A program made the translations under genes and the position numbers. From an uncultured Nitrososphaerota archaeon (GTDB lineage Archaea > Korarchaeota > Korarchaeia > Korarchaeales > Korarchaeaceae): a stretch of DNA of 64,000 nucleotides. Location of the stretch: contig CAZUBM010000002.1 in the NCBI GenBank assembly GCA_964618805.1, positions 67,013 through 131,012 of the forward strand. Direction: 5' to 3'. Each line of letters begins with the position of its first letter. Within the stretch, counting starts at the first letter, position 1. The notes under the pieces were generated by a model. The model ran no database searches, was not told where the DNA came from, and saw only the letters and a program-made list of their open reading frames with translations. This document shows positions 1 to 64,000 of the stretch, in pieces.

Positions 1-1
1 T

Positions 2-802
2 CCAACATTAGGAGCAGTCCTCTCCTCCCTTATTTACGTCCTTGGATGGTCAATCGTTTATTGCTTAGCAACAGGAACCTGGGGGAGCATAAGGTCTTAT
101 CTCTTAACGAGGGGAGCTCTGATACTCTATATCGACGTCTTCATATGCTCATCTGTTGCGGAGGTCTACGCAAAGATAGGTAAACCATCTAGAAAAGCCC
201 TTGCAATCATGGCTTTACTCTCTCTGGTTGCAATCTCTGGCTTCTGGGTTACCGTTAAGAGGAACGAGTGGAGCATTACTAAAGCTTTCCCGGAAAGGGA
301 AGGATGGAAGAAGTTCCACTCGAAAATGGATCTTGTCTGGATTTGGATGGGAGAAAAGGGCATAAACAATTATTATTACCCAGAAACCAGGTTTGCTAGA
401 GAGAAACCAGGATATCAAGTTTGGGTGGGCCTGTACTGGGTACAGGGATGGAATGATGTTGCCGATGTTTCCTTAGATAGCGAGTTTGCCGTATGGGATC
501 AAAACTTCTGGAACGGGGTTCATGGCGTGAAAAATCCATATACATATGTGATTGATGTTCACAACATCACTGAGATCAATTTTAAGGGGTACAAAGCGTA
601 TCTCATGTATGGTGGGATGATCACTCCAAGCGACGTTGAGCCTTATGAAGAAGTGTGGATTGAGGGCTTTTTCATCACATTCTACGACAAGGAAGCTGAC
701 AGAACAGCCATAATATATGCTTGTGCTACCAAGGATAATCTTCCAAGGATGATTGACGAATTGTGGAACTTAGTGAACTCTTGGAAGATAGGCACAGGCT
801 GA
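2..802 (+). CDS. Hypothetical membrane protein with a C-terminal soluble domain, 5' end outside the window
   Basis: The frame of ORF 209..802 stays open back to base 2 (PTLGAVLSSLIYVLGWSIVYCLATG...). Several hydrophobic helices precede a soluble domain. No family recognised. Confidence 0.7.
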   Translation, partial: PTLGAVLSSLIYVLGWSIVYCLATGTWGSIRSYLLTRGALILYIDVFICSSVAEVYAKIGKPSRKALAIMALLSLVAISGFWVTVKRNEWSITKAFPEREGWKKFHSKMDLVWIWMGEKGINNYYYPETRFAREKPGYQVWVGLYWVQGWNDVADVSLDSEFAVWDQNFWNGVHGVKNPYTYVIDVHNITEINFKGYKAYLMYGGMITPSDVEPYEEVWIEGFFITFYDKEADRTAIIYACATKDNLPRMIDELWNLVNSWKIGTG

Positions 803-892
803 GAAGCCACTAAATTAAAGATATCCAACGGACCCTTTATTGTAGATAAGAGGTTATTAGTTTTGTTCTAGTCTCATCCACTTAGATGCATA

Positions 893-1842
893 TTGGAGTT
901 GAGCAAGGAGATATTGCTAAAGATGTTTGAGTCGATGGTAAAAATAAGAAAGTTTGAAGAGAAAGTAGCCGAGCTTTATGCCAAAGGATTAATACATGGA
1001 TTAGCCCACCTGTATATCGGCCAGGAAGCCGTAGCAGTAGGTGTATGCACTGCGTTGAGGGAAGATGACTATATACTAAGTACACATAGAGGCCATGGAC
1101 ACGCAATCGCAAAGGGGTTCCATTATCGGTATTGATGGCAGAACTTATGGGTAAAATCTCTGGTTGCTGTAAGGGACTATCAGGCTCGATGCAACTTGCA
1201 TACTTGAAGAAAGGCCTTGCATTTTCTAGTTCAATTGTTGGAGGTGATGCCCCGATCGCTGTAGGTTTAGCTCTTGCTTGTAAATTAGAGGAAACTGATA
1301 GCGTTGTTGTATCGTTTTTTGGAGACGGCGCGATAAATGCTGGGCATGCACATGAAGCGTTGAATCTAGCAGCGATATGGAAAGCTCCAGTGATATTTGT
1401 CTGAGAAAATAACCTATATGCAATATCAAAACCTGTTTCTAAAATGGTCTCCATAAAGGGTTTGGCTGAACAAGCCTCAGCTTATGGCATACCAAGCGCT
1501 GTTGTTGACCGTAATGATATAATTTCAGTTCATTCCCATGTTATGAAAGCGGTTGAAAGAGCGGGAAACGGTTATGGACCAACGTTCTTGGAATGCAAAA
1601 CTTACAGGTATCTGGGCCATCATTTAGGCGATGTATTACAACCTTATAAAACTAAGTTAGAAGTGGAAGAGTGGAAGAAAAGAGATCCTATAGACTGATT
1701 TAAGACATACTTACTAAAAAATGAGTTAGTAAGCCATCATGATTTAGAATCGATAGCTCAAGAGGTGAAAACCGAAATTGAGTTAGCCGTCAAAACCGCT
1801 GTAGAATCACCTTATCCGAGTTTAAGTCAATTAAATCTATAA
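893..1842 (+). pseudogene. TPP-dependent 2-oxoacid/acetoin dehydrogenase E1 alpha subunit, disrupted
   Basis: Motifs [31 protein letters not shown] and TYRYLGH. One G is missing in the run at about 1114-1117 (restoring it gives [13 protein letters not shown]). In-frame TGA at 1402-1404 and 1696-1698. The frame continues to TAA at 1840-1842. No E1 beta gene follows. Confidence 0.88.
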
Positions 1843-1976
1843 GTGTTAAGTTAGCTCGAGACCTACTTTGTTTACCTTTGTTCTGCTGAGATTTTTCCCT
1901 GTAAGACATCTTGCAGCCAAGCCGATCAATAAAACTTCAATTTGAATCGTTTGTTTATTCAACTGCTTTGCTTCTA

Positions 1977-3848
1977 CTAACTCCCGTAAATAACGGGTAT
2001 GATAAAGTCTAGGCCAAGTTCTCTCAATTTTTCTATTGAAGGTCTTCCCTGTTCATCATATCCCCGCTCTTTATAATACTCCTCTAGCATTATGTCTAAA
2101 TTAACCGTTTGTCCCTTTATTGCACCATCTGGCACTGGTTCTTTTAAGAACCTCTCTGGGAGTCTATCATCCTTGCGATCTATGCCCATTTTTATATTAA
2201 AAGCTCTTTCTATAAGCCATATCCTTTCTGCTGCTTTTAATAACTCTTCAAGGGTCACCTTAAACCCGGTTGCTGCGACGTAAAGATCTGCTAAGAGCGT
2301 TAATGGTACCCTAGGGAAGAAATAATTGAATTTACACGCACCTATGGCATCAATAAATGTGCAAGCATCCTGATGAATTTTTGTAATTTTACCTTTTCCT
2401 TTTTCTATAAATGGATCGACTTTAGTATCAAGACCTAGTTCTGGGCTTAAAATTCCGCGTTCTACGTAACCTGGACTACCTCTGTTATGGCATGCGCCTC
2501 TATTACATGTAGCATACTGCAATCCCATTGCTTTAAGTCTGTAAGGATTGTGAAATGGGAGTTCGAGTCCCTTCACATGCATTGCATACCTATTAGAGCC
2601 CTTACCTATAATTTTCGCTGCCTGTTTAACCCCCTCTCCTAAAATGGCCCCGAATCCTTCTTTTTTAACTATTAGTTCTATCATTTTTAGCATGGTGTCA
2701 GGGTCACCCCATCGAAGTTCTATTCCTCCAGTGTCCCCTTCTGAAATTATGCCTTTCTCAAATAGTTCCATTGCAAAAGCTATAGCTGATCCTGCTGAGA
2801 TGGTATCTACTCCATAGTCATTACATATATAATTCCCCTTTGCAATTGATTGTAAGTTAGAGTTCATAATCAACGAACCTAGTGCGGCTATGGTCTCATA
2901 TTCGGGACCTGCAACTTCCCCCGGTAGTGCATATGGACCTTCTTCGATTTTAACCACCCTACCACAAGCCATCGGGCACCCAAAGCAAGACTTACTTCTG
3001 ACTAAAATTGTTTCTGCCATCTTCTGACCACTGATTTCATATGCCGCCGGAAAAGTACCTCTTGACCAGTTCTTTACTGGCAAATTACCCATTTGCTCAA
3101 ATGCTACCACACCCGCTGAAGTTCCATATAACCTAAAGTTCTTGGCAGCCGTGCTCTCTACTATGATTTTAAGAATTTTCTCTTTGACAGAATTGAACTT
3201 ATCTTCATCATCCACCTTTATTTCTCCTTCTCCCCTTACAGCTATTGCTTTAAGATTTTTAGATCCCATAACAGATCCTAAACCACACCTTCCAGCAGCT
3301 CTCCAATCATCACTTATTACATTAGCTATTCTAACAAGTTTTTCACCCGAGGGACCAATGCCTATAATACTAGTTTTAGAATCCTTCAGTTCATCTTTAA
3401 TTGTTTTGAAAGTTTCATGTAGTCCTTTTCCCCAAAGATTAGATGCGTTTCTAATTTCAACGTCTTCATCCTTGATCCATATATACACTGGTTTTTCTGA
3501 TTTACCCTCAACCACAACCGCATCATATCCCGCCCATTTTAATTGAATCCCAGCAAATGCTGAAAAAATTGCATCTCCCCAGCAGTTTGTTAGAGGAGAC
3601 TTTGAAATGACTATAGACTTATTTATTGCCGGTCCTCTAGTCCCGACAAGTGCTCCAGTAGCCCAAATGAATAGATTCTCCGGATCATAAGGCTGAGTCT
3701 GCTGGTTTATTTCTTCAAACATTTTACGAGCTACTATTCCCAATGCCCCAATATACTTCTCAGCTTCTTGAGTATTCCATGTCTCTACTTTTATGTCATT
3801 AGTAGAGAGATTAACTCTTAGGATTCTTCCAATTAGAACCCTAGACAT
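1977..3848 (-). CDS. aor: Tungsten-dependent aldehyde:ferredoxin oxidoreductase (AOR family)
   Basis: GRILRVNLS N-terminus, AAGRCGLGSVMGSKNLKAI, Fe-S motif CFGCPMAC, GPEYET, and C-terminal YYKERGYDEQGRP. Confidence 0.93.
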   Translation of the reverse strand: MSRVLIGRILRVNLSTNDIKVETWNTQEAEKYIGALGIVARKMFEEINQQTQPYDPENLFIWATGALVGTRGPAINKSIVISKSPLTNCWGDAIFSAFAGIQLKWAGYDAVVVEGKSEKPVYIWIKDEDVEIRNASNLWGKGLHETFKTIKDELKDSKTSIIGIGPSGEKLVRIANVISDDWRAAGRCGLGSVMGSKNLKAIAVRGEGEIKVDDEDKFNSVKEKILKIIVESTAAKNFRLYGTSAGVVAFEQMGNLPVKNWSRGTFPAAYEISGQKMAETILVRSKSCFGCPMACGRVVKIEEGPYALPGEVAGPEYETIAALGSLIMNSNLQSIAKGNYICNDYGVDTISAGSAIAFAMELFEKGIISEGDTGGIELRWGDPDTMLKMIELIVKKEGFGAILGEGVKQAAKIIGKGSNRYAMHVKGLELPFHNPYRLKAMGLQYATCNRGACHNRGSPGYVERGILSPELGLDTKVDPFIEKGKGKITKIHQDACTFIDAIGACKFNYFFPRVPLTLLADLYVAATGFKVTLEELLKAAERIWLIERAFNIKMGIDRKDDRLPERFLKEPVPDGAIKGQTVNLDIMLEEYYKERGYDEQGRPSIEKLRELGLDFIIPVIYGS

Positions 3849-3880
3849 TAGGTGACACCTAGTCTCTCTGGTTCTCTCTT

Positions 3881-4042
3881 TTAAAATTCTTTAATAAAAG
3901 CCATCAATGCTTTCTTGAAGGACTCCATCGGGGCTCTAACTATTCCAGCACCTACTTGGCCTATACCTGGCTCTTTATGAGCTATTGCTGTGTTAATAAA
4001 AGGGAGCATTCCAGTTTCTATGACTTTTCTAAGATCTATACT
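3881..4042 (-). pseudogene. C-terminal remnant of a DUF1116 (YahG/YlbE-like) protein
   Basis: Manual translation gives SIDLRKVIETGMLPFINTAIAHKEPGIGQVGAGIVRAPMESFKKALMAFIKEF*, which matches the DUF1116 C-terminal signature as I recall it. Upstream in-frame stop at about 4088. The rest of the gene is absent. Confidence 0.72.
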
Positions 4043-4604
4043 CGTTCTCCTTGATGATATCTGAAGCTTGGGAGACTCGACAACTACCTAGAACTAAATT
4101 TATCGAGCATGCAAAGTATTATGGGGTGAATACCCTTAAATAGGCAAGTTTAGGAGATGAAGAGAGGAGAAGATGGTTTTGAGATAATAAGCAAGAGGAG
4201 AAAACTTAAGCCAAGTGCTTGATATCGGCAACAAGTCCCTTTATCTTCAACATGCAACCTTCCAGGTTATTTTGTCAACTTCTGTTCCTGCTCAAGAACT
4301 CTGCTGTTGCTTATTACAAAGAGCTTCTGCTGAGAAGTAACCTCAAGTTCTTTCCATTCCTTTAACTGATTTCTCTCGATGTTTCAATTTCCAGCGCAAT
4401 GAATATTTTCAGCAACACCCTTCAGATCAATATTAGAGTTTCTCTCTCAACTCATAGTCATAGACCTCTCTAATATCTCCTTTCTGTCAGAAGTTAGGAT
4501 AGAACCTTTAAAATTTGAAAGAAAGCAGCGAAATATGCCATTTATACACTTTTAATTTAAAAGACCTCTTTGAAAGATAAAAAGAAAAGGGAAGTATATG
4601 GATG

Positions 4605-5909
4605 TCAATCCCTTTCTTCCCACGATGGAGCTGGCCAAACAGGATCTGTGGTGGCGTACTCTATAGGCCAAACTATCCTAAAGGACCCTTCTCTTATTTG
4701 CGCTAAACATATGGCTGTATGAGGATTCTGTCCCTCCTTTGTCAAATCAATCTTTGAGTAGGGTAATATTACGTTCACTTCCTCAGAAGGAAGCTCCAAC
4801 ACTACGGAGGCGAGTGCGTCCCTAACCTTTTCTGGTTCTATCGATCCAGCTTTTTCTATAGCATAATAAAGGATCCATGTAGAGGAGTAACAGTCCGCAG
4901 AGATGCCAGTCATATCATAGCCGTATTTCTTTTTGAACTCCTCATTGATCCACTTGAATTGAGATAATTTTGGTGAGAGCAAAAGGTCTGGTTGCCACTC
5001 TGTCTGAGTGAGTACATACTCGCAATCCTTGCCGAGACCCTTTATATAATCAGGATGAGTTTGTCCAGCTGCTCCTAGGCCCATATATGCCTTTGGATAC
5101 CATCCCATTGCCTTTAACGTCTTCATAAAGAGTATACAATCATCAGTATAGCCCACATGCACTACTATGTCAGGGTTAGCAGCCTTCAGCTTTGTGACCA
5201 GAGGGCTAAAGTCGGCTATAGGATATGGATAAGCTTCCTCAAAGGTTACTTCATATCCTGGCGCCAATTGTTCGAGATATTCCTTGAAGCCATCAGCGCT
5301 TGATATTCCAAACTCATCATTAACATAGACCAAGCCGATGGTCTTAAAATTCGTTCCAGCTCTCTCATTAAGATCTAATATGGCTTTAACAGCATCTCTC
5401 CCGTACCAAGAGGCCTTTCCATGAATCCTAAAGACATATTTGTAGCCTCTTTCCGTTATCTCATCAGCTATTGCATCTGCCACCATGAAAGGAATCTTAT
5501 ACTTCTCTGCTACCCCAGCTACAGGAAGGGTTACAGCACTCTGATAACAGCCTGTGAGCACATGGACCTTCTCAACCGTTATCAGCCTTTCTGCCTCACT
5601 CATTCCAACTTCAGGCTTACTGGCGCTGTCAGCCCATATAGGTACAAGCCTCGCTCCCCCAAGCGATTTTATTCCTCCAGCTGCATTTATGTGCTCTATT
5701 GCCAGCTCTATGCCCTGCTTGGCTAACATACCGCATTTTGCAGCTCCACCAGTAAGAGGGAGTACAACACCGACTTTGATCTCCTCAACTTTGGGCTTTA
5801 CCGCAGCTCTATAGACATAATACCCGCCGATAGCAGCAATAATTAAGATTGCAATCACAATCAGTATGAGCGTGGTTCTAGCAATCCCCCTTCTTCTCAT
5901 CTCGTTCAC
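4605..5909 (-). CDS. livK: Liv/HAAT-family ABC transporter substrate-binding protein, N-terminal membrane anchor
   Basis: N-terminal TM helix, IKVGVVLPLTG, AIEHINAAGGIKSLGG, periplasmic binding protein type 1 pattern. Confidence 0.9.
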   Translation of the reverse strand: MNEMRRRGIARTTLILIVIAILIIAAIGGYYVYRAAVKPKVEEIKVGVVLPLTGGAAKCGMLAKQGIELAIEHINAAGGIKSLGGARLVPIWADSASKPEVGMSEAERLITVEKVHVLTGCYQSAVTLPVAGVAEKYKIPFMVADAIADEITERGYKYVFRIHGKASWYGRDAVKAILDLNERAGTNFKTIGLVYVNDEFGISSADGFKEYLEQLAPGYEVTFEEAYPYPIADFSPLVTKLKAANPDIVVHVGYTDDCILFMKTLKAMGWYPKAYMGLGAAGQTHPDYIKGLGKDCEYVLTQTEWQPDLLLSPKLSQFKWINEEFKKKYGYDMTGISADCYSSTWILYYAIEKAGSIEPEKVRDALASVVLELPSEEVNVILPYSKIDLTKEGQNPHTAICLAQIREGSFRIVWPIEYATTDPVWPAPSWEERD

Positions 5910-6014
5910 CTTGATCTTATTCTTATTATTCTTGTAAATTGGTTTTGAGATAAAGAATAAAAATATTAAGGTAAAATTTCTTACTTTAAATCAATTGCAA
6001 TTATAAGGAGATGA

Positions 6015-6899
6015 ATGAAGATGATAACACTTGAAGTTTTGCTCCAAATACTGGTCTCCGGGGTCCTATTAGGAGGTATATATGCGCTTGCTTCCCTAGG
6101 ACTGGGCCTTTCCTGGGGAATAGTTCACGTAATAAATTTTGCTCACGGCGAGTGGATACTTCTCTCCATGTATGCCTCTTACTGGCTCGTTAACCTCTTT
6201 GGCGTTGATCCTTTATTGCTTATACCCCTTAGTGCTCTAATTGGAGCTGGAATAGGGGTCTTCACACAAAAATTCTTGGTGGAGACAACCGAAAGAGGAG
6301 GGGCTTTAGCTACAATACTTTCAACCTTCGGCCTGTCCTTAACGATAATAGGCACAAGTCAACTACTTTGGAAATCCTATGCAAGGACAATACCAAACAG
6401 GTATATTGAGATGGTCATCAAAGTTGGAGTAATAAGGATCTCAGGCGCTCACTTCGTGTCCTTTTTAGTAGCTATCGCCTTAATCACGTCCATTTACATA
6501 CTTTTTAAGAAAACTCTCACCGGAAAGGCAATACTCGCTAGTTCTGAGATATTTGGCGACGCAGAAGTTGCGCTCTTAATGGGAGTGAACGTTAAAAGAA
6601 TAAAACTGTTAACAATGGCTCTTGCTGGAATTTCAGCTGGTATAGCTGGAAATCTCATTGCTACATTTTATTATATTCATCCCTACATCGGGATGCTTTG
6701 GTGCATCTTGGCGTTCGTAGTCGTAGTTCTTGCAGGGCTGGGAAGCTTAAAGGGAATCATAATAGCGGGGGTGATAGTTGGGATATTAGAGTGTTTGGGA
6801 AGCCTTATTATAGGGACTGCCTACAGCTACATCCTTGTCTTTCTAGCCTTCATTCTAACCCTTTATTTGAGACCTAGGGGGTTGATGGGCAGAAGGTGA
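6015..6899 (+). CDS. livH: Liv-type ABC permease (LivH family)
   Basis: GGIYALASLGLGLSWGIVHVINFAHGE and VVVLAGLGSLKG. Confidence 0.9.
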   Translation: MKMITLEVLLQILVSGVLLGGIYALASLGLGLSWGIVHVINFAHGEWILLSMYASYWLVNLFGVDPLLLIPLSALIGAGIGVFTQKFLVETTERGGALATILSTFGLSLTIIGTSQLLWKSYARTIPNRYIEMVIKVGVIRISGAHFVSFLVAIALITSIYILFKKTLTGKAILASSEIFGDAEVALLMGVNVKRIKLLTMALAGISAGIAGNLIATFYYIHPYIGMLWCILAFVVVVLAGLGSLKGIIIAGVIVGILECLGSLIIGTAYSYILVFLAFILTLYLRPRGLMGRR

Positions 6900-6905
6900 A
6901 CAAAT

Positions 6906-7913
6906 ATGCTCAGCGAAATCCTCAGATCTAAGCCCTTCGAGAATATCCTCAAGCTTTCAATCTTGCTAATCGCAATCTCTCTACCATTTAAGCTTCTCAA
7001 GCTTCACTTCGTTCTGTATGTAATGACACTAATACTACTATATGGGTACCTAGGCCAGTGTTGGAACATACTTTACGGCTACGCTGGTCAGCTGTCATTT
7101 GGTCACGCAGCCTTTTTGGGAATGGGGGCATATGTCTCCACGATTTTGTTGTTGAGATTTGGGATTACGCCGTGGGTAGGTATGCTGGTAAGCGGAGCTG
7201 CTTGCGCTCTCTTTGCCCTTATCATAGGTTTTCCGCTGTTAAGGCTCAAAGGAGCTTACTTCGCTCTAGCAACGCTTGGGATGGCTGAAGTAGTTAGGCT
7301 GATAGTCTTGAGACTTGACTTCATAACAGGAGGAGGAAGGGGCCTGTTACTTCCTGTCGTCACATCACCACGGCTTTTTCTATTCGGCGACATATGGCAT
7401 TGGTTTCTCATAGCCCTGGGGATGCTCATCTTTCTCCTAGCCGTTTCATATAAAATAGAAGGATCTAGGCTAGGGATGGGATTCAAAGCCATAAAACAGG
7501 ATGAGGAAGCTTCCTCATCCGTTGGAGTTGATGTCTTTAAGTATAAGATAATTGCTCTTTTACTAACGGCTTTCTTTACTGGAATTGGAGGGACGTTTTA
7601 TGCACAGCTTGTAGGATACATAAGGCCTGACACAATTCTTACACCTGAAAGATCAGATGAGATAGTCGTAGTTGCAGTTATAGGGGGGACTGGTACTCTA
7701 TGGGGCCCATTAATTGGCTCAACCATTCTACTCTCCATAAGACAGCTCATTTATTCTCTCTTAGGGGGGAGTTATGCGGGAGTTCACCTCATAGTATATG
7801 GGATATTGATTATATTGATAGTAACGTTTGCTCCTGAAGGGCTCTGTTTGACACTTAAGAGGAAGATTTTAGGCATAGCAGAAGGAGCTAGATCCCCAGG
7901 TAAGCTTTCTTGA
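6906..7913 (+). CDS. livM: Liv-type ABC permease (LivM family)
   Basis: WNILYGYAGQLSFGHAAF, LRLKGAYFALATLG and IGGTGTLWGP. Confidence 0.9.
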   Translation: MLSEILRSKPFENILKLSILLIAISLPFKLLKLHFVLYVMTLILLYGYLGQCWNILYGYAGQLSFGHAAFLGMGAYVSTILLLRFGITPWVGMLVSGAACALFALIIGFPLLRLKGAYFALATLGMAEVVRLIVLRLDFITGGGRGLLLPVVTSPRLFLFGDIWHWFLIALGMLIFLLAVSYKIEGSRLGMGFKAIKQDEEASSSVGVDVFKYKIIALLLTAFFTGIGGTFYAQLVGYIRPDTILTPERSDEIVVVAVIGGTGTLWGPLIGSTILLSIRQLIYSLLGGSYAGVHLIVYGILIILIVTFAPEGLCLTLKRKILGIAEGARSPGKLS

Positions 7914-8604
7914 CTCGTTCATCCCTCAGCAATTCCTCGCCTTTTCCCTCTAAGATGATCCTACCATTTTCCAACACATACGCCCTATCGGCCAGTTTGA
8001 GGGCCATTGCTGCGTTCTGCTCCACTAACAATACAGTTATGCCGTGTTCCTTATTAAGCATATTTATCACGTCCAGAACTGAGGAGGCTAATTTTGGAGC
8101 TAAACCAAGAGACGGCTCATCTAGCATCATAAAATCGGCCATTGACATTAGGCCTCTTCCAATCGCAAGCATCTGCTGTTCACCTCCGCTAAGGGTAATG
8201 GCCATTTGGTTCTCCCTCTCTCTCAGGACAGGAAAGAGATCATAGACCATCTCTAGGTTCTCCCTCAACCTTTTTCTTGCTCTAGGATTGAAGGCGCCCA
8301 TCTCTAGGTTCTCCCTAACTGTTAGATAAGGGAAGGGACGTCTGCCCTCTGGGATGTATATAATTCCTAAATTCACCCTTTCATAAACTGGTAGATTGTT
8401 TATATTCGCTTCATTGTACTTAATCTCACCCTTTCTTACAGGTAGTAAGCCTGCTATTGCTCTTAGCAAGGTTGTTTTTCCCGAACCATTTGAACCTACA
8501 ACACTCACGAATTCTCCTCTATCTATGCGAAGGTTTGCGCCCCTTAGCACAATCAGGTCTCCATAACCTACCTCTAGATCCTTTATCTCCAACAGAACGC
8601 TCAA
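7888..8604 (-). CDS. livF: Liv-type ABC ATPase (LivF family)
   Basis: Walker A GSNGSGKT, LSGGEQQMLAIGR, LDEPSLGLAP and VEQN. Confidence 0.92.
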   Translation of the reverse strand: MSVLLEIKDLEVGYGDLIVLRGANLRIDRGEFVSVVGSNGSGKTTLLRAIAGLLPVRKGEIKYNEANINNLPVYERVNLGIIYIPEGRRPFPYLTVRENLEMGAFNPRARKRLRENLEMVYDLFPVLRERENQMAITLSGGEQQMLAIGRGLMSMADFMMLDEPSLGLAPKLASSVLDVINMLNKEHGITVLLVEQNAAMALKLADRAYVLENGRIILEGKGEELLRDERVKKAYLGI

Positions 8605-9341
8605 AATACGTATCTCCTCCCCAAATAGGCCTCTATCACTTTCTCATCTCTAGAGATTTCAGCCGGAGAGCCCTCAGCTATTTTTTTCCCGTAATGAAGC
8701 ACAATAATCCTCTCAGCTACGCCCATAATGGCTCCCATTACGTGCTCTATCCAAAAAACTGTGACTTTAAGCTCATCTCTTATCCTCCTAATCAATTTGC
8801 AGGCCTCTTTAATCTCAGCAGGATTAAGACCTGAGAGGGGTTCATCTAAGAGGAGGATCTTAGGCTCCGTGGCGAGTGCTCTTGCTATCTCAAGAAACTT
8901 CCTCTCAACTAGGTTTAAGCTACTTGCTAAAATGCCTTTCTTATCACTAAGACCTACAAAATCTATGTACTGAGAGGCAATCTCATTGGCTTCATCTTGG
9001 TTGATTTTAGTGCAAGATCCAAATAAAACCCCCATCATAACGTTCTCCTGGACGGTATATTGAGGGAAGGGCTTAACTATCTGGAAGGTTCTTGCTATTC
9101 CAAGCCTGCATATTTGATGGGGTTTAAGTCCAACAAGCTCCATCTCCTTAAACTTGACAGATCCTTGATCTGGATATACAAAGCCAGTTATTACGTTAAA
9201 TAAAGTGGTTTTACCAGCCCCATTCGGACCTATCAGGCCTAATATCTCGCCTTCCATCAAACTAAAGCTGATATTATCAAGAGCAATTACCCCTCCAAAT
9301 CGTTTAGATATAGCCCTTCCCTCAAGAATCTGACCCAACAA
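8601..9341 (-). CDS. livG: Liv-type ABC ATPase (LivG family)
   Basis: GPNGAGKTT, GIARTFQ, LLDEP, IEH and C-terminal VIEAYLG. Confidence 0.92.
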   Translation of the reverse strand: MLGQILEGRAISKRFGGVIALDNISFSLMEGEILGLIGPNGAGKTTLFNVITGFVYPDQGSVKFKEMELVGLKPHQICRLGIARTFQIVKPFPQYTVQENVMMGVLFGSCTKINQDEANEIASQYIDFVGLSDKKGILASSLNLVERKFLEIARALATEPKILLLDEPLSGLNPAEIKEACKLIRRIRDELKVTVFWIEHVMGAIMGVAERIIVLHYGKKIAEGSPAEISRDEKVIEAYLGRRYVF

Positions 9342-9391
9342 ATCACCTAGGTTCTATTTAACTTTGTTTATCTTGGAAATTTGGAATTAGG

Positions 9392-10261
9392 CTATTTAAT
9401 CACCTCTTTAAAGACCTCAGGCCTACGCCATAGCGGATATGTGTCCTTGTTATACTCCCTAATTCTTCTAAGCGTCTCCTTGCTTACCTCCGCGTAAGCT
9501 ATACCCTCATAGAAGCCGCTTACGTAGCCTATTATTTCTCCCTCAGGATTGGCTATCAAACTTGGTCCCATGTAGTAAAGCGGGTATGGGCCTACCTGTT
9601 CCTCCCTCAACCCAGCCCTGTTTGAGGCTGCAAAGTAGCATTGAGTGACATAAGCGTATGTGGAGGTTATAGCAGGTACAAGATAGGCCCACCTAACGCT
9701 CCAGTTTAGGGGCCAGCATATTATTTCTGCTCCCTTCAAAGCGTATATTCTTGGTATTTCTGGAACGTTTGCATCTACATCTATCAGTATTCCGATCTTC
9801 CCTAGCTCGGTGTCAAACACCTCAAGATTGTTTGATGGTGAAATTCCAAGGCCAACCTCATGTTTTGAAGAGTGATTCTCAGGATGAGTTTTTCTCTGCT
9901 TTCCTATAACCTCCCCCTCTGGGCTTATGAGAGTGCTGGTATTATATACCTTATCACCCTCTACCTCGATTATCGTTCCTGCAACTACGTAAAGGCCAAG
10001 TTCCTTGGCCTTGTTGCACATGGCCTCGATCGAGGCACCTCCAGGAATTGGTTCGCCAATTTTCTTAAGTTCATCAAGGGTTTTTTTCCTTGAAGGGCAT
10101 TCTGTTAAGAAATACTCTGGGAATACAACGAGTTTCGCCCCATATTTTGATGCTCTTTCTATCATATTTAAGGCCTTTTTAAGGTTCTCTTCCTTTGAAT
10201 AAGAGCTTATACGCATTTGAACTGAGGCCAATATAAACTCCTCGATAGAGATCACCTCCAA
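9392..10261 (-). CDS. Carbon-nitrogen hydrolase (nitrilase superfamily), with Asp at the catalytic Cys position
   Basis: LVVFPEY (Glu), YNTS, QRKTH (Lys), DTELGKIGILIDVD (normally GxxICYD), ASNRAG and GPSLIANPEG. The start codon is uncertain. Confidence 0.85.
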   Translation of the reverse strand: MEVISIEEFILASVQMRISSYSKEENLKKALNMIERASKYGAKLVVFPEYFLTECPSRKKTLDELKKIGEPIPGGASIEAMCNKAKELGLYVVAGTIIEVEGDKVYNTSTLISPEGEVIGKQRKTHPENHSSKHEVGLGISPSNNLEVFDTELGKIGILIDVDANVPEIPRIYALKGAEIICWPLNWSVRWAYLVPAITSTYAYVTQCYFAASNRAGLREEQVGPYPLYYMGPSLIANPEGEIIGYVSGFYEGIAYAEVSKETLRRIREYNKDTYPLWRRPEVFKEVIK

Positions 10262-10576
10262 AACTTAACACAGAATATAATTTTTAAATGTACCTATCAG
10301 ATTATTTATTAATGAATTTACAAATCTTCAGTTAAACACTAATTTACGAATGATAATGTATTCGTATGAAGGAGAACTCAAATGACTACTTACCTCTAAG
10401 CTCTATAATGCTTTTAAGAAGAAGATTATAGCATTAACAAACCTGATTTGAAGGTCTAACCTCTTAAAGTTCAAAGAACAGCACATAGGAGTTCCTTTCA
10501 ATGTTGTAAAATAAAAATAAGGACCAATTCTCTCAAGTCTAACTTAATTAAAAGAAGAGTACCCTACAAATAGTCA

Positions 10577-11562
10577 GTGACACGAAGGACCTGGTTGAAT
10601 CTAAAGTTCGGCGTTAGGATACCGAATTGGACCCTTTCCAGCTACTTTCCGATGTACGAGAGGTTGGATTATAAGGTCATAGTGGACTATGCGGTCGAGA
10701 GCGGGTCCCTTGGGTACGATTCCATCTGGATGAACGACCACCCAGTATTTGTTCAGGCCATATTGGAGTCTTGGACCGCTCTCTCTTTTCTCTAGTGCCG
10801 GTCTCAAATAAGATTAGGTTAGGAACGCTTGTTTTATGTAATAACTTCAGATTTCCCTCTGTGCTTGCAAAAATGGCCGCTACGCTGGATTATATATCAG
10901 ATGGAAGGTTAGAATTCGGTATAGGTGCTGGTTGGAATGAAGAAGAACATAGAACCTATGGAATTCCTTTTTCTAAACCAGCAGAGAGAATAGAACGGCT
11001 TAGAGAATCTATTGAGATAATAAAGAAGATGTGGACAGAGGAAACTCCTATTTACAGGGGAAAATACTACAAGATTGACGGTGCTATCTGTGAGCCAAAA
11101 CCCTTGCAGAAACCACATCCTCCAATTACGGTAGGAGGAGCTGGGGAAAAGCTGATGATAAGATTGATAGCTCAACATGCATACAGGTGCAACTTTGCTC
11201 ATCGCTCCCCTGCAGAGTATGTTCACAAGCTAAGCATTTTGAGGATAGCATGCTCCAAAGTTGGCCGCGACTTCGATGAAATAGAGAAATCTTGGTGGGG
11301 AAGGGCAATAATTTCAAGGGACGAGGCTAGAGTTAATGCACAATTAAAAGCTCTTTACCTATCCCGAAAGAGAGAATCTCCCTTCGAGGAGTGGATTAAA
11401 GAGGTGAAAGCAAACAGCATAGTTGGGACACCTGAAGAATGCGTTGAGAAGCTTAGGGAGTATTTGAGATTAGGAGTAACCTACTTCATCCTCAGGTTTG
11501 GGGATGCACCTTCCAAGGATGGGATTAGGCTTTTCGCTGAAGGGGTCATTCCAGAATTATGA
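10577..11562 (+). pseudogene. LLM-class (luciferase-like, probably F420-dependent) oxidoreductase, frameshifted
   Basis: GYDSIWMNDH in ORF 10577..10795 continues as IRLGTLV...LAKMAATLDYISDGRLEFGIGAGW and PKPLQKPHPPI in ORF 10771..11562. The frame changes in the CT-rich tract at about 10780-10793. Confidence 0.82.
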
Positions 11563-11653
11563 AGATATATATGAAGTACGTACGGGGAAAGCCATAACCT
11601 TCTTTTCAAGGATCCTCTAATTAGTGTTGGCAGGAGGAAGAAGGTGTAGTTTC

Positions 11654-12370
11654 TTACAATCTCTCCCTATACATTTTCAATACCTTCTCTATGTATCTCG
11701 TATGTAGCCTTTCATGATCTACTAATCTCCTTAGTACCTTTCTGGCTGTCCACAGATTGCATACTGGGTTCGAGTCTATCTTAGGCTGAAAGATTCCTCT
11801 CATTTTATTGCTTGGAAAGTTCCTTAGGTAATCAACCACTATTTTTCGAGTGTAATCAAGCATCTCAAACACGTCTTCGGGATACTTAGTGGGTAAATCA
11901 ACATTCAGCCGACTAATATACCATGGTTCAACGTAAGCTATGTGCCTCAAGCAATTTCTTATTGTGCGAGGCTTTTTTGGAGGCAACCAATCAAGACATT
12001 CATCACTTAGGTCAGAAACTAGCTCAAGTAAATCTACACGGGAATATTTCATCAAGCAAAGGGTTCTCGCAATATCGTCCCTAGTTATTGGAAGCACTTC
12101 AGACCAGAATAGAGGTTCTGGCTTGCCGGCTTCGACCGGGTTATAATCAACCCTTAACATTTCAGCTACTTCTACTTCAAACCATCTAGCTTCATCTGGT
12201 ACTTTTTCTCCATGCTTCTCAACCCATTTGAACCACTCGGCAATCGCTACCTTAACTTTCTTTAGAGCTCTTTCCGGCGTTCTCCCGAAAACCCAGCAAC
12301 CCGGATGGTCTGGAACAAAGGCCCCAGTACCTCCTTGACCTACTTCAAGACAAACTAATATTTTCTCCAC
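11654..12370 (-). CDS. HicB-like N-terminal domain fused to a DinB/YfiT-like domain
   Basis: AFVPDHPGCWVFGRTPERAL is HicB-like. RTIRNCLRHIAYVE and WTARKVLRRLVDHERLH supply the DinB His residues. Confidence 0.7.
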   Translation of the reverse strand: MEKILVCLEVGQGGTGAFVPDHPGCWVFGRTPERALKKVKVAIAEWFKWVEKHGEKVPDEARWFEVEVAEMLRVDYNPVEAGKPEPLFWSEVLPITRDDIARTLCLMKYSRVDLLELVSDLSDECLDWLPPKKPRTIRNCLRHIAYVEPWYISRLNVDLPTKYPEDVFEMLDYTRKIVVDYLRNFPSNKMRGIFQPKIDSNPVCNLWTARKVLRRLVDHERLHTRYIEKVLKMYRERL

Positions 12371-12493
12371 CTTCTCATCTCTTTACCTCTAAAACTGGAA
12401 AATCAAAAACTTTCTAGAACTGGCCTAGAAGCAGATTACCCGGCAACTTATCTTAGGTAGCATTTTTATCTTTTAGGCTAGTGAAAAGAGCCG

Positions 12494-12925
12494 ATGTCTA
12501 AAGATCTAAGAAGATATGTCGGCTATTGTGGGCTCTTTTGTCCTTCTTGCGATTGGAGAAATGGTGTTATAAGGTCGACTGCAAGAGAATTGCTCTCCAT
12601 CTTGGAGAGGAACGATGAGTTAAAGTATATTGCAGAGATGACGGGGGCTTTTAACTACGAAGAACTAATGAAGGCTCTCAATTGGCTATCCACAAAGCCG
12701 AGGTGTAATGGAGGAAGTTGCAGGGCCGGAGACGGCTGGTCAGATTGTCCCATTAGAAAGTGCTGCAAGGAAGTTGGCGTTGATTTCTGCTATGAGTGCC
12801 CTAATTTTCCCTGCGAGATGTTTGCTAAACATCCGCTATTTGGGGAAAGTTTCATTGCAATTCAGAAGGAGATAAAGGAAATTGGACTAGAGGAGTGGGT
12901 AAGAAGACAGGAAGAGGCTTTCTGA
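12494..12925 (+). CDS. DUF3795-family Cys-rich protein
   Basis: GYCGLFCPSC and CPIRKCCKE..VDFCYECPNFPC. Confidence 0.8.
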   Translation: MSKDLRRYVGYCGLFCPSCDWRNGVIRSTARELLSILERNDELKYIAEMTGAFNYEELMKALNWLSTKPRCNGGSCRAGDGWSDCPIRKCCKEVGVDFCYECPNFPCEMFAKHPLFGESFIAIQKEIKEIGLEEWVRRQEEAF

Positions 12926-14521
12926 CTATCTCCTTTTGAGGACTTTTCCAGGCTTAGCTTCAGTGTGCCTTCCCTTTTCTATCACCACTTCGCCATTGAC
13001 TAAGACGTACTCAATGCCCTCAGCATATTGATGGGGGTCTAAAAACGTGGCCTTATCTATGATTTTCTTAGGATCAAAGACAACTATATCTGCAATGAAA
13101 CCTTCCCTTATCAACCCTCTATTCAAAAGCCTTAGCCTTGTAGCTGGAGCGCTTGTCATCTTCCTTACAGCTTCTTCAAGGGTTAAAACCCTCCTTTCCC
13201 TTGAATAATATCCTAAGATCCTGGCAAAAGTTCCATAAGCCCTAGGATGGGGTCTAGTCTGTGAAAGCGGGCCGTATGGTGCAGAACAGGAGCTATCACT
13301 CCCTATGCAGGAGAGTGAATGCTTCATCACCCTAAGTAAGTCTTCTTCATGCATCCCATGGATTATGATCCCAACCCTTCCCTGGGACTTAAGCAAGAGT
13401 TCAAAGACCGTCTCATAAGGATCAAGTCCCCATGCCTTAGATACCTCTGCAATAGTCTTTCCCTGAATCGATCTATCTGGAGCATAATCAGTTATTCTAA
13501 TGATGTCATATACTTCCTTGTCCATATAATGCCCTTTCTTTACCCTTTCTTCCATATATGCCCTTATCCTCTCCCTAGTTTCTGGATCGGTAAGCCTTCT
13601 TAACATGGCATCAACCCCTCCTTCCTGCGCCCACTCCGGAATAAGGACATCAAGCCCCGTTGAGCTTGCAGTGTAAGGATAGAAGTCAAATGTCACCTCA
13701 ATTCCTCTCTCTCTAGCTTCCTCAACAATCTTACAAGTGATCTTTGTCTTTCCCCAGTTCCTTTTGCCAGAAGCCTTGAAATGGGATATCTCTACCCTGC
13801 ATTTTGATCTCTCTCCTATCTCTATAGCCTCTTTTACAGCATCTATCAGCGTATCCGACTCCCCTCTTATGTGTGAAGCGTACATCCCCCCATATTCTGA
13901 TACCACCTTACAGAGTTCTACTATCTCATCGGTCTTTGCATAGGAGCTAGGTGGATATATTAGGCCCGTTGAAAGACCGAATGCTCCAGCTTCCATTCCC
14001 TCTCTTACGTAGTCCTTCATCTCTTCAAGCTCTTCCTCTGTCGGAGGTCTGTTCTCAAATTGAAGAACATTCATTCTCACTGTTCCGTGACCAACAAAAG
14101 GAACTACATTTATGCTAATTCCTCCTTTCTGAAGCCTATTCATGTATTCTTCCATAGTTCTCCAGTCGATGCTAACATACTCTCTTATGTGATCTGGCAT
14201 TGTCCTCTCAAGATATTCTGCACTCCAATCGTTTATTGGTGCGAGGGAGTAACCGCATTGCCCTATGACTTCAGTAGTGACGCCCTGCCTTATCTTGCTC
14301 TCAGCATACGGATTAACTAACAAGCTGATGTCGCTATGTCCATGCATGTCAATGAACCCAGGACAAACCATGAGACCTGAGGCATCTATGATCACCTCAG
14401 GTTTTTCGCCCCACTCCAAGCCCACTTTAGATATTATTCCATCAGAAATGTATACATTTGAGTTAAACCAAGGTCCTCCGGTGCCATCTACGACTTTCCC
14501 CTTGACAATAGCTATTTTCAT
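12926..14521 (-). CDS. N-acyl-D-amino-acid deacylase (D-aminoacylase)
   Basis: PGFIDMHGHSD, GVTTEVIGQCG, GAFGLSTGLIYPP, SHIRGE, SHFK, IGSD and HPRAYGTF. Confidence 0.9.
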   Translation of the reverse strand: MKIAIVKGKVVDGTGGPWFNSNVYISDGIISKVGLEWGEKPEVIIDASGLMVCPGFIDMHGHSDISLLVNPYAESKIRQGVTTEVIGQCGYSLAPINDWSAEYLERTMPDHIREYVSIDWRTMEEYMNRLQKGGISINVVPFVGHGTVRMNVLQFENRPPTEEELEEMKDYVREGMEAGAFGLSTGLIYPPSSYAKTDEIVELCKVVSEYGGMYASHIRGESDTLIDAVKEAIEIGERSKCRVEISHFKASGKRNWGKTKITCKIVEEARERGIEVTFDFYPYTASSTGLDVLIPEWAQEGGVDAMLRRLTDPETRERIRAYMEERVKKGHYMDKEVYDIIRITDYAPDRSIQGKTIAEVSKAWGLDPYETVFELLLKSQGRVGIIIHGMHEEDLLRVMKHSLSCIGSDSSCSAPYGPLSQTRPHPRAYGTFARILGYYSRERRVLTLEEAVRKMTSAPATRLRLLNRGLIREGFIADIVVFDPKKIIDKATFLDPHQYAEGIEYVLVNGEVVIEKGRHTEAKPGKVLKRR

Positions 14522-14612
14522 TTTACTCAGAGTTTACAAGGAATTACTTTAATTCCTTTTCTCACGGGAAGTCAATCTTTTATGATTTACCTGAGCTAAA
14601 GGTGGAAGGCTT

Positions 14613-15731
14613 ATGAACATCAGCGTCCTAGATCTTGCGGCATCCCTAATTTCTGTAGATTCAACGAATCCTGGAGCACTTGAGTTAGAGATAGCGGATT
14701 TCTTAGGAGATGTGCTTGAAGAGCTTGGTTTTCACGTTGACAGACAGAAGTACAGCGACTTAAGGATGAATCTTTTTGCATACAAGCACCCAGAAAGAGT
14801 AAAAATACTGCTCTGTGGACACTTGGACACAGTACCCCCAGCTGAAGGGTGGAAAAGGGATCCATCTACGCCGAAGGTTGTAAGAGGAAGGCTTTATGGG
14901 CTTGGTTCATGTGACATGAAAGGAGCTATTGCTGCCATGATCGCAGCTGGATCCGAGTCGCTAAAGGAGGATGAGGAGATCGGAGTTGGCTTCTTATTCA
15001 CTTCAGATGAGGAAGTTGGTATGTCAGGGGCTAAATTTGCCGCTCCAAAAATAAGAGATGTCTTTAAAGCCCTGAAACTGTGTCTAATAGGAGAACCAAC
15101 AGATCTTAGACTAATTACTTGCCACAAAGGTGTACTCAGAGCTACTTTAAGGGTAAAAGGGGTTGCATCTCACAGCAGCATTCCTGAAAGCGGATCGAAT
15201 GCAGTTCATCATGGCATAAGGATACTCGATAAAATGTTGAGAGAAGGTGTGCCTGACTTAGAGCATCCTCTCTTGGGAAGGCCTACCCTCCAAGTCACGA
15301 TTATTAAAGGGGGAGTAGCTGAGAACATAATACCGGACAGTTTTGAGGCAAAAATAGACATGAGATTAGTTCCCCCTGAAACAGAAGAGAGCAGAAAATC
15401 TCTAATCCTGAGGATCCTTGACGAGTACGAGGAGACAGATGCAAAGGAAATGAAATTCACGCTTGCCCTTTCACCATATGAAGCTCCTCCCATACCCGAA
15501 ATTGCAACAATATCCAGAATTATGAAAAGCATGGGACTGAACTCACAACCTTCAGGAGCCCCTTATCTAACTGAAGCTCCAATTTACTGGATGCAAGGAA
15601 TTCCCTCTATTGTAATAGGACCTGGGGACATTAAATATGCTCACAAACCAGATGAGAGCGTTTACATAAGCAAACTTGCTTCAGCCAAGAAACTGTACAA
15701 GAGGCTTATACTGCTATTCAATAGTTCTTGA
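14613..15731 (+). CDS. M20-family metallopeptidase/deacylase (ArgE/DapE-like)
   Basis: GHLDTVP, GLGSCDMKGA, SDEE, GEPT and AHKPDE. Confidence 0.9.
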   Translation: MNISVLDLAASLISVDSTNPGALELEIADFLGDVLEELGFHVDRQKYSDLRMNLFAYKHPERVKILLCGHLDTVPPAEGWKRDPSTPKVVRGRLYGLGSCDMKGAIAAMIAAGSESLKEDEEIGVGFLFTSDEEVGMSGAKFAAPKIRDVFKALKLCLIGEPTDLRLITCHKGVLRATLRVKGVASHSSIPESGSNAVHHGIRILDKMLREGVPDLEHPLLGRPTLQVTIIKGGVAENIIPDSFEAKIDMRLVPPETEESRKSLILRILDEYEETDAKEMKFTLALSPYEAPPIPEIATISRIMKSMGLNSQPSGAPYLTEAPIYWMQGIPSIVIGPGDIKYAHKPDESVYISKLASAKKLYKRLILLFNSS

Positions 15732-16023
15732 ATGAAGTAAATCAGAATAACAGGATTTAAGTCAATTGAATTACAAATTGAAAGGAAAGCGTTCAAGAGA
15801 AGATTAGCTGCCTTCTTTCATCGAAGAACTCCAGTTTTGAAAAATTTTGTTTCCTAGAAAATCTCTGAAGTCCAGGCAATTAATGGTTGAATAAATTGGT
15901 AACTGATTTTTCCCTTAGTTTTCAACAATATAAGCCCCTAAGTTCTCATACTAAGAGCCTGAACTGGCAAATAATGAAGGAAAAAATGAAAAATATATTT
16001 GAAAGGAAATTCAAGAAGGTTTG

Positions 16024-17592
16024 ATGGAAGCTGAATCTGTATTCATAAACGGGAGTATATTCACGCCTCTAGGGAAAGCAGAGGCCCTTGCCATTCATTC
16101 TGGCCGAATAATGAAGGTAGGGACGAACGAGGAAATCTCCCCTCTGATAGGACCTAGAACTAAAGTGATAGATCTCAAAGGAAAAACCGTACTTCCCGGC
16201 TTAATAGATGCTCATGTCCACCTGTCTAGTTATGGTCTTGCACTAGCTCAACTTGACCTTAGGGGAACGAAATCTATCGAGGAGCTTAAGAGCATGGTGA
16301 GAAAGAGAGCTATTTCCCTATCAAAAGGAGAATGGATCCTTGGAAGGGGATGGGATCAGGAGCTATTTGAGGAGAGAAGATATCCCACTAGATGGGATTT
16401 AGATGAAGTAGCTCCGGATAACCCTGTTTTTCTAAAGAGGGTATGTGGTCACCTTTGCGTGGTCAATAGCAAAGCCCTCGAGATAGCTTCAATAACCAAG
16501 GAAACTAAGGATCCTCCTAGAGGGAAGATAGATAGGGATGAAAGTGGAGAGCCTACTGGAATCTTAAGGGAGAACGCAATAGACATTGTCTATAAGAAAA
16601 TTCCGCCTCCAAACCTAGAGCAGTTAGAAGAAGCTCTTGCAAGGGCAATAAAAGAGGCCGTAAAAAGGGGATTGACCACAATCCATTTCATATGCTCTGA
16701 CAGGTTTCCAGACGAGCTTAGAGCACTTCAACTCCTTAGAAAGGAGGGAAGGCTGCTTTTAAGGATCTATTTAATCCCTCCATATGATTTTTTGGAAAAG
16801 CTAGAGGAAATCGGCATTTTTACAGGATTTGGAGATTCCATGCTGAAGATAGGAGCAATAAAAATAATTGAAGACGGTTCCTTAGGTGGAAGGACAGCGG
16901 CTCTCGAGGAACCCTATACAGACATGCCTGATAAAAAGGGAATGCTGATTTATTCACCAGAAGAACTAAGAGAAATGGTGCTAAAGATCCATAAAGCTGG
17001 ATTTCAGGCTGCAATACACGCGATAGGTGATAGAGCCATAAGAGTTACTTTAGATGCGATAGAGAATGCAGTTAAGCTGATGCCGAGAGATCATAGGCAC
17101 AGAATTGAGCACGCATCCGTCTTAAATCCTAAACTAATTGAAAGGATGAAAAAGCTCAATGTCGTTGCTGTTTGCCAACCCCATTTCATATTTAGCGATT
17201 TTTGGGCTAAGGAAAGGGTTGGTCCTGAAAGAGCAAGGTGGGTTTATGCTCTAAAATCCTTAATGGAGAACGTAATAGTTGCAGGATCATCAGATTGTCC
17301 CGTTGAACCTATAGATCCTTTAAAGGGGATTTGGGCAGCTGTAACCAGACCATACCTTCCTGAAAACGAGAAACTGACCGTAGAGGAGGCAATAGAGATC
17401 TATACGAAAGGAGGAGCATACGCTTCCTTTGAGGAGGAAGAAAAAGGAACAATAGAGGAAGGAAAACTAGCAGATTTCATAATCCTTTCGGATGATCCCA
17501 CAAAAATCGAACCAGAGAGAATAAAGGACATCAAAGTGGAAATGACTATTGTAGGTGGAAAAGTAGTTTATGAAAGGAACAGAAGTAATTAA
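16024..17592 (+). CDS. Amidohydrolase-3 family (YtcJ-like) metal-dependent hydrolase
   Basis: PGLIDAHVH, WILGRGWD, DGSLGGRTAAL, HAIGDRA, RIEHAS and SSDCP. Confidence 0.9.
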   Translation: MEAESVFINGSIFTPLGKAEALAIHSGRIMKVGTNEEISPLIGPRTKVIDLKGKTVLPGLIDAHVHLSSYGLALAQLDLRGTKSIEELKSMVRKRAISLSKGEWILGRGWDQELFEERRYPTRWDLDEVAPDNPVFLKRVCGHLCVVNSKALEIASITKETKDPPRGKIDRDESGEPTGILRENAIDIVYKKIPPPNLEQLEEALARAIKEAVKRGLTTIHFICSDRFPDELRALQLLRKEGRLLLRIYLIPPYDFLEKLEEIGIFTGFGDSMLKIGAIKIIEDGSLGGRTAALEEPYTDMPDKKGMLIYSPEELREMVLKIHKAGFQAAIHAIGDRAIRVTLDAIENAVKLMPRDHRHRIEHASVLNPKLIERMKKLNVVAVCQPHFIFSDFWAKERVGPERARWVYALKSLMENVIVAGSSDCPVEPIDPLKGIWAAVTRPYLPENEKLTVEEAIEIYTKGGAYASFEEEEKGTIEEGKLADFIILSDDPTKIEPERIKDIKVEMTIVGGKVVYERNRSN

Positions 17593-17980
17593 CTAAGGAA
17601 AGAGATTCTCACATTTGTTCAGGCTTTGTAATGCTAAAGAAGCTCTTTCTGATAACATACTTGCTAATGAATTGGTAGTATACCTTTTTTACATGTCTGG
17701 GGGAAATATTCTAAAGGATCTCAGCGCTTGTTGGCGCAATTATCAATAAAAATTTATATTTATTCAAATTCGAATGGGACTTGCGCGATGAACCCTAAGA
17801 AAGCTATGGGAAATGCAATTTTACCTTTCAAAAAGGAAAAGCTTGAGAAGTTGGAGAATGTGAAAGTAGAAGGATCCTCAGTGGCTCATGGATCTACCGA
17901 AGCAAAGGGAAAAGATGAATGCCCTAAAGAAGTTATAAGGAGTGTTAAATTAGTAAAAATATTGTCGGGAGCTATGTAAG

Positions 17981-19459
17981 ATGCCCCATTTTTTGGTTCT
18001 TGAGAAGGATGAAATAGATCTAATTGTAAATTCTGCTCTAAGGGTACTAAATGAAGTTGGTGTTAGGGTTTACAACGACGAAGCGCTCAGGATTTACTCT
18101 GAAGGAGGAGCAGAAGTCGATTTTGAGGAGAAACTAGCTAGAATAGGAGAAGATCAGGTTAGAGATGCCCTCAGCCGAACTCGATCCTCTTTTACAATGT
18201 ACTCAAGGGACGGAAAAACGAGCTACACTGTTGGAGAGGACAACACGTACTTTATACCTGGTTCAGCTGCTATAAGAATTATAGATAGGGGGACTGGCAA
18301 AGCAAGGCCTCCTTTGGCTAAGGATTACGTGGACCTTGTACGTTTAGTAAATGGCCTTGAAAACCTAAAGTTTCAATCAACGGCCTTGATACCTTCAGAT
18401 GTCCCTAGGGAGATTGCAGACAGGTACAGGCTTTACATTGCCTTATGCAACACAAACAAGCCAATATATACCGGAACTTTCACGATAGATGGGGCTATTG
18501 ACATGAAGGACATGCTAGTAGCCGTCTCTGGCAGCGAAGAGGAGCTGGCAAAGAAGCCAAGAGCTGCTTTCACATGTTGTCCATCACCTCCACTAAAGTG
18601 GAGCAAAATAACATCTCAGAACATAATAGATTTAGCTAAGTACAACATTCCGGTATCAATACTTCCAATGCCTCTCGTAGGCTTGGCTTCTCCAGCAACC
18701 ATCGCAGGATCTCTAGTGCAACACGTAGCAGAGTTCTTTTCAGGGTTGGTTCTAGTACAACTTGTAAATCCAAGAGCTCCTGTTCTCTTCGGCGGCTCTC
18801 CAGCTCCAGTTGACCAGAGAACTGCTACCACGCTAATGGGAGCTGTTGAAACTGTCTTGATGACCTCAGCACTTTCTCAAATAGCTAGGACGTTAGGGGT
18901 TCCTACAGATATGTACGTTGGACTCAGTAACTCCAACATCCTCGACGAGCAGGCTTCTGCTGAGACGATGCTTGGCATGTCCCTAGGTGCCCTTGCTGGT
19001 ATTAACATGATAGAGGGAGCAGGAATGATTGAGTTTGAGAGTTGTCAGAGCTTTGAGAAACTGGTCGTGGACAATGAGATCGCGGGAATAGTCTATAGAT
19101 TGCTTAGAGGAATCGAGGTTAAAGAGGAATTGCTGGCACTGGACATAATTAAGGAGGTTGGAGCCGGAGGGAACTTTACGTCAAACATAAGGGCATTGAG
19201 GTTCGTTATGGAAAGGTTCAAAAAGGAGATACACATGCTTGGTCCAGTCTTCAATGTAATGGACAGGAAGGCATGGGAACTTCGTGGAGGGAAGGATGTC
19301 AACACAAAAGCAAGAGAACTAGTTAACGAACTTTTATCCAAACAAGAGCCAGATCTTCCTCCAAAGGACGTTATTCAGGAGCTTAACAAAATTATGGATA
19401 CCTCTGCTAAGAGATATGGGATCAGTTTGGACGCTTTACCTTGGAAATGCGTCGTGTAA
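17981..19459 (+). CDS. mttB: MttB-superfamily corrinoid methyltransferase, non-pyrrolysine (quaternary amine or glycine betaine type)
   Basis: ALRVLNEVGV, SPPLKW, PATIAGSLVQHVAE, QLVNPRAPVLFGG, DEQASAE, GAGMIE and VGAGGNF. No in-frame TAG. Confidence 0.85.
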   Translation: MPHFLVLEKDEIDLIVNSALRVLNEVGVRVYNDEALRIYSEGGAEVDFEEKLARIGEDQVRDALSRTRSSFTMYSRDGKTSYTVGEDNTYFIPGSAAIRIIDRGTGKARPPLAKDYVDLVRLVNGLENLKFQSTALIPSDVPREIADRYRLYIALCNTNKPIYTGTFTIDGAIDMKDMLVAVSGSEEELAKKPRAAFTCCPSPPLKWSKITSQNIIDLAKYNIPVSILPMPLVGLASPATIAGSLVQHVAEFFSGLVLVQLVNPRAPVLFGGSPAPVDQRTATTLMGAVETVLMTSALSQIARTLGVPTDMYVGLSNSNILDEQASAETMLGMSLGALAGINMIEGAGMIEFESCQSFEKLVVDNEIAGIVYRLLRGIEVKEELLALDIIKEVGAGGNFTSNIRALRFVMERFKKEIHMLGPVFNVMDRKAWELRGGKDVNTKARELVNELLSKQEPDLPPKDVIQELNKIMDTSAKRYGISLDALPWKCVV

Positions 19460-19479
19460 CCTTCATTTCGCAGCTTTCT

Positions 19480-19501
19480 ATGCTTTTTGGAGAAAAAGCA
19501 T
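19480..19501. terminator. Hairpin between convergent genes, possible bidirectional terminator
   Basis: ATGCTTTTT-GGAG-AAAAAGCAT is a perfect 9-bp inverted repeat between the 3' ends of mttB and livM. Confidence 0.5.
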
Positions 19502-19528
19502 CTTGGAAGCTTAATATGCTACTTAACT

Positions 19529-20572
19529 TCAGCTTGACTTACTTTTTTCCTTTTTGTACTTATTTAACTCTACAGTTTTGATAGGCTTCTCAGGTAATAA
19601 TCCCTCAGGCTTAAACATGAGTATGAGTATCAGGGTAAGACCTAACAGGATGTACTCAAGCCAGACTACATCGAAGGGCAGTATGGGCTCTAACCCCCTC
19701 TTATAGAATATTATCAGCCTCCTCATCACAATGAAGGTCACGGTGCCAAGGGCAACGCCCCAGTTGTTAGCCATCCCTCCAAGCACTACTATTGTCCAAG
19801 GCCAAAATGTCCAATCTACCCTATCATAAGCTATGCCAGATACGTATGTGATGTAAAACGCGTAAAGAGCTCCAGCTACTGCGGCCGTAGCTGAACTAAG
19901 AACCATTATTTTCATTCTGTAGCCAGCTACATCCTTTCCGAGGACCTCCGCAGCTATATCACAATCCCTGATGGCCTTAAGGGTTCTGCCAAGCGGGGAC
20001 TTGGTAAGTCTCTCTATGTAGGAAAACGTTCCTAATGAGATAATTATTATGACGATGGATATCCCTATAATCCTGTAGGAGCCAGCTAAAAACCTGAATG
20101 GGTCAGGGACAGTCACACCATATGGGCCACCAACCAAAGGAGCGTAGCAATAAGCTACATACCTTATTGCCTCCGCCATGGCTAGCATGAAGATAGCTAG
20201 GTGTTCTCCCTTAAGCCTGGCCACGGGATATGAAGCAAGAAAACCGAACACAGTACCTAAACCGCCAGCAACGATGAGGCTGAGCAGCAGCATAGCGGCT
20301 GCGATAGCAATGTTTTTCTGAAGGAATTTGTTTATAGTCGCCACAACTTTCGTATTATCCATTATGTAGTCGCCTTTTATTGCAAGCAAGTACATTAACA
20401 GCCTCCCAGGAATCGCCCCTATGCTGTAAGCCCCTATAGCCACTGCTCCAGCCTTTCCGAAGTCAGCTATGCCTGTGTAACCATACTCGATGTTCAGGCT
20501 TATCGAGACTATGAGATATATGGCTATAAGGGTTAGAGTATCAAGAACGAACACGATAAGGGCTGGCAACAT
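19529..20572 (-). CDS. livM: Liv-type ABC permease (LivM family)
   Basis: SLNIEYGYTGIADFG, KSPLGRTLKAIRD and VVLGGMANNWG. The start is placed at ATG 20572, which overlaps the livH stop (TAATG). Confidence 0.88.
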   Translation of the reverse strand: MLPALIVFVLDTLTLIAIYLIVSISLNIEYGYTGIADFGKAGAVAIGAYSIGAIPGRLLMYLLAIKGDYIMDNTKVVATINKFLQKNIAIAAAMLLLSLIVAGGLGTVFGFLASYPVARLKGEHLAIFMLAMAEAIRYVAYCYAPLVGGPYGVTVPDPFRFLAGSYRIIGISIVIIIISLGTFSYIERLTKSPLGRTLKAIRDCDIAAEVLGKDVAGYRMKIMVLSSATAAVAGALYAFYITYVSGIAYDRVDWTFWPWTIVVLGGMANNWGVALGTVTFIVMRRLIIFYKRGLEPILPFDVVWLEYILLGLTLILILMFKPEGLLPEKPIKTVELNKYKKEKSKSS

Positions 20573-21531
20573 TATCTGATCACTCCCTTTGCTATAGGTA
20601 TTCTGGATAGCTTGGTCATAACTACTCGCATCGCTTCGGCCCATTCTATTCCGGTGAGGCCCTCAGGAGCGAACAGAAGAGTAAGAGCTAGCATAATGAG
20701 TGGTATGACTATCCTATAGCTTAGGAACCATGGACCTACCCAAGAAGCAACAAAGTAGGTTATAAGGTACTCAGAGAGACCAGCTATGGCTCCTCCAAGC
20801 ATGGCACCGTATATGCTGTAGAATCCTCCAACTATGCTTGCTGTAAAAACGGGAACTATAAGTATAAAGCCCAAGCAAGGACTTCCCCTGAAATAGAAGG
20901 GAAGGAGGGCACCTGATATTCCAGCTAAACCTCCTGACAATATCCAAGAGACTGTGTACACAAGTTCCGTATTCACACCAAATGTGCTGGCCAAATCAGG
21001 ATTTTCTATTGTAGCTCTCATGGCTACACCAAATCTTGTTTTAGTGAGTAATATGTGAAGTGTAGCTACGAAAAGGGTCACACTTAAGATTGAGGAAATA
21101 AAGACGCCTGGTTGGCCTAGGAACTCGAAGTCATATGCCTTAAAAGGCATAAATCCCCTTGCCTTTATCTTATATACCCTAGTAAGCACGTCTGCGTATA
21201 TATTTAGGACAGCAAAGATCAGCATATCGTAGCCAAGCGTAGCTATCATGAGGTGGTCTATTGAGGCTTCTCTATTCATCAAAGGCTTGATAATGAACTT
21301 GTAAAGGGCTAAAGAGGCGAGAGCGCTGAGTAAGAAGGCCAAAGGGAGGCAATAATAGGGGTTCATGCCAAACAACTTCAGCGTAGTCAGTGCAACGAAG
21401 AGCCCTATGACAGCTATCTCTCCATGAGCAAAGTTAGGTACCTTTGTTGTTATGTAGGTTAACGTTAGCCCCGTACTCAGTAATATTAGCATGCAAGAGT
21501 AGGTTATAGCATCCCTAAGTAGTACCCACAA
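20572..21531 (-). CDS. livH: Liv-type ABC permease (LivH family)
   Basis: GLTLTYITTKVPNFAHGE and TRFGVAMRATIENPDLA. Confidence 0.9.
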   Translation of the reverse strand: MWVLLRDAITYSCMLILLSTGLTLTYITTKVPNFAHGEIAVIGLFVALTTLKLFGMNPYYCLPLAFLLSALASLALYKFIIKPLMNREASIDHLMIATLGYDMLIFAVLNIYADVLTRVYKIKARGFMPFKAYDFEFLGQPGVFISSILSVTLFVATLHILLTKTRFGVAMRATIENPDLASTFGVNTELVYTVSWILSGGLAGISGALLPFYFRGSPCLGFILIVPVFTASIVGGFYSIYGAMLGGAIAGLSEYLITYFVASWVGPWFLSYRIVIPLIMLALTLLFAPEGLTGIEWAEAMRVVMTKLSRIPIAKGVIR

Positions 21532-21714
21532 GAGCCTCCCAAATCCATCGATTAAAGCATGCTTTTAAGTATTTCGTGTACCTAAGAGCTGGCAGATGCT
21601 GATAACTTGTTTTCTTGAGCACGAAAGCGCTCATTTAATGATTAGTAAAGAAATTTAACTAAATCTCGGTAAGTCTTTTAATGTTGTAGATTTTCTCTTT
21701 CAGTAGGTGAGAGC

Positions 21715-23010
21715 ATGGTTAAGAATTCCGTAGTTGCAGCCATCGCAATAATATGTCTGATAATAGGTGCTGGCATAGGCTATGCAATTAAAAAGCCCGC
21801 TCCACCTCCAGTCACACCTACACCTACTCCTGCTCCCACACCAGCTCCTCCGCGTCTCACTGGGACACTAAAAATAGGAGGACTGATAGAGCTTACGGGA
21901 GACCTCGGTCCATGGGGACCGATGTATAAGGCTGCTCTGGAGCTAGCCGAGAAGGATGTGAATTCTTGGTTGAAGGAAATAGGTGCTGATTTCACGATAG
22001 ATGTGGTGATAGAGGATGTAGCCAGCGATCCTGACGTAACCCTTGAGAAGATGAAGTCCTTACATGCTGCTGGAGTTCTCTTCTTCGTTGGTCCAACATC
22101 TAGCGCTGAATTGAGCGCTATAAAGGAGTATTCAGATGCTAATCAATTACTCGTGATTTCACATTCTTCTACCGCGGTGGGTTTGTCCATAAAGGACGAC
22201 CTTGTATTTAGGACTTGTCCAAATGATTTTGCTCAGGGCCCCGCCATAGCTAGGATGATATACGACACTGGTGTAGAATATGTCATCATCCTTTACAGGC
22301 AGGATGACTGGGGTATAGGCCTTAAGGACGCGGTTGATAATGCCTTCACTAAGCTAGGAGGTCATGTCTATGAAGCTATACCTTACATAGAAAAGGCAGA
22401 GTACAGTGCTGAGGTGGCAACTTTAAATGACAAGGTTAGTGCTGCTGTTAATGTATACGGGGCTGACAAGGTGGGAGTCCTGGCAATAAGCTTCGGTGAA
22501 ATAGCCTCTATAGTGGAGGCAGCTAAGGAGTACTCAGGCTTGAGGGAAGTGAAGTGGTTTGGATGCGACGGCTTCGTCATGTGTACTGAACTTCTAGATC
22601 CAGCGGTTGTCGATTTTGTGTTGGACACTGGCATGGTTACTACAGTGTTTGCTCCTTCCAGATCACCGAAATTCACACATGTTAGAGAGTACATATACTC
22701 ACAAGTTGGGGAGGAGCCAGATGCATACGCTTATCCGATCTACGATGCAGTCTGGCTGATAGTGCATGGCATAATGCATGTGGGCGAGTATGATCCTATG
22801 AAAGTCAAGGCTGTGCTGCCAAAGATAGCTGAAAACTACTTCGGCGCGACTGGTTGGATGAAGATGAATCCTGCTGGAGATAAAGAGGCATCAGACTATG
22901 ATCTGTGTGCCATAGTGGAAGTGAGTCCTGGAGAGTACAAGTGGGAGTATGTGGGTAAGTGGATATACGCGACGGACACAGTAATATGGACGAAACCCGT
23001 CTACGGTTAA
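21715..23010 (+). CDS. livK: Liv/HAAT-family substrate-binding protein with membrane anchor and Pro/Thr linker
   Basis: TM helix, linker PAPPPVTPTPTPAPTPAPP, LKIGGLIELTGDL, FRTCPND and YDAVW. GGTGA RBS upstream. Confidence 0.9.
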   Translation: MVKNSVVAAIAIICLIIGAGIGYAIKKPAPPPVTPTPTPAPTPAPPRLTGTLKIGGLIELTGDLGPWGPMYKAALELAEKDVNSWLKEIGADFTIDVVIEDVASDPDVTLEKMKSLHAAGVLFFVGPTSSAELSAIKEYSDANQLLVISHSSTAVGLSIKDDLVFRTCPNDFAQGPAIARMIYDTGVEYVIILYRQDDWGIGLKDAVDNAFTKLGGHVYEAIPYIEKAEYSAEVATLNDKVSAAVNVYGADKVGVLAISFGEIASIVEAAKEYSGLREVKWFGCDGFVMCTELLDPAVVDFVLDTGMVTTVFAPSRSPKFTHVREYIYSQVGEEPDAYAYPIYDAVWLIVHGIMHVGEYDPMKVKAVLPKIAENYFGATGWMKMNPAGDKEASDYDLCAIVEVSPGEYKWEYVGKWIYATDTVIWTKPVYG

Positions 23011-23037
23011 GGCTCCAACCCTTTCTTCTTTTTTGCG

Positions 23038-23805
23038 GTGGGATTTGTGTTGGAAGACGTGATACTGCGTACAGAGGGACTTAGAAAATCCTTTGGTGGA
23101 TTAGTGGCATTAGATGGCGTGAGCATAAGTGTGAAGAGGGGCTCAGTTACGCTTATGATGGGACCTAATGGAGCCGGCAAGACGACTTTCCTGAGAACGG
23201 TTTGTGGTATCTACAAACCAGATTCTGGCAGGGTATTCTTTAATGGGCGTGAAATAACTGGACTTAAGCCTCATGAGGTGTATAGGCTTGGACTAGTGAA
23301 GACATTCCAGATACCTCTTCCGTTTACAAAATTAACGGTGCTCGAAAACTTGTTGGTGGCAGCTAGAGGAAATCCAGGTGAGGCTATCTTAAGAGCGCCT
23401 ATGAGGAGGATTTGGAAGGATTATGAGGAGGAACTTGTGGAGAAAGCATTTAGGATATTAGAACTCCTTAAGCTGGATCATCTTTGGGATCGCTATTCTT
23501 ACGAGCTAAGCGGTGGTCAGATGAAACTTCTCGAGATAGGAAGATCCCTAATGAGCGGTGCAAAGATGCTCATGATGGACGAACCTGTTTCTGGAGTGAA
23601 CCCTGTCTTAGCTCACGAGATATGTTCTCGCATTCTCGAGCTACGAGATAAGCTCAATCTCACATTCTTTATAATAGAGCACAGACTAGAAATAGCTCTG
23701 AAGTACGTGGAATATATTTATGTCATGGACAGGGGTATGCTCTTGACGGAAGGAAAGCCTGAGGAAGTTATGGCCAACCCTAAAGTCATAGAGGCATACT
23801 TGTAA
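23038..23805 (+). CDS. livG: Liv-type ABC ATPase (LivG family)
   Basis: GPNGAGKTT, KTFQ, LSGGQ, MDEP and VIEAYL. Confidence 0.92.
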   Translation: MGFVLEDVILRTEGLRKSFGGLVALDGVSISVKRGSVTLMMGPNGAGKTTFLRTVCGIYKPDSGRVFFNGREITGLKPHEVYRLGLVKTFQIPLPFTKLTVLENLLVAARGNPGEAILRAPMRRIWKDYEEELVEKAFRILELLKLDHLWDRYSYELSGGQMKLLEIGRSLMSGAKMLMMDEPVSGVNPVLAHEICSRILELRDKLNLTFFIIEHRLEIALKYVEYIYVMDRGMLLTEGKPEEVMANPKVIEAYL

Positions 23806-23868
23806 GATGAAATGCGATTGTGGTAGGATCATAATCCTAAAGGATTGGAGGCAGGTGGTTAAGGAAGC

Positions 23869-24585
23869 ATGTTGGTCGTTGAAGGTCTGAATGCAGGATA
23901 CAAAAAGTTTCACGTCTTATTTGATGTAGCGCTAGAGGCAAGGGACAAGGAAATAACAGTAATAGTTGGCCCTAACGGAAGTGGTAAGTCTACCTTGCTT
24001 AAGACCATATTCGGTCTTACGACAATATATTCGGGTAATATAAGGCTTGATGGGGAGGAGTTAACCATATATCCACCACATGAGATAGCTAAGATGGGAG
24101 TGGCCTATCTACCTCAGGTAGAGAACGTTTTCGTCAACCTAAGCATAAAGGAGAACTTAATCACCGCATCATATTCGCTGAGGAAGGAGGAGATAGAGGA
24201 TAGGATTGAAGAGGTCCTCAATATGTTTCCGGTTCTTAGGAAGATGATACACAAGAGAGCTAGAAACCTAAGTGGAGGAGAGAGGCGAATGCTAGCTATA
24301 GCTATGGCTCTCCTTAGAAAACCCAAACTCATGATGTTTGACGAGCCTACTACGGATATGGCCCCTAAGTTAGCTAGGCAAATACTGGAGAAGATAGTTA
24401 GCCTGAGGGATGAAATGGGAATGACCATAATTCTCGTCGAACAGAGCGCAAGGAGGGCGCTTGAGATAGGAGATAAAGCATATTTGCTCGTAGATGGGAG
24501 AGTGAACTTTGAAGGAAGGCCTGATGAATTATTAAATCACCCAAGGCTAAGTAAGTTATACTTAGGAATAGAGACCGGCTTGTAA
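23869..24585 (+). CDS. livF: Liv-type ABC ATPase (LivF family)
   Basis: GPNGSGKST, LSGGERRMLA, FDEP and VEQ. Confidence 0.92.
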   Translation: MLVVEGLNAGYKKFHVLFDVALEARDKEITVIVGPNGSGKSTLLKTIFGLTTIYSGNIRLDGEELTIYPPHEIAKMGVAYLPQVENVFVNLSIKENLITASYSLRKEEIEDRIEEVLNMFPVLRKMIHKRARNLSGGERRMLAIAMALLRKPKLMMFDEPTTDMAPKLARQILEKIVSLRDEMGMTIILVEQSARRALEIGDKAYLLVDGRVNFEGRPDELLNHPRLSKLYLGIETGL

Positions 24586-24645
24586 ACTTGTGGACAATAA
24601 TGTCTTTTTTACTCAGATTCATCATAGTAATTATCGAACTTCTGC

Positions 24646-25131
24646 TCATCCTTTTATTGTAATGGTTGATTTGGGCGTCCTCCAAATTTCTTCATACCAA
24701 CTTCCCTTATCCTCCCGCCAAAGCTCTATCCAAAAGAAAAAAGAGTGCTCTCCTGGCAAACTGCTCTCTATCAAAAAATCTATCCTTCCTAGATACCTTC
24801 TCTCATCTCTTCCAATATAAAAAGACTTATTTGGGAAAGCTACCTCATAAAAAGCCTTCTTTCCGACTTCTTCCATCCAATCGAAGTGAATTCCAAACCA
24901 GACTATGGAGATATTCGACTCACCATTTTTTATCCAAACATCCACATAACCCTTTTCACCTAAATGATAAGAACGCTTATTAAAGCGGTACTCCAGAATC
25001 GCATTTGCTACCTTCTCCGATGGAATACTTAAAGGAAGAGATGAGATCTCGGTTCTGATCATCTGCAAGAGGATCAAGGAAAGGAAAAGGAAAATCAAAC
25101 ATGCAACAATGAAGTATCTTGAACTCTCCAT
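24646..25131 (-). CDS. Hypothetical membrane-anchored protein, possibly an Ig-like beta domain
   Basis: N-terminal TM helix followed by a beta-rich domain (YHLGEKGYVDVWIKNG...LPGEHSFFFWIE). Divergent from dacB. Confidence 0.65.
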   Translation of the reverse strand: MESSRYFIVACLIFLFLSLILLQMIRTEISSLPLSIPSEKVANAILEYRFNKRSYHLGEKGYVDVWIKNGESNISIVWFGIHFDWMEEVGKKAFYEVAFPNKSFYIGRDERRYLGRIDFLIESSLPGEHSFFFWIELWREDKGSWYEEIWRTPKSTITIKG

Positions 25132-25240
25132 TCAGTTCTTGAATGATAACAGGCTTTTCTCTTTAAACTTTGACACATGTAAATGCAGTAATTTGGAAAA
25201 GTAAAGCAAGAAATTATTAGTGTGTTAATTTGTCAATCTC

Positions 25241-26680
25241 ATGATGGAATTTCAACCCACAGGGCTGTTAATTATATCGCTTGGAATTTTATTACTTTTA
25301 TCAAGCTTATTTACCCTATTAACTGAATATAAGAAAGTATCAAAAGTCAACAAGCTAGATAAGATGATAAACAGCAGTATTGAGGGGCTTGCTGATGGAA
25401 AAGTTGGAATTTGTGTTCTGGACGCAGAAGGAAACCTAATATACGCTTTAAATCCTGATTTAAAGCTCATTCCTGCTTCTAACTTGAAGCTATTTACTGG
25501 AGCAGCAGCTCTTCTCCTTCTTGGGCCGAATTATGCTTATGAAACTAAGGTTTATTACGCGGGGACCATAAAGAACGGCACGTTACACGGAAACTTAATA
25601 GTAAAGGGATCTGGCGATCCATCCTTAACGTACGAAGACATTAGCAAGATTGCCATTACAGTTTCTAAAATGGTTAAGGCGATTGAAGGGAACATAATTG
25701 TGGATGAAAACATTTTTGATCAGAAGTACGTAGAGAGCAGTTGGGACATAGAGGATCTACAGTACTATTATGCAGCAAGAGTCTCTGGCCTCTCTGTTGA
25801 AAAGAATGTCATAAGGCTTGTTGTATATCCTGGAGAGAAGGAAAGAGAACCAGCGAGGATAGAATTGATCCCAAACACTTCTTATGTAAAGATTATCAAC
25901 ATGGTTAGAACCGTAAGTGGAAGCGACTCAAATATACAAGCAAGAAAAGCTCTTATGGAGAATAGGATCGTATTAAATGGTGAAATTGGAGTTTATTCAG
26001 AATCAATGGAGTTTATAAGGGCAATAGAGGATCCTCCTTTATACTTCGGAACTCTCTTAAGAGAATTGCTTGCTCTAAATGGGGTAGTAGTAAAAGGACA
26101 GGTTAAGAAGGGAATTTTGCCCGCAAATGCTATCGAGATAATGAAAATAAAATCAAAACCTTTGTCCGAGCTTTTAAGGGATATGATGAAGAGCAGCGAC
26201 AACATGATGGCTGAACACCTTTTAAAAACCTTGGGAGCAGTCCAATATGGGAAAGGAAGCTTCGAAACAGGCATAAAGGCCGTAATTTCTTTCTTGAAAG
26301 AGATAGGAATCAACTCAAGCCTAACAATGGTAGATGGATCTGGCTTGTCGCATTTAAATCAAGTTTCTCCTAGAACGATCGCACAGCTCCTGCAAAAGAT
26401 GAAGGAGCAAAAATACTTTGAGTACTTCATAAATTCACTTCCTATAGCTGGAGTTGACGGTACTCTTAAGAAAAGAATGATTGGAACACCAGCAGAAGGT
26501 AAAGTTTTTGCAAAAACAGGAACTTTATCGGGAGTTTCAACTCTTTCCGGCTATATAAAGACGGAGAAAGGGGAAGCAGTCTTTTCTATAATGATAAACA
26601 GTTCAACTCAAGCAAAAGAACGTAAGAGGATAATAGATGAAATCTGCGTTAAGATCCTCGATTATTTCATGGATCAATAG
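25241..26680 (+). CDS. dacB: D-alanyl-D-alanine carboxypeptidase/endopeptidase (PBP4, peptidase S13)
   Basis: SxxK (PASNLKLFT), GSGDPSL, SxN (KSSDNMMAE), DGSGLS, SLPIAGVDGTL and KTG (AKTGTL). N-terminal TM anchor. Confidence 0.93.
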   Translation: MMEFQPTGLLIISLGILLLLSSLFTLLTEYKKVSKVNKLDKMINSSIEGLADGKVGICVLDAEGNLIYALNPDLKLIPASNLKLFTGAAALLLLGPNYAYETKVYYAGTIKNGTLHGNLIVKGSGDPSLTYEDISKIAITVSKMVKAIEGNIIVDENIFDQKYVESSWDIEDLQYYYAARVSGLSVEKNVIRLVVYPGEKEREPARIELIPNTSYVKIINMVRTVSGSDSNIQARKALMENRIVLNGEIGVYSESMEFIRAIEDPPLYFGTLLRELLALNGVVVKGQVKKGILPANAIEIMKIKSKPLSELLRDMMKSSDNMMAEHLLKTLGAVQYGKGSFETGIKAVISFLKEIGINSSLTMVDGSGLSHLNQVSPRTIAQLLQKMKEQKYFEYFINSLPIAGVDGTLKKRMIGTPAEGKVFAKTGTLSGVSTLSGYIKTEKGEAVFSIMINSSTQAKERKRIIDEICVKILDYFMDQ

Positions 26681-27669
26681 AGGTGGCATGCGATCCAACG
26701 TCCGCTTTCTATTTCTCTGATCTCCGGCTCCTTTTCTCTACAAATCTCCCTTGCATAGGGGCATCTCGGATGGAATCTACAGCCTCTAGGGATATTAATT
26801 GGACTTGGTACTTCTCCCGAAATGGTAGCTTTGGCGTTAGTCCTCTTTGGGTCTGGGATTGGTATGGCTCTAATAAGAGCCCTCGTATAAGGGTGTAAGG
26901 GATCATCTATTATATCAGTAGCCCTTCCCATTGCAACAATCTTTCCCAAGTACATCACAGCTATCCTATCACAAATCTGCCTAGCAACCGCTAAATCATG
27001 TGTGATGTATAGAAGAGATGTGCCATAATGATCCCTCATCCTAAGCAGTATCTTCAAAATTCTCGTTCTTATTGAAACATCAAGCATTGAAACTGGCTCG
27101 TCAGCAACGACAAGTTCAGGATTCAGTATTAAGGCTCTTGCAATAGCAACTCTTTGTCTTTGTCCCCCACTAAGCTCGTCTGGAAATCTGTTAAGAAATT
27201 CTTCCGGAGGATTCAAGTCAACTTCTTGAAGAGCCTCTATTACCCTTTCCTCCAATTCAAAACCGTCCTTAAACAACTTGTTTATCACGAGTCCTTCTGA
27301 AACACACTGAAATACAGTAAATCTAGGATCCAAGGAGGCGAATGGATCCTGATAAATTATCTGCATCTTTGTCCTTAACTTCTTAAGTTCTTTTTTATCC
27401 AATTCAAGTATATTGACGCCTTTGAAGAGTACCTTGCCATCTGTTGGTTCTATTAATCGAAGAACGGCTTTTCCTGTCGTTGTTTTTCCACAACCACTCT
27501 CTCCTACAAGCCCTAAAATTTCTCCTTCATTTAAAAAGAAGCTAATTCCATCGACTGCTCTGACATAGGCTTTTTTCTTATGCAATAAGAGATCAAACAA
27601 GCTCCCGCTTACAGGGAAGTATTTCTTTAAATTTTGAACTTCTAAGATCTTTTCTGGCATGTTTGTCAC
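26674..27669 (-). CDS. oppF: Oligopeptide/dipeptide ABC ATPase (OppF/DppF)
   Basis: GESGCGKTT, LSGGQRQR, ADEPVSMLD, HPYT and C-terminal CRFHPRC...C...C. Confidence 0.93.
   Translation of the reverse strand: MTNMPEKILEVQNLKKYFPVSGSLFDLLLHKKKAYVRAVDGISFFLNEGEILGLVGESGCGKTTTGKAVLRLIEPTDGKVLFKGVNILELDKKELKKLRTKMQIIYQDPFASLDPRFTVFQCVSEGLVINKLFKDGFELEERVIEALQEVDLNPPEEFLNRFPDELSGGQRQRVAIARALILNPELVVADEPVSMLDVSIRTRILKILLRMRDHYGTSLLYITHDLAVARQICDRIAVMYLGKIVAMGRATDIIDDPLHPYTRALIRAIPIPDPKRTNAKATISGEVPSPINIPRGCRFHPRCPYAREICREKEPEIREIESGRWIACHLY
26718..26781. repeat. 64-bp exact direct repeat, copy 1 (copy 2 at 27719..27782)
   Basis: TGATCTCCGGCTCCTTTTCTCTACAAATCTCCCTTGCATAGGGGCATCTCGGATGGAATCTACA is identical in the 3' ends of oppF and oppD. 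Confidence 0.9.
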
Positions 27670-28622
27670 CTCCTTAATGCAATATGGCAGGAAACAAAGC
27701 GCCCTTTCTCTACTTCAATGATCTCCGGCTCCTTTTCTCTACAAATCTCCCTTGCATAGGGGCATCTCGGATGGAATCTACAACCTTTAGGAGGATTCAA
27801 AAGATTTGGAGGGCTGCCAGGCACTTCAACAAACTCCTTTTCTCCCTTAATACTTGGAAATGTCCTTATCAGGAATTCTGTATACGGGTGTAAGGGATCC
27901 TCATAGATGTACTCTATTTTCCCAGATTCTACAAGTTTTCCGGCATACATTACGCCAACATCACTGCAAAGCTCAGCAACTACTGCAAGATCGTGAGTTA
28001 TTAGCATAGAAGTTAGGTTGAGCTTTTTCCGTAGATCTTTAATGAGTTCCAATATTTGAGCCTGTGTAATCACATCTAGTGCTGTTGTTGGTTCATCAAA
28101 GATTGTAAATTCAGGATTACATGCCAAAGCCATTGCAATCATAATCCGCTGTCTTTGTCCCCCGCTAAGCTCATGAGGATAATAGTTTATTCTTTCCGGT
28201 GAAATTCCTACTAATGATAGCAATTCTCTAACTCTTTCCTTTGCTTCTTCCTTCTCTAGGTTCTCATGCAATAAGATCGCCTCTAATATTTGATCACCTA
28301 CCGTAAAAACAGGATTTAGGGCATTAAGCGATCCCTGAAAGACGATTGAGATTTTTTTCCATCTTATCTCTTTTTTTAAGGCATCTTCTTTCATTGACAG
28401 AAGGTTCATTCCATTATATTGGATTTCGCCTCCAACTATTCTCCCGTTTGGAGGCAGTAATCGGGTAATTGCGAGAGCAACTGTCGTTTTTCCACAACCA
28501 CTCTCTCCTACCAATCCAAAAGATTTTCCTTTGTCTATTCCAAAAGAAATGCCATCAACAGCCTTTACATAGCCCCTTAATGTTGAATAATAGACCTTAA
28601 GGTCTTTTACGTCCAAAAGCAT
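27666..28622 (-). CDS. oppD: Oligopeptide/dipeptide ABC ATPase (OppD/DppD)
   Basis: GESGCGKTT, LNPVFTVGDQ, YPHELSGGQRQR, DEPTTALDV and HPYT. Confidence 0.93.
   Translation of the reverse strand: MLLDVKDLKVYYSTLRGYVKAVDGISFGIDKGKSFGLVGESGCGKTTVALAITRLLPPNGRIVGGEIQYNGMNLLSMKEDALKKEIRWKKISIVFQGSLNALNPVFTVGDQILEAILLHENLEKEEAKERVRELLSLVGISPERINYYPHELSGGQRQRIMIAMALACNPEFTIFDEPTTALDVITQAQILELIKDLRKKLNLTSMLITHDLAVVAELCSDVGVMYAGKLVESGKIEYIYEDPLHPYTEFLIRTFPSIKGEKEFVEVPGSPPNLLNPPKGCRFHPRCPYAREICREKEPEIIEVEKGRFVSCHIALRR
27719..27782. repeat. 64-bp exact direct repeat, copy 2
   Basis: Identical to 26718..26781. Confidence 0.9.
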
Positions 28623-28628
28623 TTTACA

Positions 28629-29531
28629 TCACATTCTCACTGCTTTTAACCTTGGATTGAAGATCTCATCTAACGCGTTTCCGAGCAAAACGAAGCCTGT
28701 TCCAGTTATCATAATTGCCAGTCCTGGAAATACTATCCACCACCATGCTCCCCTGACTAGGGCTCCTCTTGCCTGCGCATAATAGAGTATTATTCCCCAG
28801 CTAACTACGGTGGGATCTCCCAGCCCTAGAAAGCTGAGGCCTGCCTCAGAGAGGATTCCTCCTACAACAGACATGATTATGTAGATTAGGGCGATTGGAA
28901 ATACGTGGGGGAATATGTGATTAAATATGTTATAGAGAGGATCTGCGCCCAAAGCTCTGGAAGCCTCCACAAATTCCCTTTCCTTAAGTGATAGAACCTG
29001 AGATCTTATTACTCTGGCAGTTCCAGTCCATCCAACTAGTGCTATGACTAGTATTATGTTCCACACACTTGGTTTAGTGTAAGCTACGAGGATTATTAGG
29101 AGCGGGAGGCTGGGAATAATAAGTATAATGTCTGTTATAGAAGACAATACGGAATCGACTATTCCTCCCATATACCCCGCAGTTATCCCAATAAAAGTGC
29201 CAATGATCGTTGAAGAGATGGCAGAGAGGACCCCAACCATGAGTGAAATCCTGCTTCCATATATTATTCTGCTGAAGATGTCTTGCCCCACATCATTGGT
29301 CCCAAAGGGATGCTTAGAACAAGGAGGGAGCCAAGCATCTTTAATATCAAATTTCTTAGGATCATACGGGGCCATATAAGGGGCTAGAATGGCTACTATC
29401 GCTATGGAAACGATTATAATTAGACCAGCAATTCCTTTTTTGTTTGCTTTGAACTCCAATATGAACCTTTCAAACCTTCTTGCGGCGGCTCCCTTTTTTC
29501 TAAACAACATGTTCTTCCACCCGACCATCAC
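28629..29531 (-). CDS. oppC: Oligopeptide ABC permease (OppC/DppC)
   Basis: HPFGTNDVGQDIFSR, EAA loop EFVEASRALGA and EAGLSFLGLG. Confidence 0.92.
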   Translation of the reverse strand: MMVGWKNMLFRKKGAAARRFERFILEFKANKKGIAGLIIIVSIAIVAILAPYMAPYDPKKFDIKDAWLPPCSKHPFGTNDVGQDIFSRIIYGSRISLMVGVLSAISSTIIGTFIGITAGYMGGIVDSVLSSITDIILIIPSLPLLIILVAYTKPSVWNIILVIALVGWTGTARVIRSQVLSLKEREFVEASRALGADPLYNIFNHIFPHVFPIALIYIIMSVVGGILSEAGLSFLGLGDPTVVSWGIILYYAQARGALVRGAWWWIVFPGLAIMITGTGFVLLGNALDEIFNPRLKAVRM

Positions 29532-30514
29532 TCATATCTTATTCTTGGATCTATGAACCCATAGATCACATCGATTATGAAGAGAGCAATCACTACGCAA
29601 AGTGATGTGATAAAGAAACCGGCCTGCAGCAGAGGATAGTCCCTATTCATAACCGCCTGATAAAGCAGCGTTCCCATGCCAGGCAGTCCAAAAACGGTCT
29701 CAGTTAACACAGCACCACTTACAGCAAACCCTAGATTTATGCCGGTATTTGTTACGATTGGCAAGATTGCATTTCTGAATGCGTGCTTTGCGATTATCTT
29801 CCAGCCTGATACGCCTTTTGCTTTAGCTGTCAGTATATAAGGCTCACCTAAAGTCTCTAGCATGGAACTTCTCATGAGGAGAATTGTGCTAGTCATGTAG
29901 AATACTACGAGAGTAACGAGGGGAAGGAAGTAATGCCAAATTATGTCTTTTATCTTTTCAAAAGGACTTAGATATATTTTTCCTGGAGTGATAGCCCCGC
30001 TTAGGGGAAACAAGTCAAAATGATATGAGAAAACGAGTATGAGAATCATACCAACCCAAAAAGCAGGGAGAGATCTGGAAGCTAACGCAGCTGTTGTAAT
30101 AGCTAGATCTTTTCCTCCACCTTTCCAAGCTGCGTACATTCCAATGAGAACTCCTATAGAGGTGGAAATCGCTATAGTAAGAAAGAGAAGGAATAAAGAC
30201 CATGGTAGATTTCTTTTTATGACACTCGAAACTGGTTCTGGGTAAAAGGTGTATGAGATCCCAAATTCTAAATGTATGAGGTTGAACAAATAATCCTTAA
30301 ATTGCTCCCATAAGGGCTTGTTAAGCCCGTATATCTCTAGCATTTTCTGTCTAAAGCTAGGGGTTAATCTAGGATCTCCCGTAAACCTAGTTATTGGACT
30401 GCCTGGCATTGCTCTTGGCAAGACAAAATTAAGGATAATAAGCACGATGAGAATTAGAAATGCCCTAAATGCTCTTCTAACGAAGTACTTCCCACTGATT
30501 CTCAAGAAAACCAC
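29528..30514 (-). CDS. oppB: Oligopeptide ABC permease (OppB/DppB)
   Basis: PRAMPGSP, YILTAKAKG, HAFRNA, ETVFGLPGMG, RDYP and DPRIR. Confidence 0.92.
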   Translation of the reverse strand: MVFLRISGKYFVRRAFRAFLILIVLIILNFVLPRAMPGSPITRFTGDPRLTPSFRQKMLEIYGLNKPLWEQFKDYLFNLIHLEFGISYTFYPEPVSSVIKRNLPWSLFLLFLTIAISTSIGVLIGMYAAWKGGGKDLAITTAALASRSLPAFWVGMILILVFSYHFDLFPLSGAITPGKIYLSPFEKIKDIIWHYFLPLVTLVVFYMTSTILLMRSSMLETLGEPYILTAKAKGVSGWKIIAKHAFRNAILPIVTNTGINLGFAVSGAVLTETVFGLPGMGTLLYQAVMNRDYPLLQAGFFITSLCVVIALFIIDVIYGFIDPRIRYE

Positions 30515-30537
30515 CTAAAAAAGGAGGAGAGGGAGGG

Positions 30538-32268
30538 TTATTTTTTCCTCGTTGCAAGAACTATTCCAGCTATTATAACAATGATCGCAATCACAATTAG
30601 GCCATAGATCCACGTTGGAATTACTTTCTTTACCTCTACTACGGGCTTTGTGACAACCTCTCCTTTAAGATGCAGGTGAGTCCAAGTGTAATAGTTATTA
30701 TATCCGTATCCCATTACAAAGGTCCAGCCTTCGAATTGATCTATCCTATAAGCAAATGTGTCATAGTCATGAACAAGTGTGTAATAAGGTAATCCCTTCG
30801 CTATGAGTTCTTGCATCTTAAAGACTTGTTCTCTCCTCTTTTGAGGGTCAAATGTCCTCGTCCATTCCTCTGTTACTTTCAAAAACTCTTTGGCATACTC
30901 GTCATGCCACCAAATCTCTGAATTCGATCCGTTCTCTATTACGAAAATACCTCGTAAATCAGCTGGAGAATGGACCCTCCATCCACCTATGAAAAGCCAC
31001 CACTTCGTCGGATCTTCTTTTCCGCTAAAGAGCGTTCTCCATTCCATCGTTTCGATGCTTATTTTTATGCCAACCTTTGCTAGATCCTCTTGCATGAGCT
31101 CAGCTGCTCTTACCCTTAGAGGATCTGGACCTATCCAAACCGAGAAATCAAGCTTTGTACCATTAGGAGTCTCTCTGATTCCATCACCGTCTCTATCTAT
31201 GAAGTTAAGCCCATCAAGTATTTCTTTAGCCTTGTCAGGGTTGTAATCATACATATCTTGAATGTCTTTGTTAAGCCAATACTCGAAAACCGTTGGCAGG
31301 AAGCCTGGATTACCTGGCGATGCATAGCCAGAATATGCAACTTCGGCTATTTCCTTGGTATCAATGGCGTATGCCATGGCCTGCCTGAATTTAGTAAGAT
31401 TTGTTGGATATCTTAGGTTATTGAATGCAAGCTGGACTATGTGAGTGCTGTTTCTTACAGATATCTTGATGTTGGGATCTGCGCTTACTCTTGCCACCTC
31501 TGCTGCATCTATTGTGCACAAGTCTATCTCATTTTTGAGTAGAGCGAGAGTTATCGTTCCTCTAGGAACGATCTTTATGAGAATTTCATCTATATATGGT
31601 CTTCCATATGAGTAGTTCTCATAAGCCTTTAACTTAATGTATTGTTTTGGAACTCTCTCAACTAGTTGAAATGGTCCTCCTCCTATTATAGGAGCTGGAT
31701 TCTCAAACTCTTCAGGGTTCTCTATATCTTTCCAGATGTGCTCTGGTATAATATATGGCCAGTCCATCCAAGGATTGTCTATTATGTTTGCGTCTGGTTC
31801 CTTGAAGTAAAACGTAATAGTGTAATTGTCAGGCGTTTCAATCCTCTCTATGTTATCGGTGATTGAGGTAAGAAATCCGTGTTTTGCTGCGTATTCAAAT
31901 GTAAATCTTACATCCTTAGAAGTTATGGGTGTCCCATCGTGCCATGTCGCGTTCTCCACTAAATGAAACGTAATGGACTTACCATCTGGAGAAACTTCCC
32001 AGCTTTTCGCTAGATCCCCATGAGGCAGTCCGTCCGGACCGGTTCTAGTCATACATGGATAAATCATTCTCATAAGATCAAAATCCTGTATTAGGCTCAC
32101 TAAGAACGGATTTGTAGTGGTTACATCCGTTGAATATGCTAACCTTAATGTGCCACCTCTCCTTATCTCCCCTTCTTGCGCCCTTAGAGCTATGTTCGCG
32201 GGAATTAAGAGCGCAAACAAAGTTAAGAATACAATATATTTTAAGATACCACGAAATGCGGCCTGCAT
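30538..32268 (-). CDS. oppA: Oligopeptide ABC substrate-binding protein (family 5) with C-terminal membrane anchor
   Basis: LAKSWEVSPDG, ATWHDGTPITSKDVRFT, GGGPF and DRDGDGIRE. C-terminal TM helix plus RKK. Start placed at ATG 32268, with a TATA-like TTTATAA about 30 nt upstream. Confidence 0.9.
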   Translation of the reverse strand: MQAAFRGILKYIVFLTLFALLIPANIALRAQEGEIRRGGTLRLAYSTDVTTTNPFLVSLIQDFDLMRMIYPCMTRTGPDGLPHGDLAKSWEVSPDGKSITFHLVENATWHDGTPITSKDVRFTFEYAAKHGFLTSITDNIERIETPDNYTITFYFKEPDANIIDNPWMDWPYIIPEHIWKDIENPEEFENPAPIIGGGPFQLVERVPKQYIKLKAYENYSYGRPYIDEILIKIVPRGTITLALLKNEIDLCTIDAAEVARVSADPNIKISVRNSTHIVQLAFNNLRYPTNLTKFRQAMAYAIDTKEIAEVAYSGYASPGNPGFLPTVFEYWLNKDIQDMYDYNPDKAKEILDGLNFIDRDGDGIRETPNGTKLDFSVWIGPDPLRVRAAELMQEDLAKVGIKISIETMEWRTLFSGKEDPTKWWLFIGGWRVHSPADLRGIFVIENGSNSEIWWHDEYAKEFLKVTEEWTRTFDPQKRREQVFKMQELIAKGLPYYTLVHDYDTFAYRIDQFEGWTFVMGYGYNNYYTWTHLHLKGEVVTKPVVEVKKVIPTWIYGLIVIAIIVIIAGIVLATRKK

Positions 32269-32699
32269 TAATTGAAAGAACGCCAAAAAGATCTTATAAA
32301 TTTTTGCAAAAGAGAGGTCTAGTACATTAATCTCCATAGCATTATCATAACCAATCTACTTTCTTATTACGAATTTACCACTTTTTCTTAATTAATCAGG
32401 GCACACAAGAGATTTTACCACTAAATCTTACTTAATGGAATCACTCCCTTTATTCCATCTTTTTAAATAGAGGGATGGTATTCAACTATTTGAGAATGCT
32501 TAAAAGAGATAAGCCATGGCGAAGTTAAACTAGGGTGTGTTGAGGTAGTCTTAAAAACATTTTGTAGTCTACGGTTAAACGTATTGCAATCTGTGTTAAA
32601 AATGAAAGTAAATACTATCTTAGCAACAAAGACTGGCAAAAAATGGTTGAGAAAAGGGTTAGGTTTTATTAAAGCAGGCATACCTATTTGTTGACCATT

Positions 32700-34007
32700 A
32701 TGTTAGGGAGCATAATTAAGGATTACGTTTCTAAGACTGGTACTTCGAAATTCCTTTTTGAAAGGGCAAAGAGGATCATTCCAGGAGGAGAAACCTATCA
32801 AATCAGGCTATTTGAACCCTATCCCTTTTATTCAGCAAGCGCTAAAGGAGCTAAGCTTATAGATGTGGATGGAAACGAGTACATTGACTTTTGGCTTGGC
32901 CATTACTCATTGATTTTAGGTCATGGACATCCTGAAGTGATTAAGGCTGTAAAAGAGCAGTTAGAAAAGACTCAGCACTTTGGGACTCCTCATGAACTTG
33001 AGATAAAGCTAGCTGAGCAGGTAGTTAAAATGGTTCCATCTGTTGAGATGGTTAGGTTCTCAAATACTGGGACGGAGGCCATCATGTACAGCGTTCGCTT
33101 AGCTAGGAGCTATACAAAGAGGGATAAGATAGCTAAGTTTGAAGGGGGATGGCATGGGGGATATGATGCGGTCCATGTAGGAGTAAAACCTCCCCTTGAT
33201 CAGCCCATGTCCTCTGGTCTAACCGAAGGAGTCCTAAAGGATACGGTAGTGCTGCCCTATAATAACTTAGAAACAGCTGAAAAGACGATAAAGAGAGAGA
33301 AGCTGGCATGTGTCATAATCGAACCGATGTTAGGGGCAGGAGGGGGAATCCCGGCCGATAGGGAGTTTCTAAAAGGGCTTAAGGAACTTTGCGAAGATCA
33401 TGGAACTCTCCTCGTTTTTGATGAGGTAATAACTGGATTTAGGATTTCTCCTGGAGGAATGCAGGAATACTACGGGATTCTTCCTGATCTAACGATTATG
33501 GGGAAGATTCTAGGCGGAGGATTTCCCATAGGTGCAATTGGAGGAAAAAAAGAGATAATGGAGCTCATGAATCCTATCGGGAAGGAGAGGAAAGATGTTT
33601 CTTTTCATGGCGGGACTTTTTGCGGGAATCCTGTATCCATGATAGCTGGTCTAACTACTTTAAAGATGTTAGAAGATGGATCTATTCAGAAGGATCTTAA
33701 TTCAAAGGGAGAAAAGATAAGATCCGAACTCCTAGACGTATTTGAGAGTAAAGAAATTGACGTATTTATGGGTGGTCTTGGATCTATAATATCAGTTCAC
33801 TTCACCAAAGAGGAAGTGAGGGATATAAGAGCTGCCTTCAGGGCTGATAGAAAAAGACTCCTGGAGTATCACCTCTATTTGATAAGCAGGGGAATTTTCT
33901 TCCTTCCAGGACACATTGGGGCCCTTTGTATTGCCCATACAGAGGAGCATTTCGATAAGCTCATTAAGTGTGCTGAGGACTATGCCAAACTCATTTCCGG
34001 CAAATAA
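32700..34007 (+). CDS. Class-III PLP aminotransferase, HemL/GSA-aminomutase-like paralog
   Basis: DVDGNEYID, RFSNTGTEA, KFEGGWHG, FDEVITGFR and MGKILGGG. It has GGETYQIR where canonical HemL has GGVNSPVR. Confidence 0.85.
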   Translation: MLGSIIKDYVSKTGTSKFLFERAKRIIPGGETYQIRLFEPYPFYSASAKGAKLIDVDGNEYIDFWLGHYSLILGHGHPEVIKAVKEQLEKTQHFGTPHELEIKLAEQVVKMVPSVEMVRFSNTGTEAIMYSVRLARSYTKRDKIAKFEGGWHGGYDAVHVGVKPPLDQPMSSGLTEGVLKDTVVLPYNNLETAEKTIKREKLACVIIEPMLGAGGGIPADREFLKGLKELCEDHGTLLVFDEVITGFRISPGGMQEYYGILPDLTIMGKILGGGFPIGAIGGKKEIMELMNPIGKERKDVSFHGGTFCGNPVSMIAGLTTLKMLEDGSIQKDLNSKGEKIRSELLDVFESKEIDVFMGGLGSIISVHFTKEEVRDIRAAFRADRKRLLEYHLYLISRGIFFLPGHIGALCIAHTEEHFDKLIKCAEDYAKLISGK

Positions 34008-34052
34008 CAGTGGATTCCAAGAGTTACATGGGTGAATTAAGCATTCTGGCAG

Positions 34053-34508
34053 GTGATATGCATGATAAATCCTGAGTTCTTTGACTTGCAGATTTATTCG
34101 ATATATAAAGCAGTTTCCGAGATCCTTGGCAAAGATGCATGGAAAATCGTTTGGAGATCAGGAGAAATATTGTTAGATGAGCTTTGGGGAGAACTTGAGT
34201 TGGAAAAGGAAGATGTTCTTCTAGCACTAAGGAAGATTGCAGCCTATCTTAAAAGAGCTGGTTACATATCTGACATAAGAATTGAGGTTGAAAAAGAGGG
34301 AGAGATCTTAAGATATGAGATGACAGAGCCCGTCATAGCGAGAGGGGCCAAAAAGCTGATTGAGGAAGGACTAGTTCCTCCACACATATCTACTAGCCTA
34401 ATGTTTGCTTTGCTTAAGAGAAAGGGATTTGTAGCTGAGATGATAGGGAACCCAGAGTTCCTTGAGGATGGAAGAGTGGTAGAAAGATGGCATCTGAAGG
34501 AGATGTAA
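34053..34508 (+). CDS. Hypothetical protein, possibly a V4R/H-NOX/Bet3-like ligand-binding fold
   Basis: Tightly coupled between the aminotransferase and thrC, with a GGTGA RBS. Helical N-terminus (LGKDAWKIVWRSGE) followed by an alpha/beta half. The fold call is inference. Confidence 0.7.
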   Translation: MICMINPEFFDLQIYSIYKAVSEILGKDAWKIVWRSGEILLDELWGELELEKEDVLLALRKIAAYLKRAGYISDIRIEVEKEGEILRYEMTEPVIARGAKKLIEEGLVPPHISTSLMFALLKRKGFVAEMIGNPEFLEDGRVVERWHLKEM

Positions 34509-34509
34509 C

Positions 34510-35757
34510 ATGAAAAGCCTTTTTACACATTTGGAGTGTCTTAGTTGCGGTAGAAGATATCCTAAAGGTGAATATTACCTCTGTCCAAGATGTAATGGCT
34601 TTTTGGATCCTAAGTATGATTATGATGCCATTGCAGAAGAGTTTGACCCGGAAAAGTTGCCATTCAGACCCCACAACATCTGGAAGTGGAAAGAGTTCCT
34701 TCCTATTGAGAAGGAAGAGAACATAGTTACGCTCGGAGAGGGAGACACCCCTCTGCTAAGGTGCAAAAGGATAAATGAGGAAATTGGCGTAAGAAACCTG
34801 TATCTAAAGGATGAAACGGTAAATCCAACGGGATCCCTTAAGGACAGATCTACTTCAGTGAACGCGAGTATTGCAAAAGAATTAAACGTAAATACCGTTG
34901 CAATAATATCAACAGGCAATGCTGGAGCCTCTTTGGCCGCTTATGCTGCCAGAGGTGGCCTCAAATCAATAATAATGGTCCCAGAAACCACTCCAGAGGA
35001 AAAAATTGCACAGACCCTTGCTTATGGGGCCATTGTTATTAAAGTAAGAGCAAAATCCATGAACGACTTTTATTGGCTATATAGAGAAGCATGCTCGAAG
35101 TTCGGCTGGATGGACTCGGTTGGAGGGGTTAATCCTTATCGAAACGAGGGAAAGAAAACTTACGCTTATGAAATCAGCTTATCTTTCGATTGGAATCCAC
35201 CTGAGTGGATTATTATGCCTATGGCTGGAGGAAATGCGATAATAGCTGCTTGGAAGGGGTTTAAAGAACTTTTTTCATTAGGATTAATATCTAAAATGCC
35301 TAAAATAGTTGGAGTTCAGCCAAGGGAATGCGCTCCGATAGTAAAAGCCTTTAGAGATGGTAAAGAGATAGCAGAGCCTATATCTCCTGGTCAAACAATG
35401 GTTTCGAGTTTAGTAGTTCCAAATCCAGGACCTAAGAGCGCTCTTGTCCTTAAAGCTATAAGAGAATCAAAAGGAACATGCGATGATCCAACTGACGAAG
35501 AAGTCTTAGAAGCAATGAGATTATTGGCAAGGGAAGGCATATTTTCGGAGCCCGGGGGAGCAATAAGCCTAGCTGCAGCAAAGAGATTGGTGGAACAGGG
35601 CTTAATAGATCCTTCAGATAAGGTAGTATGTCTTATCACTGGAAGCGGCTTTAAGGACATGAAATCTTTTGAGAAGATATTGAGCAAGCCCTTTCTGTCA
35701 GATCCTACTTTAGAGGCTCTTGAGAGAGTTTTAAAAGAAAATTTACTCCATGTCTAG
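34510..35757 (+). CDS. thrC: Threonine synthase family PLP enzyme
   Basis: N-terminal CxxC...CPxC, TLGEGDTPL, KDETVNPTGSLKDR, STGNAG, EGKKT and LITGSGFKD. Confidence 0.88.
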   Translation: MKSLFTHLECLSCGRRYPKGEYYLCPRCNGFLDPKYDYDAIAEEFDPEKLPFRPHNIWKWKEFLPIEKEENIVTLGEGDTPLLRCKRINEEIGVRNLYLKDETVNPTGSLKDRSTSVNASIAKELNVNTVAIISTGNAGASLAAYAARGGLKSIIMVPETTPEEKIAQTLAYGAIVIKVRAKSMNDFYWLYREACSKFGWMDSVGGVNPYRNEGKKTYAYEISLSFDWNPPEWIIMPMAGGNAIIAAWKGFKELFSLGLISKMPKIVGVQPRECAPIVKAFRDGKEIAEPISPGQTMVSSLVVPNPGPKSALVLKAIRESKGTCDDPTDEEVLEAMRLLAREGIFSEPGGAISLAAAKRLVEQGLIDPSDKVVCLITGSGFKDMKSFEKILSKPFLSDPTLEALERVLKENLLHV

Positions 35758-35852
35758 AGACATTGCTTTTCTCTTTGGAACAAAGTAGCTTCTACAATCA
35801 TCAAGAGGGATCTGCAGTAAAATGTTAGAAGGTTATACCGAGATCCGCGTTA

Positions 35853-37217
35853 ATGCGTGCCCATCCTTATATTACTAAGAGACTTGTAGCAATGATTAGT
35901 AGGATGGGAGAAGAAGGATTCTGTAAAAGAGCTAATCTCAAAGTAAATAAACTTGGGCACCTTTGCATGAGGGATCACGACTTAGTGAACCTTGCTGATC
36001 GTTTTGGAACTCCCTTATACGTGGTTGATGCTCAAAGGATAAGAGAAAACTTTAGGAGGTTTAGAAATGCCCTTGCTCAATATCCTAAAGTTCTCATAGC
36101 TTATGCATATAAAGCAAACCCTAATCTAGCTGTATGCTCCATTCTCAGGAAGGAGGGAGCAGGGGCAGAAGTAGTTTCTGGCGGGGAGCTTTACATAGCT
36201 CTGAAGGTGGGGGTGAATCCTGAGGATATTGTGTTCGATGGAGTGAGCAAGGAAGAAGCTGAGTTAGAGGTGGCAATAGAGAATGAAATTGGAGCGATAA
36301 ATGTGGAATCCCTGGAAGAACTTAGAAAAATTGAGGAAATAGCATCTGAAATGGGTAAAAAGGCGAATATTGGTGTGAGATTAAATCCAGATGTTCCAGT
36401 AAAGGCCCATCCTCATGACGTGACAGGGATCAAATCCTCAAAATTCGGACTAGATTTTGAAAAGGCACTTAAAGCATACGAGATAGCTAGGAGAATGAAT
36501 CATATCGATATAAGAGGGATCCACATGCACATAGGTTCACAAATAACCGAAATAAGCTCGTTTAAAGATGCAGCTCTAAGACTTTTCGATTTCATATCGA
36601 AACTAAAAGAGATGAAAATTGCTTTAGATTACATAGACTTCGGAGGCGGACTTGGCGTATCTTACAGTGACCCCAGAGAGGATTACCTTAAGGAGTATGC
36701 AAGCGTTTTGCTTAATATAGTTAAGGTAAAGATAAAGGAACTTGATCTTGGCGAGCCAAGACTTGTATTTGAGCCAGGAAGGTATTTAGTAGCTGATTCT
36801 TCAGTCCTCCTCACCAAAGTTAACTATACAAAGGAGATTTTTGGAAAGAGATGGGTCCTTGTCGATGCAGGGATGAATGATTTCATGAGGCCGGCTTTTT
36901 ATGGAGCTTATCATGAGATAATACCTGTAAATAAAGCCTCTAGACCTAAGAGTAAGAAATATAATGTAGGAGGACCGATATGCGAGAGTTCTGATGTCTT
37001 CAGATATGGCGTTGAGTTGCCAGAGATTAGACAAGGCGATCTTCTAGCTATTCTGGACGTTGGTGCATACGGCATATCCATGTCAAATCAGTACAACGCG
37101 AGACCAAGGCCTGCTATGGTTCTAATAGATGGATCAAGAGTAGCCATAATAAGAGAACGTGAATCGTATGTAGATCTGATCTCTAAAGACAGGGTTCCTG
37201 AGTGGATAGACTCTTAA
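35853..37217 (+). CDS. lysA: Diaminopimelate decarboxylase
   Basis: FGTPLYV, YAYKAN, SKFG, HMHIGSQ, DFGGG, EPGRY, GPICESSD, GAYG and NQYNARP. The true start may lie a few codons downstream. Confidence 0.92.
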   Translation: MRAHPYITKRLVAMISRMGEEGFCKRANLKVNKLGHLCMRDHDLVNLADRFGTPLYVVDAQRIRENFRRFRNALAQYPKVLIAYAYKANPNLAVCSILRKEGAGAEVVSGGELYIALKVGVNPEDIVFDGVSKEEAELEVAIENEIGAINVESLEELRKIEEIASEMGKKANIGVRLNPDVPVKAHPHDVTGIKSSKFGLDFEKALKAYEIARRMNHIDIRGIHMHIGSQITEISSFKDAALRLFDFISKLKEMKIALDYIDFGGGLGVSYSDPREDYLKEYASVLLNIVKVKIKELDLGEPRLVFEPGRYLVADSSVLLTKVNYTKEIFGKRWVLVDAGMNDFMRPAFYGAYHEIIPVNKASRPKSKKYNVGGPICESSDVFRYGVELPEIRQGDLLAILDVGAYGISMSNQYNARPRPAMVLIDGSRVAIIRERESYVDLISKDRVPEWIDS

Positions 37218-37321
37218 GAGAGGAATGGATATAGCTAGGAGGTATATGGCTTGAAATTTAAGTTGGATAACTGAAATCAATAACAGAACACTAACCTACA
37301 GACCTCATAAGTTAAACAAAT

Positions 37322-38443
37322 TTGGTGATTAGTTTAATAGAGTCTTATGATGTTGGAAGCTTACCCTTCTCTGGGGATTTTAATAAGTTCTTAGAAGGAG
37401 CGAAAAGCCATTTGGACTCTGAGTCATGGGTTTATTTTGAGCAAAAAGTTGTTGAGAGTTTTTTGGCAAAGATTAAGGCTGGGATAGACGTCCCAAACTT
37501 TCCCCAATTCAGAGATATGATGGAGATGTTCTTGGGGGTTTTAGATGGTATTCAAAGGTCACGAGGAGGATACGTTGTATTAGAACCTATAAGGGTTCGA
37601 AGCGATAAACTCCTGATTCCTGAAGTAAGAGCCATAAGGAGAGCTGCTAACAGAATTTATGAACAAGTTAATGGGATTGTAAAGCTTAAAATATGCATTA
37701 CCGGACCGTACACCCTTTCTACGGTATTTTCGCCAGAAGTAGATCGAACATGGCTTATTGAACAGCTAGGGGAAACTTTGGCAAAGATAGCTGGAGAGAA
37801 TGTTTTCAAAGACAAAAAGGTTGGAGTTGAAATAGTCTCGATGGACGAGCCTATCTTAGGTCTGATAGATGATCCTCTCTTAGATTATGGCTCTAGGACT
37901 AGAGATGTTCTCTTGAAGGCTTGGGATAAGATTTTCTCAGAGTGCAAGTCACGAGGCGCCATAACCTGCATTCACCTCCACAGCACTGCAAACAAAATCT
38001 TCTGGGATTTGGAATTCCTAGATATCGTCGAATCCCATGTTGGAGATCCAATTTATAGCTCTCCGGGAATTAAATCTCTACTTGAGGAAAGAGATATGTT
38101 TTTGAAGGCCAGCATAGCCCGTACCGACTTTGATGCTCTAATCAGAGAGCAAATTGTGAAATCGTGCAAGAATGACCTAACAATAGAGGAAAAGATGGGA
38201 GAGATTTGGAGAAGAATAAAGAAATCTGAAATAGATCCAGCTCAGTTTCTCGAAAACACAAGTGTCCTCGTTAAGAGGCTTGAGAGAGTCCTAGATCTTT
38301 TTGGACCAGAGAGAGTTAAATTTGCAGGTCCTGAGTGCGGATTAAGGTCTTTTCCAAGCTATAAATGTGCAATTGAATGCCTAAAACGTGTTGCAGAGGC
38401 TGTAAAAACTATCAACAAAACTCTTGGATCTAGTCCGGCCTAG
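37322..38443 (+). CDS. Single-barrel MetE/URO-D superfamily protein (core methionine synthase-like)
   Basis: DVGSLP, DVPNFPQFRDM, ITGPYTL, MDEP, IHLH (canonical HxC) and GPECGL. Confidence 0.75.
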   Translation: MVISLIESYDVGSLPFSGDFNKFLEGAKSHLDSESWVYFEQKVVESFLAKIKAGIDVPNFPQFRDMMEMFLGVLDGIQRSRGGYVVLEPIRVRSDKLLIPEVRAIRRAANRIYEQVNGIVKLKICITGPYTLSTVFSPEVDRTWLIEQLGETLAKIAGENVFKDKKVGVEIVSMDEPILGLIDDPLLDYGSRTRDVLLKAWDKIFSECKSRGAITCIHLHSTANKIFWDLEFLDIVESHVGDPIYSSPGIKSLLEERDMFLKASIARTDFDALIREQIVKSCKNDLTIEEKMGEIWRRIKKSEIDPAQFLENTSVLVKRLERVLDLFGPERVKFAGPECGLRSFPSYKCAIECLKRVAEAVKTINKTLGSSPA

Positions 38444-38561
38444 ACTGAGCATAACTTGATTGTAAGATTTATTCCCTTATGAGTTAATCAACTTAAGTGA
38501 TGGATTTAAGGCAAATCCTTTTTTCAGATTACCTCGCATATCGTTCTATATATTTTTAGCT

Positions 38562-38831
38562 ATGCTTAACTTTACGTACTACTTTCCAAATATTGCCGAG
38601 CTTATTGGATGGCCTCTTCTAGGGATCGCGGCATCTGCTGCTGGATATAAGGCTATAGAAGACAAGTATATAGTCTCCATATTGTTTGGACCTGAATACC
38701 TAAAGAGGGAGAGAATGCAGGAGAAGGACAAAGGGTTATCAGGTTATCTCTTCTATTTTTCATGGCGCTTGTGCTCTTTGGTGTTATCTTCGGCCTCTAG
38801 CAGGTATGTGATTAACGATATGATTTATTAA
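38562..38831 (+). CDS. Possible small membrane protein
   Basis: 89-aa ORF with hydrophobic stretches that fills the gap before cysS. No family recognised. Confidence 0.3.
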   Translation: MLNFTYYFPNIAELIGWPLLGIAASAAGYKAIEDKYIVSILFGPEYLKRERMQEKDKGLSGYLFYFSWRLCSLVLSSASSRYVINDMIY

Positions 38832-38853
38832 TTCCTTTGGTTTTGACGAATCG

Positions 38854-40314
38854 GTGGTCCTTATTGTGTCCGAAGAGATGAGCGATAGGCCCAAAATCAT
38901 GGTTTATAACACTCTATCTAGAAGAAAGGAAGTTTTCGAGCCTATCCATGGGAACAGAGTTTACATGTACGTATGTGGGCAGACTCCCTATGATGACGCG
39001 CACATGGGACACGCAAAGAACTACGTGAACTACGACATAATAGTCAGGTGGCTGAGGTACAGGAAATACGCCGTTTTTTACATTCAAAATATAACGGATA
39101 TAGAGGATAAGATCATAAACAGGGCTAAGGAAAAAGGAGTGGACTGGCAGGAACTAGTGGAATTCTACATGAAAAGGTTTTTCGAGGATATGGAGGCCCT
39201 TAAAGTAAAACAGAACGTTAATTTGTATCCTAAATCCTCCGATTACATTCCGGAGATAATAGAGCAAATTCAGGGGCTGATAGAGAAGGGATATGCTTAT
39301 GTTGTAGATGACGGTACAGTATACTTCCACGTACCCAAGTTTGAGGACTATACAAAGCTTTCAGGGATGAAGTTAGAGGAGCTAAAGAAGCACAGAATAG
39401 AACCAGATCCAAGGAAGAAAAGTCCATTGGATTTCGCGTTGTGGAAAGCCGCTAAGCCAGGAGAACCATCTTGGCCATCTCCCTGGGGACCTGGGAGACC
39501 TGGATGGCATATTGAAGACACAGCCATGGCCATAACACACTTTGGACCACAATTTGATATTCACGGAGGTGCAACCGAGCTCATCTTCCCACATCACACC
39601 AATGAGATAGCTCAAGCAGAGGCATTGACTGGAAAAAAGCCTTACGTGAAGTACTGGCTTCACGTCGGCGTAATGAACATGAGGGCAGAGAAGATGTCGA
39701 AATCTCTTGGAAATGTTGTTACAATAAGGGAGGTCTTGAACAAGTATGATCCAGAGGTAGTTCGATTATATCTGGCTTCTACTCATTACAGAAAGCCCAT
39801 TGACTTCTCCTGGGATGATCTGGAACTTGCAAAAGAAAGGCTTGAAAGGCTGTACACTGCCATGGAGAACCTGATTGAGCTCAAAGAAAGGAAGGAGCTG
39901 AGACCTGAAGATGAAGAGTTCCTTAGAAAAGTTGAGGAAGGCAAGAAGAATTTTGAAAACTCAATGGACGACGATTTTAACACACCAAGAGCTATAGCCG
40001 CTCTCTTCGAGATAGCTAAAGAGATGAATAAGTTCGCTTCAGAACACGATTCTGTAAACAAAAGGGTTAAGGAAAATGTCTTGAGTACCTACAAAGAGCT
40101 TGGATCGGTGTTGGGCATATTAGAAGAGGAAAGGCTTAGGAAAAGAGCAGAGTTCGAGATTGTCGAAAACCTCATTCAAATAATCGTCGATATAAGAGAG
40201 GAGCTTAGGAAGATGAAGATTTACAATATTTCTGATAGGATAAGAGAGGAGCTTAGGAGAACGGGAATAGAACTTCAAGATACGCCTGAGGGGCCTAAAT
40301 GGAAACTCAAATAA
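38854..40314 (+). CDS. cysS: Cysteine--tRNA ligase
   Basis: YVCGQT, HMGH (HIGH motif), DFALWK, GRPGWHIED, DIHGG, FPHHTNE, KMSKSLGN and MDDDFNTP. The start may be 38866 or 38878. Confidence 0.95.
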   Translation: MVLIVSEEMSDRPKIMVYNTLSRRKEVFEPIHGNRVYMYVCGQTPYDDAHMGHAKNYVNYDIIVRWLRYRKYAVFYIQNITDIEDKIINRAKEKGVDWQELVEFYMKRFFEDMEALKVKQNVNLYPKSSDYIPEIIEQIQGLIEKGYAYVVDDGTVYFHVPKFEDYTKLSGMKLEELKKHRIEPDPRKKSPLDFALWKAAKPGEPSWPSPWGPGRPGWHIEDTAMAITHFGPQFDIHGGATELIFPHHTNEIAQAEALTGKKPYVKYWLHVGVMNMRAEKMSKSLGNVVTIREVLNKYDPEVVRLYLASTHYRKPIDFSWDDLELAKERLERLYTAMENLIELKERKELRPEDEEFLRKVEEGKKNFENSMDDDFNTPRAIAALFEIAKEMNKFASEHDSVNKRVKENVLSTYKELGSVLGILEEERLRKRAEFEIVENLIQIIVDIREELRKMKIYNISDRIREELRRTGIELQDTPEGPKWKLK

Positions 40315-40865
40315 AAGCAATCTAGAGTAAGAGAAAAAGAATGTAATTTAAAGAAGCTCTCAATTAGACTTCCAATACCAATTTTTATCCCCAACTTTTA
40401 GTGTAAGAAGTCTTATCTCTTGGGTTTGCTTGTTGGGCTTGTTAACGGCAGGATGTATGATGAGGACATAGGCATAAGCTACCATACTTTAGCCCTTAAA
40501 AGAGGCTTAGAGTTGGTGCTCATTTGTTTGTTGCTAAAATGGAGTATCATTTGGAGATGTTAGGCCAGAAATAAGTATGGATTACAGCAGAGAGTCCTAT
40601 AGGGTTTAGAAGCGCGCGCTGGCCAAATATCCCTTTAATTGAACTCTTAATTCTAGATCGGGTCATTCTCCCAAAACATGGCAAGCAAAAGAGGAGAAAT
40701 ATAAGAAATCCTGCAACTAGATATGCTCTATGAATGGAAAACATCTATTAACAGCCCTCAGATTCTCTAAGTGAATGCAACTATCCCCTATTTTATCCTT
40801 TTGTCTCACACCTTTTCTTTTTTCTAAAATAAATTTGGAGTCAAAGATAAACAAGGATTTTTATC

Positions 40866-41630
40866 CTAAATTGGCAAGAATGGTTCTGGAGAGGTTTTTC
40901 TAAGCTTCTTAGAAAGAACTAGGTAAAGCATACCTATGATAACAAAAGATATTACAACTATAAGCCAACTAGGAAGCGCGAAGCCCTCAGTCTTTATGTT
41001 TATACAATAGGTTGGAGAAGCCTTCTCCATTGAAGGGATTACCCAAAGAACGTTATTTTCGGTGTAATTAACTATGCTCTCACCAGGAGATGTACATATT
41101 ATCTTAAACCCTTCAACAACAGTTACGTTTATTTGGTCTATCCACCCCCTGGCTCCCTCATACAGGCCCTCGTATATAGGATCTCTAATACATATCTGAA
41201 ATTCTCTCCCTTTCTTAGTTATAGATGTGGAGTTGGAAAGGTTTACGTCGGCTGTTAACCAGATCTTCCAATTGTTAACATCTATCTCTATCCCTCTCCT
41301 CCTAACTTCAGAAGGATCAATCCAAAGCGAGTCAGCTATGAACTTCTCGAGGTCGGATGCTAGGTTAGCCCTTTGTTGCGCATATAGGGAAGATATTAGG
41401 AACCATGAGAACTGATCCATAGCCTTAAATGTCAGCACAACCTTGACTTCTTTTACAGAAAGGACCTGAAGGTCAAGATACACCTCATGATTTCCTGGAG
41501 GTAGAAATTCTGCTTTAGACTCAAGATAATGGCTTCTCACACTGCAATTTGCCGAGATGATTTCAGAGAGCATCGATCCTAACAATAAAGTAAGCGATAA
41601 GAAGAGTAACAGATGTTTCCCCCATGACAT
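40866..41630 (-). CDS. Hypothetical exported protein with C-terminal TM anchor
   Basis: Signal-peptide-like N-terminus, several N-x-S/T sequons, C-terminal TM helix with basic tail. Confidence 0.7.
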   Translation of the reverse strand: MSWGKHLLLFLSLTLLLGSMLSEIISANCSVRSHYLESKAEFLPPGNHEVYLDLQVLSVKEVKVVLTFKAMDQFSWFLISSLYAQQRANLASDLEKFIADSLWIDPSEVRRRGIEIDVNNWKIWLTADVNLSNSTSITKKGREFQICIRDPIYEGLYEGARGWIDQINVTVVEGFKIICTSPGESIVNYTENNVLWVIPSMEKASPTYCINIKTEGFALPSWLIVVISFVIIGMLYLVLSKKLRKTSPEPFLPI

Positions 41631-41685
41631 CAGCCATACTTTATCTGGAGTAATTTAAATACGTGTTCTAAGAGAATCCGATTGA

Positions 41686-42540
41686 ATGAGGGCAGAATCA
41701 CTTGAACTTGCAGCTTTGTTCCTTGCTGTTACAATATTGCTGACAACAACCTTAACTAAGTTAGTCATAACGTTTCCAGAGACTTTTATGAGAAGAACCG
41801 TCGTTACAGGAGGCAACCCAGCTTTAAGGACGCCAATTGCCCTTCTATTAGTCTGCACTTTTATATCATTGATTTACCTTCTTGGCAAGGAGAAATATGT
41901 TCGCTACCTTTTTGCGGGAACATCCAAGAGGAGAACTTGGATCGACTATCTAGCATGGTTCATAGTACTTTTACTAGCAGCATACTATTTCGCGAAATCG
42001 CCTGAAACAGCAAAATCCGTTTCGAACAATACCTCTTTGATATCTCTGCCTCCGGTTGAGGAAATTTCAAGGCCCACAACTCCTGCCTCAAATGAAACCA
42101 TGCCTATACCTTCCTCTTCCAGTGGATGGAGCTCCATCCTGAATGCACTTCCCATACTCGCTGTGGCAATATTGATTGCCATATACCTAAGTTCGGAGAA
42201 ATTGGCTGAAATAGTCGCTCCAAAGAGGATGGAAGCAAAGGAACTTCTTGATTTTGTTGAAATATCCGGAAATCCTAGAGAAGCCATAATAAGGGCTTAT
42301 AGGAATGCGATAGTCTTCCTAACAAGGAAGGGCCTTCCATATAGAGAAGCTTGGACTCACAGAGAGCACGAGGCCTTCGTAGTCCCTAAGTTAGGGGAAT
42401 CAGCCATAAATTTGTCATCTTTAGCCTCTCTTTTTGAGATCGCCAAATATAGCAAGAAAAAAGTGAACAAACACGATGTCTCCACAGCTATCGAATACTA
42501 TGAGAGGCTTACGCGGGGGATGAAGGATGGAAGGACGTAA
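41686..42540 (+). CDS. DUF4129-domain membrane protein of the MoxR cluster
   Basis: TM helices followed by REAIIRAY...WTHREH...LFEIAKYS. Confidence 0.75.
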   Translation: MRAESLELAALFLAVTILLTTTLTKLVITFPETFMRRTVVTGGNPALRTPIALLLVCTFISLIYLLGKEKYVRYLFAGTSKRRTWIDYLAWFIVLLLAAYYFAKSPETAKSVSNNTSLISLPPVEEISRPTTPASNETMPIPSSSSGWSSILNALPILAVAILIAIYLSSEKLAEIVAPKRMEAKELLDFVEISGNPREAIIRAYRNAIVFLTRKGLPYREAWTHREHEAFVVPKLGESAINLSSLASLFEIAKYSKKKVNKHDVSTAIEYYERLTRGMKDGRT

Positions 42541-43006
42541 CGCACTCAAGCTGATTTATTTCGCTTCCCTCATCATCTCTTCGATCCTACCCCAGTCGTT
42601 CTTAATAAGATGGCTTTCAATGATCCTTCTTTCTGCCTCATTAGTAAGCCTTCTAATGATGAAGGTTGGTAAGATGGCCACCCCATTACCCGATCCAAAG
42701 AGCTTCTACAACTTCATCAACGAGACGCGTATGGGAAAGTTGACCAGAACCTCTGACATAATTAGAAGGGCTTCAATTGGTTATTCTTTTGCAAGGGAAA
42801 TGGTTGTAGAAAGGATCTTAGATATTTTAGCCCACAACTTTCCTATTGCATCAAAAAATGAGATAAGAAGAGATCCGAGGAAATACATTCCCAGTGGACC
42901 TCTTCTTGATCTACTTGAGGGAAAGGAGGAAGTGAAGGGGAGCGAATACCTCAATTTGTTGGAATTAGCCCTCAAACAGATCGATATAAGGGGTGAAATA
43001 ACATGA
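42527..43006 (+). CDS. Hypothetical membrane-anchored protein of the MoxR cluster
   Basis: Two N-terminal TM helices. Overlaps both neighbours. Confidence 0.7.
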   Translation: MEGRNALKLIYFASLIISSILPQSFLIRWLSMILLSASLVSLLMMKVGKMATPLPDPKSFYNFINETRMGKLTRTSDIIRRASIGYSFAREMVVERILDILAHNFPIASKNEIRRDPRKYIPSGPLLDLLEGKEEVKGSEYLNLLELALKQIDIRGEIT

Positions 43007-43953
43007 AGATAGATGAAGTCAGCAGGAATGCAACGAAGATGCTTGAAGAGATCTCCACAGTTATAGTAGGAAAAGAGAATGTGCTAGAACTCTTGTTGGC
43101 AAGCGTTTTGGCAAACGGGCATGTGCTTATAGAGGACGTTCCAGGATTGGCAAAGACGATGATGGCAAGGTGTCTAGCTAGCGTGATGACCTGCAAGTTC
43201 TCCAGGATACAGTTTACTCCAGACCTACTGCCAGCTGATATAATTGGAACCTATGTATTCAATCAGAAGACTGGAGAGTTCTACCTGAGAAAGGGGCCAA
43301 TATTCGCAAACATAGTTCTTGGAGATGAGATTAATAGAGCTCCTCCCAAGACTCAATCAGCACTACTCGAAGCCATGCAGGAAAGACAGGTTACAATAGA
43401 AGGAGAGACTCACAAGTTAGAGCAACCCTTCATAGTGATTGCAACTCAAAATCCCATAGAGTATGAGGGAACTTATCCTTTACCAGCCGCTCAACTTGAC
43501 AGGTTCCTCATCAGGCTGAACATAGGATATCCAGAGAGGGGAGAGGAGATAGAAATCCTGAAAAGAAGGATATCTAGAAAGAGTGATTACTTTACCTTAA
43601 CACCAGTAGTAAGCGCGGAGGAGGTTATTGAAATGCAGAAAGCAGTTGAGGAGGTTCACGTTGACGACAGCGTGCTTGAGTACATCGTTGATTTAGTAAG
43701 AGCAACTAGAGAAGCCAGCGAGACCGAAGTCGGATCCTCACCTAGGGGCTCTCTAGCCCTTCTTAAGCTTTCAAGAGCCCTAGCAGCAATAAGGGGAAGG
43801 GATTATGTGATTCCAGATGACGTAAAGAGGGTAGCAATACCTGCTCTTGCCCACAGGCTCATCCTCAGAAGGGAGTTTTGGTATACTAATGTAACGCAAG
43901 AGTCCATCGTCGGGAGGCTGCTGGAGACTGTTGAAGTCCCAAAATTCGCCTGA
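43003..43953 (+). CDS. moxR: MoxR-family AAA+ ATPase
   Basis: GHVLIEDVPGLAKT, RIQFTPDLLPAD, DEINRAPPKTQSALLEAM, ATQNP and LDRF. Confidence 0.95.
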   Translation: MKIDEVSRNATKMLEEISTVIVGKENVLELLLASVLANGHVLIEDVPGLAKTMMARCLASVMTCKFSRIQFTPDLLPADIIGTYVFNQKTGEFYLRKGPIFANIVLGDEINRAPPKTQSALLEAMQERQVTIEGETHKLEQPFIVIATQNPIEYEGTYPLPAAQLDRFLIRLNIGYPERGEEIEILKRRISRKSDYFTLTPVVSAEEVIEMQKAVEEVHVDDSVLEYIVDLVRATREASETEVGSSPRGSLALLKLSRALAAIRGRDYVIPDDVKRVAIPALAHRLILRREFWYTNVTQESIVGRLLETVEVPKFA

Positions 43954-45214
43954 ATCTAATTTTTTGTTCAGTAACGTGGCCACAATTCTTGCAGCTTCCG
44001 CTTTTGTCTCAATAATTCTGGCAGTGGCTACCATGAGATGGTGGCTTCTAGCGTCTTTATACCCAATTCTTTTTGTTTTCTTTTTCTCGCGATTTTTAGT
44101 AAAGAAGCCAGTTTTACAAGTTCAAAGAGTTCTGAATAAGGAGCTTGTAATTGAAGGCGAGGATGTGGAAATCAAGATTAATGTACATAACACTGGTCCT
44201 TCATTAAACTTGGCATTAGTGAGTGACTTCGTTCCAGAGAATCTGAAATTAATTGAAGGCAACCCCTCACATCTTGTATCATTAAAATCGGGAAAAACAT
44301 GGGAGTTCAAATATAAGATAGCGACAAAGAGAGGAATGTGGGCATTTGAGAAAATTCAGATCGATGTGCTAGATCCCCTTGGCCTTTTCACATGGAGGCA
44401 AATAATTCCGGTTAGAAACTACTTAACAGCCCTTCCAAAAGTTGCTTGGGTGAAAAGAGTTGAGCTAAGAGCTTTAAGAACGAGACCAACTCCAGGACAC
44501 GTTCCCTCAAAGATGATAGGTGAAGGAACCGACTTTCACAGCCTTAGAGAGTACATTCCAGGGGATGCAATGCGAAAGATAAATTGGAAGGCAACTGCAA
44601 GACATGCCAAACTTATCTCAAACGAATACGAGGCCGGGAAGAGGGCTGACGTTATAATAGTCATAGACTCTAGGGAAGTCAATGCCCTTGGAGGAAGAAT
44701 AAACGCTCTAGACTACTCCGCAAGGGCAGCTGCATCAATAGCTCATTATGTCTTAGAGGTAGGGAACAGAGTAGGTCTAATTTCCTTGGGAGGAGTGCCT
44801 AGGTGGGTTCATCCCGATCATGGATCCAGGCACTTCCTTAGACTTGCATATACTCTAAGCTCTTTAGAGCCCAGAGGAAAAGAGCCATTTGATTTCCTCA
44901 TAAGAAACTTTGTCAATGTATATCTAACTCCTGGAGCTCAGATAATCATAATTTCTCCTTTTTTGGATGAATCTGTAGCTAAAGGAGTCAAGATTCTGAG
45001 GAGGTCCGGATTTAAGGTCATTGTGGTTTCGCCATCCCCAATCTCAATTGAATCCAAGGTTGTTGAAGGAGAAAGAGAGATAACACTTGCGTCAAGAATG
45101 TTAGAGTTGGAAAGAGATGCCTTGATAAGGAAGATGGCAGAAGATGCCGAAGTCTATAACTGGGACGTAAATCGACCGCTTAGGACAGTCCTTGGAGGGA
45201 TGAAAATTGGATAG
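43931..45214 (+). CDS. DUF58 (vWA-like) protein
   Basis: FHSLREYIPGDAMRKINWKATAR, VIIVIDS and GNRVGL. Confidence 0.9.
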   Translation: MKSQNSPESNFLFSNVATILAASAFVSIILAVATMRWWLLASLYPILFVFFFSRFLVKKPVLQVQRVLNKELVIEGEDVEIKINVHNTGPSLNLALVSDFVPENLKLIEGNPSHLVSLKSGKTWEFKYKIATKRGMWAFEKIQIDVLDPLGLFTWRQIIPVRNYLTALPKVAWVKRVELRALRTRPTPGHVPSKMIGEGTDFHSLREYIPGDAMRKINWKATARHAKLISNEYEAGKRADVIIVIDSREVNALGGRINALDYSARAAASIAHYVLEVGNRVGLISLGGVPRWVHPDHGSRHFLRLAYTLSSLEPRGKEPFDFLIRNFVNVYLTPGAQIIIISPFLDESVAKGVKILRRSGFKVIVVSPSPISIESKVVEGEREITLASRMLELERDALIRKMAEDAEVYNWDVNRPLRTVLGGMKIG

Positions 45215-45680
45215 CTGGGTCCCACTAGGTATCCTTTCATCGATTCTTCTTGTCGTTAGCCTGATTTACTCGTCCCTATCCAATAATTCCTTGCTGACAA
45301 CAATCCTTGGGATGCTTTGTCTAATTCTGCTTCTGCTCAAAAGTGGTAAGGCATATGACTTGATTGCACCCGCCTTCTGGATAACATGTCTAGTAACAGC
45401 GGCATCTGACTATAGGAAAGCAACAGTTCTTACGACTTTCTTTGTCCTATACTATCCGATAGGCAGAATCTACGTCAATTTTGCTGGATCACATTCGAAG
45501 CTCGATGCAGCTATTAGATACATTTTGCTAGCTCTTTTAATGGCAATTGGAGGAGGTATGCTTCCAACTATATTAATACCCGTCTTTAGTAGTTTTCCAG
45601 CAGCCATAGAAGCCTCAACATCGCTGACAATCCTTCTCATTTTACTTTTCGAGTTTTTGAGAAGATCTCTTGGGAAATAA
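45207..45680 (+). CDS. Hypothetical multi-pass membrane protein
   Basis: Almost entirely hydrophobic. Overlaps the stop of the DUF58 gene. Confidence 0.65.
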   Translation: MDSWVPLGILSSILLVVSLIYSSLSNNSLLTTILGMLCLILLLLKSGKAYDLIAPAFWITCLVTAASDYRKATVLTTFFVLYYPIGRIYVNFAGSHSKLDAAIRYILLALLMAIGGGMLPTILIPVFSSFPAAIEASTSLTILLILLFEFLRRSLGK

Positions 45681-45730
45681 CGATTGATGGAAGGGAAACA
45701 CGTATTAAGTAAGCATTGAGGTTTTACTCG

Positions 45731-46438
45731 ATGGCAAAATCCTTGACTGAGTTATACAAGACCTTTTTCATAGTAGCTCACAGAGGAGCCAGTGCTTATG
45801 AACCAGAAAACACAATTCGATCGATAAGAAGGGCCTTTGAAATGGGAGCAGATGCTGTTGAAGTCGACGCAAGGATTTCAAAGGATGGTCATGTTGTAAT
45901 AATCCATGATGAAACAGTTGACAGGACCACCAATGGCTCTGGCAGAGTCTCAGAGCTTTTGCTTGAGGAAATAAGGGCTCTGGATGCCGGAAGGGGAGAA
46001 AAAGTTCCGATACTTGAAGAAGTCTTGGACGAGATTATGGGGAAAGGATGTCTGTTCTTAGAGATAAAGGAAGAAAGAGCCGCTGTTCCAAGCCTACGTA
46101 TAGTCATGGAGAGAAGAATGATTGAAAGCGTGCTTTTCATATCTTTCAGCTCTAATGCCCTCTTCTCCATTAAAAAGATAGATAGAAAAGCTCATACGGG
46201 CTTTCTTTACATAAAACCCATTGATGGAATAGTAAAAGCCAAAAAGCTGGGTTGTGAAGTAGTCCTCCCTTATTATCGCCTAGCTACACAGAAAGCAGTG
46301 GCATTTGCCCATAGAATGGGGCTAAAAGTGGTTCCTTGGACTATCGATGAACTTGAGATAGCTAGGGAACTTAAGAATAAGGGGGTGGATGGAATAGCTA
46401 CTAATACACCAGATCAAATGATCAGACTTACGCTCTAA
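45731..46438 (+). CDS. Glycerophosphodiester phosphodiesterase family protein
   Basis: VAHRGAS..EPENT, VEVD, IHDETVDRTT, LEIK, WTID and GVDGIATN. Confidence 0.92.
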   Translation: MAKSLTELYKTFFIVAHRGASAYEPENTIRSIRRAFEMGADAVEVDARISKDGHVVIIHDETVDRTTNGSGRVSELLLEEIRALDAGRGEKVPILEEVLDEIMGKGCLFLEIKEERAAVPSLRIVMERRMIESVLFISFSSNALFSIKKIDRKAHTGFLYIKPIDGIVKAKKLGCEVVLPYYRLATQKAVAFAHRMGLKVVPWTIDELEIARELKNKGVDGIATNTPDQMIRLTL

Positions 46439-46566
46439 CTCACAAGTATAACGCTGAAGGATAAACAATCTAACAAAACATCTTTCAAAAAAGATGATAT
46501 AAGGAAGAGATTAACTGGAATAAGCATATGCCGAACTAGATAATTATTTAGGGAAAGTTAGCCTCA

Positions 46567-47349
46567 TTGAACTGGATTATGGTGCGTGTAGAAACGAGGT
46601 TGAGTTTTGAGGATTATTTCTGGAGAGGTGTTGATCTGAACGGGAAAGTGATCTTGGATGCAGGAACGGGATTCGGCATTACAACATTGGAAATTGCTAA
46701 AAGATTAAGTATTCAAAAGCAGAAGGGCAGAATCATAAGTGTTGACATAGATCCGCACTGTTTTGAGCTTGCTAAGAGACGTCTGGAAGAGCATGGACTA
46801 AGGGATATGGTAACTTTCGTTAGGGCAGACCTCTCGCACATGCCACAAATAGGTTCCGAATCCATAGATGTTGTGATTTCAACCAGAACAATATCTGACA
46901 TCAATCGACTTCCTTGCCGCCTTCTTAGAGCAATTTCTGAGTTTTATAGGGTTTTGAGAAAAGGAGGACATATAGTTCTGAGCGATGAATGTCCACGTTT
47001 CTTACCCTTATCTGAAGAGGAGGAAGTTGCTGTTATGAGATGGCAGCTTGCTAAGGCAATTTCACACCTTATAGGAAGGCCTCATGCAAACGAAATTGAG
47101 CCCGGGGATCTAGAGTTTATGATGGAGCTTGTTGGTTTCAGGAGATGCGAGTGGGCCATTTTTAAGGGAGAAAAGATACCGGAAAGAAGAATAAACCATT
47201 TCATCACTAAGTCCAAGGAAATAATCCCTAAGATAGGACATACAGGGTTAAGAAACGCTTTTTTAGAAGCAATAATGGATGTGAAAAGAGATTTCAAAGA
47301 GAAAGGTGGTGTTTTTCCTCCAAAATACATCATCCATGCTATGAAATAG
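46567..47349 (+). CDS. Class I SAM-dependent methyltransferase
   Basis: ILDAGTGFG, SVDID and FYRVLRKGG. Confidence 0.85.
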   Translation: MNWIMVRVETRLSFEDYFWRGVDLNGKVILDAGTGFGITTLEIAKRLSIQKQKGRIISVDIDPHCFELAKRRLEEHGLRDMVTFVRADLSHMPQIGSESIDVVISTRTISDINRLPCRLLRAISEFYRVLRKGGHIVLSDECPRFLPLSEEEEVAVMRWQLAKAISHLIGRPHANEIEPGDLEFMMELVGFRRCEWAIFKGEKIPERRINHFITKSKEIIPKIGHTGLRNAFLEAIMDVKRDFKEKGGVFPPKYIIHAMK

Positions 47350-47440
47350 TTTCAAGGGATTTTCTTTTCAGAATACTTTACTAAAATAGTAGTAGAGTTA
47401 AATCCCATCACATGAGCTTAGAGTTGGTGATACATGCTCT

Positions 47441-48619
47441 TTAAACGAAACTGATTTTTCTTACGAGAGCTAGAAAAATCACGCCTAGAATCGATAACAC
47501 CACAGCTAAGGATGTTAAAGCTAGAAATTTATCAGAAACTGTCTTCATTGGTTCCATCTTTGGAGGATTCTCCCTAATGATCTCCTCAAAGGAGAAGAGA
47601 ATTAAATTCCCATTAACTCCTATTGCGGCGTATCTTCCATCATTTGATAGAGAAATTACGTGTATTGAACCATCACCAATGAGATGACTCCACAGGAGCT
47701 TTCCATCCTTATTTAACAAATATATCTCCTTTCCTCCGACTACTACGTAGTTACCATCGGATGACATTGAAACAGAAGCCCAAGTTTCAGTATCATGACT
47801 CCACAAGAGCTTTCCATATTCGTTATAAAAGAGAACCTTTCCCTTTATCTCATTATCCTCTCTAAAGATGTTTGAAACTGCTACATAGCTTCCATCTGAT
47901 GAAAGAATCATTGAAAGGATTTCTCCCTCTATCTCTGAGGTCCAAAGAATTTCTCCTTGTCCGCTTAGGAAGTATAGTTTGTCATCAGTTAGAGCTACTA
48001 TATGGCTTCCATCAGATGAAATCTTAATTCTATAAACTTCACCATCGATCTCAGAACTCCATAGTATGTCTCCAAGCCTACTCAGAAGCATAACTTCATA
48101 GCTGCTCCCAACAACTACAAGACTGCCGTCAGAGGGCATCGAAATTGGAATGAATCGATTCAAGAACCTATAGCTCCATAGCTTCCTGCCTTCACCGTTG
48201 AAATAATAGACATTCCCATGAGATGTACTACAAGCAACGTAGTTTCCATCAGATGATATATGAACCTCCAAGAAAGACTCTTTGGTCTTGTAACTCCAAA
48301 TGAGTTCCCCCTCTCTGGATAGATAGAAAATTCCCTCCCATCCTATTCCAAGAGCAATATACTCTCCTCTTGAAGAGGTCGAAGTGCTTATTGGAATTTC
48401 TGCCAAGTAACTCCAAATGAGTTCCCCCTCCTTATTGAGGAAGCAAATTCTACCTACTCCAACACCCACATACAAGCTGCTGGCAGCAACATAATTGCCG
48501 TCTGAGGAGATGCTAACGGAAACTACGACGTCTCCTATTGAGAGATTCCAAAGAGGCTGAGCTGATACCAGTTGTATCGGTAGTAAGAAAGGGATCAAAA
48601 ATAGTAACGCCAATCTCAT
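47441..48619 (-). CDS. Exported WD40/PQQ-type beta-propeller protein with C-terminal TM anchor
   Basis: About 8 repeats of (S/I)SSDGxYV...G(E/K)L(I/L)WS. Signal peptide and C-terminal TM helix. Confidence 0.85.
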   Translation of the reverse strand: MRLALLFLIPFLLPIQLVSAQPLWNLSIGDVVVSVSISSDGNYVAASSLYVGVGVGRICFLNKEGELIWSYLAEIPISTSTSSRGEYIALGIGWEGIFYLSREGELIWSYKTKESFLEVHISSDGNYVACSTSHGNVYYFNGEGRKLWSYRFLNRFIPISMPSDGSLVVVGSSYEVMLLSRLGDILWSSEIDGEVYRIKISSDGSHIVALTDDKLYFLSGQGEILWTSEIEGEILSMILSSDGSYVAVSNIFREDNEIKGKVLFYNEYGKLLWSHDTETWASVSMSSDGNYVVVGGKEIYLLNKDGKLLWSHLIGDGSIHVISLSNDGRYAAIGVNGNLILFSFEEIIRENPPKMEPMKTVSDKFLALTSLAVVLSILGVIFLALVRKISFV

Positions 48620-48789
48620 TGCTGGAACTAACCCTCATTAAAAGATATTAAAGAGATAAGATAATGTCCATCTTTGCATCTCAATTCCTCCATGCTTCAG
48701 TAGGATCTCATCCCAGAAGCGTTTGGACTTGATTCTAACCCATTTGTCCTATTGATCTGCGGTACTCTAAACCAACCTTAACCTCTAAG

Positions 48790-48829
48790 TTTAAATATAG
48801 TAGACATCTACTGTATAGATATCTACTAT
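48790..48829 (+). promoter_or_regulatory. TATA box and palindromic operator of the padR-ABC operon
   Basis: TTTAAATA at 48790-48797, then ATAGTAGACATCTA-CTGTA-TAGATATCTACTAT (14-bp arms, 1 mismatch) overlapping the ATG at 48828. Confidence 0.7.
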
Positions 48830-49370
48830 GAATCATAAACCCTTCGTCTTAGGTAGGAAACTCTCTCCCATAGAGTTGCTGATCTTGCTCCAGCTAAAAA
48901 AGAAGCCGATGTATGGATACGAGATAATAAAAGAGCTCAAAAAGATATTTGAGGATGTCTGGGAGCCAAAGACAGGAACTATATATCCTGCGCTAAGGAG
49001 GCTAGAGACCAGAGGTCTGATAAGGACGGAACTCAAGGATGGGAGAGAACATTACTTACTAACTAAGGAAGGAGAAGAAGCCATGAAGGAAAACTTGGCT
49101 TTTATTGAAAGGCATCTTAACTTCACGAAGAAATACTATCAATGCATCTCTTGGCATCTTACTCCTTCACTAAAGGAGAAGATCCTAAAGAGGATGATGG
49201 AACAGGAACATCCGCTAATTTTCTGGCCTTTTGGGTTTTTCCGTTTCATAGATGAGATAGAGGACAAGAGGACTAGGCTTGAACTATTAAAGGCGGTTAG
49301 AGGAGCTATCAAGAGAAAACTCGAGAATATAGAGTCAAAGATAGCAGAGCTTGAGAAAGAGGTAAGGTAG
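48828..49370 (+). CDS. PadR-family transcriptional regulator
   Basis: KPMYGYEII, WEPKTGTIYPALRRLE..GLI and YLLTKEG. Confidence 0.92.
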   Translation: MNHKPFVLGRKLSPIELLILLQLKKKPMYGYEIIKELKKIFEDVWEPKTGTIYPALRRLETRGLIRTELKDGREHYLLTKEGEEAMKENLAFIERHLNFTKKYYQCISWHLTPSLKEKILKRMMEQEHPLIFWPFGFFRFIDEIEDKRTRLELLKAVRGAIKRKLENIESKIAELEKEVR

Positions 49371-49392
49371 ATATAGGTTTTTGGTGATCTAG

Positions 49393-50397
49393 ATGGATAT
49401 TATAGAGTCTGAAGGACTAACTAAGAGGTTTGGGGAAGTTTTAGCTGTTGATAATGTCACCTTCCAAGTGAAGGAGGGCGAAATTTTCGGTTTCTTGGGT
49501 CCTAATGGGGCAGGAAAGACGACTACAATAAACATGCTAATAACTCTGATAAAACCGACAAAAGGCACTGCTAGAGTGGCTGGTTACGATGTGATAAAGG
49601 AACCAAGTGAGGTTAGGAAGAAGATAGGCGTGGTCTTTCAGGATCCTACGCTTGATAGGAGGCTTACAGGATGGGAGAACCTATATATTCATGGCAGACT
49701 TTACGGAATTTCCTCAAAAGAGCTGAAATCTAAGATAAAAGAGCTCATTGAATTTGTGGAGTTGAAGGGGTGGGAGAACAAGATAGTTCAACAATACAGC
49801 GGAGGAATGATTAGAAGGCTCGAGATAGCAAGAGCCCTGTTGTACAATCCAGAGGTTCTATTTCTTGATGAGCCAACTCTTGGCTTGGATCCTCAGAGCA
49901 GAGCCAGGGTCTGGGACTACATAAAGCAGATAAAAAAGGAGGAGGGCATGACCATATTCCTAACTACTCATTACATGGAAGAGGCTGAGAAGCTCTGTGA
50001 CAGAGTAGCAATAATAGATCATGGCAGAATAATAGCTCTAGGTACTGTGGAAGAGCTCAAATCTATTGTAGGAAACGAGATAATATATCTGAACGCGATT
50101 CTAAACGGCCATGGAAAGGATTTCATAGAAAGGATTAGAGCCTTGGACTCAATACAGGAGTTAAAGGTGCTAAAAGATGGAGTTATCAGCCTTTCTGTTA
50201 ACAAAGCTCCAGAAGCAATTCCTGTTGTGCTTCAGGAGGCTCAAAAGTTGGGAATTGAGATAAAGGAAGTCCGTTATCTCAGGCCGAGCCTAGAAGACGT
50301 TTTTCTCCAGCTTACGGGGAAAGGTCTGAGGGACGAGGAAGCTAGCTTTTTCGATCATGTTAGAATGAGGAGAATTAGAAGGATGAGGAGGAGGTGA
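49393..50397 (+). CDS. ABC exporter ATPase (DrrA-like)
   Basis: GPNGAGKTT, YSGGMIRRLEIA, LDEPTLGLDP, TTHYMEEA and PSLEDVF. Confidence 0.92.
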   Translation: MDIIESEGLTKRFGEVLAVDNVTFQVKEGEIFGFLGPNGAGKTTTINMLITLIKPTKGTARVAGYDVIKEPSEVRKKIGVVFQDPTLDRRLTGWENLYIHGRLYGISSKELKSKIKELIEFVELKGWENKIVQQYSGGMIRRLEIARALLYNPEVLFLDEPTLGLDPQSRARVWDYIKQIKKEEGMTIFLTTHYMEEAEKLCDRVAIIDHGRIIALGTVEELKSIVGNEIIYLNAILNGHGKDFIERIRALDSIQELKVLKDGVISLSVNKAPEAIPVVLQEAQKLGIEIKEVRYLRPSLEDVFLQLTGKGLRDEEASFFDHVRMRRIRRMRRR

Positions 50398-51179
50398 AAG
50401 AAATGGAAGCGTTCTTAAGGACTGTTAGCATAATGTGGTACAGGCAAATTAAGAGATTTGTTAGAGCAAGGTCAAGAGTAATAGGTTCCATTGTTCAGCC
50501 AATTTTCTGGCTCATTCTCTTCGGTCTTGGTTTTTCAAGGTCATTCGGGATGATGTCTACAGGAGCAGCCAGAAACAACATCGAATACCTGCCTTTTTTG
50601 GTTCCAGGAGTTGTGATGATGAGCGTGTTCATGGGTTCATTTATGTCAGGGGTTTCAGTTATTTGGGATAAGGAATTTGGTTTTCTCAAAGAAGTGCTAG
50701 TAGCTCCGGTTCCAAGGGAAGCAACAATACTAGGAAGGGCGTTAGGTGATTCAACCACCTCGGTCATCAGAGGCGTTTTAATATTGTTGCTATCAAGCCT
50801 TATAGCGCCTAACATAAACCTAGCAAGAACTCCTATGGTTCTGGTATCCATGCTATTTGTAGCTATCTGCTTCACTAGCGTGGGAATAATACTTGGATCG
50901 GTGATGACCAGTATGGAGGGATTTCAGCTGATAAACACGTTTATTTCAATGCCTATTCTCTTCCTTAGCGGGGCTTTCTATCCGGTTGAAACGATGCCAA
51001 AGTGGATGAGAGCGATTGCGATGGCAAACCCACTTACCTATGGCGTTGATGGGGCAAGAATTGCTCTAACTGGCGTGGGAATGAATGCTCTCTGGTTCGA
51101 TATAGCTATGCTGATAGTTACTTCTGCCATCTTCGTAAGCATCTCAGCTTGGGTATTTAGAAGGACAACAATCGAGTAA
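50394..51179 (+). CDS. ABC-2 type exporter permease
   Basis: FLVPG, WDKEFGFLKEVLVAP, FLSGAFYP and NPLTYGVD. Confidence 0.92.
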   Translation: MKEMEAFLRTVSIMWYRQIKRFVRARSRVIGSIVQPIFWLILFGLGFSRSFGMMSTGAARNNIEYLPFLVPGVVMMSVFMGSFMSGVSVIWDKEFGFLKEVLVAPVPREATILGRALGDSTTSVIRGVLILLLSSLIAPNINLARTPMVLVSMLFVAICFTSVGIILGSVMTSMEGFQLINTFISMPILFLSGAFYPVETMPKWMRAIAMANPLTYGVDGARIALTGVGMNALWFDIAMLIVTSAIFVSISAWVFRRTTIE

Positions 51180-51271
51180 AAACTCAACTTTAAGATTTAC
51201 ATTCATTGCATCAGGTGAAGGAAGAGAATTTTGAATCTTTATAGGAGTATCTGCGAATTAATTAGTTGAAC

Positions 51272-51811
51272 ATGCATTTCTACACAATAGGCCATTCTAC
51301 AAGAAGTTTTGAGGAGTTTCTAGAGATCTTGAAGAGGTATAAGATAAATCTCTTAGTAGACATAAGGAGATGGCCTTATTCAAAAAGAAATCCTCAGTTT
51401 GACCGAGACAGGCTTGAAAAGACCCTTCCCTCCTACGGCATAACATATAAATGGCTTGGAAAGGAGCTTGGCGGCAGAAGGAGCAGAGGTTTAGGTAAGA
51501 ACTCACCAAACAAGGGTTGGAAGAGCAAAGGCTTTCGAAACTACGCCGATCATACCCTGACAGAGGAATTCAAAAGGGGAGTTGAAAAATTGCTTAAACT
51601 TGCCGAGGGAAATAAGGTAGCTCTAATGTGCGCAGAGAAATTCTACTGGGGATGTCACAGAAGAATCCTAGCAGACTATCTATTGGTTAAAGGCCACAGA
51701 ATCACTCATATTATAGATAAGAAGAAAATCGTTGATCATGAGATGACATCTTTTGCCAAGGTCAAAAATGGTATACTTCTATATCCTGAACCAGAAGAAA
51801 CGGAGCTTTAG
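51272..51811 (+). CDS. DUF488-family protein
   Basis: YTIGHSTR, LVDIRRWP, ELGGRR and LMCAEKFYWGCHRRIL. Confidence 0.88.
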   Translation: MHFYTIGHSTRSFEEFLEILKRYKINLLVDIRRWPYSKRNPQFDRDRLEKTLPSYGITYKWLGKELGGRRSRGLGKNSPNKGWKSKGFRNYADHTLTEEFKRGVEKLLKLAEGNKVALMCAEKFYWGCHRRILADYLLVKGHRITHIIDKKKIVDHEMTSFAKVKNGILLYPEPEETEL

Positions 51812-52000
51812 CACTCTATCGGTTAAAATTTTCGTTCAGATGCATATCAAAATAAGGGGCCTAGCTCCTCTCGAATTGCACGTTTCTCTAAGATGTGAGA
51901 TAACTACTGGACACATTTGAAATAAGATGAGGAAATTTGAATTAGTAAAAATATTTGCCTATTTAAGCTTTTTATTTACATTCTAACAACAAATCCTTGG

Positions 52001-52249
52001 GTGAAAGAGCTGGTCTCAGCATGTGTTTTAATATATTGTGAGGCTGGAAAATTTTCTACGGTTTTAGATGAAATAAAGAAGATCGAAGAGATAAAAACTG
52101 CTTTCTCAACGCTTGGAAGATGTGATGTAATCGCGTGGGTTGAAGCTGATGATATGAAGGCTCTTGGAAGAGCCGTGTCAAGAATTGCTACAACATCTGG
52201 AGTTATCGGAACTGAAAGCCTTGTTGAGGCTCTGATTGAGGTGACGTAA
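52001..52249 (+). CDS. Standalone Lrp/AsnC ligand-binding (RAM) domain protein
   Basis: ACVLI...LGRCDVIA...GVIGTESLV. No HTH domain. Confidence 0.82.
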   Translation: MKELVSACVLIYCEAGKFSTVLDEIKKIEEIKTAFSTLGRCDVIAWVEADDMKALGRAVSRIATTSGVIGTESLVEALIEVT

Positions 52250-52250
52250 G

Positions 52251-52475
52251 ATGGTGAAGGCATGTATCCTGATTAGGGTGGTTCCTAAGGAGGCACGAAG
52301 TGTCTTCGATGATGTAAAGATGATTGGTGGAGTTAAGAAAGTTATGATGGTCTACGGCCGCTTCGACCTCGTTACCTTATTGGAGACGGATGATATTAGC
52401 GGCATAGTAAATGCTGCCAAGAAAATTAATTCTCTAGAAGGAGTTAGAAGGACAGAAACTTTGGTTGAAGCCTAA
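52251..52475 (+). CDS. Standalone Lrp/AsnC ligand-binding (RAM) domain protein
   Basis: KACILI...YGRFDLV...GVRRTETLV. No HTH domain. Confidence 0.85.
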   Translation: MVKACILIRVVPKEARSVFDDVKMIGGVKKVMMVYGRFDLVTLLETDDISGIVNAAKKINSLEGVRRTETLVEA

Positions 52476-52526
52476 ATTTCTTATAAGGACTGCAATTACT
52501 TGCCCTTTGTATCGACCTTAACCGAA

Positions 52527-52788
52527 CTACTCCTCTATTTTGTAAACTATGTCTCCTTCTCTTACCCTTTCCTCAACTTTAAGCCCAATTGATTGTCCAG
52601 CCTTCGCTACATCCACTTTCTTATGTTCTATCTCCATAGAAGTAACTTTCTGCCTAAAGTTGGTAGTTGCTCCCTCTATTGATATCTCATCTCCCACCCG
52701 CAACTCGTCTTCCAGCTCTACTACAGCTACGCTTATTTTTTTTGAAGTAATGAGTTACTCTACCAACTCTCTTCTTGGTCTCCTCCAT
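52527..52788 (-). pseudogene. Small translation-elongation-factor-domain-like protein with a +1 frameshift in an A8 run
   Basis: Manual translation: MEETKKRVGRVTHYFKK/ISVAVVELEDELRVGDEISIEGATTNFRQKVTSMEIEHKKVDVAKAGQSIGLKVEERVREGDIVYKIEE*. Length 262 nt = 87 codons + 1. T8 at 52736-52743 on the + strand. GGTGA RBS. Confidence 0.82.
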
Positions 52789-52903
52789 AGGCTCACCCAG
52801 AAGGTTTTGTGGCTGTTTAATTTTAATACTGCATAATTTAGTTCTAGCCAATCAATTTGTAAGATCTCTGAGATTGAATTAATTAAGGACAAAACTTATC
52901 CTA

Positions 52904-53395
52904 TTAGAATTTGTTATAACCCACGATCTCTTCTAAGGGCTTTTTCTGCCTGCTCTTTGGCCTTTCCGCTGGATAGCCGAAAGTAATCAAGGCAACCACT
53001 TTCCAACCTTCTGGAATTCCTAATAACAATTTAACCTCTTTTTCATTGAAATCTCCTATCCAGCACGAACCTATGCCTAAAGCCCAGGCTGCAATTCCCA
53101 TATTTTGCAAAGCAATTGCTGTATCGACAACTGCCCACTTTTTTGAGCTAGTGAGATCTGCGCAACCTACGATAGTAATTGGCGCATCCTTAATGAACCG
53201 ATTATACCTCCCTTGAGACAGCTTTTCCTTAATCCTATCATCGGTTATCACGATGAAATGCCAAGGTTGCTTATTTTTAGCAGAAGGAGCCTGTCTTCCG
53301 GCCTCTAAGATCTTATTCAAAACATTCTTTGAAATTTCCTTCTTTTCATATCTTCTTATGCTTCTACGGCTGGGAATAACATCAATCAAAGACAT
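52904..53395 (-). CDS. Nitroreductase family protein
   Basis: SRRSIRRY, APSAKNKQPW, ALGIGSCWIG and ITFGYP. Confidence 0.92.
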   Translation of the reverse strand: MSLIDVIPSRRSIRRYEKKEISKNVLNKILEAGRQAPSAKNKQPWHFIVITDDRIKEKLSQGRYNRFIKDAPITIVGCADLTSSKKWAVVDTAIALQNMGIAAWALGIGSCWIGDFNEKEVKLLLGIPEGWKVVALITFGYPAERPKSRQKKPLEEIVGYNKF

Positions 53396-53496
53396 TCTTC
53401 GCCTCCTAAAGGATCCTCTTTGGTAATAGAAAAATACCTTGTTAATGCTTGAGCTTTTTTGATTCCACCAATTAAAGAGACAATTTCAGAGTCATC

Positions 53497-53796
53497 CTAC
53501 ACTTCCTTACGGTATAAGCTAACGCCGGAAAAAAGAGCAATAATCCTAATAGCTAGAGGGTGTTCCCTATCAAGCTGATAAAACCTAAACCTTCCTAGCC
53601 TGAGCTCTTTCACAATTCCCAATTCTATCAATTTCTTTAAGTGTCTTTTCGTCACCTCAACGCTAAGCTTCGTCTCTCTCGCAAGTCTTGTTATGTTCAA
53701 GGCCTCCATCCGGGTTAGAAGGAATAGGATTCTAACCTTCCCCTTTGAGGATAAGGCCTCCTCAATTAACCATAAAGGGATCTCTGCTTCGTTCAA
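53497..53796 (-). CDS. Winged-helix (ArsR-like) DNA-binding protein
   Basis: LSSKGKVRIL, LNITRLARET and HLKKLIELGIV. Confidence 0.78.
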   Translation of the reverse strand: MNEAEIPLWLIEEALSSKGKVRILFLLTRMEALNITRLARETKLSVEVTKRHLKKLIELGIVKELRLGRFRFYQLDREHPLAIRIIALFSGVSLYRKEV

Positions 53797-53947
53797 GATC
53801 TTTCAAATTTCTAGGAATTAGGATTTATTTAATCTAATTATGGTACATGCGATCAAATGTGGTAATGAAATATCACGAAGACTTAAGAACAATGACCTTT
53901 CTATGCCCCCTGAAAAGCCTTCCCATATATGGATGGGGGAATGAGAC

Positions 53948-55693
53948 TTGAAACGAGGCGAACGCAGCTTTGATGAAACACCGCTTATCTCTGCAAGGGA
54001 CATTGTTGGTCTTACTTTGTTCGTCCTAGGTTTTTCACTACCACTTTTGCTGAAATGGCTGAGAGAAGTGATTAGTGGCATTTACTTGGCTGGTTTGGGT
54101 CTCTCTTTAAGCACGTTAGGGATAGCGCTTCTCAACATTAAAGCCAGAGGCTATGAAAAGCAGTCAAGAAGAAGCATGCTTTCGTTGCTATTCTTTGTTT
54201 TATTGGATCTCTTCTTCATTTATATCGCGATCTTGACCATTCTTTGCCCGGCACCTAGTAAAATGGAAGTCTCAGCCAAAATTTTGGATGGACTGGGGAG
54301 TTCTGCAATTAGAGACCCTAACTGGCAGTTCTTAAGAGAGATCTTTGAAGAAATTTCATCTATAAATTCGTTTCAGAAACCACAAATTTGGTGGATCTAT
54401 AAGATCCTGTCTCACGGAAACAGAAGCTGCGAGGTAATGTTACTTTCTTTGAAAAGATCGATAGAAATGAACTTGATAGAGGAGGCAGGGATTATCATCA
54501 ATGCCCTATATCAAACGTTCGAAAGGATAGATCTCATCGTATCAGAGTTCGCTACATACTACGTATTCCTTGCAACGTTAGCGCTCTTCTTCTCTACCAT
54601 CATATTCCTCGGGGGAAAGGCCCCTCAGATTGGAATTCATGAAGCAGGAACATCGAGTGGCTTGCTGATCTATTCTTATCCTATCCTCTTGAGCCTTGGT
54701 CTTGCGTGCTCTTTTTACACTAACGATCTATACCCCCTTTTCAGCTGGGTGCCTTATGCTCTGTTCATGCTAGTTGTTTTTAGGACGATCGGTTACGACC
54801 GAGCAACCCTTTTTGGTTTTGCCATTCTTACGGGAGGTCTCTTAGGGGCATATACCCCTATCTATCCATTTTCTTGTCTTTGGTACTTCGTCATTTTCTG
54901 TTTCTTCATGCTGATCCTCATTCCTTCAGTTCTTCCAGGTATATCTAGGGATATTCTGCTTGCAGCTTCCATATTGGCTGGTTGTGCTGGAGTTAACGGT
55001 GCGATCTCAATGACTTTCATCCACACCTCTATACCACCATCAATTGCCCTGTTTTCCGTAGTATACGACCTAATCTCAATAATCTTTGCTCTCTCCGAGG
55101 TCTCAGCACTTCCTGGAGTGCTTGGAGCTAGCATACGAAGCATTGAGAGGGAGGGCTTCTGGCCCATGTTAGGATTCATAATTTCAGTACTACTCCTAGC
55201 CTTTACCCTACTGGCATACTTCAACCCAATCCCGTCCTTACTTTGGATTCTATCCCTCTCCCTCTTATGTTATGTTTTGATCTACTCTATGAGGGCATAT
55301 ACACTTAGGAGGAAGAGATTGGCAAAATTTGGTGAGCTAGGAAGTGTCAGGGCCCTCTTCCTAGTTAGCATTCCTGAACTAATCTTCATCAGCACCTTTC
55401 CTACGCTTTACCATGAGAACAATCCACTCTATTTGTTGTTTGTGAATATCTTATTTTCTGCCTGCGCTTTGGTCTTCATAGCTTGGTACATAAGAGGAGA
55501 TAGGTCCTTGAGAGACTTCTTGCTAGAACATCGCCCCATACGTTTTTCCTTATTTTCCTTAGCGATGATACTAGGTCCCTTAATATGTCTTCTTGACTTA
55601 GGATCCGCCTCCTACTATTTTTCCCTGATCTTACCCATGTTGGGCTTACTTTTGATTCACAAGAGGAGTTTGAGGAGGAAACACCTAGGTTAA
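53948..55693 (+). CDS. Hypothetical polytopic membrane protein
   Basis: 581-aa ORF with many hydrophobic segments, next to the wHTH gene in divergent orientation. No family recognised. Confidence 0.7.
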   Translation: MKRGERSFDETPLISARDIVGLTLFVLGFSLPLLLKWLREVISGIYLAGLGLSLSTLGIALLNIKARGYEKQSRRSMLSLLFFVLLDLFFIYIAILTILCPAPSKMEVSAKILDGLGSSAIRDPNWQFLREIFEEISSINSFQKPQIWWIYKILSHGNRSCEVMLLSLKRSIEMNLIEEAGIIINALYQTFERIDLIVSEFATYYVFLATLALFFSTIIFLGGKAPQIGIHEAGTSSGLLIYSYPILLSLGLACSFYTNDLYPLFSWVPYALFMLVVFRTIGYDRATLFGFAILTGGLLGAYTPIYPFSCLWYFVIFCFFMLILIPSVLPGISRDILLAASILAGCAGVNGAISMTFIHTSIPPSIALFSVVYDLISIIFALSEVSALPGVLGASIRSIEREGFWPMLGFIISVLLLAFTLLAYFNPIPSLLWILSLSLLCYVLIYSMRAYTLRRKRLAKFGELGSVRALFLVSIPELIFISTFPTLYHENNPLYLLFVNILFSACALVFIAWYIRGDRSLRDFLLEHRPIRFSLFSLAMILGPLICLLDLGSASYYFSLILPMLGLLLIHKRSLRRKHLG

Positions 55694-55756
55694 GCCAGGG
55701 ATTTCGATAACAAGCCTATGATGGCATTTATTAAGTCCAGAAAAATGTTTTAGAAC

Positions 55757-56809
55757 GTGCATATTTCATTTAAGCTGATATGGTTTGATTCTCTTGGAGC
55801 CAAAAGTTCCTGCACGCTAGTAAAAACCCCTGATGTTTCAATTTTGATAGATCCTGGAGTAGCTATAATGCATCCAAGCTTTCCAGCAAGCCACATTGAT
55901 AAAATTCGTTGGAAAGCTCAGGGAGAGAGAGCTATAAAAAATGCTGCTAAGGAAGCAGATGTTATAGTCATTTCCCACTACCATTATGATCACTACTTTC
56001 CAAGAGACATGAAGATGTATGAAGGAAAGCTCTTACTTGCAAAGGATCCAAATGAATACATAAATGAATCTCAACGAAACCGAGCTATGGAGTTTTATTC
56101 CAGAATTTGCAAGCGCTTTGGCGGGATTGGGTTGGAATCCGTACTAAAGGAGCCCGAAGCTAAAGAATATCCGAACCCATTAGACGATTTGCCGATAGCA
56201 AAACAAAAGGACTTCGGGGATTACGCAAAGAGGAGAAAGGAATTGCTTGACAAGGGCTTAAGGCTCTTCAAGGGCAAGGTAGAGAGGTGGAATGAGTGGC
56301 CTAGGATACCTGAGTTTGAATTCGACAGGATAAAAGTAAGATATCCGGAAGGTAAGGAGTTTCACTTTGGAGAGACGAACCTAAGGTTTACGAAACCTTT
56401 GTTTCATGGAATTGAGTTCTCAACCCTTGGATGGGTATTCGCCACGGTTGTAGAGTGGAGGGGTGAAAAGTTAATTCATTCTAGCGATGTGAATGGTCCC
56501 ATAATAGAGGACTATGCAGAGTGGATAATCAAGGAAAACCCTGATGTTCTGATTTTAGATGGTCCAATGACTTACATGTTCGGTTATCTCCTCAATAGAA
56601 TCAACTTGAACAGAGCTATAAGAAATGCTATAAGGATAGTCGAAGAAAGTGGGGCAAAACTAATCATTTACGATCATCATTTGATAAGAGAAGCCAAATT
56701 TAGAGAACACACTATGGAAGTATGGGAAGCTGCAAAGAAATCCAGTAAAAAGCTTCTCACAGCCGCAGAATTCTTAGGAAAAACTCCTAAGGTTTTAAGC
56801 AAATCGTAA
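55757..56809 (+). CDS. Metallo-beta-lactamase-fold hydrolase (UPF0282-like)
   Basis: FDSLGAKS, ILIDPG, ISHYHYDH, HSSDV, LDGP and YDHH. Confidence 0.85.
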   Translation: MHISFKLIWFDSLGAKSSCTLVKTPDVSILIDPGVAIMHPSFPASHIDKIRWKAQGERAIKNAAKEADVIVISHYHYDHYFPRDMKMYEGKLLLAKDPNEYINESQRNRAMEFYSRICKRFGGIGLESVLKEPEAKEYPNPLDDLPIAKQKDFGDYAKRRKELLDKGLRLFKGKVERWNEWPRIPEFEFDRIKVRYPEGKEFHFGETNLRFTKPLFHGIEFSTLGWVFATVVEWRGEKLIHSSDVNGPIIEDYAEWIIKENPDVLILDGPMTYMFGYLLNRINLNRAIRNAIRIVEESGAKLIIYDHHLIREAKFREHTMEVWEAAKKSSKKLLTAAEFLGKTPKVLSKS

Positions 56810-56930
56810 TGTGACTCTAGAAGTGAAATTAGCCGTTTTACCTTAGTCCTCACAAAGCTTTTACATTATTGCCTTAAACTATCAGTCTACTTTTTATGGA
56901 ACTCATTTCTCACATAACTTGAGCCTGAAT

Positions 56931-57192
56931 TTGCAGGTCAAAGTGAGATTTGTCGGATTTCTGGCTAGAAAAATTGGAAAAGAAGTCATGATTGAGCTAG
57001 AGGAAGGAACAACTTTTTGCCATCGCTGTAAAACGGATATCGAAGAGATATGGGTTTAGTCCCATCGATTTGAGACAAGGATGCGATCCTGACTACATGA
57101 TAGTTCTCCCTAATGGAAGGTCTCAACAACCAGATGTTAAACTTAAGGAAGGAGATGAAATAGCCTTCGTTCCTCCTATAGCGGGCGGATAA
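56931..57192 (+). pseudogene. MoaD/ThiS/SAMP ubiquitin-like sulfur carrier with a +1 frameshift in a T5 run
   Basis: Manual translation: MQVKVRFVGFLARKIGKEVMIELEEGTTF/AIAVKRISKRYG...DVKLKEGDEIAFVPPIAGG*, ending in the di-Gly motif. Length 262 nt = 87 codons + 1. Extra T at 57014-57018. Confidence 0.82.
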
Positions 57193-57273
57193 GTCGTATT
57201 TTCTTCCTGCAAAAATCAAGCCGATCAGTCGATAGGCGTCTATCCTTAAAAGCTTCTAAATAACCTAACTATT

Positions 57274-57813
57274 ATGTCTTCGAGCCAAACTAATCCTATA
57301 TGGATTGCCAGAGACTTTTACAATTGCAGCGGGTGTCGAATGTGCGAGATTGTTTGCAGCCTCTCTCATGAAGGTAAGATTTGGCCGGAAGCTTCAAGAA
57401 TAAGGATTTTCATGCTGATACCCACCTTAGAAATCCCTCACCTTTGCGCTCAATGTCACGATTACCCATGCGTTGATGCCTGTCCAACAGAACCAAAGGC
57501 TCTTTCTGTAGACAATAATACTGGAGCCGTCCTTGTAAATCGAGAGATGTGCACAGGCTGCGGATTGTGTATAGAGGCGTGTCCTGGTGATGTTCCTTTT
57601 CTTCATCCCGGGGATGGCAAAGCCACGATTTGCGATCTATGCGGGGGAGATCCTCAATGCGTCAAAATATGCCAAGAAGGAAGGTGGAACGCTCTTTGGC
57701 TGGTTAAAAAAGCGCCAAGCATAAATTACAAGCTCTACGCTAAAAAACCTTCTGAAGTGATAAAGGAAATGGCTTATCACCTCTATGGAGATAAAGCAAA
57801 GGAGCTGATATGA
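57274..57813 (+). CDS. 4Fe-4S polyferredoxin (DmsB/HybA-like) small subunit of the adjacent WOR enzyme
   Basis: CSGCRMCEIVC, CAQCHDYPCVDACP, CTGCGLCIEACP and CDLCGGDPQCVKIC. Confidence 0.9.
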   Translation: MSSSQTNPIWIARDFYNCSGCRMCEIVCSLSHEGKIWPEASRIRIFMLIPTLEIPHLCAQCHDYPCVDACPTEPKALSVDNNTGAVLVNREMCTGCGLCIEACPGDVPFLHPGDGKATICDLCGGDPQCVKICQEGRWNALWLVKKAPSINYKLYAKKPSEVIKEMAYHLYGDKAKELI

Positions 57814-57814
57814 G

Positions 57815-59680
57815 ATGCCGCGAGGATATGCTGGGAAGTTCTTAGAGATTGACCTTACTAATGAGAAGATCAAAGAGACGAGATTTAGCGATGAGATCTT
57901 GAAGCAGTACATAGGAGGAAGGGCCCTCGCATGCAAGATTCTATGGGACAGGCTTGGAGCTAAATGGGAGATGATAGGTCCCTTAGGGCCAGAGAACCTT
58001 CTTCTGGCCCTTACCGGGCCTATGACTGGCTTTTATCCAGGTCCTAGAATATGCATATCCGGGAAATCGCCTCAAAGCAACGGCATCGTTGGCTCTACTG
58101 TTGGAGGGGAGTTCGCAATAGAGCTAAAGTGTGCTGGTTATGATGGAGTGATAGTGACGGGAAGAGCTCAGCACCCAGTTTACATCTTCATAATGGATGA
58201 AAAAGTGGAAATTAGGGATGCCAGACATCTCTGGGGAAAGGATGGTAAGCAATCCATAAGATTGATTAACAAAGAGATCATAGCCGAGCTAGAGAGCGAG
58301 AGACCACGGAAAAGGATGTGGCGTGAGCCAGGCATCATTTACATAGGTCCAGCTGGTGAAAACATGTCTAGAATCGCTGCAGTTGAGCAAAAATGGACCC
58401 ATGGCGCTGGATATGGAGGTTATGGGGCAGTAATGGGATCAAAGAACCTTAAGGCAATCGTTGCCAAAGGCACAGGCCCCCTTCCAGATCCTAAGGATTA
58501 TGAAAAGGTAAAGGAGCTGCTAAAGAAAGTGGTAGAGTACCGTCTTATGCAGGATAGCATGAGGAGATGGGGAACTGGAAGCGGAGGTTATGCCGTTGGT
58601 GCTGAGATGAGCTCAGAACCCGTTAGGAACTGGCAAGAGGAGTGGCATGATAAGAAGGAGTTTGGTGTCGATGCGTTTGAAAGGAGGGTTTGGCTTAAGC
58701 GTTATTGGGGAGACTATGGGTGTCCAACAACTTGTTTGAAGGTAGCTGCTGTGCTTAGAGGACCTCTAAAAGGAGCAATAACTGATAATCCTGACTACGA
58801 GCTCCAGGCTTATTTAGGGACGAATCTGGGCATATTCAAACCTGAAGAAAACGTATACATCGCTTCGATAAGCGATGACTTGGGCTTCTGTGGGATCCAG
58901 CTTGGGAACGTCATGGGTTTTGCGGCAGAACTCTATGAAAGGGGCATCTTAACAAAGGAGGACTTGGGCTTCGAATTGAAGTGGGGAGACGCAAGGACCT
59001 TTGGAAGACTTGCTCAGATGATAGCGAGAAGAGAGGGAATCGGAGACATATTGGCTGAGGGAACTTATAGAGCTGCCTTAAAGATAGGAGAGATGAAAGG
59101 CTTAGATGTTACTAAGTATGCTGTTCAGGTTAAAGGAATAGCAGTAGGAGCCCATGGAATCAGAAGTGGTCTAGATTACCCTTCACCAATAGCTTATGCC
59201 TGTAACGTTCAAGGAGGCGATCACACCTCAGTTGCTGAGTTTCCGCCCCCTGATTTCATGGGTTTCATGGATTCAGCTGTGATTTGTGCTTTTAACTCCA
59301 TAAGGCCCCGAGAAATAATCTGGGAGTTCTTTAACGCTGTTACAGGCTGGAACATGAGTATGGAGGACTGGAACAAAACCATAGGTCCCAGAATGCTTGC
59401 AATCCAAAGGGCTGCCCTATTGATAGGAGGTCCTGACCTTGGGTGGGATCCGAGAGTAGATGACGATAACCCACCAAGGTTTTATGAGACACTTCCGTCT
59501 GGTCCAAAGGCTGGCCAGGCTGGGGATAGGAAAGAAGTCCAGAAAAAGAAGAGGGAGTGGTTTAGTTATCTTGGCTAGGATGAGTTAGGAATTCCGACAC
59601 ACGAAACTCTCAAGAGACTTGGACTTGAAGACGTTGATAGAGCTCTAGAGCCAATAAGGGAGCATTACAGGGCTAGCTAG
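57815..59680 (+). CDS. AOR-family tungsten oxidoreductase large subunit, WOR5-like, with an in-frame TAG at 59576-59578
   Basis: GAVMGSKNLKA, YWGDYGCPTTC, PDYELQAY, AHGIRSG, QGGDH and DSAVIC. After the TAG the frame continues DELGIPTHETLKRLGLE...* to 59680. Confidence 0.85.
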
Positions 59681-59781
59681 ATAAATTTAGTTAAAAAGCA
59701 GCATAGAAACATGGTCTAACTCAGTAACTCCTTTTTGTAGGACATTGAAATAAACCAAAATGCGTGAAAAACTAAGACAAG

Positions 59782-60795
59782 CTATGATCTAGCAAGTTTA
59801 AGCATTTCCTCATGTTCTTCTGTTTTAAGCCGTCTCTTTAGGAAAAGTCTTGTGCTGAAGTACCTAGCAGCGTAGTCAGGCAGTATGGTCACTACTTTCC
59901 CTTCCTTCACTCCTAGCTTCTCGGAAGCCCTTATGGCTGCTACAACATTTGCCCCAGAAGATATGCCAAGACCCAATCCTTCGATTCTAGCTAGCTTCCT
60001 TGCCATATCCACTGCCTCATCGCTGCTCACTAGGACGAAATCATCTATCAATTCCTTGTGTCTCTCGATTATCCCTGGAACAAACCCGTCTCCTATTCCT
60101 TCTATCTCATGTCTTCCCCATGCCTCGCCCTTATCCCAGAACCAACTAGCTGCTGTCGGACATTCGGCAGGCTCCATTGCCACAATCTTAACATTGGTAT
60201 TCGCTTCCTTTAGCCTCTTCGCAGTGCCAATCAGGGTACCGCCGGTTCCTATCCCAGCTACAAAAAGCTTTATATCCTTTCCTAGTTGCTCAACAATTTC
60301 TCTTCCGGTAGTCTCATAGTGAGCTTTGACGTTTGCCTCATCTTCCCACTGCTCTGCTACCCAATACTTTCCCGGGTTTTCTTTAGCCAATTTTCTGCAG
60401 TATTCTACCGCTCCCATAGCATCGCTCTCGCCTCCTGGAGTATATATGAGTTTAGCGCCATAAAGCATATCGAGAAGCTTCCTCTCATAGCTCATCTCTA
60501 CTGGCATTACTATGAGAATCTCATAGCCTAGATAGGTCCCTATGGCAGAAAATGCTATACCAGTATTTCCTGTAGTTGGGACGAGTATTGTCATACCTGG
60601 CTTCAGCTCTCCTCTTTTCTCAGCTTCCCTGATCATGTAGTATGCCATTCTGTCCTTAACGCTTCCGCTAGGATTCATGAATTCGCATTTTCCCCAGATC
60701 TCGAAAGGATATTTCTCATCAAGCTTTGATAGCCTAACTATTGGGGTATTGCCAATAAGTTTCAGCATATTATTAACTGTTCTCATCTGATTCAC
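59782..60795 (-). CDS. PLP-dependent cysteine synthase family protein (CysK/CysM-like)
   Basis: IGNTPIV, KCEFMNPSGSVKDR, TTGNTG, GIGTGGT, IEGIG and GISSGAN. Confidence 0.9.
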   Translation of the reverse strand: MNQMRTVNNMLKLIGNTPIVRLSKLDEKYPFEIWGKCEFMNPSGSVKDRMAYYMIREAEKRGELKPGMTILVPTTGNTGIAFSAIGTYLGYEILIVMPVEMSYERKLLDMLYGAKLIYTPGGESDAMGAVEYCRKLAKENPGKYWVAEQWEDEANVKAHYETTGREIVEQLGKDIKLFVAGIGTGGTLIGTAKRLKEANTNVKIVAMEPAECPTAASWFWDKGEAWGRHEIEGIGDGFVPGIIERHKELIDDFVLVSSDEAVDMARKLARIEGLGLGISSGANVVAAIRASEKLGVKEGKVVTILPDYAARYFSTRLFLKRRLKTEEHEEMLKLARS

Positions 60796-61023
60796 CTCAA
60801 GAAATCAACGGCTTTACCCCTTAAGTATCAGCTTATAAATTGACTTGTAAAGTTAGACTAGCCTTACACTATGCCCATAACTTAGGTAAAACAGAACTTG
60901 TAAGAGAGGTTGAAAGAAAACTAATGGATATCTTTTTCTCTTTATGAAAAATGTTATCTTAAGTTAGATTGATTTGAGGTTTCTCTAAATGTCCTTGCAT
61001 ACTTATTGTTGCTATCTCTATAG

Positions 61024-62358
61024 CTACTTTCCTGCAATCGTAAGCTCAGCAATTTTGACAGTAGGGGAATAATTTCCACCGCTATTCCTTAGGTCTTCCC
61101 CTATGATCTCTATCCCGCCTTTTAGAAGCTCATAGAAGTTTCCTGATATAATCACCCCTTTGACTGGCTTTTTTATCTCACCATTCTCCACAAGGTATCC
61201 GTGTGTTACTGTTGCATTGATGTTTCCACTAACTGGATTCGAGAGCCACTCTCCAATGGTCCCTTCAATGTAGATTCCTTTCCTCGTTTCTCTAATCATT
61301 TCTTCAGGACTTGCCCTTCTGGGTTTCAGAATAAGGTTGCTGGGCGATGGTTGTGGAGGCATCCAGTAACGCCGTCTAAATGCATTTCCAGTTGACTCCA
61401 GACCCTCTTTTAGGGCAGTATATGTGTCATAGAGGTAACTTTTTAGGATTCCCTTCTCAATAATTGCAGTTCTTTGAGTTGGGTGTCCCTCGTCATCAAA
61501 TGGCCTTGTGCGCCAGCCACCTCCCATTGTTCCATCATCAAATATTGTAACGTTATCCAATGCAATCTGGCTTCCAAGCTTATTCGATAGAGGCGATCTC
61601 CCTTTCTGAACCCAGTCTGCATTTATTGGACCGCTTAAAATCACTCCGAGTATGTCGGCAAAGACTTGATTTCTAATGATGACAGGCAGCTTGCCTCCCG
61701 GCATAGGCTTTGCTCTTAAGAACTTAACGGCCTTTTCAGCTGTCCTAAGAGCCAGATCTTGGAAGTTTATCCCCTTCCAAAACCTTGATTCCTGATGTTC
61801 TGTCCCAGTTCCCTTCATATCAGCCTCTTCCGCCTTAGCTCTCACCCAAACAGCTATGTTTGTTTCCTTTCTCTCGCATTCATCTCCATAACTGTTTGCT
61901 ATTAATATTTTTGAGGTGGAGATGCTTAAGATCCCTCTCGTTGGCACAACTCTTCTGTCGTAGTCCTTCATCCACTTCACAACAGATGTTAAGGTCTCGA
62001 TTATCTCCTCATATTCCAAGTCCTTCAGCTTCTCATCATAGTATCCTTCAGCAGATGCTCTTCCAAACTTCCTATTCACGTGTCTCCAATGAGGATCCTC
62101 CTTTGAAACTCTGGCTATCTTTACCGCCCTTTCTGCGGCTTCAGAGACCTCATCTTCATCCAAAACCGAGGTAGAATACATAGCAATCTTCTTACCTAAA
62201 GCTACCATCAATGCCATTCCTAAGGACTCAATTGTCTTGAAACTTTCAATCTCCTCAGCAAATTCCACTTGAACAGTCTTCCTTCTTTGAACGTAGATTT
62301 CTGCTTCCGTTGCACCTTTACTCAAAGCCTTTTTGATTGCCAATTCTGCTAGACTCAT
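61024..62358 (-). CDS. pmbA: PmbA/TldE family protein
   Basis: GATEAEIY, PFDDEG, STGNA and NPVSG. No HExxxH motif. Confidence 0.88.
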   Translation of the reverse strand: MSLAELAIKKALSKGATEAEIYVQRRKTVQVEFAEEIESFKTIESLGMALMVALGKKIAMYSTSVLDEDEVSEAAERAVKIARVSKEDPHWRHVNRKFGRASAEGYYDEKLKDLEYEEIIETLTSVVKWMKDYDRRVVPTRGILSISTSKILIANSYGDECERKETNIAVWVRAKAEEADMKGTGTEHQESRFWKGINFQDLALRTAEKAVKFLRAKPMPGGKLPVIIRNQVFADILGVILSGPINADWVQKGRSPLSNKLGSQIALDNVTIFDDGTMGGGWRTRPFDDEGHPTQRTAIIEKGILKSYLYDTYTALKEGLESTGNAFRRRYWMPPQPSPSNLILKPRRASPEEMIRETRKGIYIEGTIGEWLSNPVSGNINATVTHGYLVENGEIKKPVKGVIISGNFYELLKGGIEIIGEDLRNSGGNYSPTVKIAELTIAGK

Positions 62359-62364
62359 TCTCCT

Positions 62365-63777
62365 TCACCTTCCCCCTACCGTCATCTTAAGAACCCTGAT
62401 GTGGGGTCCTCCAAAACCAACAGGAACGGTCTGTCCCATCTTACCACAGCCACCAAATACGCTTGTACGCATTCTCAAGTCCTTTCCTACTGCATCGATT
62501 GTTTTCAGGGTCTCAAGAATCATTCCACTGATGACCACACCCCTTACCGTCTCAACGAGCTCCCCCTTCCTTATGATTTTAGAAGGACCTACTCCAAATG
62601 TGAAAGTTCCCATACCAACCTCAACTTGCCCTCCAGTAGCTCCTTTACCTCTAACGTATATTCCAAATTCAATGTCCTCAATAAGCTCCTCGAACTCATA
62701 ATCTCTCGGCTGCATGTAGTAGTTAGTCTGCCTCACTATTGGCTGGTTTTCAAAGTCCTGAGCTCTTCCATTTCCCGTCGGTTCAACCTCAAATTGGAGG
62801 GCAGATTTTCTGTCATGGAGATACCCCTTAAGAATTCCATCTTTGACTACGACCGTCCTCTCCTTCTTCACCCCTTCGTCGTCAAAGGGATAGAAGTACC
62901 CACCCTCTACTGTTCCTTCATCTATTATGGTAACTAATTCGCTAGCTACCTGCTTTCCTAACTTACCATGAAGAACTGATTCCCCTGATGATACTAGATC
63001 CCCTTCTGAAGCGTGACCAAAGGCCTCATGCAGGAGGAGCCCAACAACTCTCGGATCAACTACTACTGTGTAAGTTCCAGGTGGAGGAGTTTTGGAGCCA
63101 GCTGCCTTAATTGCAAGTTCAGAGATGTCAGAAGCGAAGGAATTCCAGTCCTTAGACTTTATGAATTCGAAGCCTGCGCACATGGATTCGCTGTATGGAA
63201 CCCTCTCCATCACCCCGTTGACTTTGGCAACGCTTTCATGCCCAAGACCTATTAAGTATGTCTTAACACTTAGTTCGGCTCCCTCAGAAGAGATGAAGTA
63301 TCTAAAGTCTTTGGAAAGGCCAAGCCTTGTAATAGCGCTCTTTATCTCATCACTTATCCAAGCAGCCTTGTTTGCATCCATCGTTATTGAAACCTTTTCT
63401 TCAGGAGAAACCTCAAAAGGATCCATTTTAACAGAAAGCTTTACGTCCGATTTATTGACCCTGCTCTCACAAAGACCTCCTTTCTCAATTTTCATAGATC
63501 TGGCTATTTTTATGGCATTATTTAAAGCTCTTTCGAGGCCAGTTCGTGTCAAATCGCTTGTTGAGGCATAGCCAAGAGCTCCGTTCATAATGATCCTAAT
63601 TCCAACGCCACTAAGTCTTCTAGAGGAATAACTTTTCAAGATCTTGTTCTCAACAGTTATTAACTCATAATCATGGCATTGATAACGAGCGTCCGCATAG
63701 GACGCACCAGATTCTATACCTCTCTCAACAAGCTTCCTTAATTCGGACCTGATCTCTTGTGACATTAAGCTGATCAA
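62365..63777 (-). CDS. tldD: TldD family metalloprotease
   Basis: YADAR, LLHEAFGHASEGD, FDDEG, TGNGRA and GGCGKMGQ. Confidence 0.9.
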   Translation of the reverse strand: MISLMSQEIRSELRKLVERGIESGASYADARYQCHDYELITVENKILKSYSSRRLSGVGIRIIMNGALGYASTSDLTRTGLERALNNAIKIARSMKIEKGGLCESRVNKSDVKLSVKMDPFEVSPEEKVSITMDANKAAWISDEIKSAITRLGLSKDFRYFISSEGAELSVKTYLIGLGHESVAKVNGVMERVPYSESMCAGFEFIKSKDWNSFASDISELAIKAAGSKTPPPGTYTVVVDPRVVGLLLHEAFGHASEGDLVSSGESVLHGKLGKQVASELVTIIDEGTVEGGYFYPFDDEGVKKERTVVVKDGILKGYLHDRKSALQFEVEPTGNGRAQDFENQPIVRQTNYYMQPRDYEFEELIEDIEFGIYVRGKGATGGQVEVGMGTFTFGVGPSKIIRKGELVETVRGVVISGMILETLKTIDAVGKDLRMRTSVFGGCGKMGQTVPVGFGGPHIRVLKMTVGGR

Positions 63778-64000
63778 ACTGCCATTATAATAAATCTTAA
63801 TTAAGCCCTGAAAGTTTAAGGCCTAGCTATGTTGAGCTGAGCTTTTGATTAAAGTCCAGATGAGTCTCATCTCCTAATTCAATCTTTTTATGTAATACTT
63901 ACCTTTTTGGCCGAAAAAGGTTCTCTCCGAAGGATCCAGTAAGATGATTCTTAAGAACTCTAATCAGTTTTTTATGCTGTGTCTAATGAATTTATTTTGT

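Follow-up and report, generated by a model that had tools for sequence, protein, structure and literature searches.

Does an archaeon of the Korarchaeaceae feed on the cell walls of bacteria? The question is raised by positions 12926..37217 of a 64,000-nt window (the whole stretch of DNA analysed here) on contig CAZUBM010000002.1 of an uncultured vent archaeon of the Nitrososphaerota (GTDB Korarchaeaceae), where an earlier note had proposed a system for scavenging bacterial peptidoglycan. The comparison covered the five genomes of its genus (G000-G004, of which G000 is the source genome, assembled in 62 contigs with an estimated contamination of 3.4%), 21 relatives' genomes including the out-group G020, 40 genomes of the class and 43 of the phylum, with a completeness of 71-94%. 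The genus combines a set of enzymes for wall fragments with the lack of any synthesis of the lysine precursor, so the archaeon probably feeds on such fragments, and it may obtain its lysine from them.

Results

All genes flagged between 12926 and 37217 are real, each being an open frame with a strong family match in profile searches. The claim that no other dap or mur gene is in the window was borne out by a Pfam scan of 55 frames, and both of the two Liv importers exist, but the second set (4605-9341) falls outside the flagged span. Genes for peptides and amino acids crowd the window, namely the two Liv sets, TldD/PmbA, two AOR genes and a CN hydrolase.

At the centre of the proposal stands dacB (25241-26680, plus strand), which encodes an S13 DD-carboxypeptidase/endopeptidase of the DacB/PBP4 type (PF02113, 382.7 bits; TIGR00666, 342.3 bits against a cut-off of 107.8). 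Its three catalytic motifs are complete (S80-N-L-K, S319-D-N and K425-T-G) and its best structural relative is B. subtilis PBP4a (1W5D, 275.8 bits). The membrane anchor that had been described was recovered as a hydrophobic stretch at about residues 9-27, judged by hydropathy only and without a signal-peptide predictor; in DacB relatives the anchor is followed by a Ser/Thr-rich stalk. Divergent from dacB is a gene (24646..25131, minus strand) for a small protein with a hydrophobic N-terminus and without a Pfam or NCBIfam match, of which a 63% identical copy adjoins dacB in G001. For this protein the atlas gives a lead only, with a score of 0.89.

The weak matches of DacB to solved structures include the Bdellovibrio DacB-like proteins 5CER (36.8 bits) and 5CEC (30 bits), and DacB-like proteins have a predatory role in Bdellovibrio. 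These matches could favour a use of DacB as a weapon, that is, as a surface DD-endopeptidase that weakens the walls of neighbouring bacteria, with nutrition secondary, and a report that demonstrates the killing of bacteria by archaeal peptidoglycan hydrolases leaves their purpose undecided between competition and scavenging (PMC12352652). We regard this use as quite improbable, since DacB is tethered to the membrane of its producer rather than released, the genome encodes later catabolic steps that would be needless for a pure weapon, and lytic muramidase and amidase families were not found. The search for amidases and muramidases that had been advised found Amidase_2, Amidase_3, SLT and GH25 in none of the five genus genomes (0/5 for each), so that intact sacculi could be attacked only by exo-enzymes, which by eye show no signal peptide. 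An Asp racemase-aminotransferase fusion exists and counts among the genus-specific genes for D-peptides, as do DppA and the D-aminoacylase family.

Next to dacB lie oppF, oppD, oppC, oppB and oppA (26674-32337, minus strand), a complete Opp/Dpp-type ABC importer (ABC_tran with oligo_HPY twice, BPD_transp_1 twice and SBP_bac_5) that is a candidate for the uptake of stem peptides or muropeptides. The best named model for OppA is Opp4A, at 213.9 bits against a cut-off of 650, and no specific named model was matched. DacB had been said to overlap the end of this operon; the five components and the overlap, which is of 7 bases, stand, but the 3' ends of dacB and oppF meet tail to tail and such convergent genes cannot share a transcript. 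A conserved linkage of the two was not found either. The pairing is not visible in the other genus genome that bears dacB because the contig ends inside dacB, and at three loci of other archaea whose DacB belongs to this clade dacB has differing neighbours, with opp within 3 kb of dacB at one (L067), permeases about 3 kb away at the second (L099), and neither opp nor permeases near dacB in the 5.7 kb of the third (L028). In G000, where about 2170 frames were called, there are four loci of Opp-type permeases, this one included, and by a count made after the fact a random gene is expected to abut such a locus about 8 times in 2170.

The other end of the span begins with an amidohydrolase of the N-acyl-D-amino-acid deacylase (D-aminoacylase) family (12926-14521, minus strand; PF07969), whose best solved relative is the N-acyl-D-glutamate deacylase 3GIP (289 bits, with 1M7J at 273 bits) and in which the HxH, Cys, His, His and Asp positions line up with those of the enzymes of solved structure. 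It is one of four paralogues in G000, and the family occurs in 5 of the 40 class genomes, all of this same genus, with 4-6 matches each. The protein is a candidate hydrolase of bonds to D-residues, for example that between L-Ala and D-Glu. Beside it, in an arrangement kept in G001 and G002, is a deacylase of the M20 ArgE/DapE family (14613-15731, plus strand; PF01546 and M20_dimer; TIGR01910 at 210.2 bits, just below the cut-off of 217.6), which scores 125 bits against E. coli ArgE and about 100 bits against DapE and could be the enzyme that releases DAP from an N-acyl or gamma-glutamyl link. The third of this conserved hydrolase triad, the Amidohydro_3 metal hydrolase amidohyd3b (16021-17592, plus strand; PF07969, 447 bits), has the uncharacterized hydrolase 3ICJ as its best solved relative, and in G001, G002 and G003 the corresponding position is taken by copies with 71-83% identity.

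An MttB-like methyltransferase and a Liv-type ABC set follow (17981..24585, the Liv set at 19529-24585). We rejected these genes as members of the system, since they behave as an inserted cassette that is absent between the neighbours in G001, where hyp161-dacB comes directly after amidohyd3b, and in G003, where hyp151-thrC-lysA does. Other genes come and go at the locus as well. In G002 the M20 gene and amidohyd3b are separated by a gene for DapF (255.7 bits), and in G002 and G004 thrC and lysA are separated by one for an S66 peptidase, head-to-head with lysA; neither was found in G000. Among named models the S66 peptidase matches muramoyltetrapeptide carboxypeptidase best, at 146-150 bits where the cut-off is 378. 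Family S66 also includes microcin-immunity enzymes. The locus is thus a variable one in which wall-related cassettes are gained and lost, not an operon, and the window holds most of the peptide branch. The flagged span as one system had to be given up: dacB and opp are convergent, their pairing is not conserved, dacB is present in only 2 of the 43 phylum genomes, and the MttB and Liv genes appear to be bystanders.

A competing account is that of a peptide fermenter engaged in ordinary scavenging of peptides and amino acids, in which Opp, Liv, the amidohydrolases and M20 would serve the general use of peptides, dacB would be a stray horizontal gain with a different role, lysA a relic or an enzyme for another substrate, and the adjacency meaningless. 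The crowding of the window with peptide and amino-acid genes, the sporadic dacB, the turnover of cassettes and the lack of a specific model for OppA are all in its favour. Against it, dacB, the S66 peptidase and dapF share one locus across different genomes of the genus, with the S66 gene abutting lysA itself. We hold this account to be unlikely, also on the evidence from lysA and from a second locus.

The start of lysA (35853-37217, plus strand) is 3.5 kb past that of oppA, as had been noted. Its product is a meso-diaminopimelate decarboxylase (TIGR01048, 507.2 bits against a cut-off of 297.9) that matches M. jannaschii LysA (1TUF) at 378 bits with the conserved blocks intact, and it was retained above cut-off in all five genus genomes, which speaks against a relic. 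Upstream are the gene for an unknown 151-aa protein (hyp151) and thrC (34053..35757, plus strand; PRK08197, 348.2 bits against 303), neighbours that lysA keeps in G001-G004; hyp151 has no family match and atlas leads only, and the two are probably not part of wall scavenging.

The DAP route is used by many archaea, and LysA here is of archaeal type, its nearest labelled relatives being archaeal MAGs; the premise that an archaeal lysA implies salvage is invalid in general. The rest of the route is what sets this genus apart. A search for de novo synthesis of DAP, which would have told against the earlier note, and for the LysW route found neither, an outcome in favour of the note's idea. No asd was above cut-off in the five genus genomes, whereas 14 of 14 known genomes used as a control gave it, and ddh was not found in the same five, whose only matches were weak, N-terminal and of 30-38 bits where the cut-off is 180.6. 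Among the 21 relatives' genomes dapB was above cut-off in the out-group G020 alone, hence in none of the genus (the best match in G000, of 34.5 bits, is to an Ord-like dehydrogenase), and dapF in two (G002 and G020), with nothing in G000 even in a tblastn search with the G002 DapF. LysW was not found in G000, where the sole dapA-like gene sits within a YgeW/SsnA-type cluster with a LysA paralogue. The genus lacks the trunk of the aspartate pathway and is therefore unable to make DAP, and because the rest of the pathway is missing, LysA is an orphan terminal enzyme from DAP to L-lysine. A sister genus likewise has lysA without dapB or dapF, yet has no MurQ, DacB or D-aminoacylase family. This lends the ordinary-scavenging account some weight; the orphan lysA is thus older than the toolkit and may have a different cause.

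The second locus, on contig C19, encodes NamZ (NamZ_N, 265.5 bits; NamZ_C, 178 bits), NagZ (PRK05337, 225.1 bits against 207), a beta-lactamase-fold protein with PBP4B as its best model (208.5 bits against a cut-off of 385), a BadF-type sugar kinase and MurQ (TIGR00274, 314.1 bits against 302). AmiE, too, has the PBP4B/beta-lactamase fold. All eight genes of the locus are collinear in G002 at 69-92% identity, and MurQ was found in 3 of the 5 genus genomes. Judged by family membership, the cluster would be the sugar branch of murein breakdown, and it is hard to account for by ordinary scavenging without murein sugars. The three hydrolases (NamZ, NagZ and the PBP4B-like protein) show no signal peptide, their N-termini having been judged by eye. 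DppA is present in all five genus genomes, in G000 in three pieces.

Might the wall genes be foreign, from mis-binned bacterial contigs, or serve a murein-like wall of the archaeon's own? The fragmented assembly with its estimated contamination would allow the former, as would the DacB clade, which nests among bacterial sequences. However, other members of the genus have both loci in their genomes, gene for gene, the same contigs carry the archaeal-related lysA and a uracil-DNA glycosylase of archaeal type (NF040953, 270.1 bits against 250), and the nearest relatives of MurQ and DacB, like those of LysA, are labelled archaeal. As to an own wall, Mur_ligase_M was found in 0 of the 5 genus genomes and in 12 of 14 known genomes used as a control, so the organism builds no murein wall. 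We consider either account of the wall genes highly improbable.

Discussion

On balance we favour the explanation that the genus has a toolkit, largely of bacterial-type genes, for eating bacterial murein fragments and gains its DAP by salvage, and we hold it with reasonable though far from full confidence. What survives of the original proposal is the idea at the level of the organism, carried by the orphan lysA, the S66 and dapF genes at the locus and the C19 cluster.

In the proposed sequence of steps, the outward-facing DacB would trim terminal D-Ala and cut D-Ala-mDAP cross-links in soluble wall fragments, and an Opp-type ABC importer, for which the adjacent opp is a candidate, would take up the products. 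In the cytoplasm, NagZ, NamZ and the PBP4B/AmiE-like protein are predicted to strip off GlcNAc, MurNAc and peptide, and the BadF-type kinase and MurQ to convert MurNAc to GlcNAc-6-phosphate. The dismantling of the stem peptide would fall to the amidohydrolases of the D-aminoacylase family, together with the M20 ArgE/DapE-like hydrolase and DppA, to which the S66 LD-carboxypeptidase may be added in sister genomes. LysA would then decarboxylate the freed meso-DAP, for which no other source was found, to L-lysine.

Parts of this scheme have counterparts elsewhere. In E. coli, murein peptides are imported by Opp/MppA, processed by LdcA and MpaA and reused via Mpl, and Opp was reportedly described as a recycling permease in one study. 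The genus shares with this an Opp-type importer, DD-peptidases and, in G002 and G004, an LD-carboxypeptidase, but it has no Mpl or other Mur ligase and no AmpD-type amidase, the products would end up in lysine and central metabolism instead of new wall, and an MppA-like specificity of OppA is putative only. The B. subtilis operon for murein/MurNAc catabolism, given as murQ-murR-murP-amiE-nagZ-namZ (PMC8054146), is similar in the clustering of NamZ, NagZ and MurQ, with a beta-lactamase-fold protein in the place of AmiE, and in the order in which GlcNAc, peptide and MurNAc are stripped before MurNAc-6-P is turned into GlcNAc-6-P. As that operon is described, its hydrolases are secreted and it includes the PTS transporter MurP, whereas the three hydrolases here lack a signal peptide by eye and a BadF-type kinase replaces MurP; the archaeal host is also without Mur ligases, so murein products cannot go back into any wall made by the host.

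The nearest archaeal precedent is Pab87 of P. abyssi, a CubicO S12 D-peptidase with DD-carboxypeptidase activity on muropeptides, whose gene neighbours are given as a D-aminoacylase, a dipeptide ABC transporter and a PLP aminotransferase and for which its authors proposed the processing and use of bacterial cell debris (PMC2651629). In both cases an archaeal peptidase of the penicillin-recognizing fold is found near a D-aminoacylase and a peptide ABC transporter. Unlike Pab87, which that report presents as a cytoplasmic S12 octamer, the predicted enzyme here is of family S13, membrane-anchored and facing outward, and it is accompanied by a sugar branch (NamZ, NagZ and MurQ) and by an orphan lysA that would take DAP to lysine. 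Anaerobic ciliates are reported to have gained pbp4b, namZ, anmK, murQ, nagB and lysA by lateral transfer, and the acquired amino-sugar enzymes to form a complete pathway of peptidoglycan degradation (PMC13198582). They resemble the archaeon as wall-less consumers with a PBP4B-like protein, NamZ, MurQ and lysA; as that report portrays them, however, they are eukaryotic phagotrophs that engulf bacteria, whereas the archaeon must process fragments outside and then import them, and its lysA is of archaeal type and no recent acquisition. Murein catabolism in an archaeon without a murein wall would thus be a variant that is not among the known systems compared here.

Results

DacB and the adjoining importer

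The genome that contains the window (G000; 2.18 Mb in 62 contigs, 93.7% complete with 3.4% contamination) is assigned to a small phylum of archaea that comprises 43 species genomes. The nearest relatives of its proteins are labelled Thermoproteota or Thermoprotei, and that of its MurQ is labelled Candidatus Korarchaeota, at 90% identity. The interval 25241-34000 of the window was found in three DNA runs labelled hydrothermal vent metagenome, one of which may be the source of the assembly, and in no RNA run, and an Rfam scan of the window gave no match. The earlier note had proposed that this archaeon scavenges bacterial peptidoglycan by means of DacB, Opp, a D-aminoacylase and LysA, and all of the genes that it listed are present in the window with strong family matches.

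The S13 DD-peptidase DacB (25241-26680, + strand) is full-length, scoring 382.7 bits with PF02113 (cut-off 22.8) and 342.3 bits with TIGR00666 (cut-off 107.8). Its best solved relative is PBP4a of B. subtilis (1W5D; 275.8 bits), and its three motifs are intact and align with those of that enzyme: SxxK as S80-N-L-K83, SxN as S319-D-N321 and KTG as K425-T-G427. The N-terminus holds a hydrophobic stretch at about residues 9-27, with no positive charge in the flank before it in G000 and with Arg residues preceding it in G001, another genome of the genus, while relatives labelled Desulfurococcales have an anchor and a Ser/Thr-rich stalk. To judge from these N-termini, it is likely that DacB is anchored in the membrane. 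In all, 155 frames of G000 were predicted to be anchored or secreted.

Used as a query for related loci, the single DacB protein found no relative, and a seven-row DacB alignment found 80 loci, only four of them archaeal-labelled, one of which was G001's own contig. A FastTree tree was built from 45 rows, namely the top 30 hits and 15 of lower rank that carried a taxon label, with 75 further hits on the list not included. In this tree the DacB clade comprised seven rows, four of them archaeal-labelled, and was nested among bacterial sequences. The genes neighbouring members of this clade vary from locus to locus. At one archaeal locus (L028) the neighbours are a C26 peptidase and an AsnC regulator, and at another (L099) Opp-type permeases lie 3 kb away. 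On a third, a MAG contig labelled Desulfurococcales (L067:1369-11359), a GH18 gene, an SBP_bac_5 ABC set and a GH3 gene are followed by an S13 peptidase that combines an anchor with a long stalk rich in Ser/Thr. Wall fragments or chitin oligomers may be handled at this archaeal locus too.

The importer next to dacB (oppF, D, C, B and A, 26674-32337, - strand) is a complete Opp/Dpp system with an SBP_bac_5 binding protein, two permeases and two ATPases carrying the oligo_HPY tail; a HemL-like aminotransferase gene follows at 32688-34007. In the named-model scan, the best model for OppA was Opp4A at 213.9 bits, against a cut-off of 650, and none specific to MppA matched. Since dacB and oppF run toward each other, overlapping by 7 bases, they are not co-transcribed. 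Direct adjacency of the two is nevertheless improbable by chance because G000 has only four Opp-type permease loci. The dacB-opp link drawn in the earlier note gains from this adjacency and loses from the convergent orientation, from the presence of dacB in just two of the 43 phylum genomes and from the varied neighbours of its relatives, and we regard a tie between the two as no more than plausible.

LysA and the apparent lack of a DAP route

LysA (35853-37217) scored 507.2 bits with TIGR01048 (cut-off 297.9). Against M. jannaschii LysA (1TUF/1TWI) it scored 378 bits across residues 35-450, where the conserved blocks align, compared with only about 197 bits for D-Orn/D-Lys decarboxylase. The gene is above the cut-off in all five genomes of the genus, and beyond the genus the closest relatives that carry a label come from archaeal MAGs (among them Bathyarchaeota BA1, 53%, and Hadesarchaea, 46-49%).

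A complete de novo DAP route, which the earlier note had named as a finding that would speak against scavenging, was not found. The asd gene was above cut-off in 0/5 genus genomes, with the search positive in 14/14 control genomes. Among 21 genomes, dapB passed its cut-off in the out-group only, the best match in G000 (34.5 bits) being an Ord-like dehydrogenase, and searches for ddh in the five gave weak N-terminal matches only. The dapF gene occurred in two of the 21, the out-group and one genus member (G002), whose DapF found no match in G000 by tblastn. DapL reached its cut-off in 0/21 genomes. The best DapL match in G000 (156.4 bits against 364.7) was read as a general aminotransferase because such matches also occur in genomes that lack lysA, a reading that does not prove DapL absent. 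In its own genome LysA is apparently not the terminal step of a complete DAP pathway. With no such route found, the substrate of LysA would have to come from outside; the identity of the enzyme is unaffected.

Two other candidates for lysine synthesis were considered. A LysX-like ATP-grasp gene on contig C21 was rejected as a sign of the aminoadipate route, since it scored 202.8 bits against 275.6 and LysW had no match anywhere in G000. The only dapA-like gene (243.9 bits), on contig C16, forms part of a cluster (L011:9645-15852) with a gene resembling YgeW or N-acetylornithine carbamoyltransferase, a LysA paralogue (266 bits, below cut-off) and SsnA. The cluster is also present in G003 and adjoins genes for a BrxL-like Lon protease and a HepT toxin. 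The cluster was read as a different pathway, which is probably catabolic and has nothing to do with DAP.

We take lysA to be a retained archaeal gene, and its substrate is apparently not made by the cell. A caution is that the orphan state of lysA extends beyond the genus. Two 99%-complete genomes of the sister genus have lysA without dapB or dapF and with none of the wall toolkit, so that the orphan state is older than the toolkit. The PhoU, AOR and ABC genes that surround lysA there were uninformative.

In the window, thrC (34510-35757), lysA and a MetE-like gene (37322-38443, with cysS next) are grouped at 34510-38443, bringing together the terminal enzymes for making threonine, lysine and methionine; thrC is present although asd was not found in any of the five genus genomes. 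About 5 kb beyond lysA there is a MoxR (AAA_3) and DUF58 set (41686-45214), and a similar set of AAA_3 and DUF4350 genes stands just before the S13 gene of the Desulfurococcales-labelled locus L099 (5420-9678). The occurrence of an AAA_3 set near both lysA and an S13 gene is probably a coincidence.

Candidate enzymes for D-amino acid peptides

Three hydrolases with strong family matches lie together in the window: a D-aminoacylase-family amidohydrolase (12926-14521, - strand), an M20 hydrolase of the ArgE/DapE family (14613-15731, + strand) and an Amidohydro_3 hydrolase (16021-17592, + strand). The first matched N-acyl-D-glutamate deacylase (3GIP) with 289 bits and D-aminoacylase (1M7J) with 273 bits, and in alignments to these solved enzymes the HxH, Cys, His, His and Asp positions, which we take to be the metal ligands of the family, are identical. 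Among 40 genomes of the class, this family occurs only in the five of this genus, with four to six matches in each.

About 29 kb before the window (contig C2:36311-38182; L025:4312-6183), a 623-residue fusion joins an Asp-type racemase (TIGR00035, 274.4 bits against 93.1) to an archaeal-type aspartate aminotransferase, next to a D-aminoacylase paralogue, an M24 peptidase and a class-V aminotransferase. Counterparts of 630 and 631 residues match it in G002 and G004, and the fusion would channel D-Asp straight to transamination. The D-aminopeptidase DppA is present in 5/5 genus genomes and whole in the four other than G000, where it lies in three pieces on one strand (C20:744-1527; L112). This break may reflect a frameshift in a pseudogene or a fault in the assembly. 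Two class-III aminotransferases of G000 were considered as D-Ala racemases and set aside because they match an acetylornithine-aminotransferase-family model and not the racemase models; they resemble one that stands beside lysA in G002.

A second locus, probably for the sugar moiety

A cluster on contig C19 corresponds in gene content to murQ-murR-murP-amiE-nagZ-namZ, an operon of B. subtilis which is described as stripping GlcNAc, peptide and MurNAc from peptidoglycan and converting MurNAc-6-P to GlcNAc-6-P (PMC8054146). Its MurQ scored 314.1 bits with TIGR00274 (cut-off 302) and 366.7 with PRK05441 (168), and the frame is intact, the TGA in the search output being the gene's own stop codon. 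NamZ (GH171) has both domains (NamZ_N, 265.5 bits; NamZ_C, 178 bits) and matches the B. fragilis homologue 4K05 with 253 bits, and NagZ reaches 225.1 bits with PRK05337 (cut-off 207). A protein of the beta-lactamase fold has PBP4B as its best model at 208.5 bits, below the cut-off of 385, and passes only for the general Beta-lactamase family; its position, with NagZ on one side and the kinase and MurQ on the other, hints at an AmiE/PBP4B role. The kinase is of the BadF type and NagK-like (113 bits), and the other members are a HAD hydrolase and a regulator-like gene followed by GlmS.

In G002 all eight have collinear counterparts, with identities of 69-92%. MurQ is above cut-off in G000, G001 and G002, that is, in three of the five genus genomes and three of the 43 of the phylum. 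MurQ homologues at 55-66% identity carry the labels of many archaeal MAG groups, so that murQ is annotated widely in databases. NamZ is listed for several bacterial phyla in the B. subtilis study, whose main text does not contain the word "archaea" (PMC8054146).

By eye, the N-termini of the three C19 hydrolases have no signal peptide, and Amidase_2, Amidase_3, SLT and GH25 were not found in any of the five genus genomes. Work on imported fragments, rather than on intact sacculi, is therefore to be expected. Mur_ligase_M was likewise found in 0/5 genus genomes. This means that these genes are not there for a wall that the organism makes itself, and that the process is to be classed as catabolic scavenging and not as peptidoglycan recycling.

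Variation of the locus within the genus

Within the genus, two blocks have members that are always neighbours, namely D-aminoacylase-M20-amidohydrolase and a block made up of a 151-residue gene (hyp151), thrC, lysA and the MetE-like gene, while the gene content between and within the blocks varies. In G003, hyp151-thrC-lysA directly follows the amidohydrolase. In G001 the amidohydrolase is followed by the small gene hyp161 and dacB, in which the contig ends. G002 has DapF (255.7 bits against 114.65) between the M20 gene and the amidohydrolase, and a different Opp operon with a class-III aminotransferase upstream of hyp151-thrC. Both G002 and G004 have an S66 peptidase (PF02016, 125.6-125.7 bits against 25) between thrC and lysA, head-to-head with lysA. 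Its best named model is muramoyltetrapeptide carboxypeptidase (LdcA) at 146.6 and 150.3 bits, below the cut-off of 378, and the S66 family includes MccF too. Three genes whose established roles lie with wall peptides or DAP (dacB, S66 and dapF) have thus landed at one orphan-lysA locus in different members of the genus.

An MttB-like methyltransferase gene (17981-19459; 360.3 bits against a pyrrolysine-type cut-off of 525) and a Liv-type ABC set (19529-24585) form an apparent insert at 17981-24585, between the amidohydrolase and hyp161-dacB of G000. They look like one more cassette, without a tie to the wall, and may be a unit for quaternary-amine uptake and demethylation. The earlier note had taken the stretch from the D-aminoacylase gene to lysA as the limits of the system, and this was not borne out, given the variable contents of the locus and this cassette.

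The two small genes are conserved but have no family. Hyp161 (24646-25131, - strand) is divergent from dacB and stands beside it in G001 as well, and hyp151 (34053-34508) immediately precedes thrC in four genomes of the genus. Atlas leads only were obtained for them, DUF4352-like for hyp161 (0.89) and RdxA_C or ATC_hydrolase for hyp151 (0.93).

Discussion

The genes with their intact motifs, the likely anchor of DacB, the lack of a DAP trunk and of any Mur ligase in the genomes that were searched and the finding that the two loci are conserved among members of the genus are probably best explained by bacterial murein catabolism in an archaeon, ending in lysine salvage. The earlier interpretation holds as to the organism and as to two of its players, DacB and LysA, which both remain likely; the extent that it gave to the system does not hold.

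In the route that we propose, DacB would act at the cell surface on soluble wall fragments, and an Opp-type system would take the products in. The glycan part would be taken apart by the C19 enzymes, and the stem peptide by the D-aminoacylase-family enzymes, the M20 hydrolase and DppA, and by the S66 peptidase elsewhere in the genus. Cleavage of gamma-D-Glu-mDAP is assigned to the DapE-like M20 hydrolase only because that bond chemically resembles the one in N-succinyl-DAP. LysA would then convert the freed meso-DAP to lysine.

A more tentative and rather doubtful proposal is that the genus lives partly on bacterial murein and obtains its lysine from bacterial DAP. It would have lost the aspartate-semialdehyde trunk and all of the earlier DAP steps and kept LysA, around which DD- and LD-carboxypeptidases, a DAP epimerase, D-peptide hydrolases and NamZ-NagZ-MurQ would have gathered. 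If true, this would be a near-complete archaeal route for consuming the bacterial cell wall, in an archaeon dependent on bacterial necromass or neighbours for an amino acid.

Parts of this picture have precedents. In 2009, a peptidase of the penicillin-recognizing fold (Pab87), a D-aminoacylase and a peptide ABC transporter of P. abyssi were proposed to process bacterial debris (PMC2651629). Anaerobic ciliates are reported to have acquired pbp4b, namZ, murQ and lysA among others, and their amino-sugar enzymes were read as a peptidoglycan-degrading pathway (PMC13198582). A 2025 study showed that archaea produce peptidoglycan hydrolases lethal to bacteria and left open whether bacteria or free peptidoglycan serve as a resource (PMC12352652). 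Our search of the literature outside subscription journals found no paper that describes a near-complete archaeal route of this kind or that ties MurQ, NamZ or DAP-to-lysine salvage to archaeal genomes, and the terms looked for on this subject were absent from the main text of a comparison of Korarchaeota published in 2026.

The debris of bacterial walls contains muramic acid, D-amino acids and DAP; in sediments and vents it makes up a large share of the organic matter and turns over slowly. To our knowledge, its consumers are poorly known. The present findings place downstream catabolic genes in one archaeal lineage, with a sugar branch that ends in MurQ and a peptide branch that ends in an orphan LysA, and the use of murein by archaea thereby becomes testable with a few enzymes and labelled sacculi. 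They also offer a concrete case in which the amino-acid supply of an archaeon may hang on bacteria, which bears on cultivation, for example by the feeding of murein or DAP.
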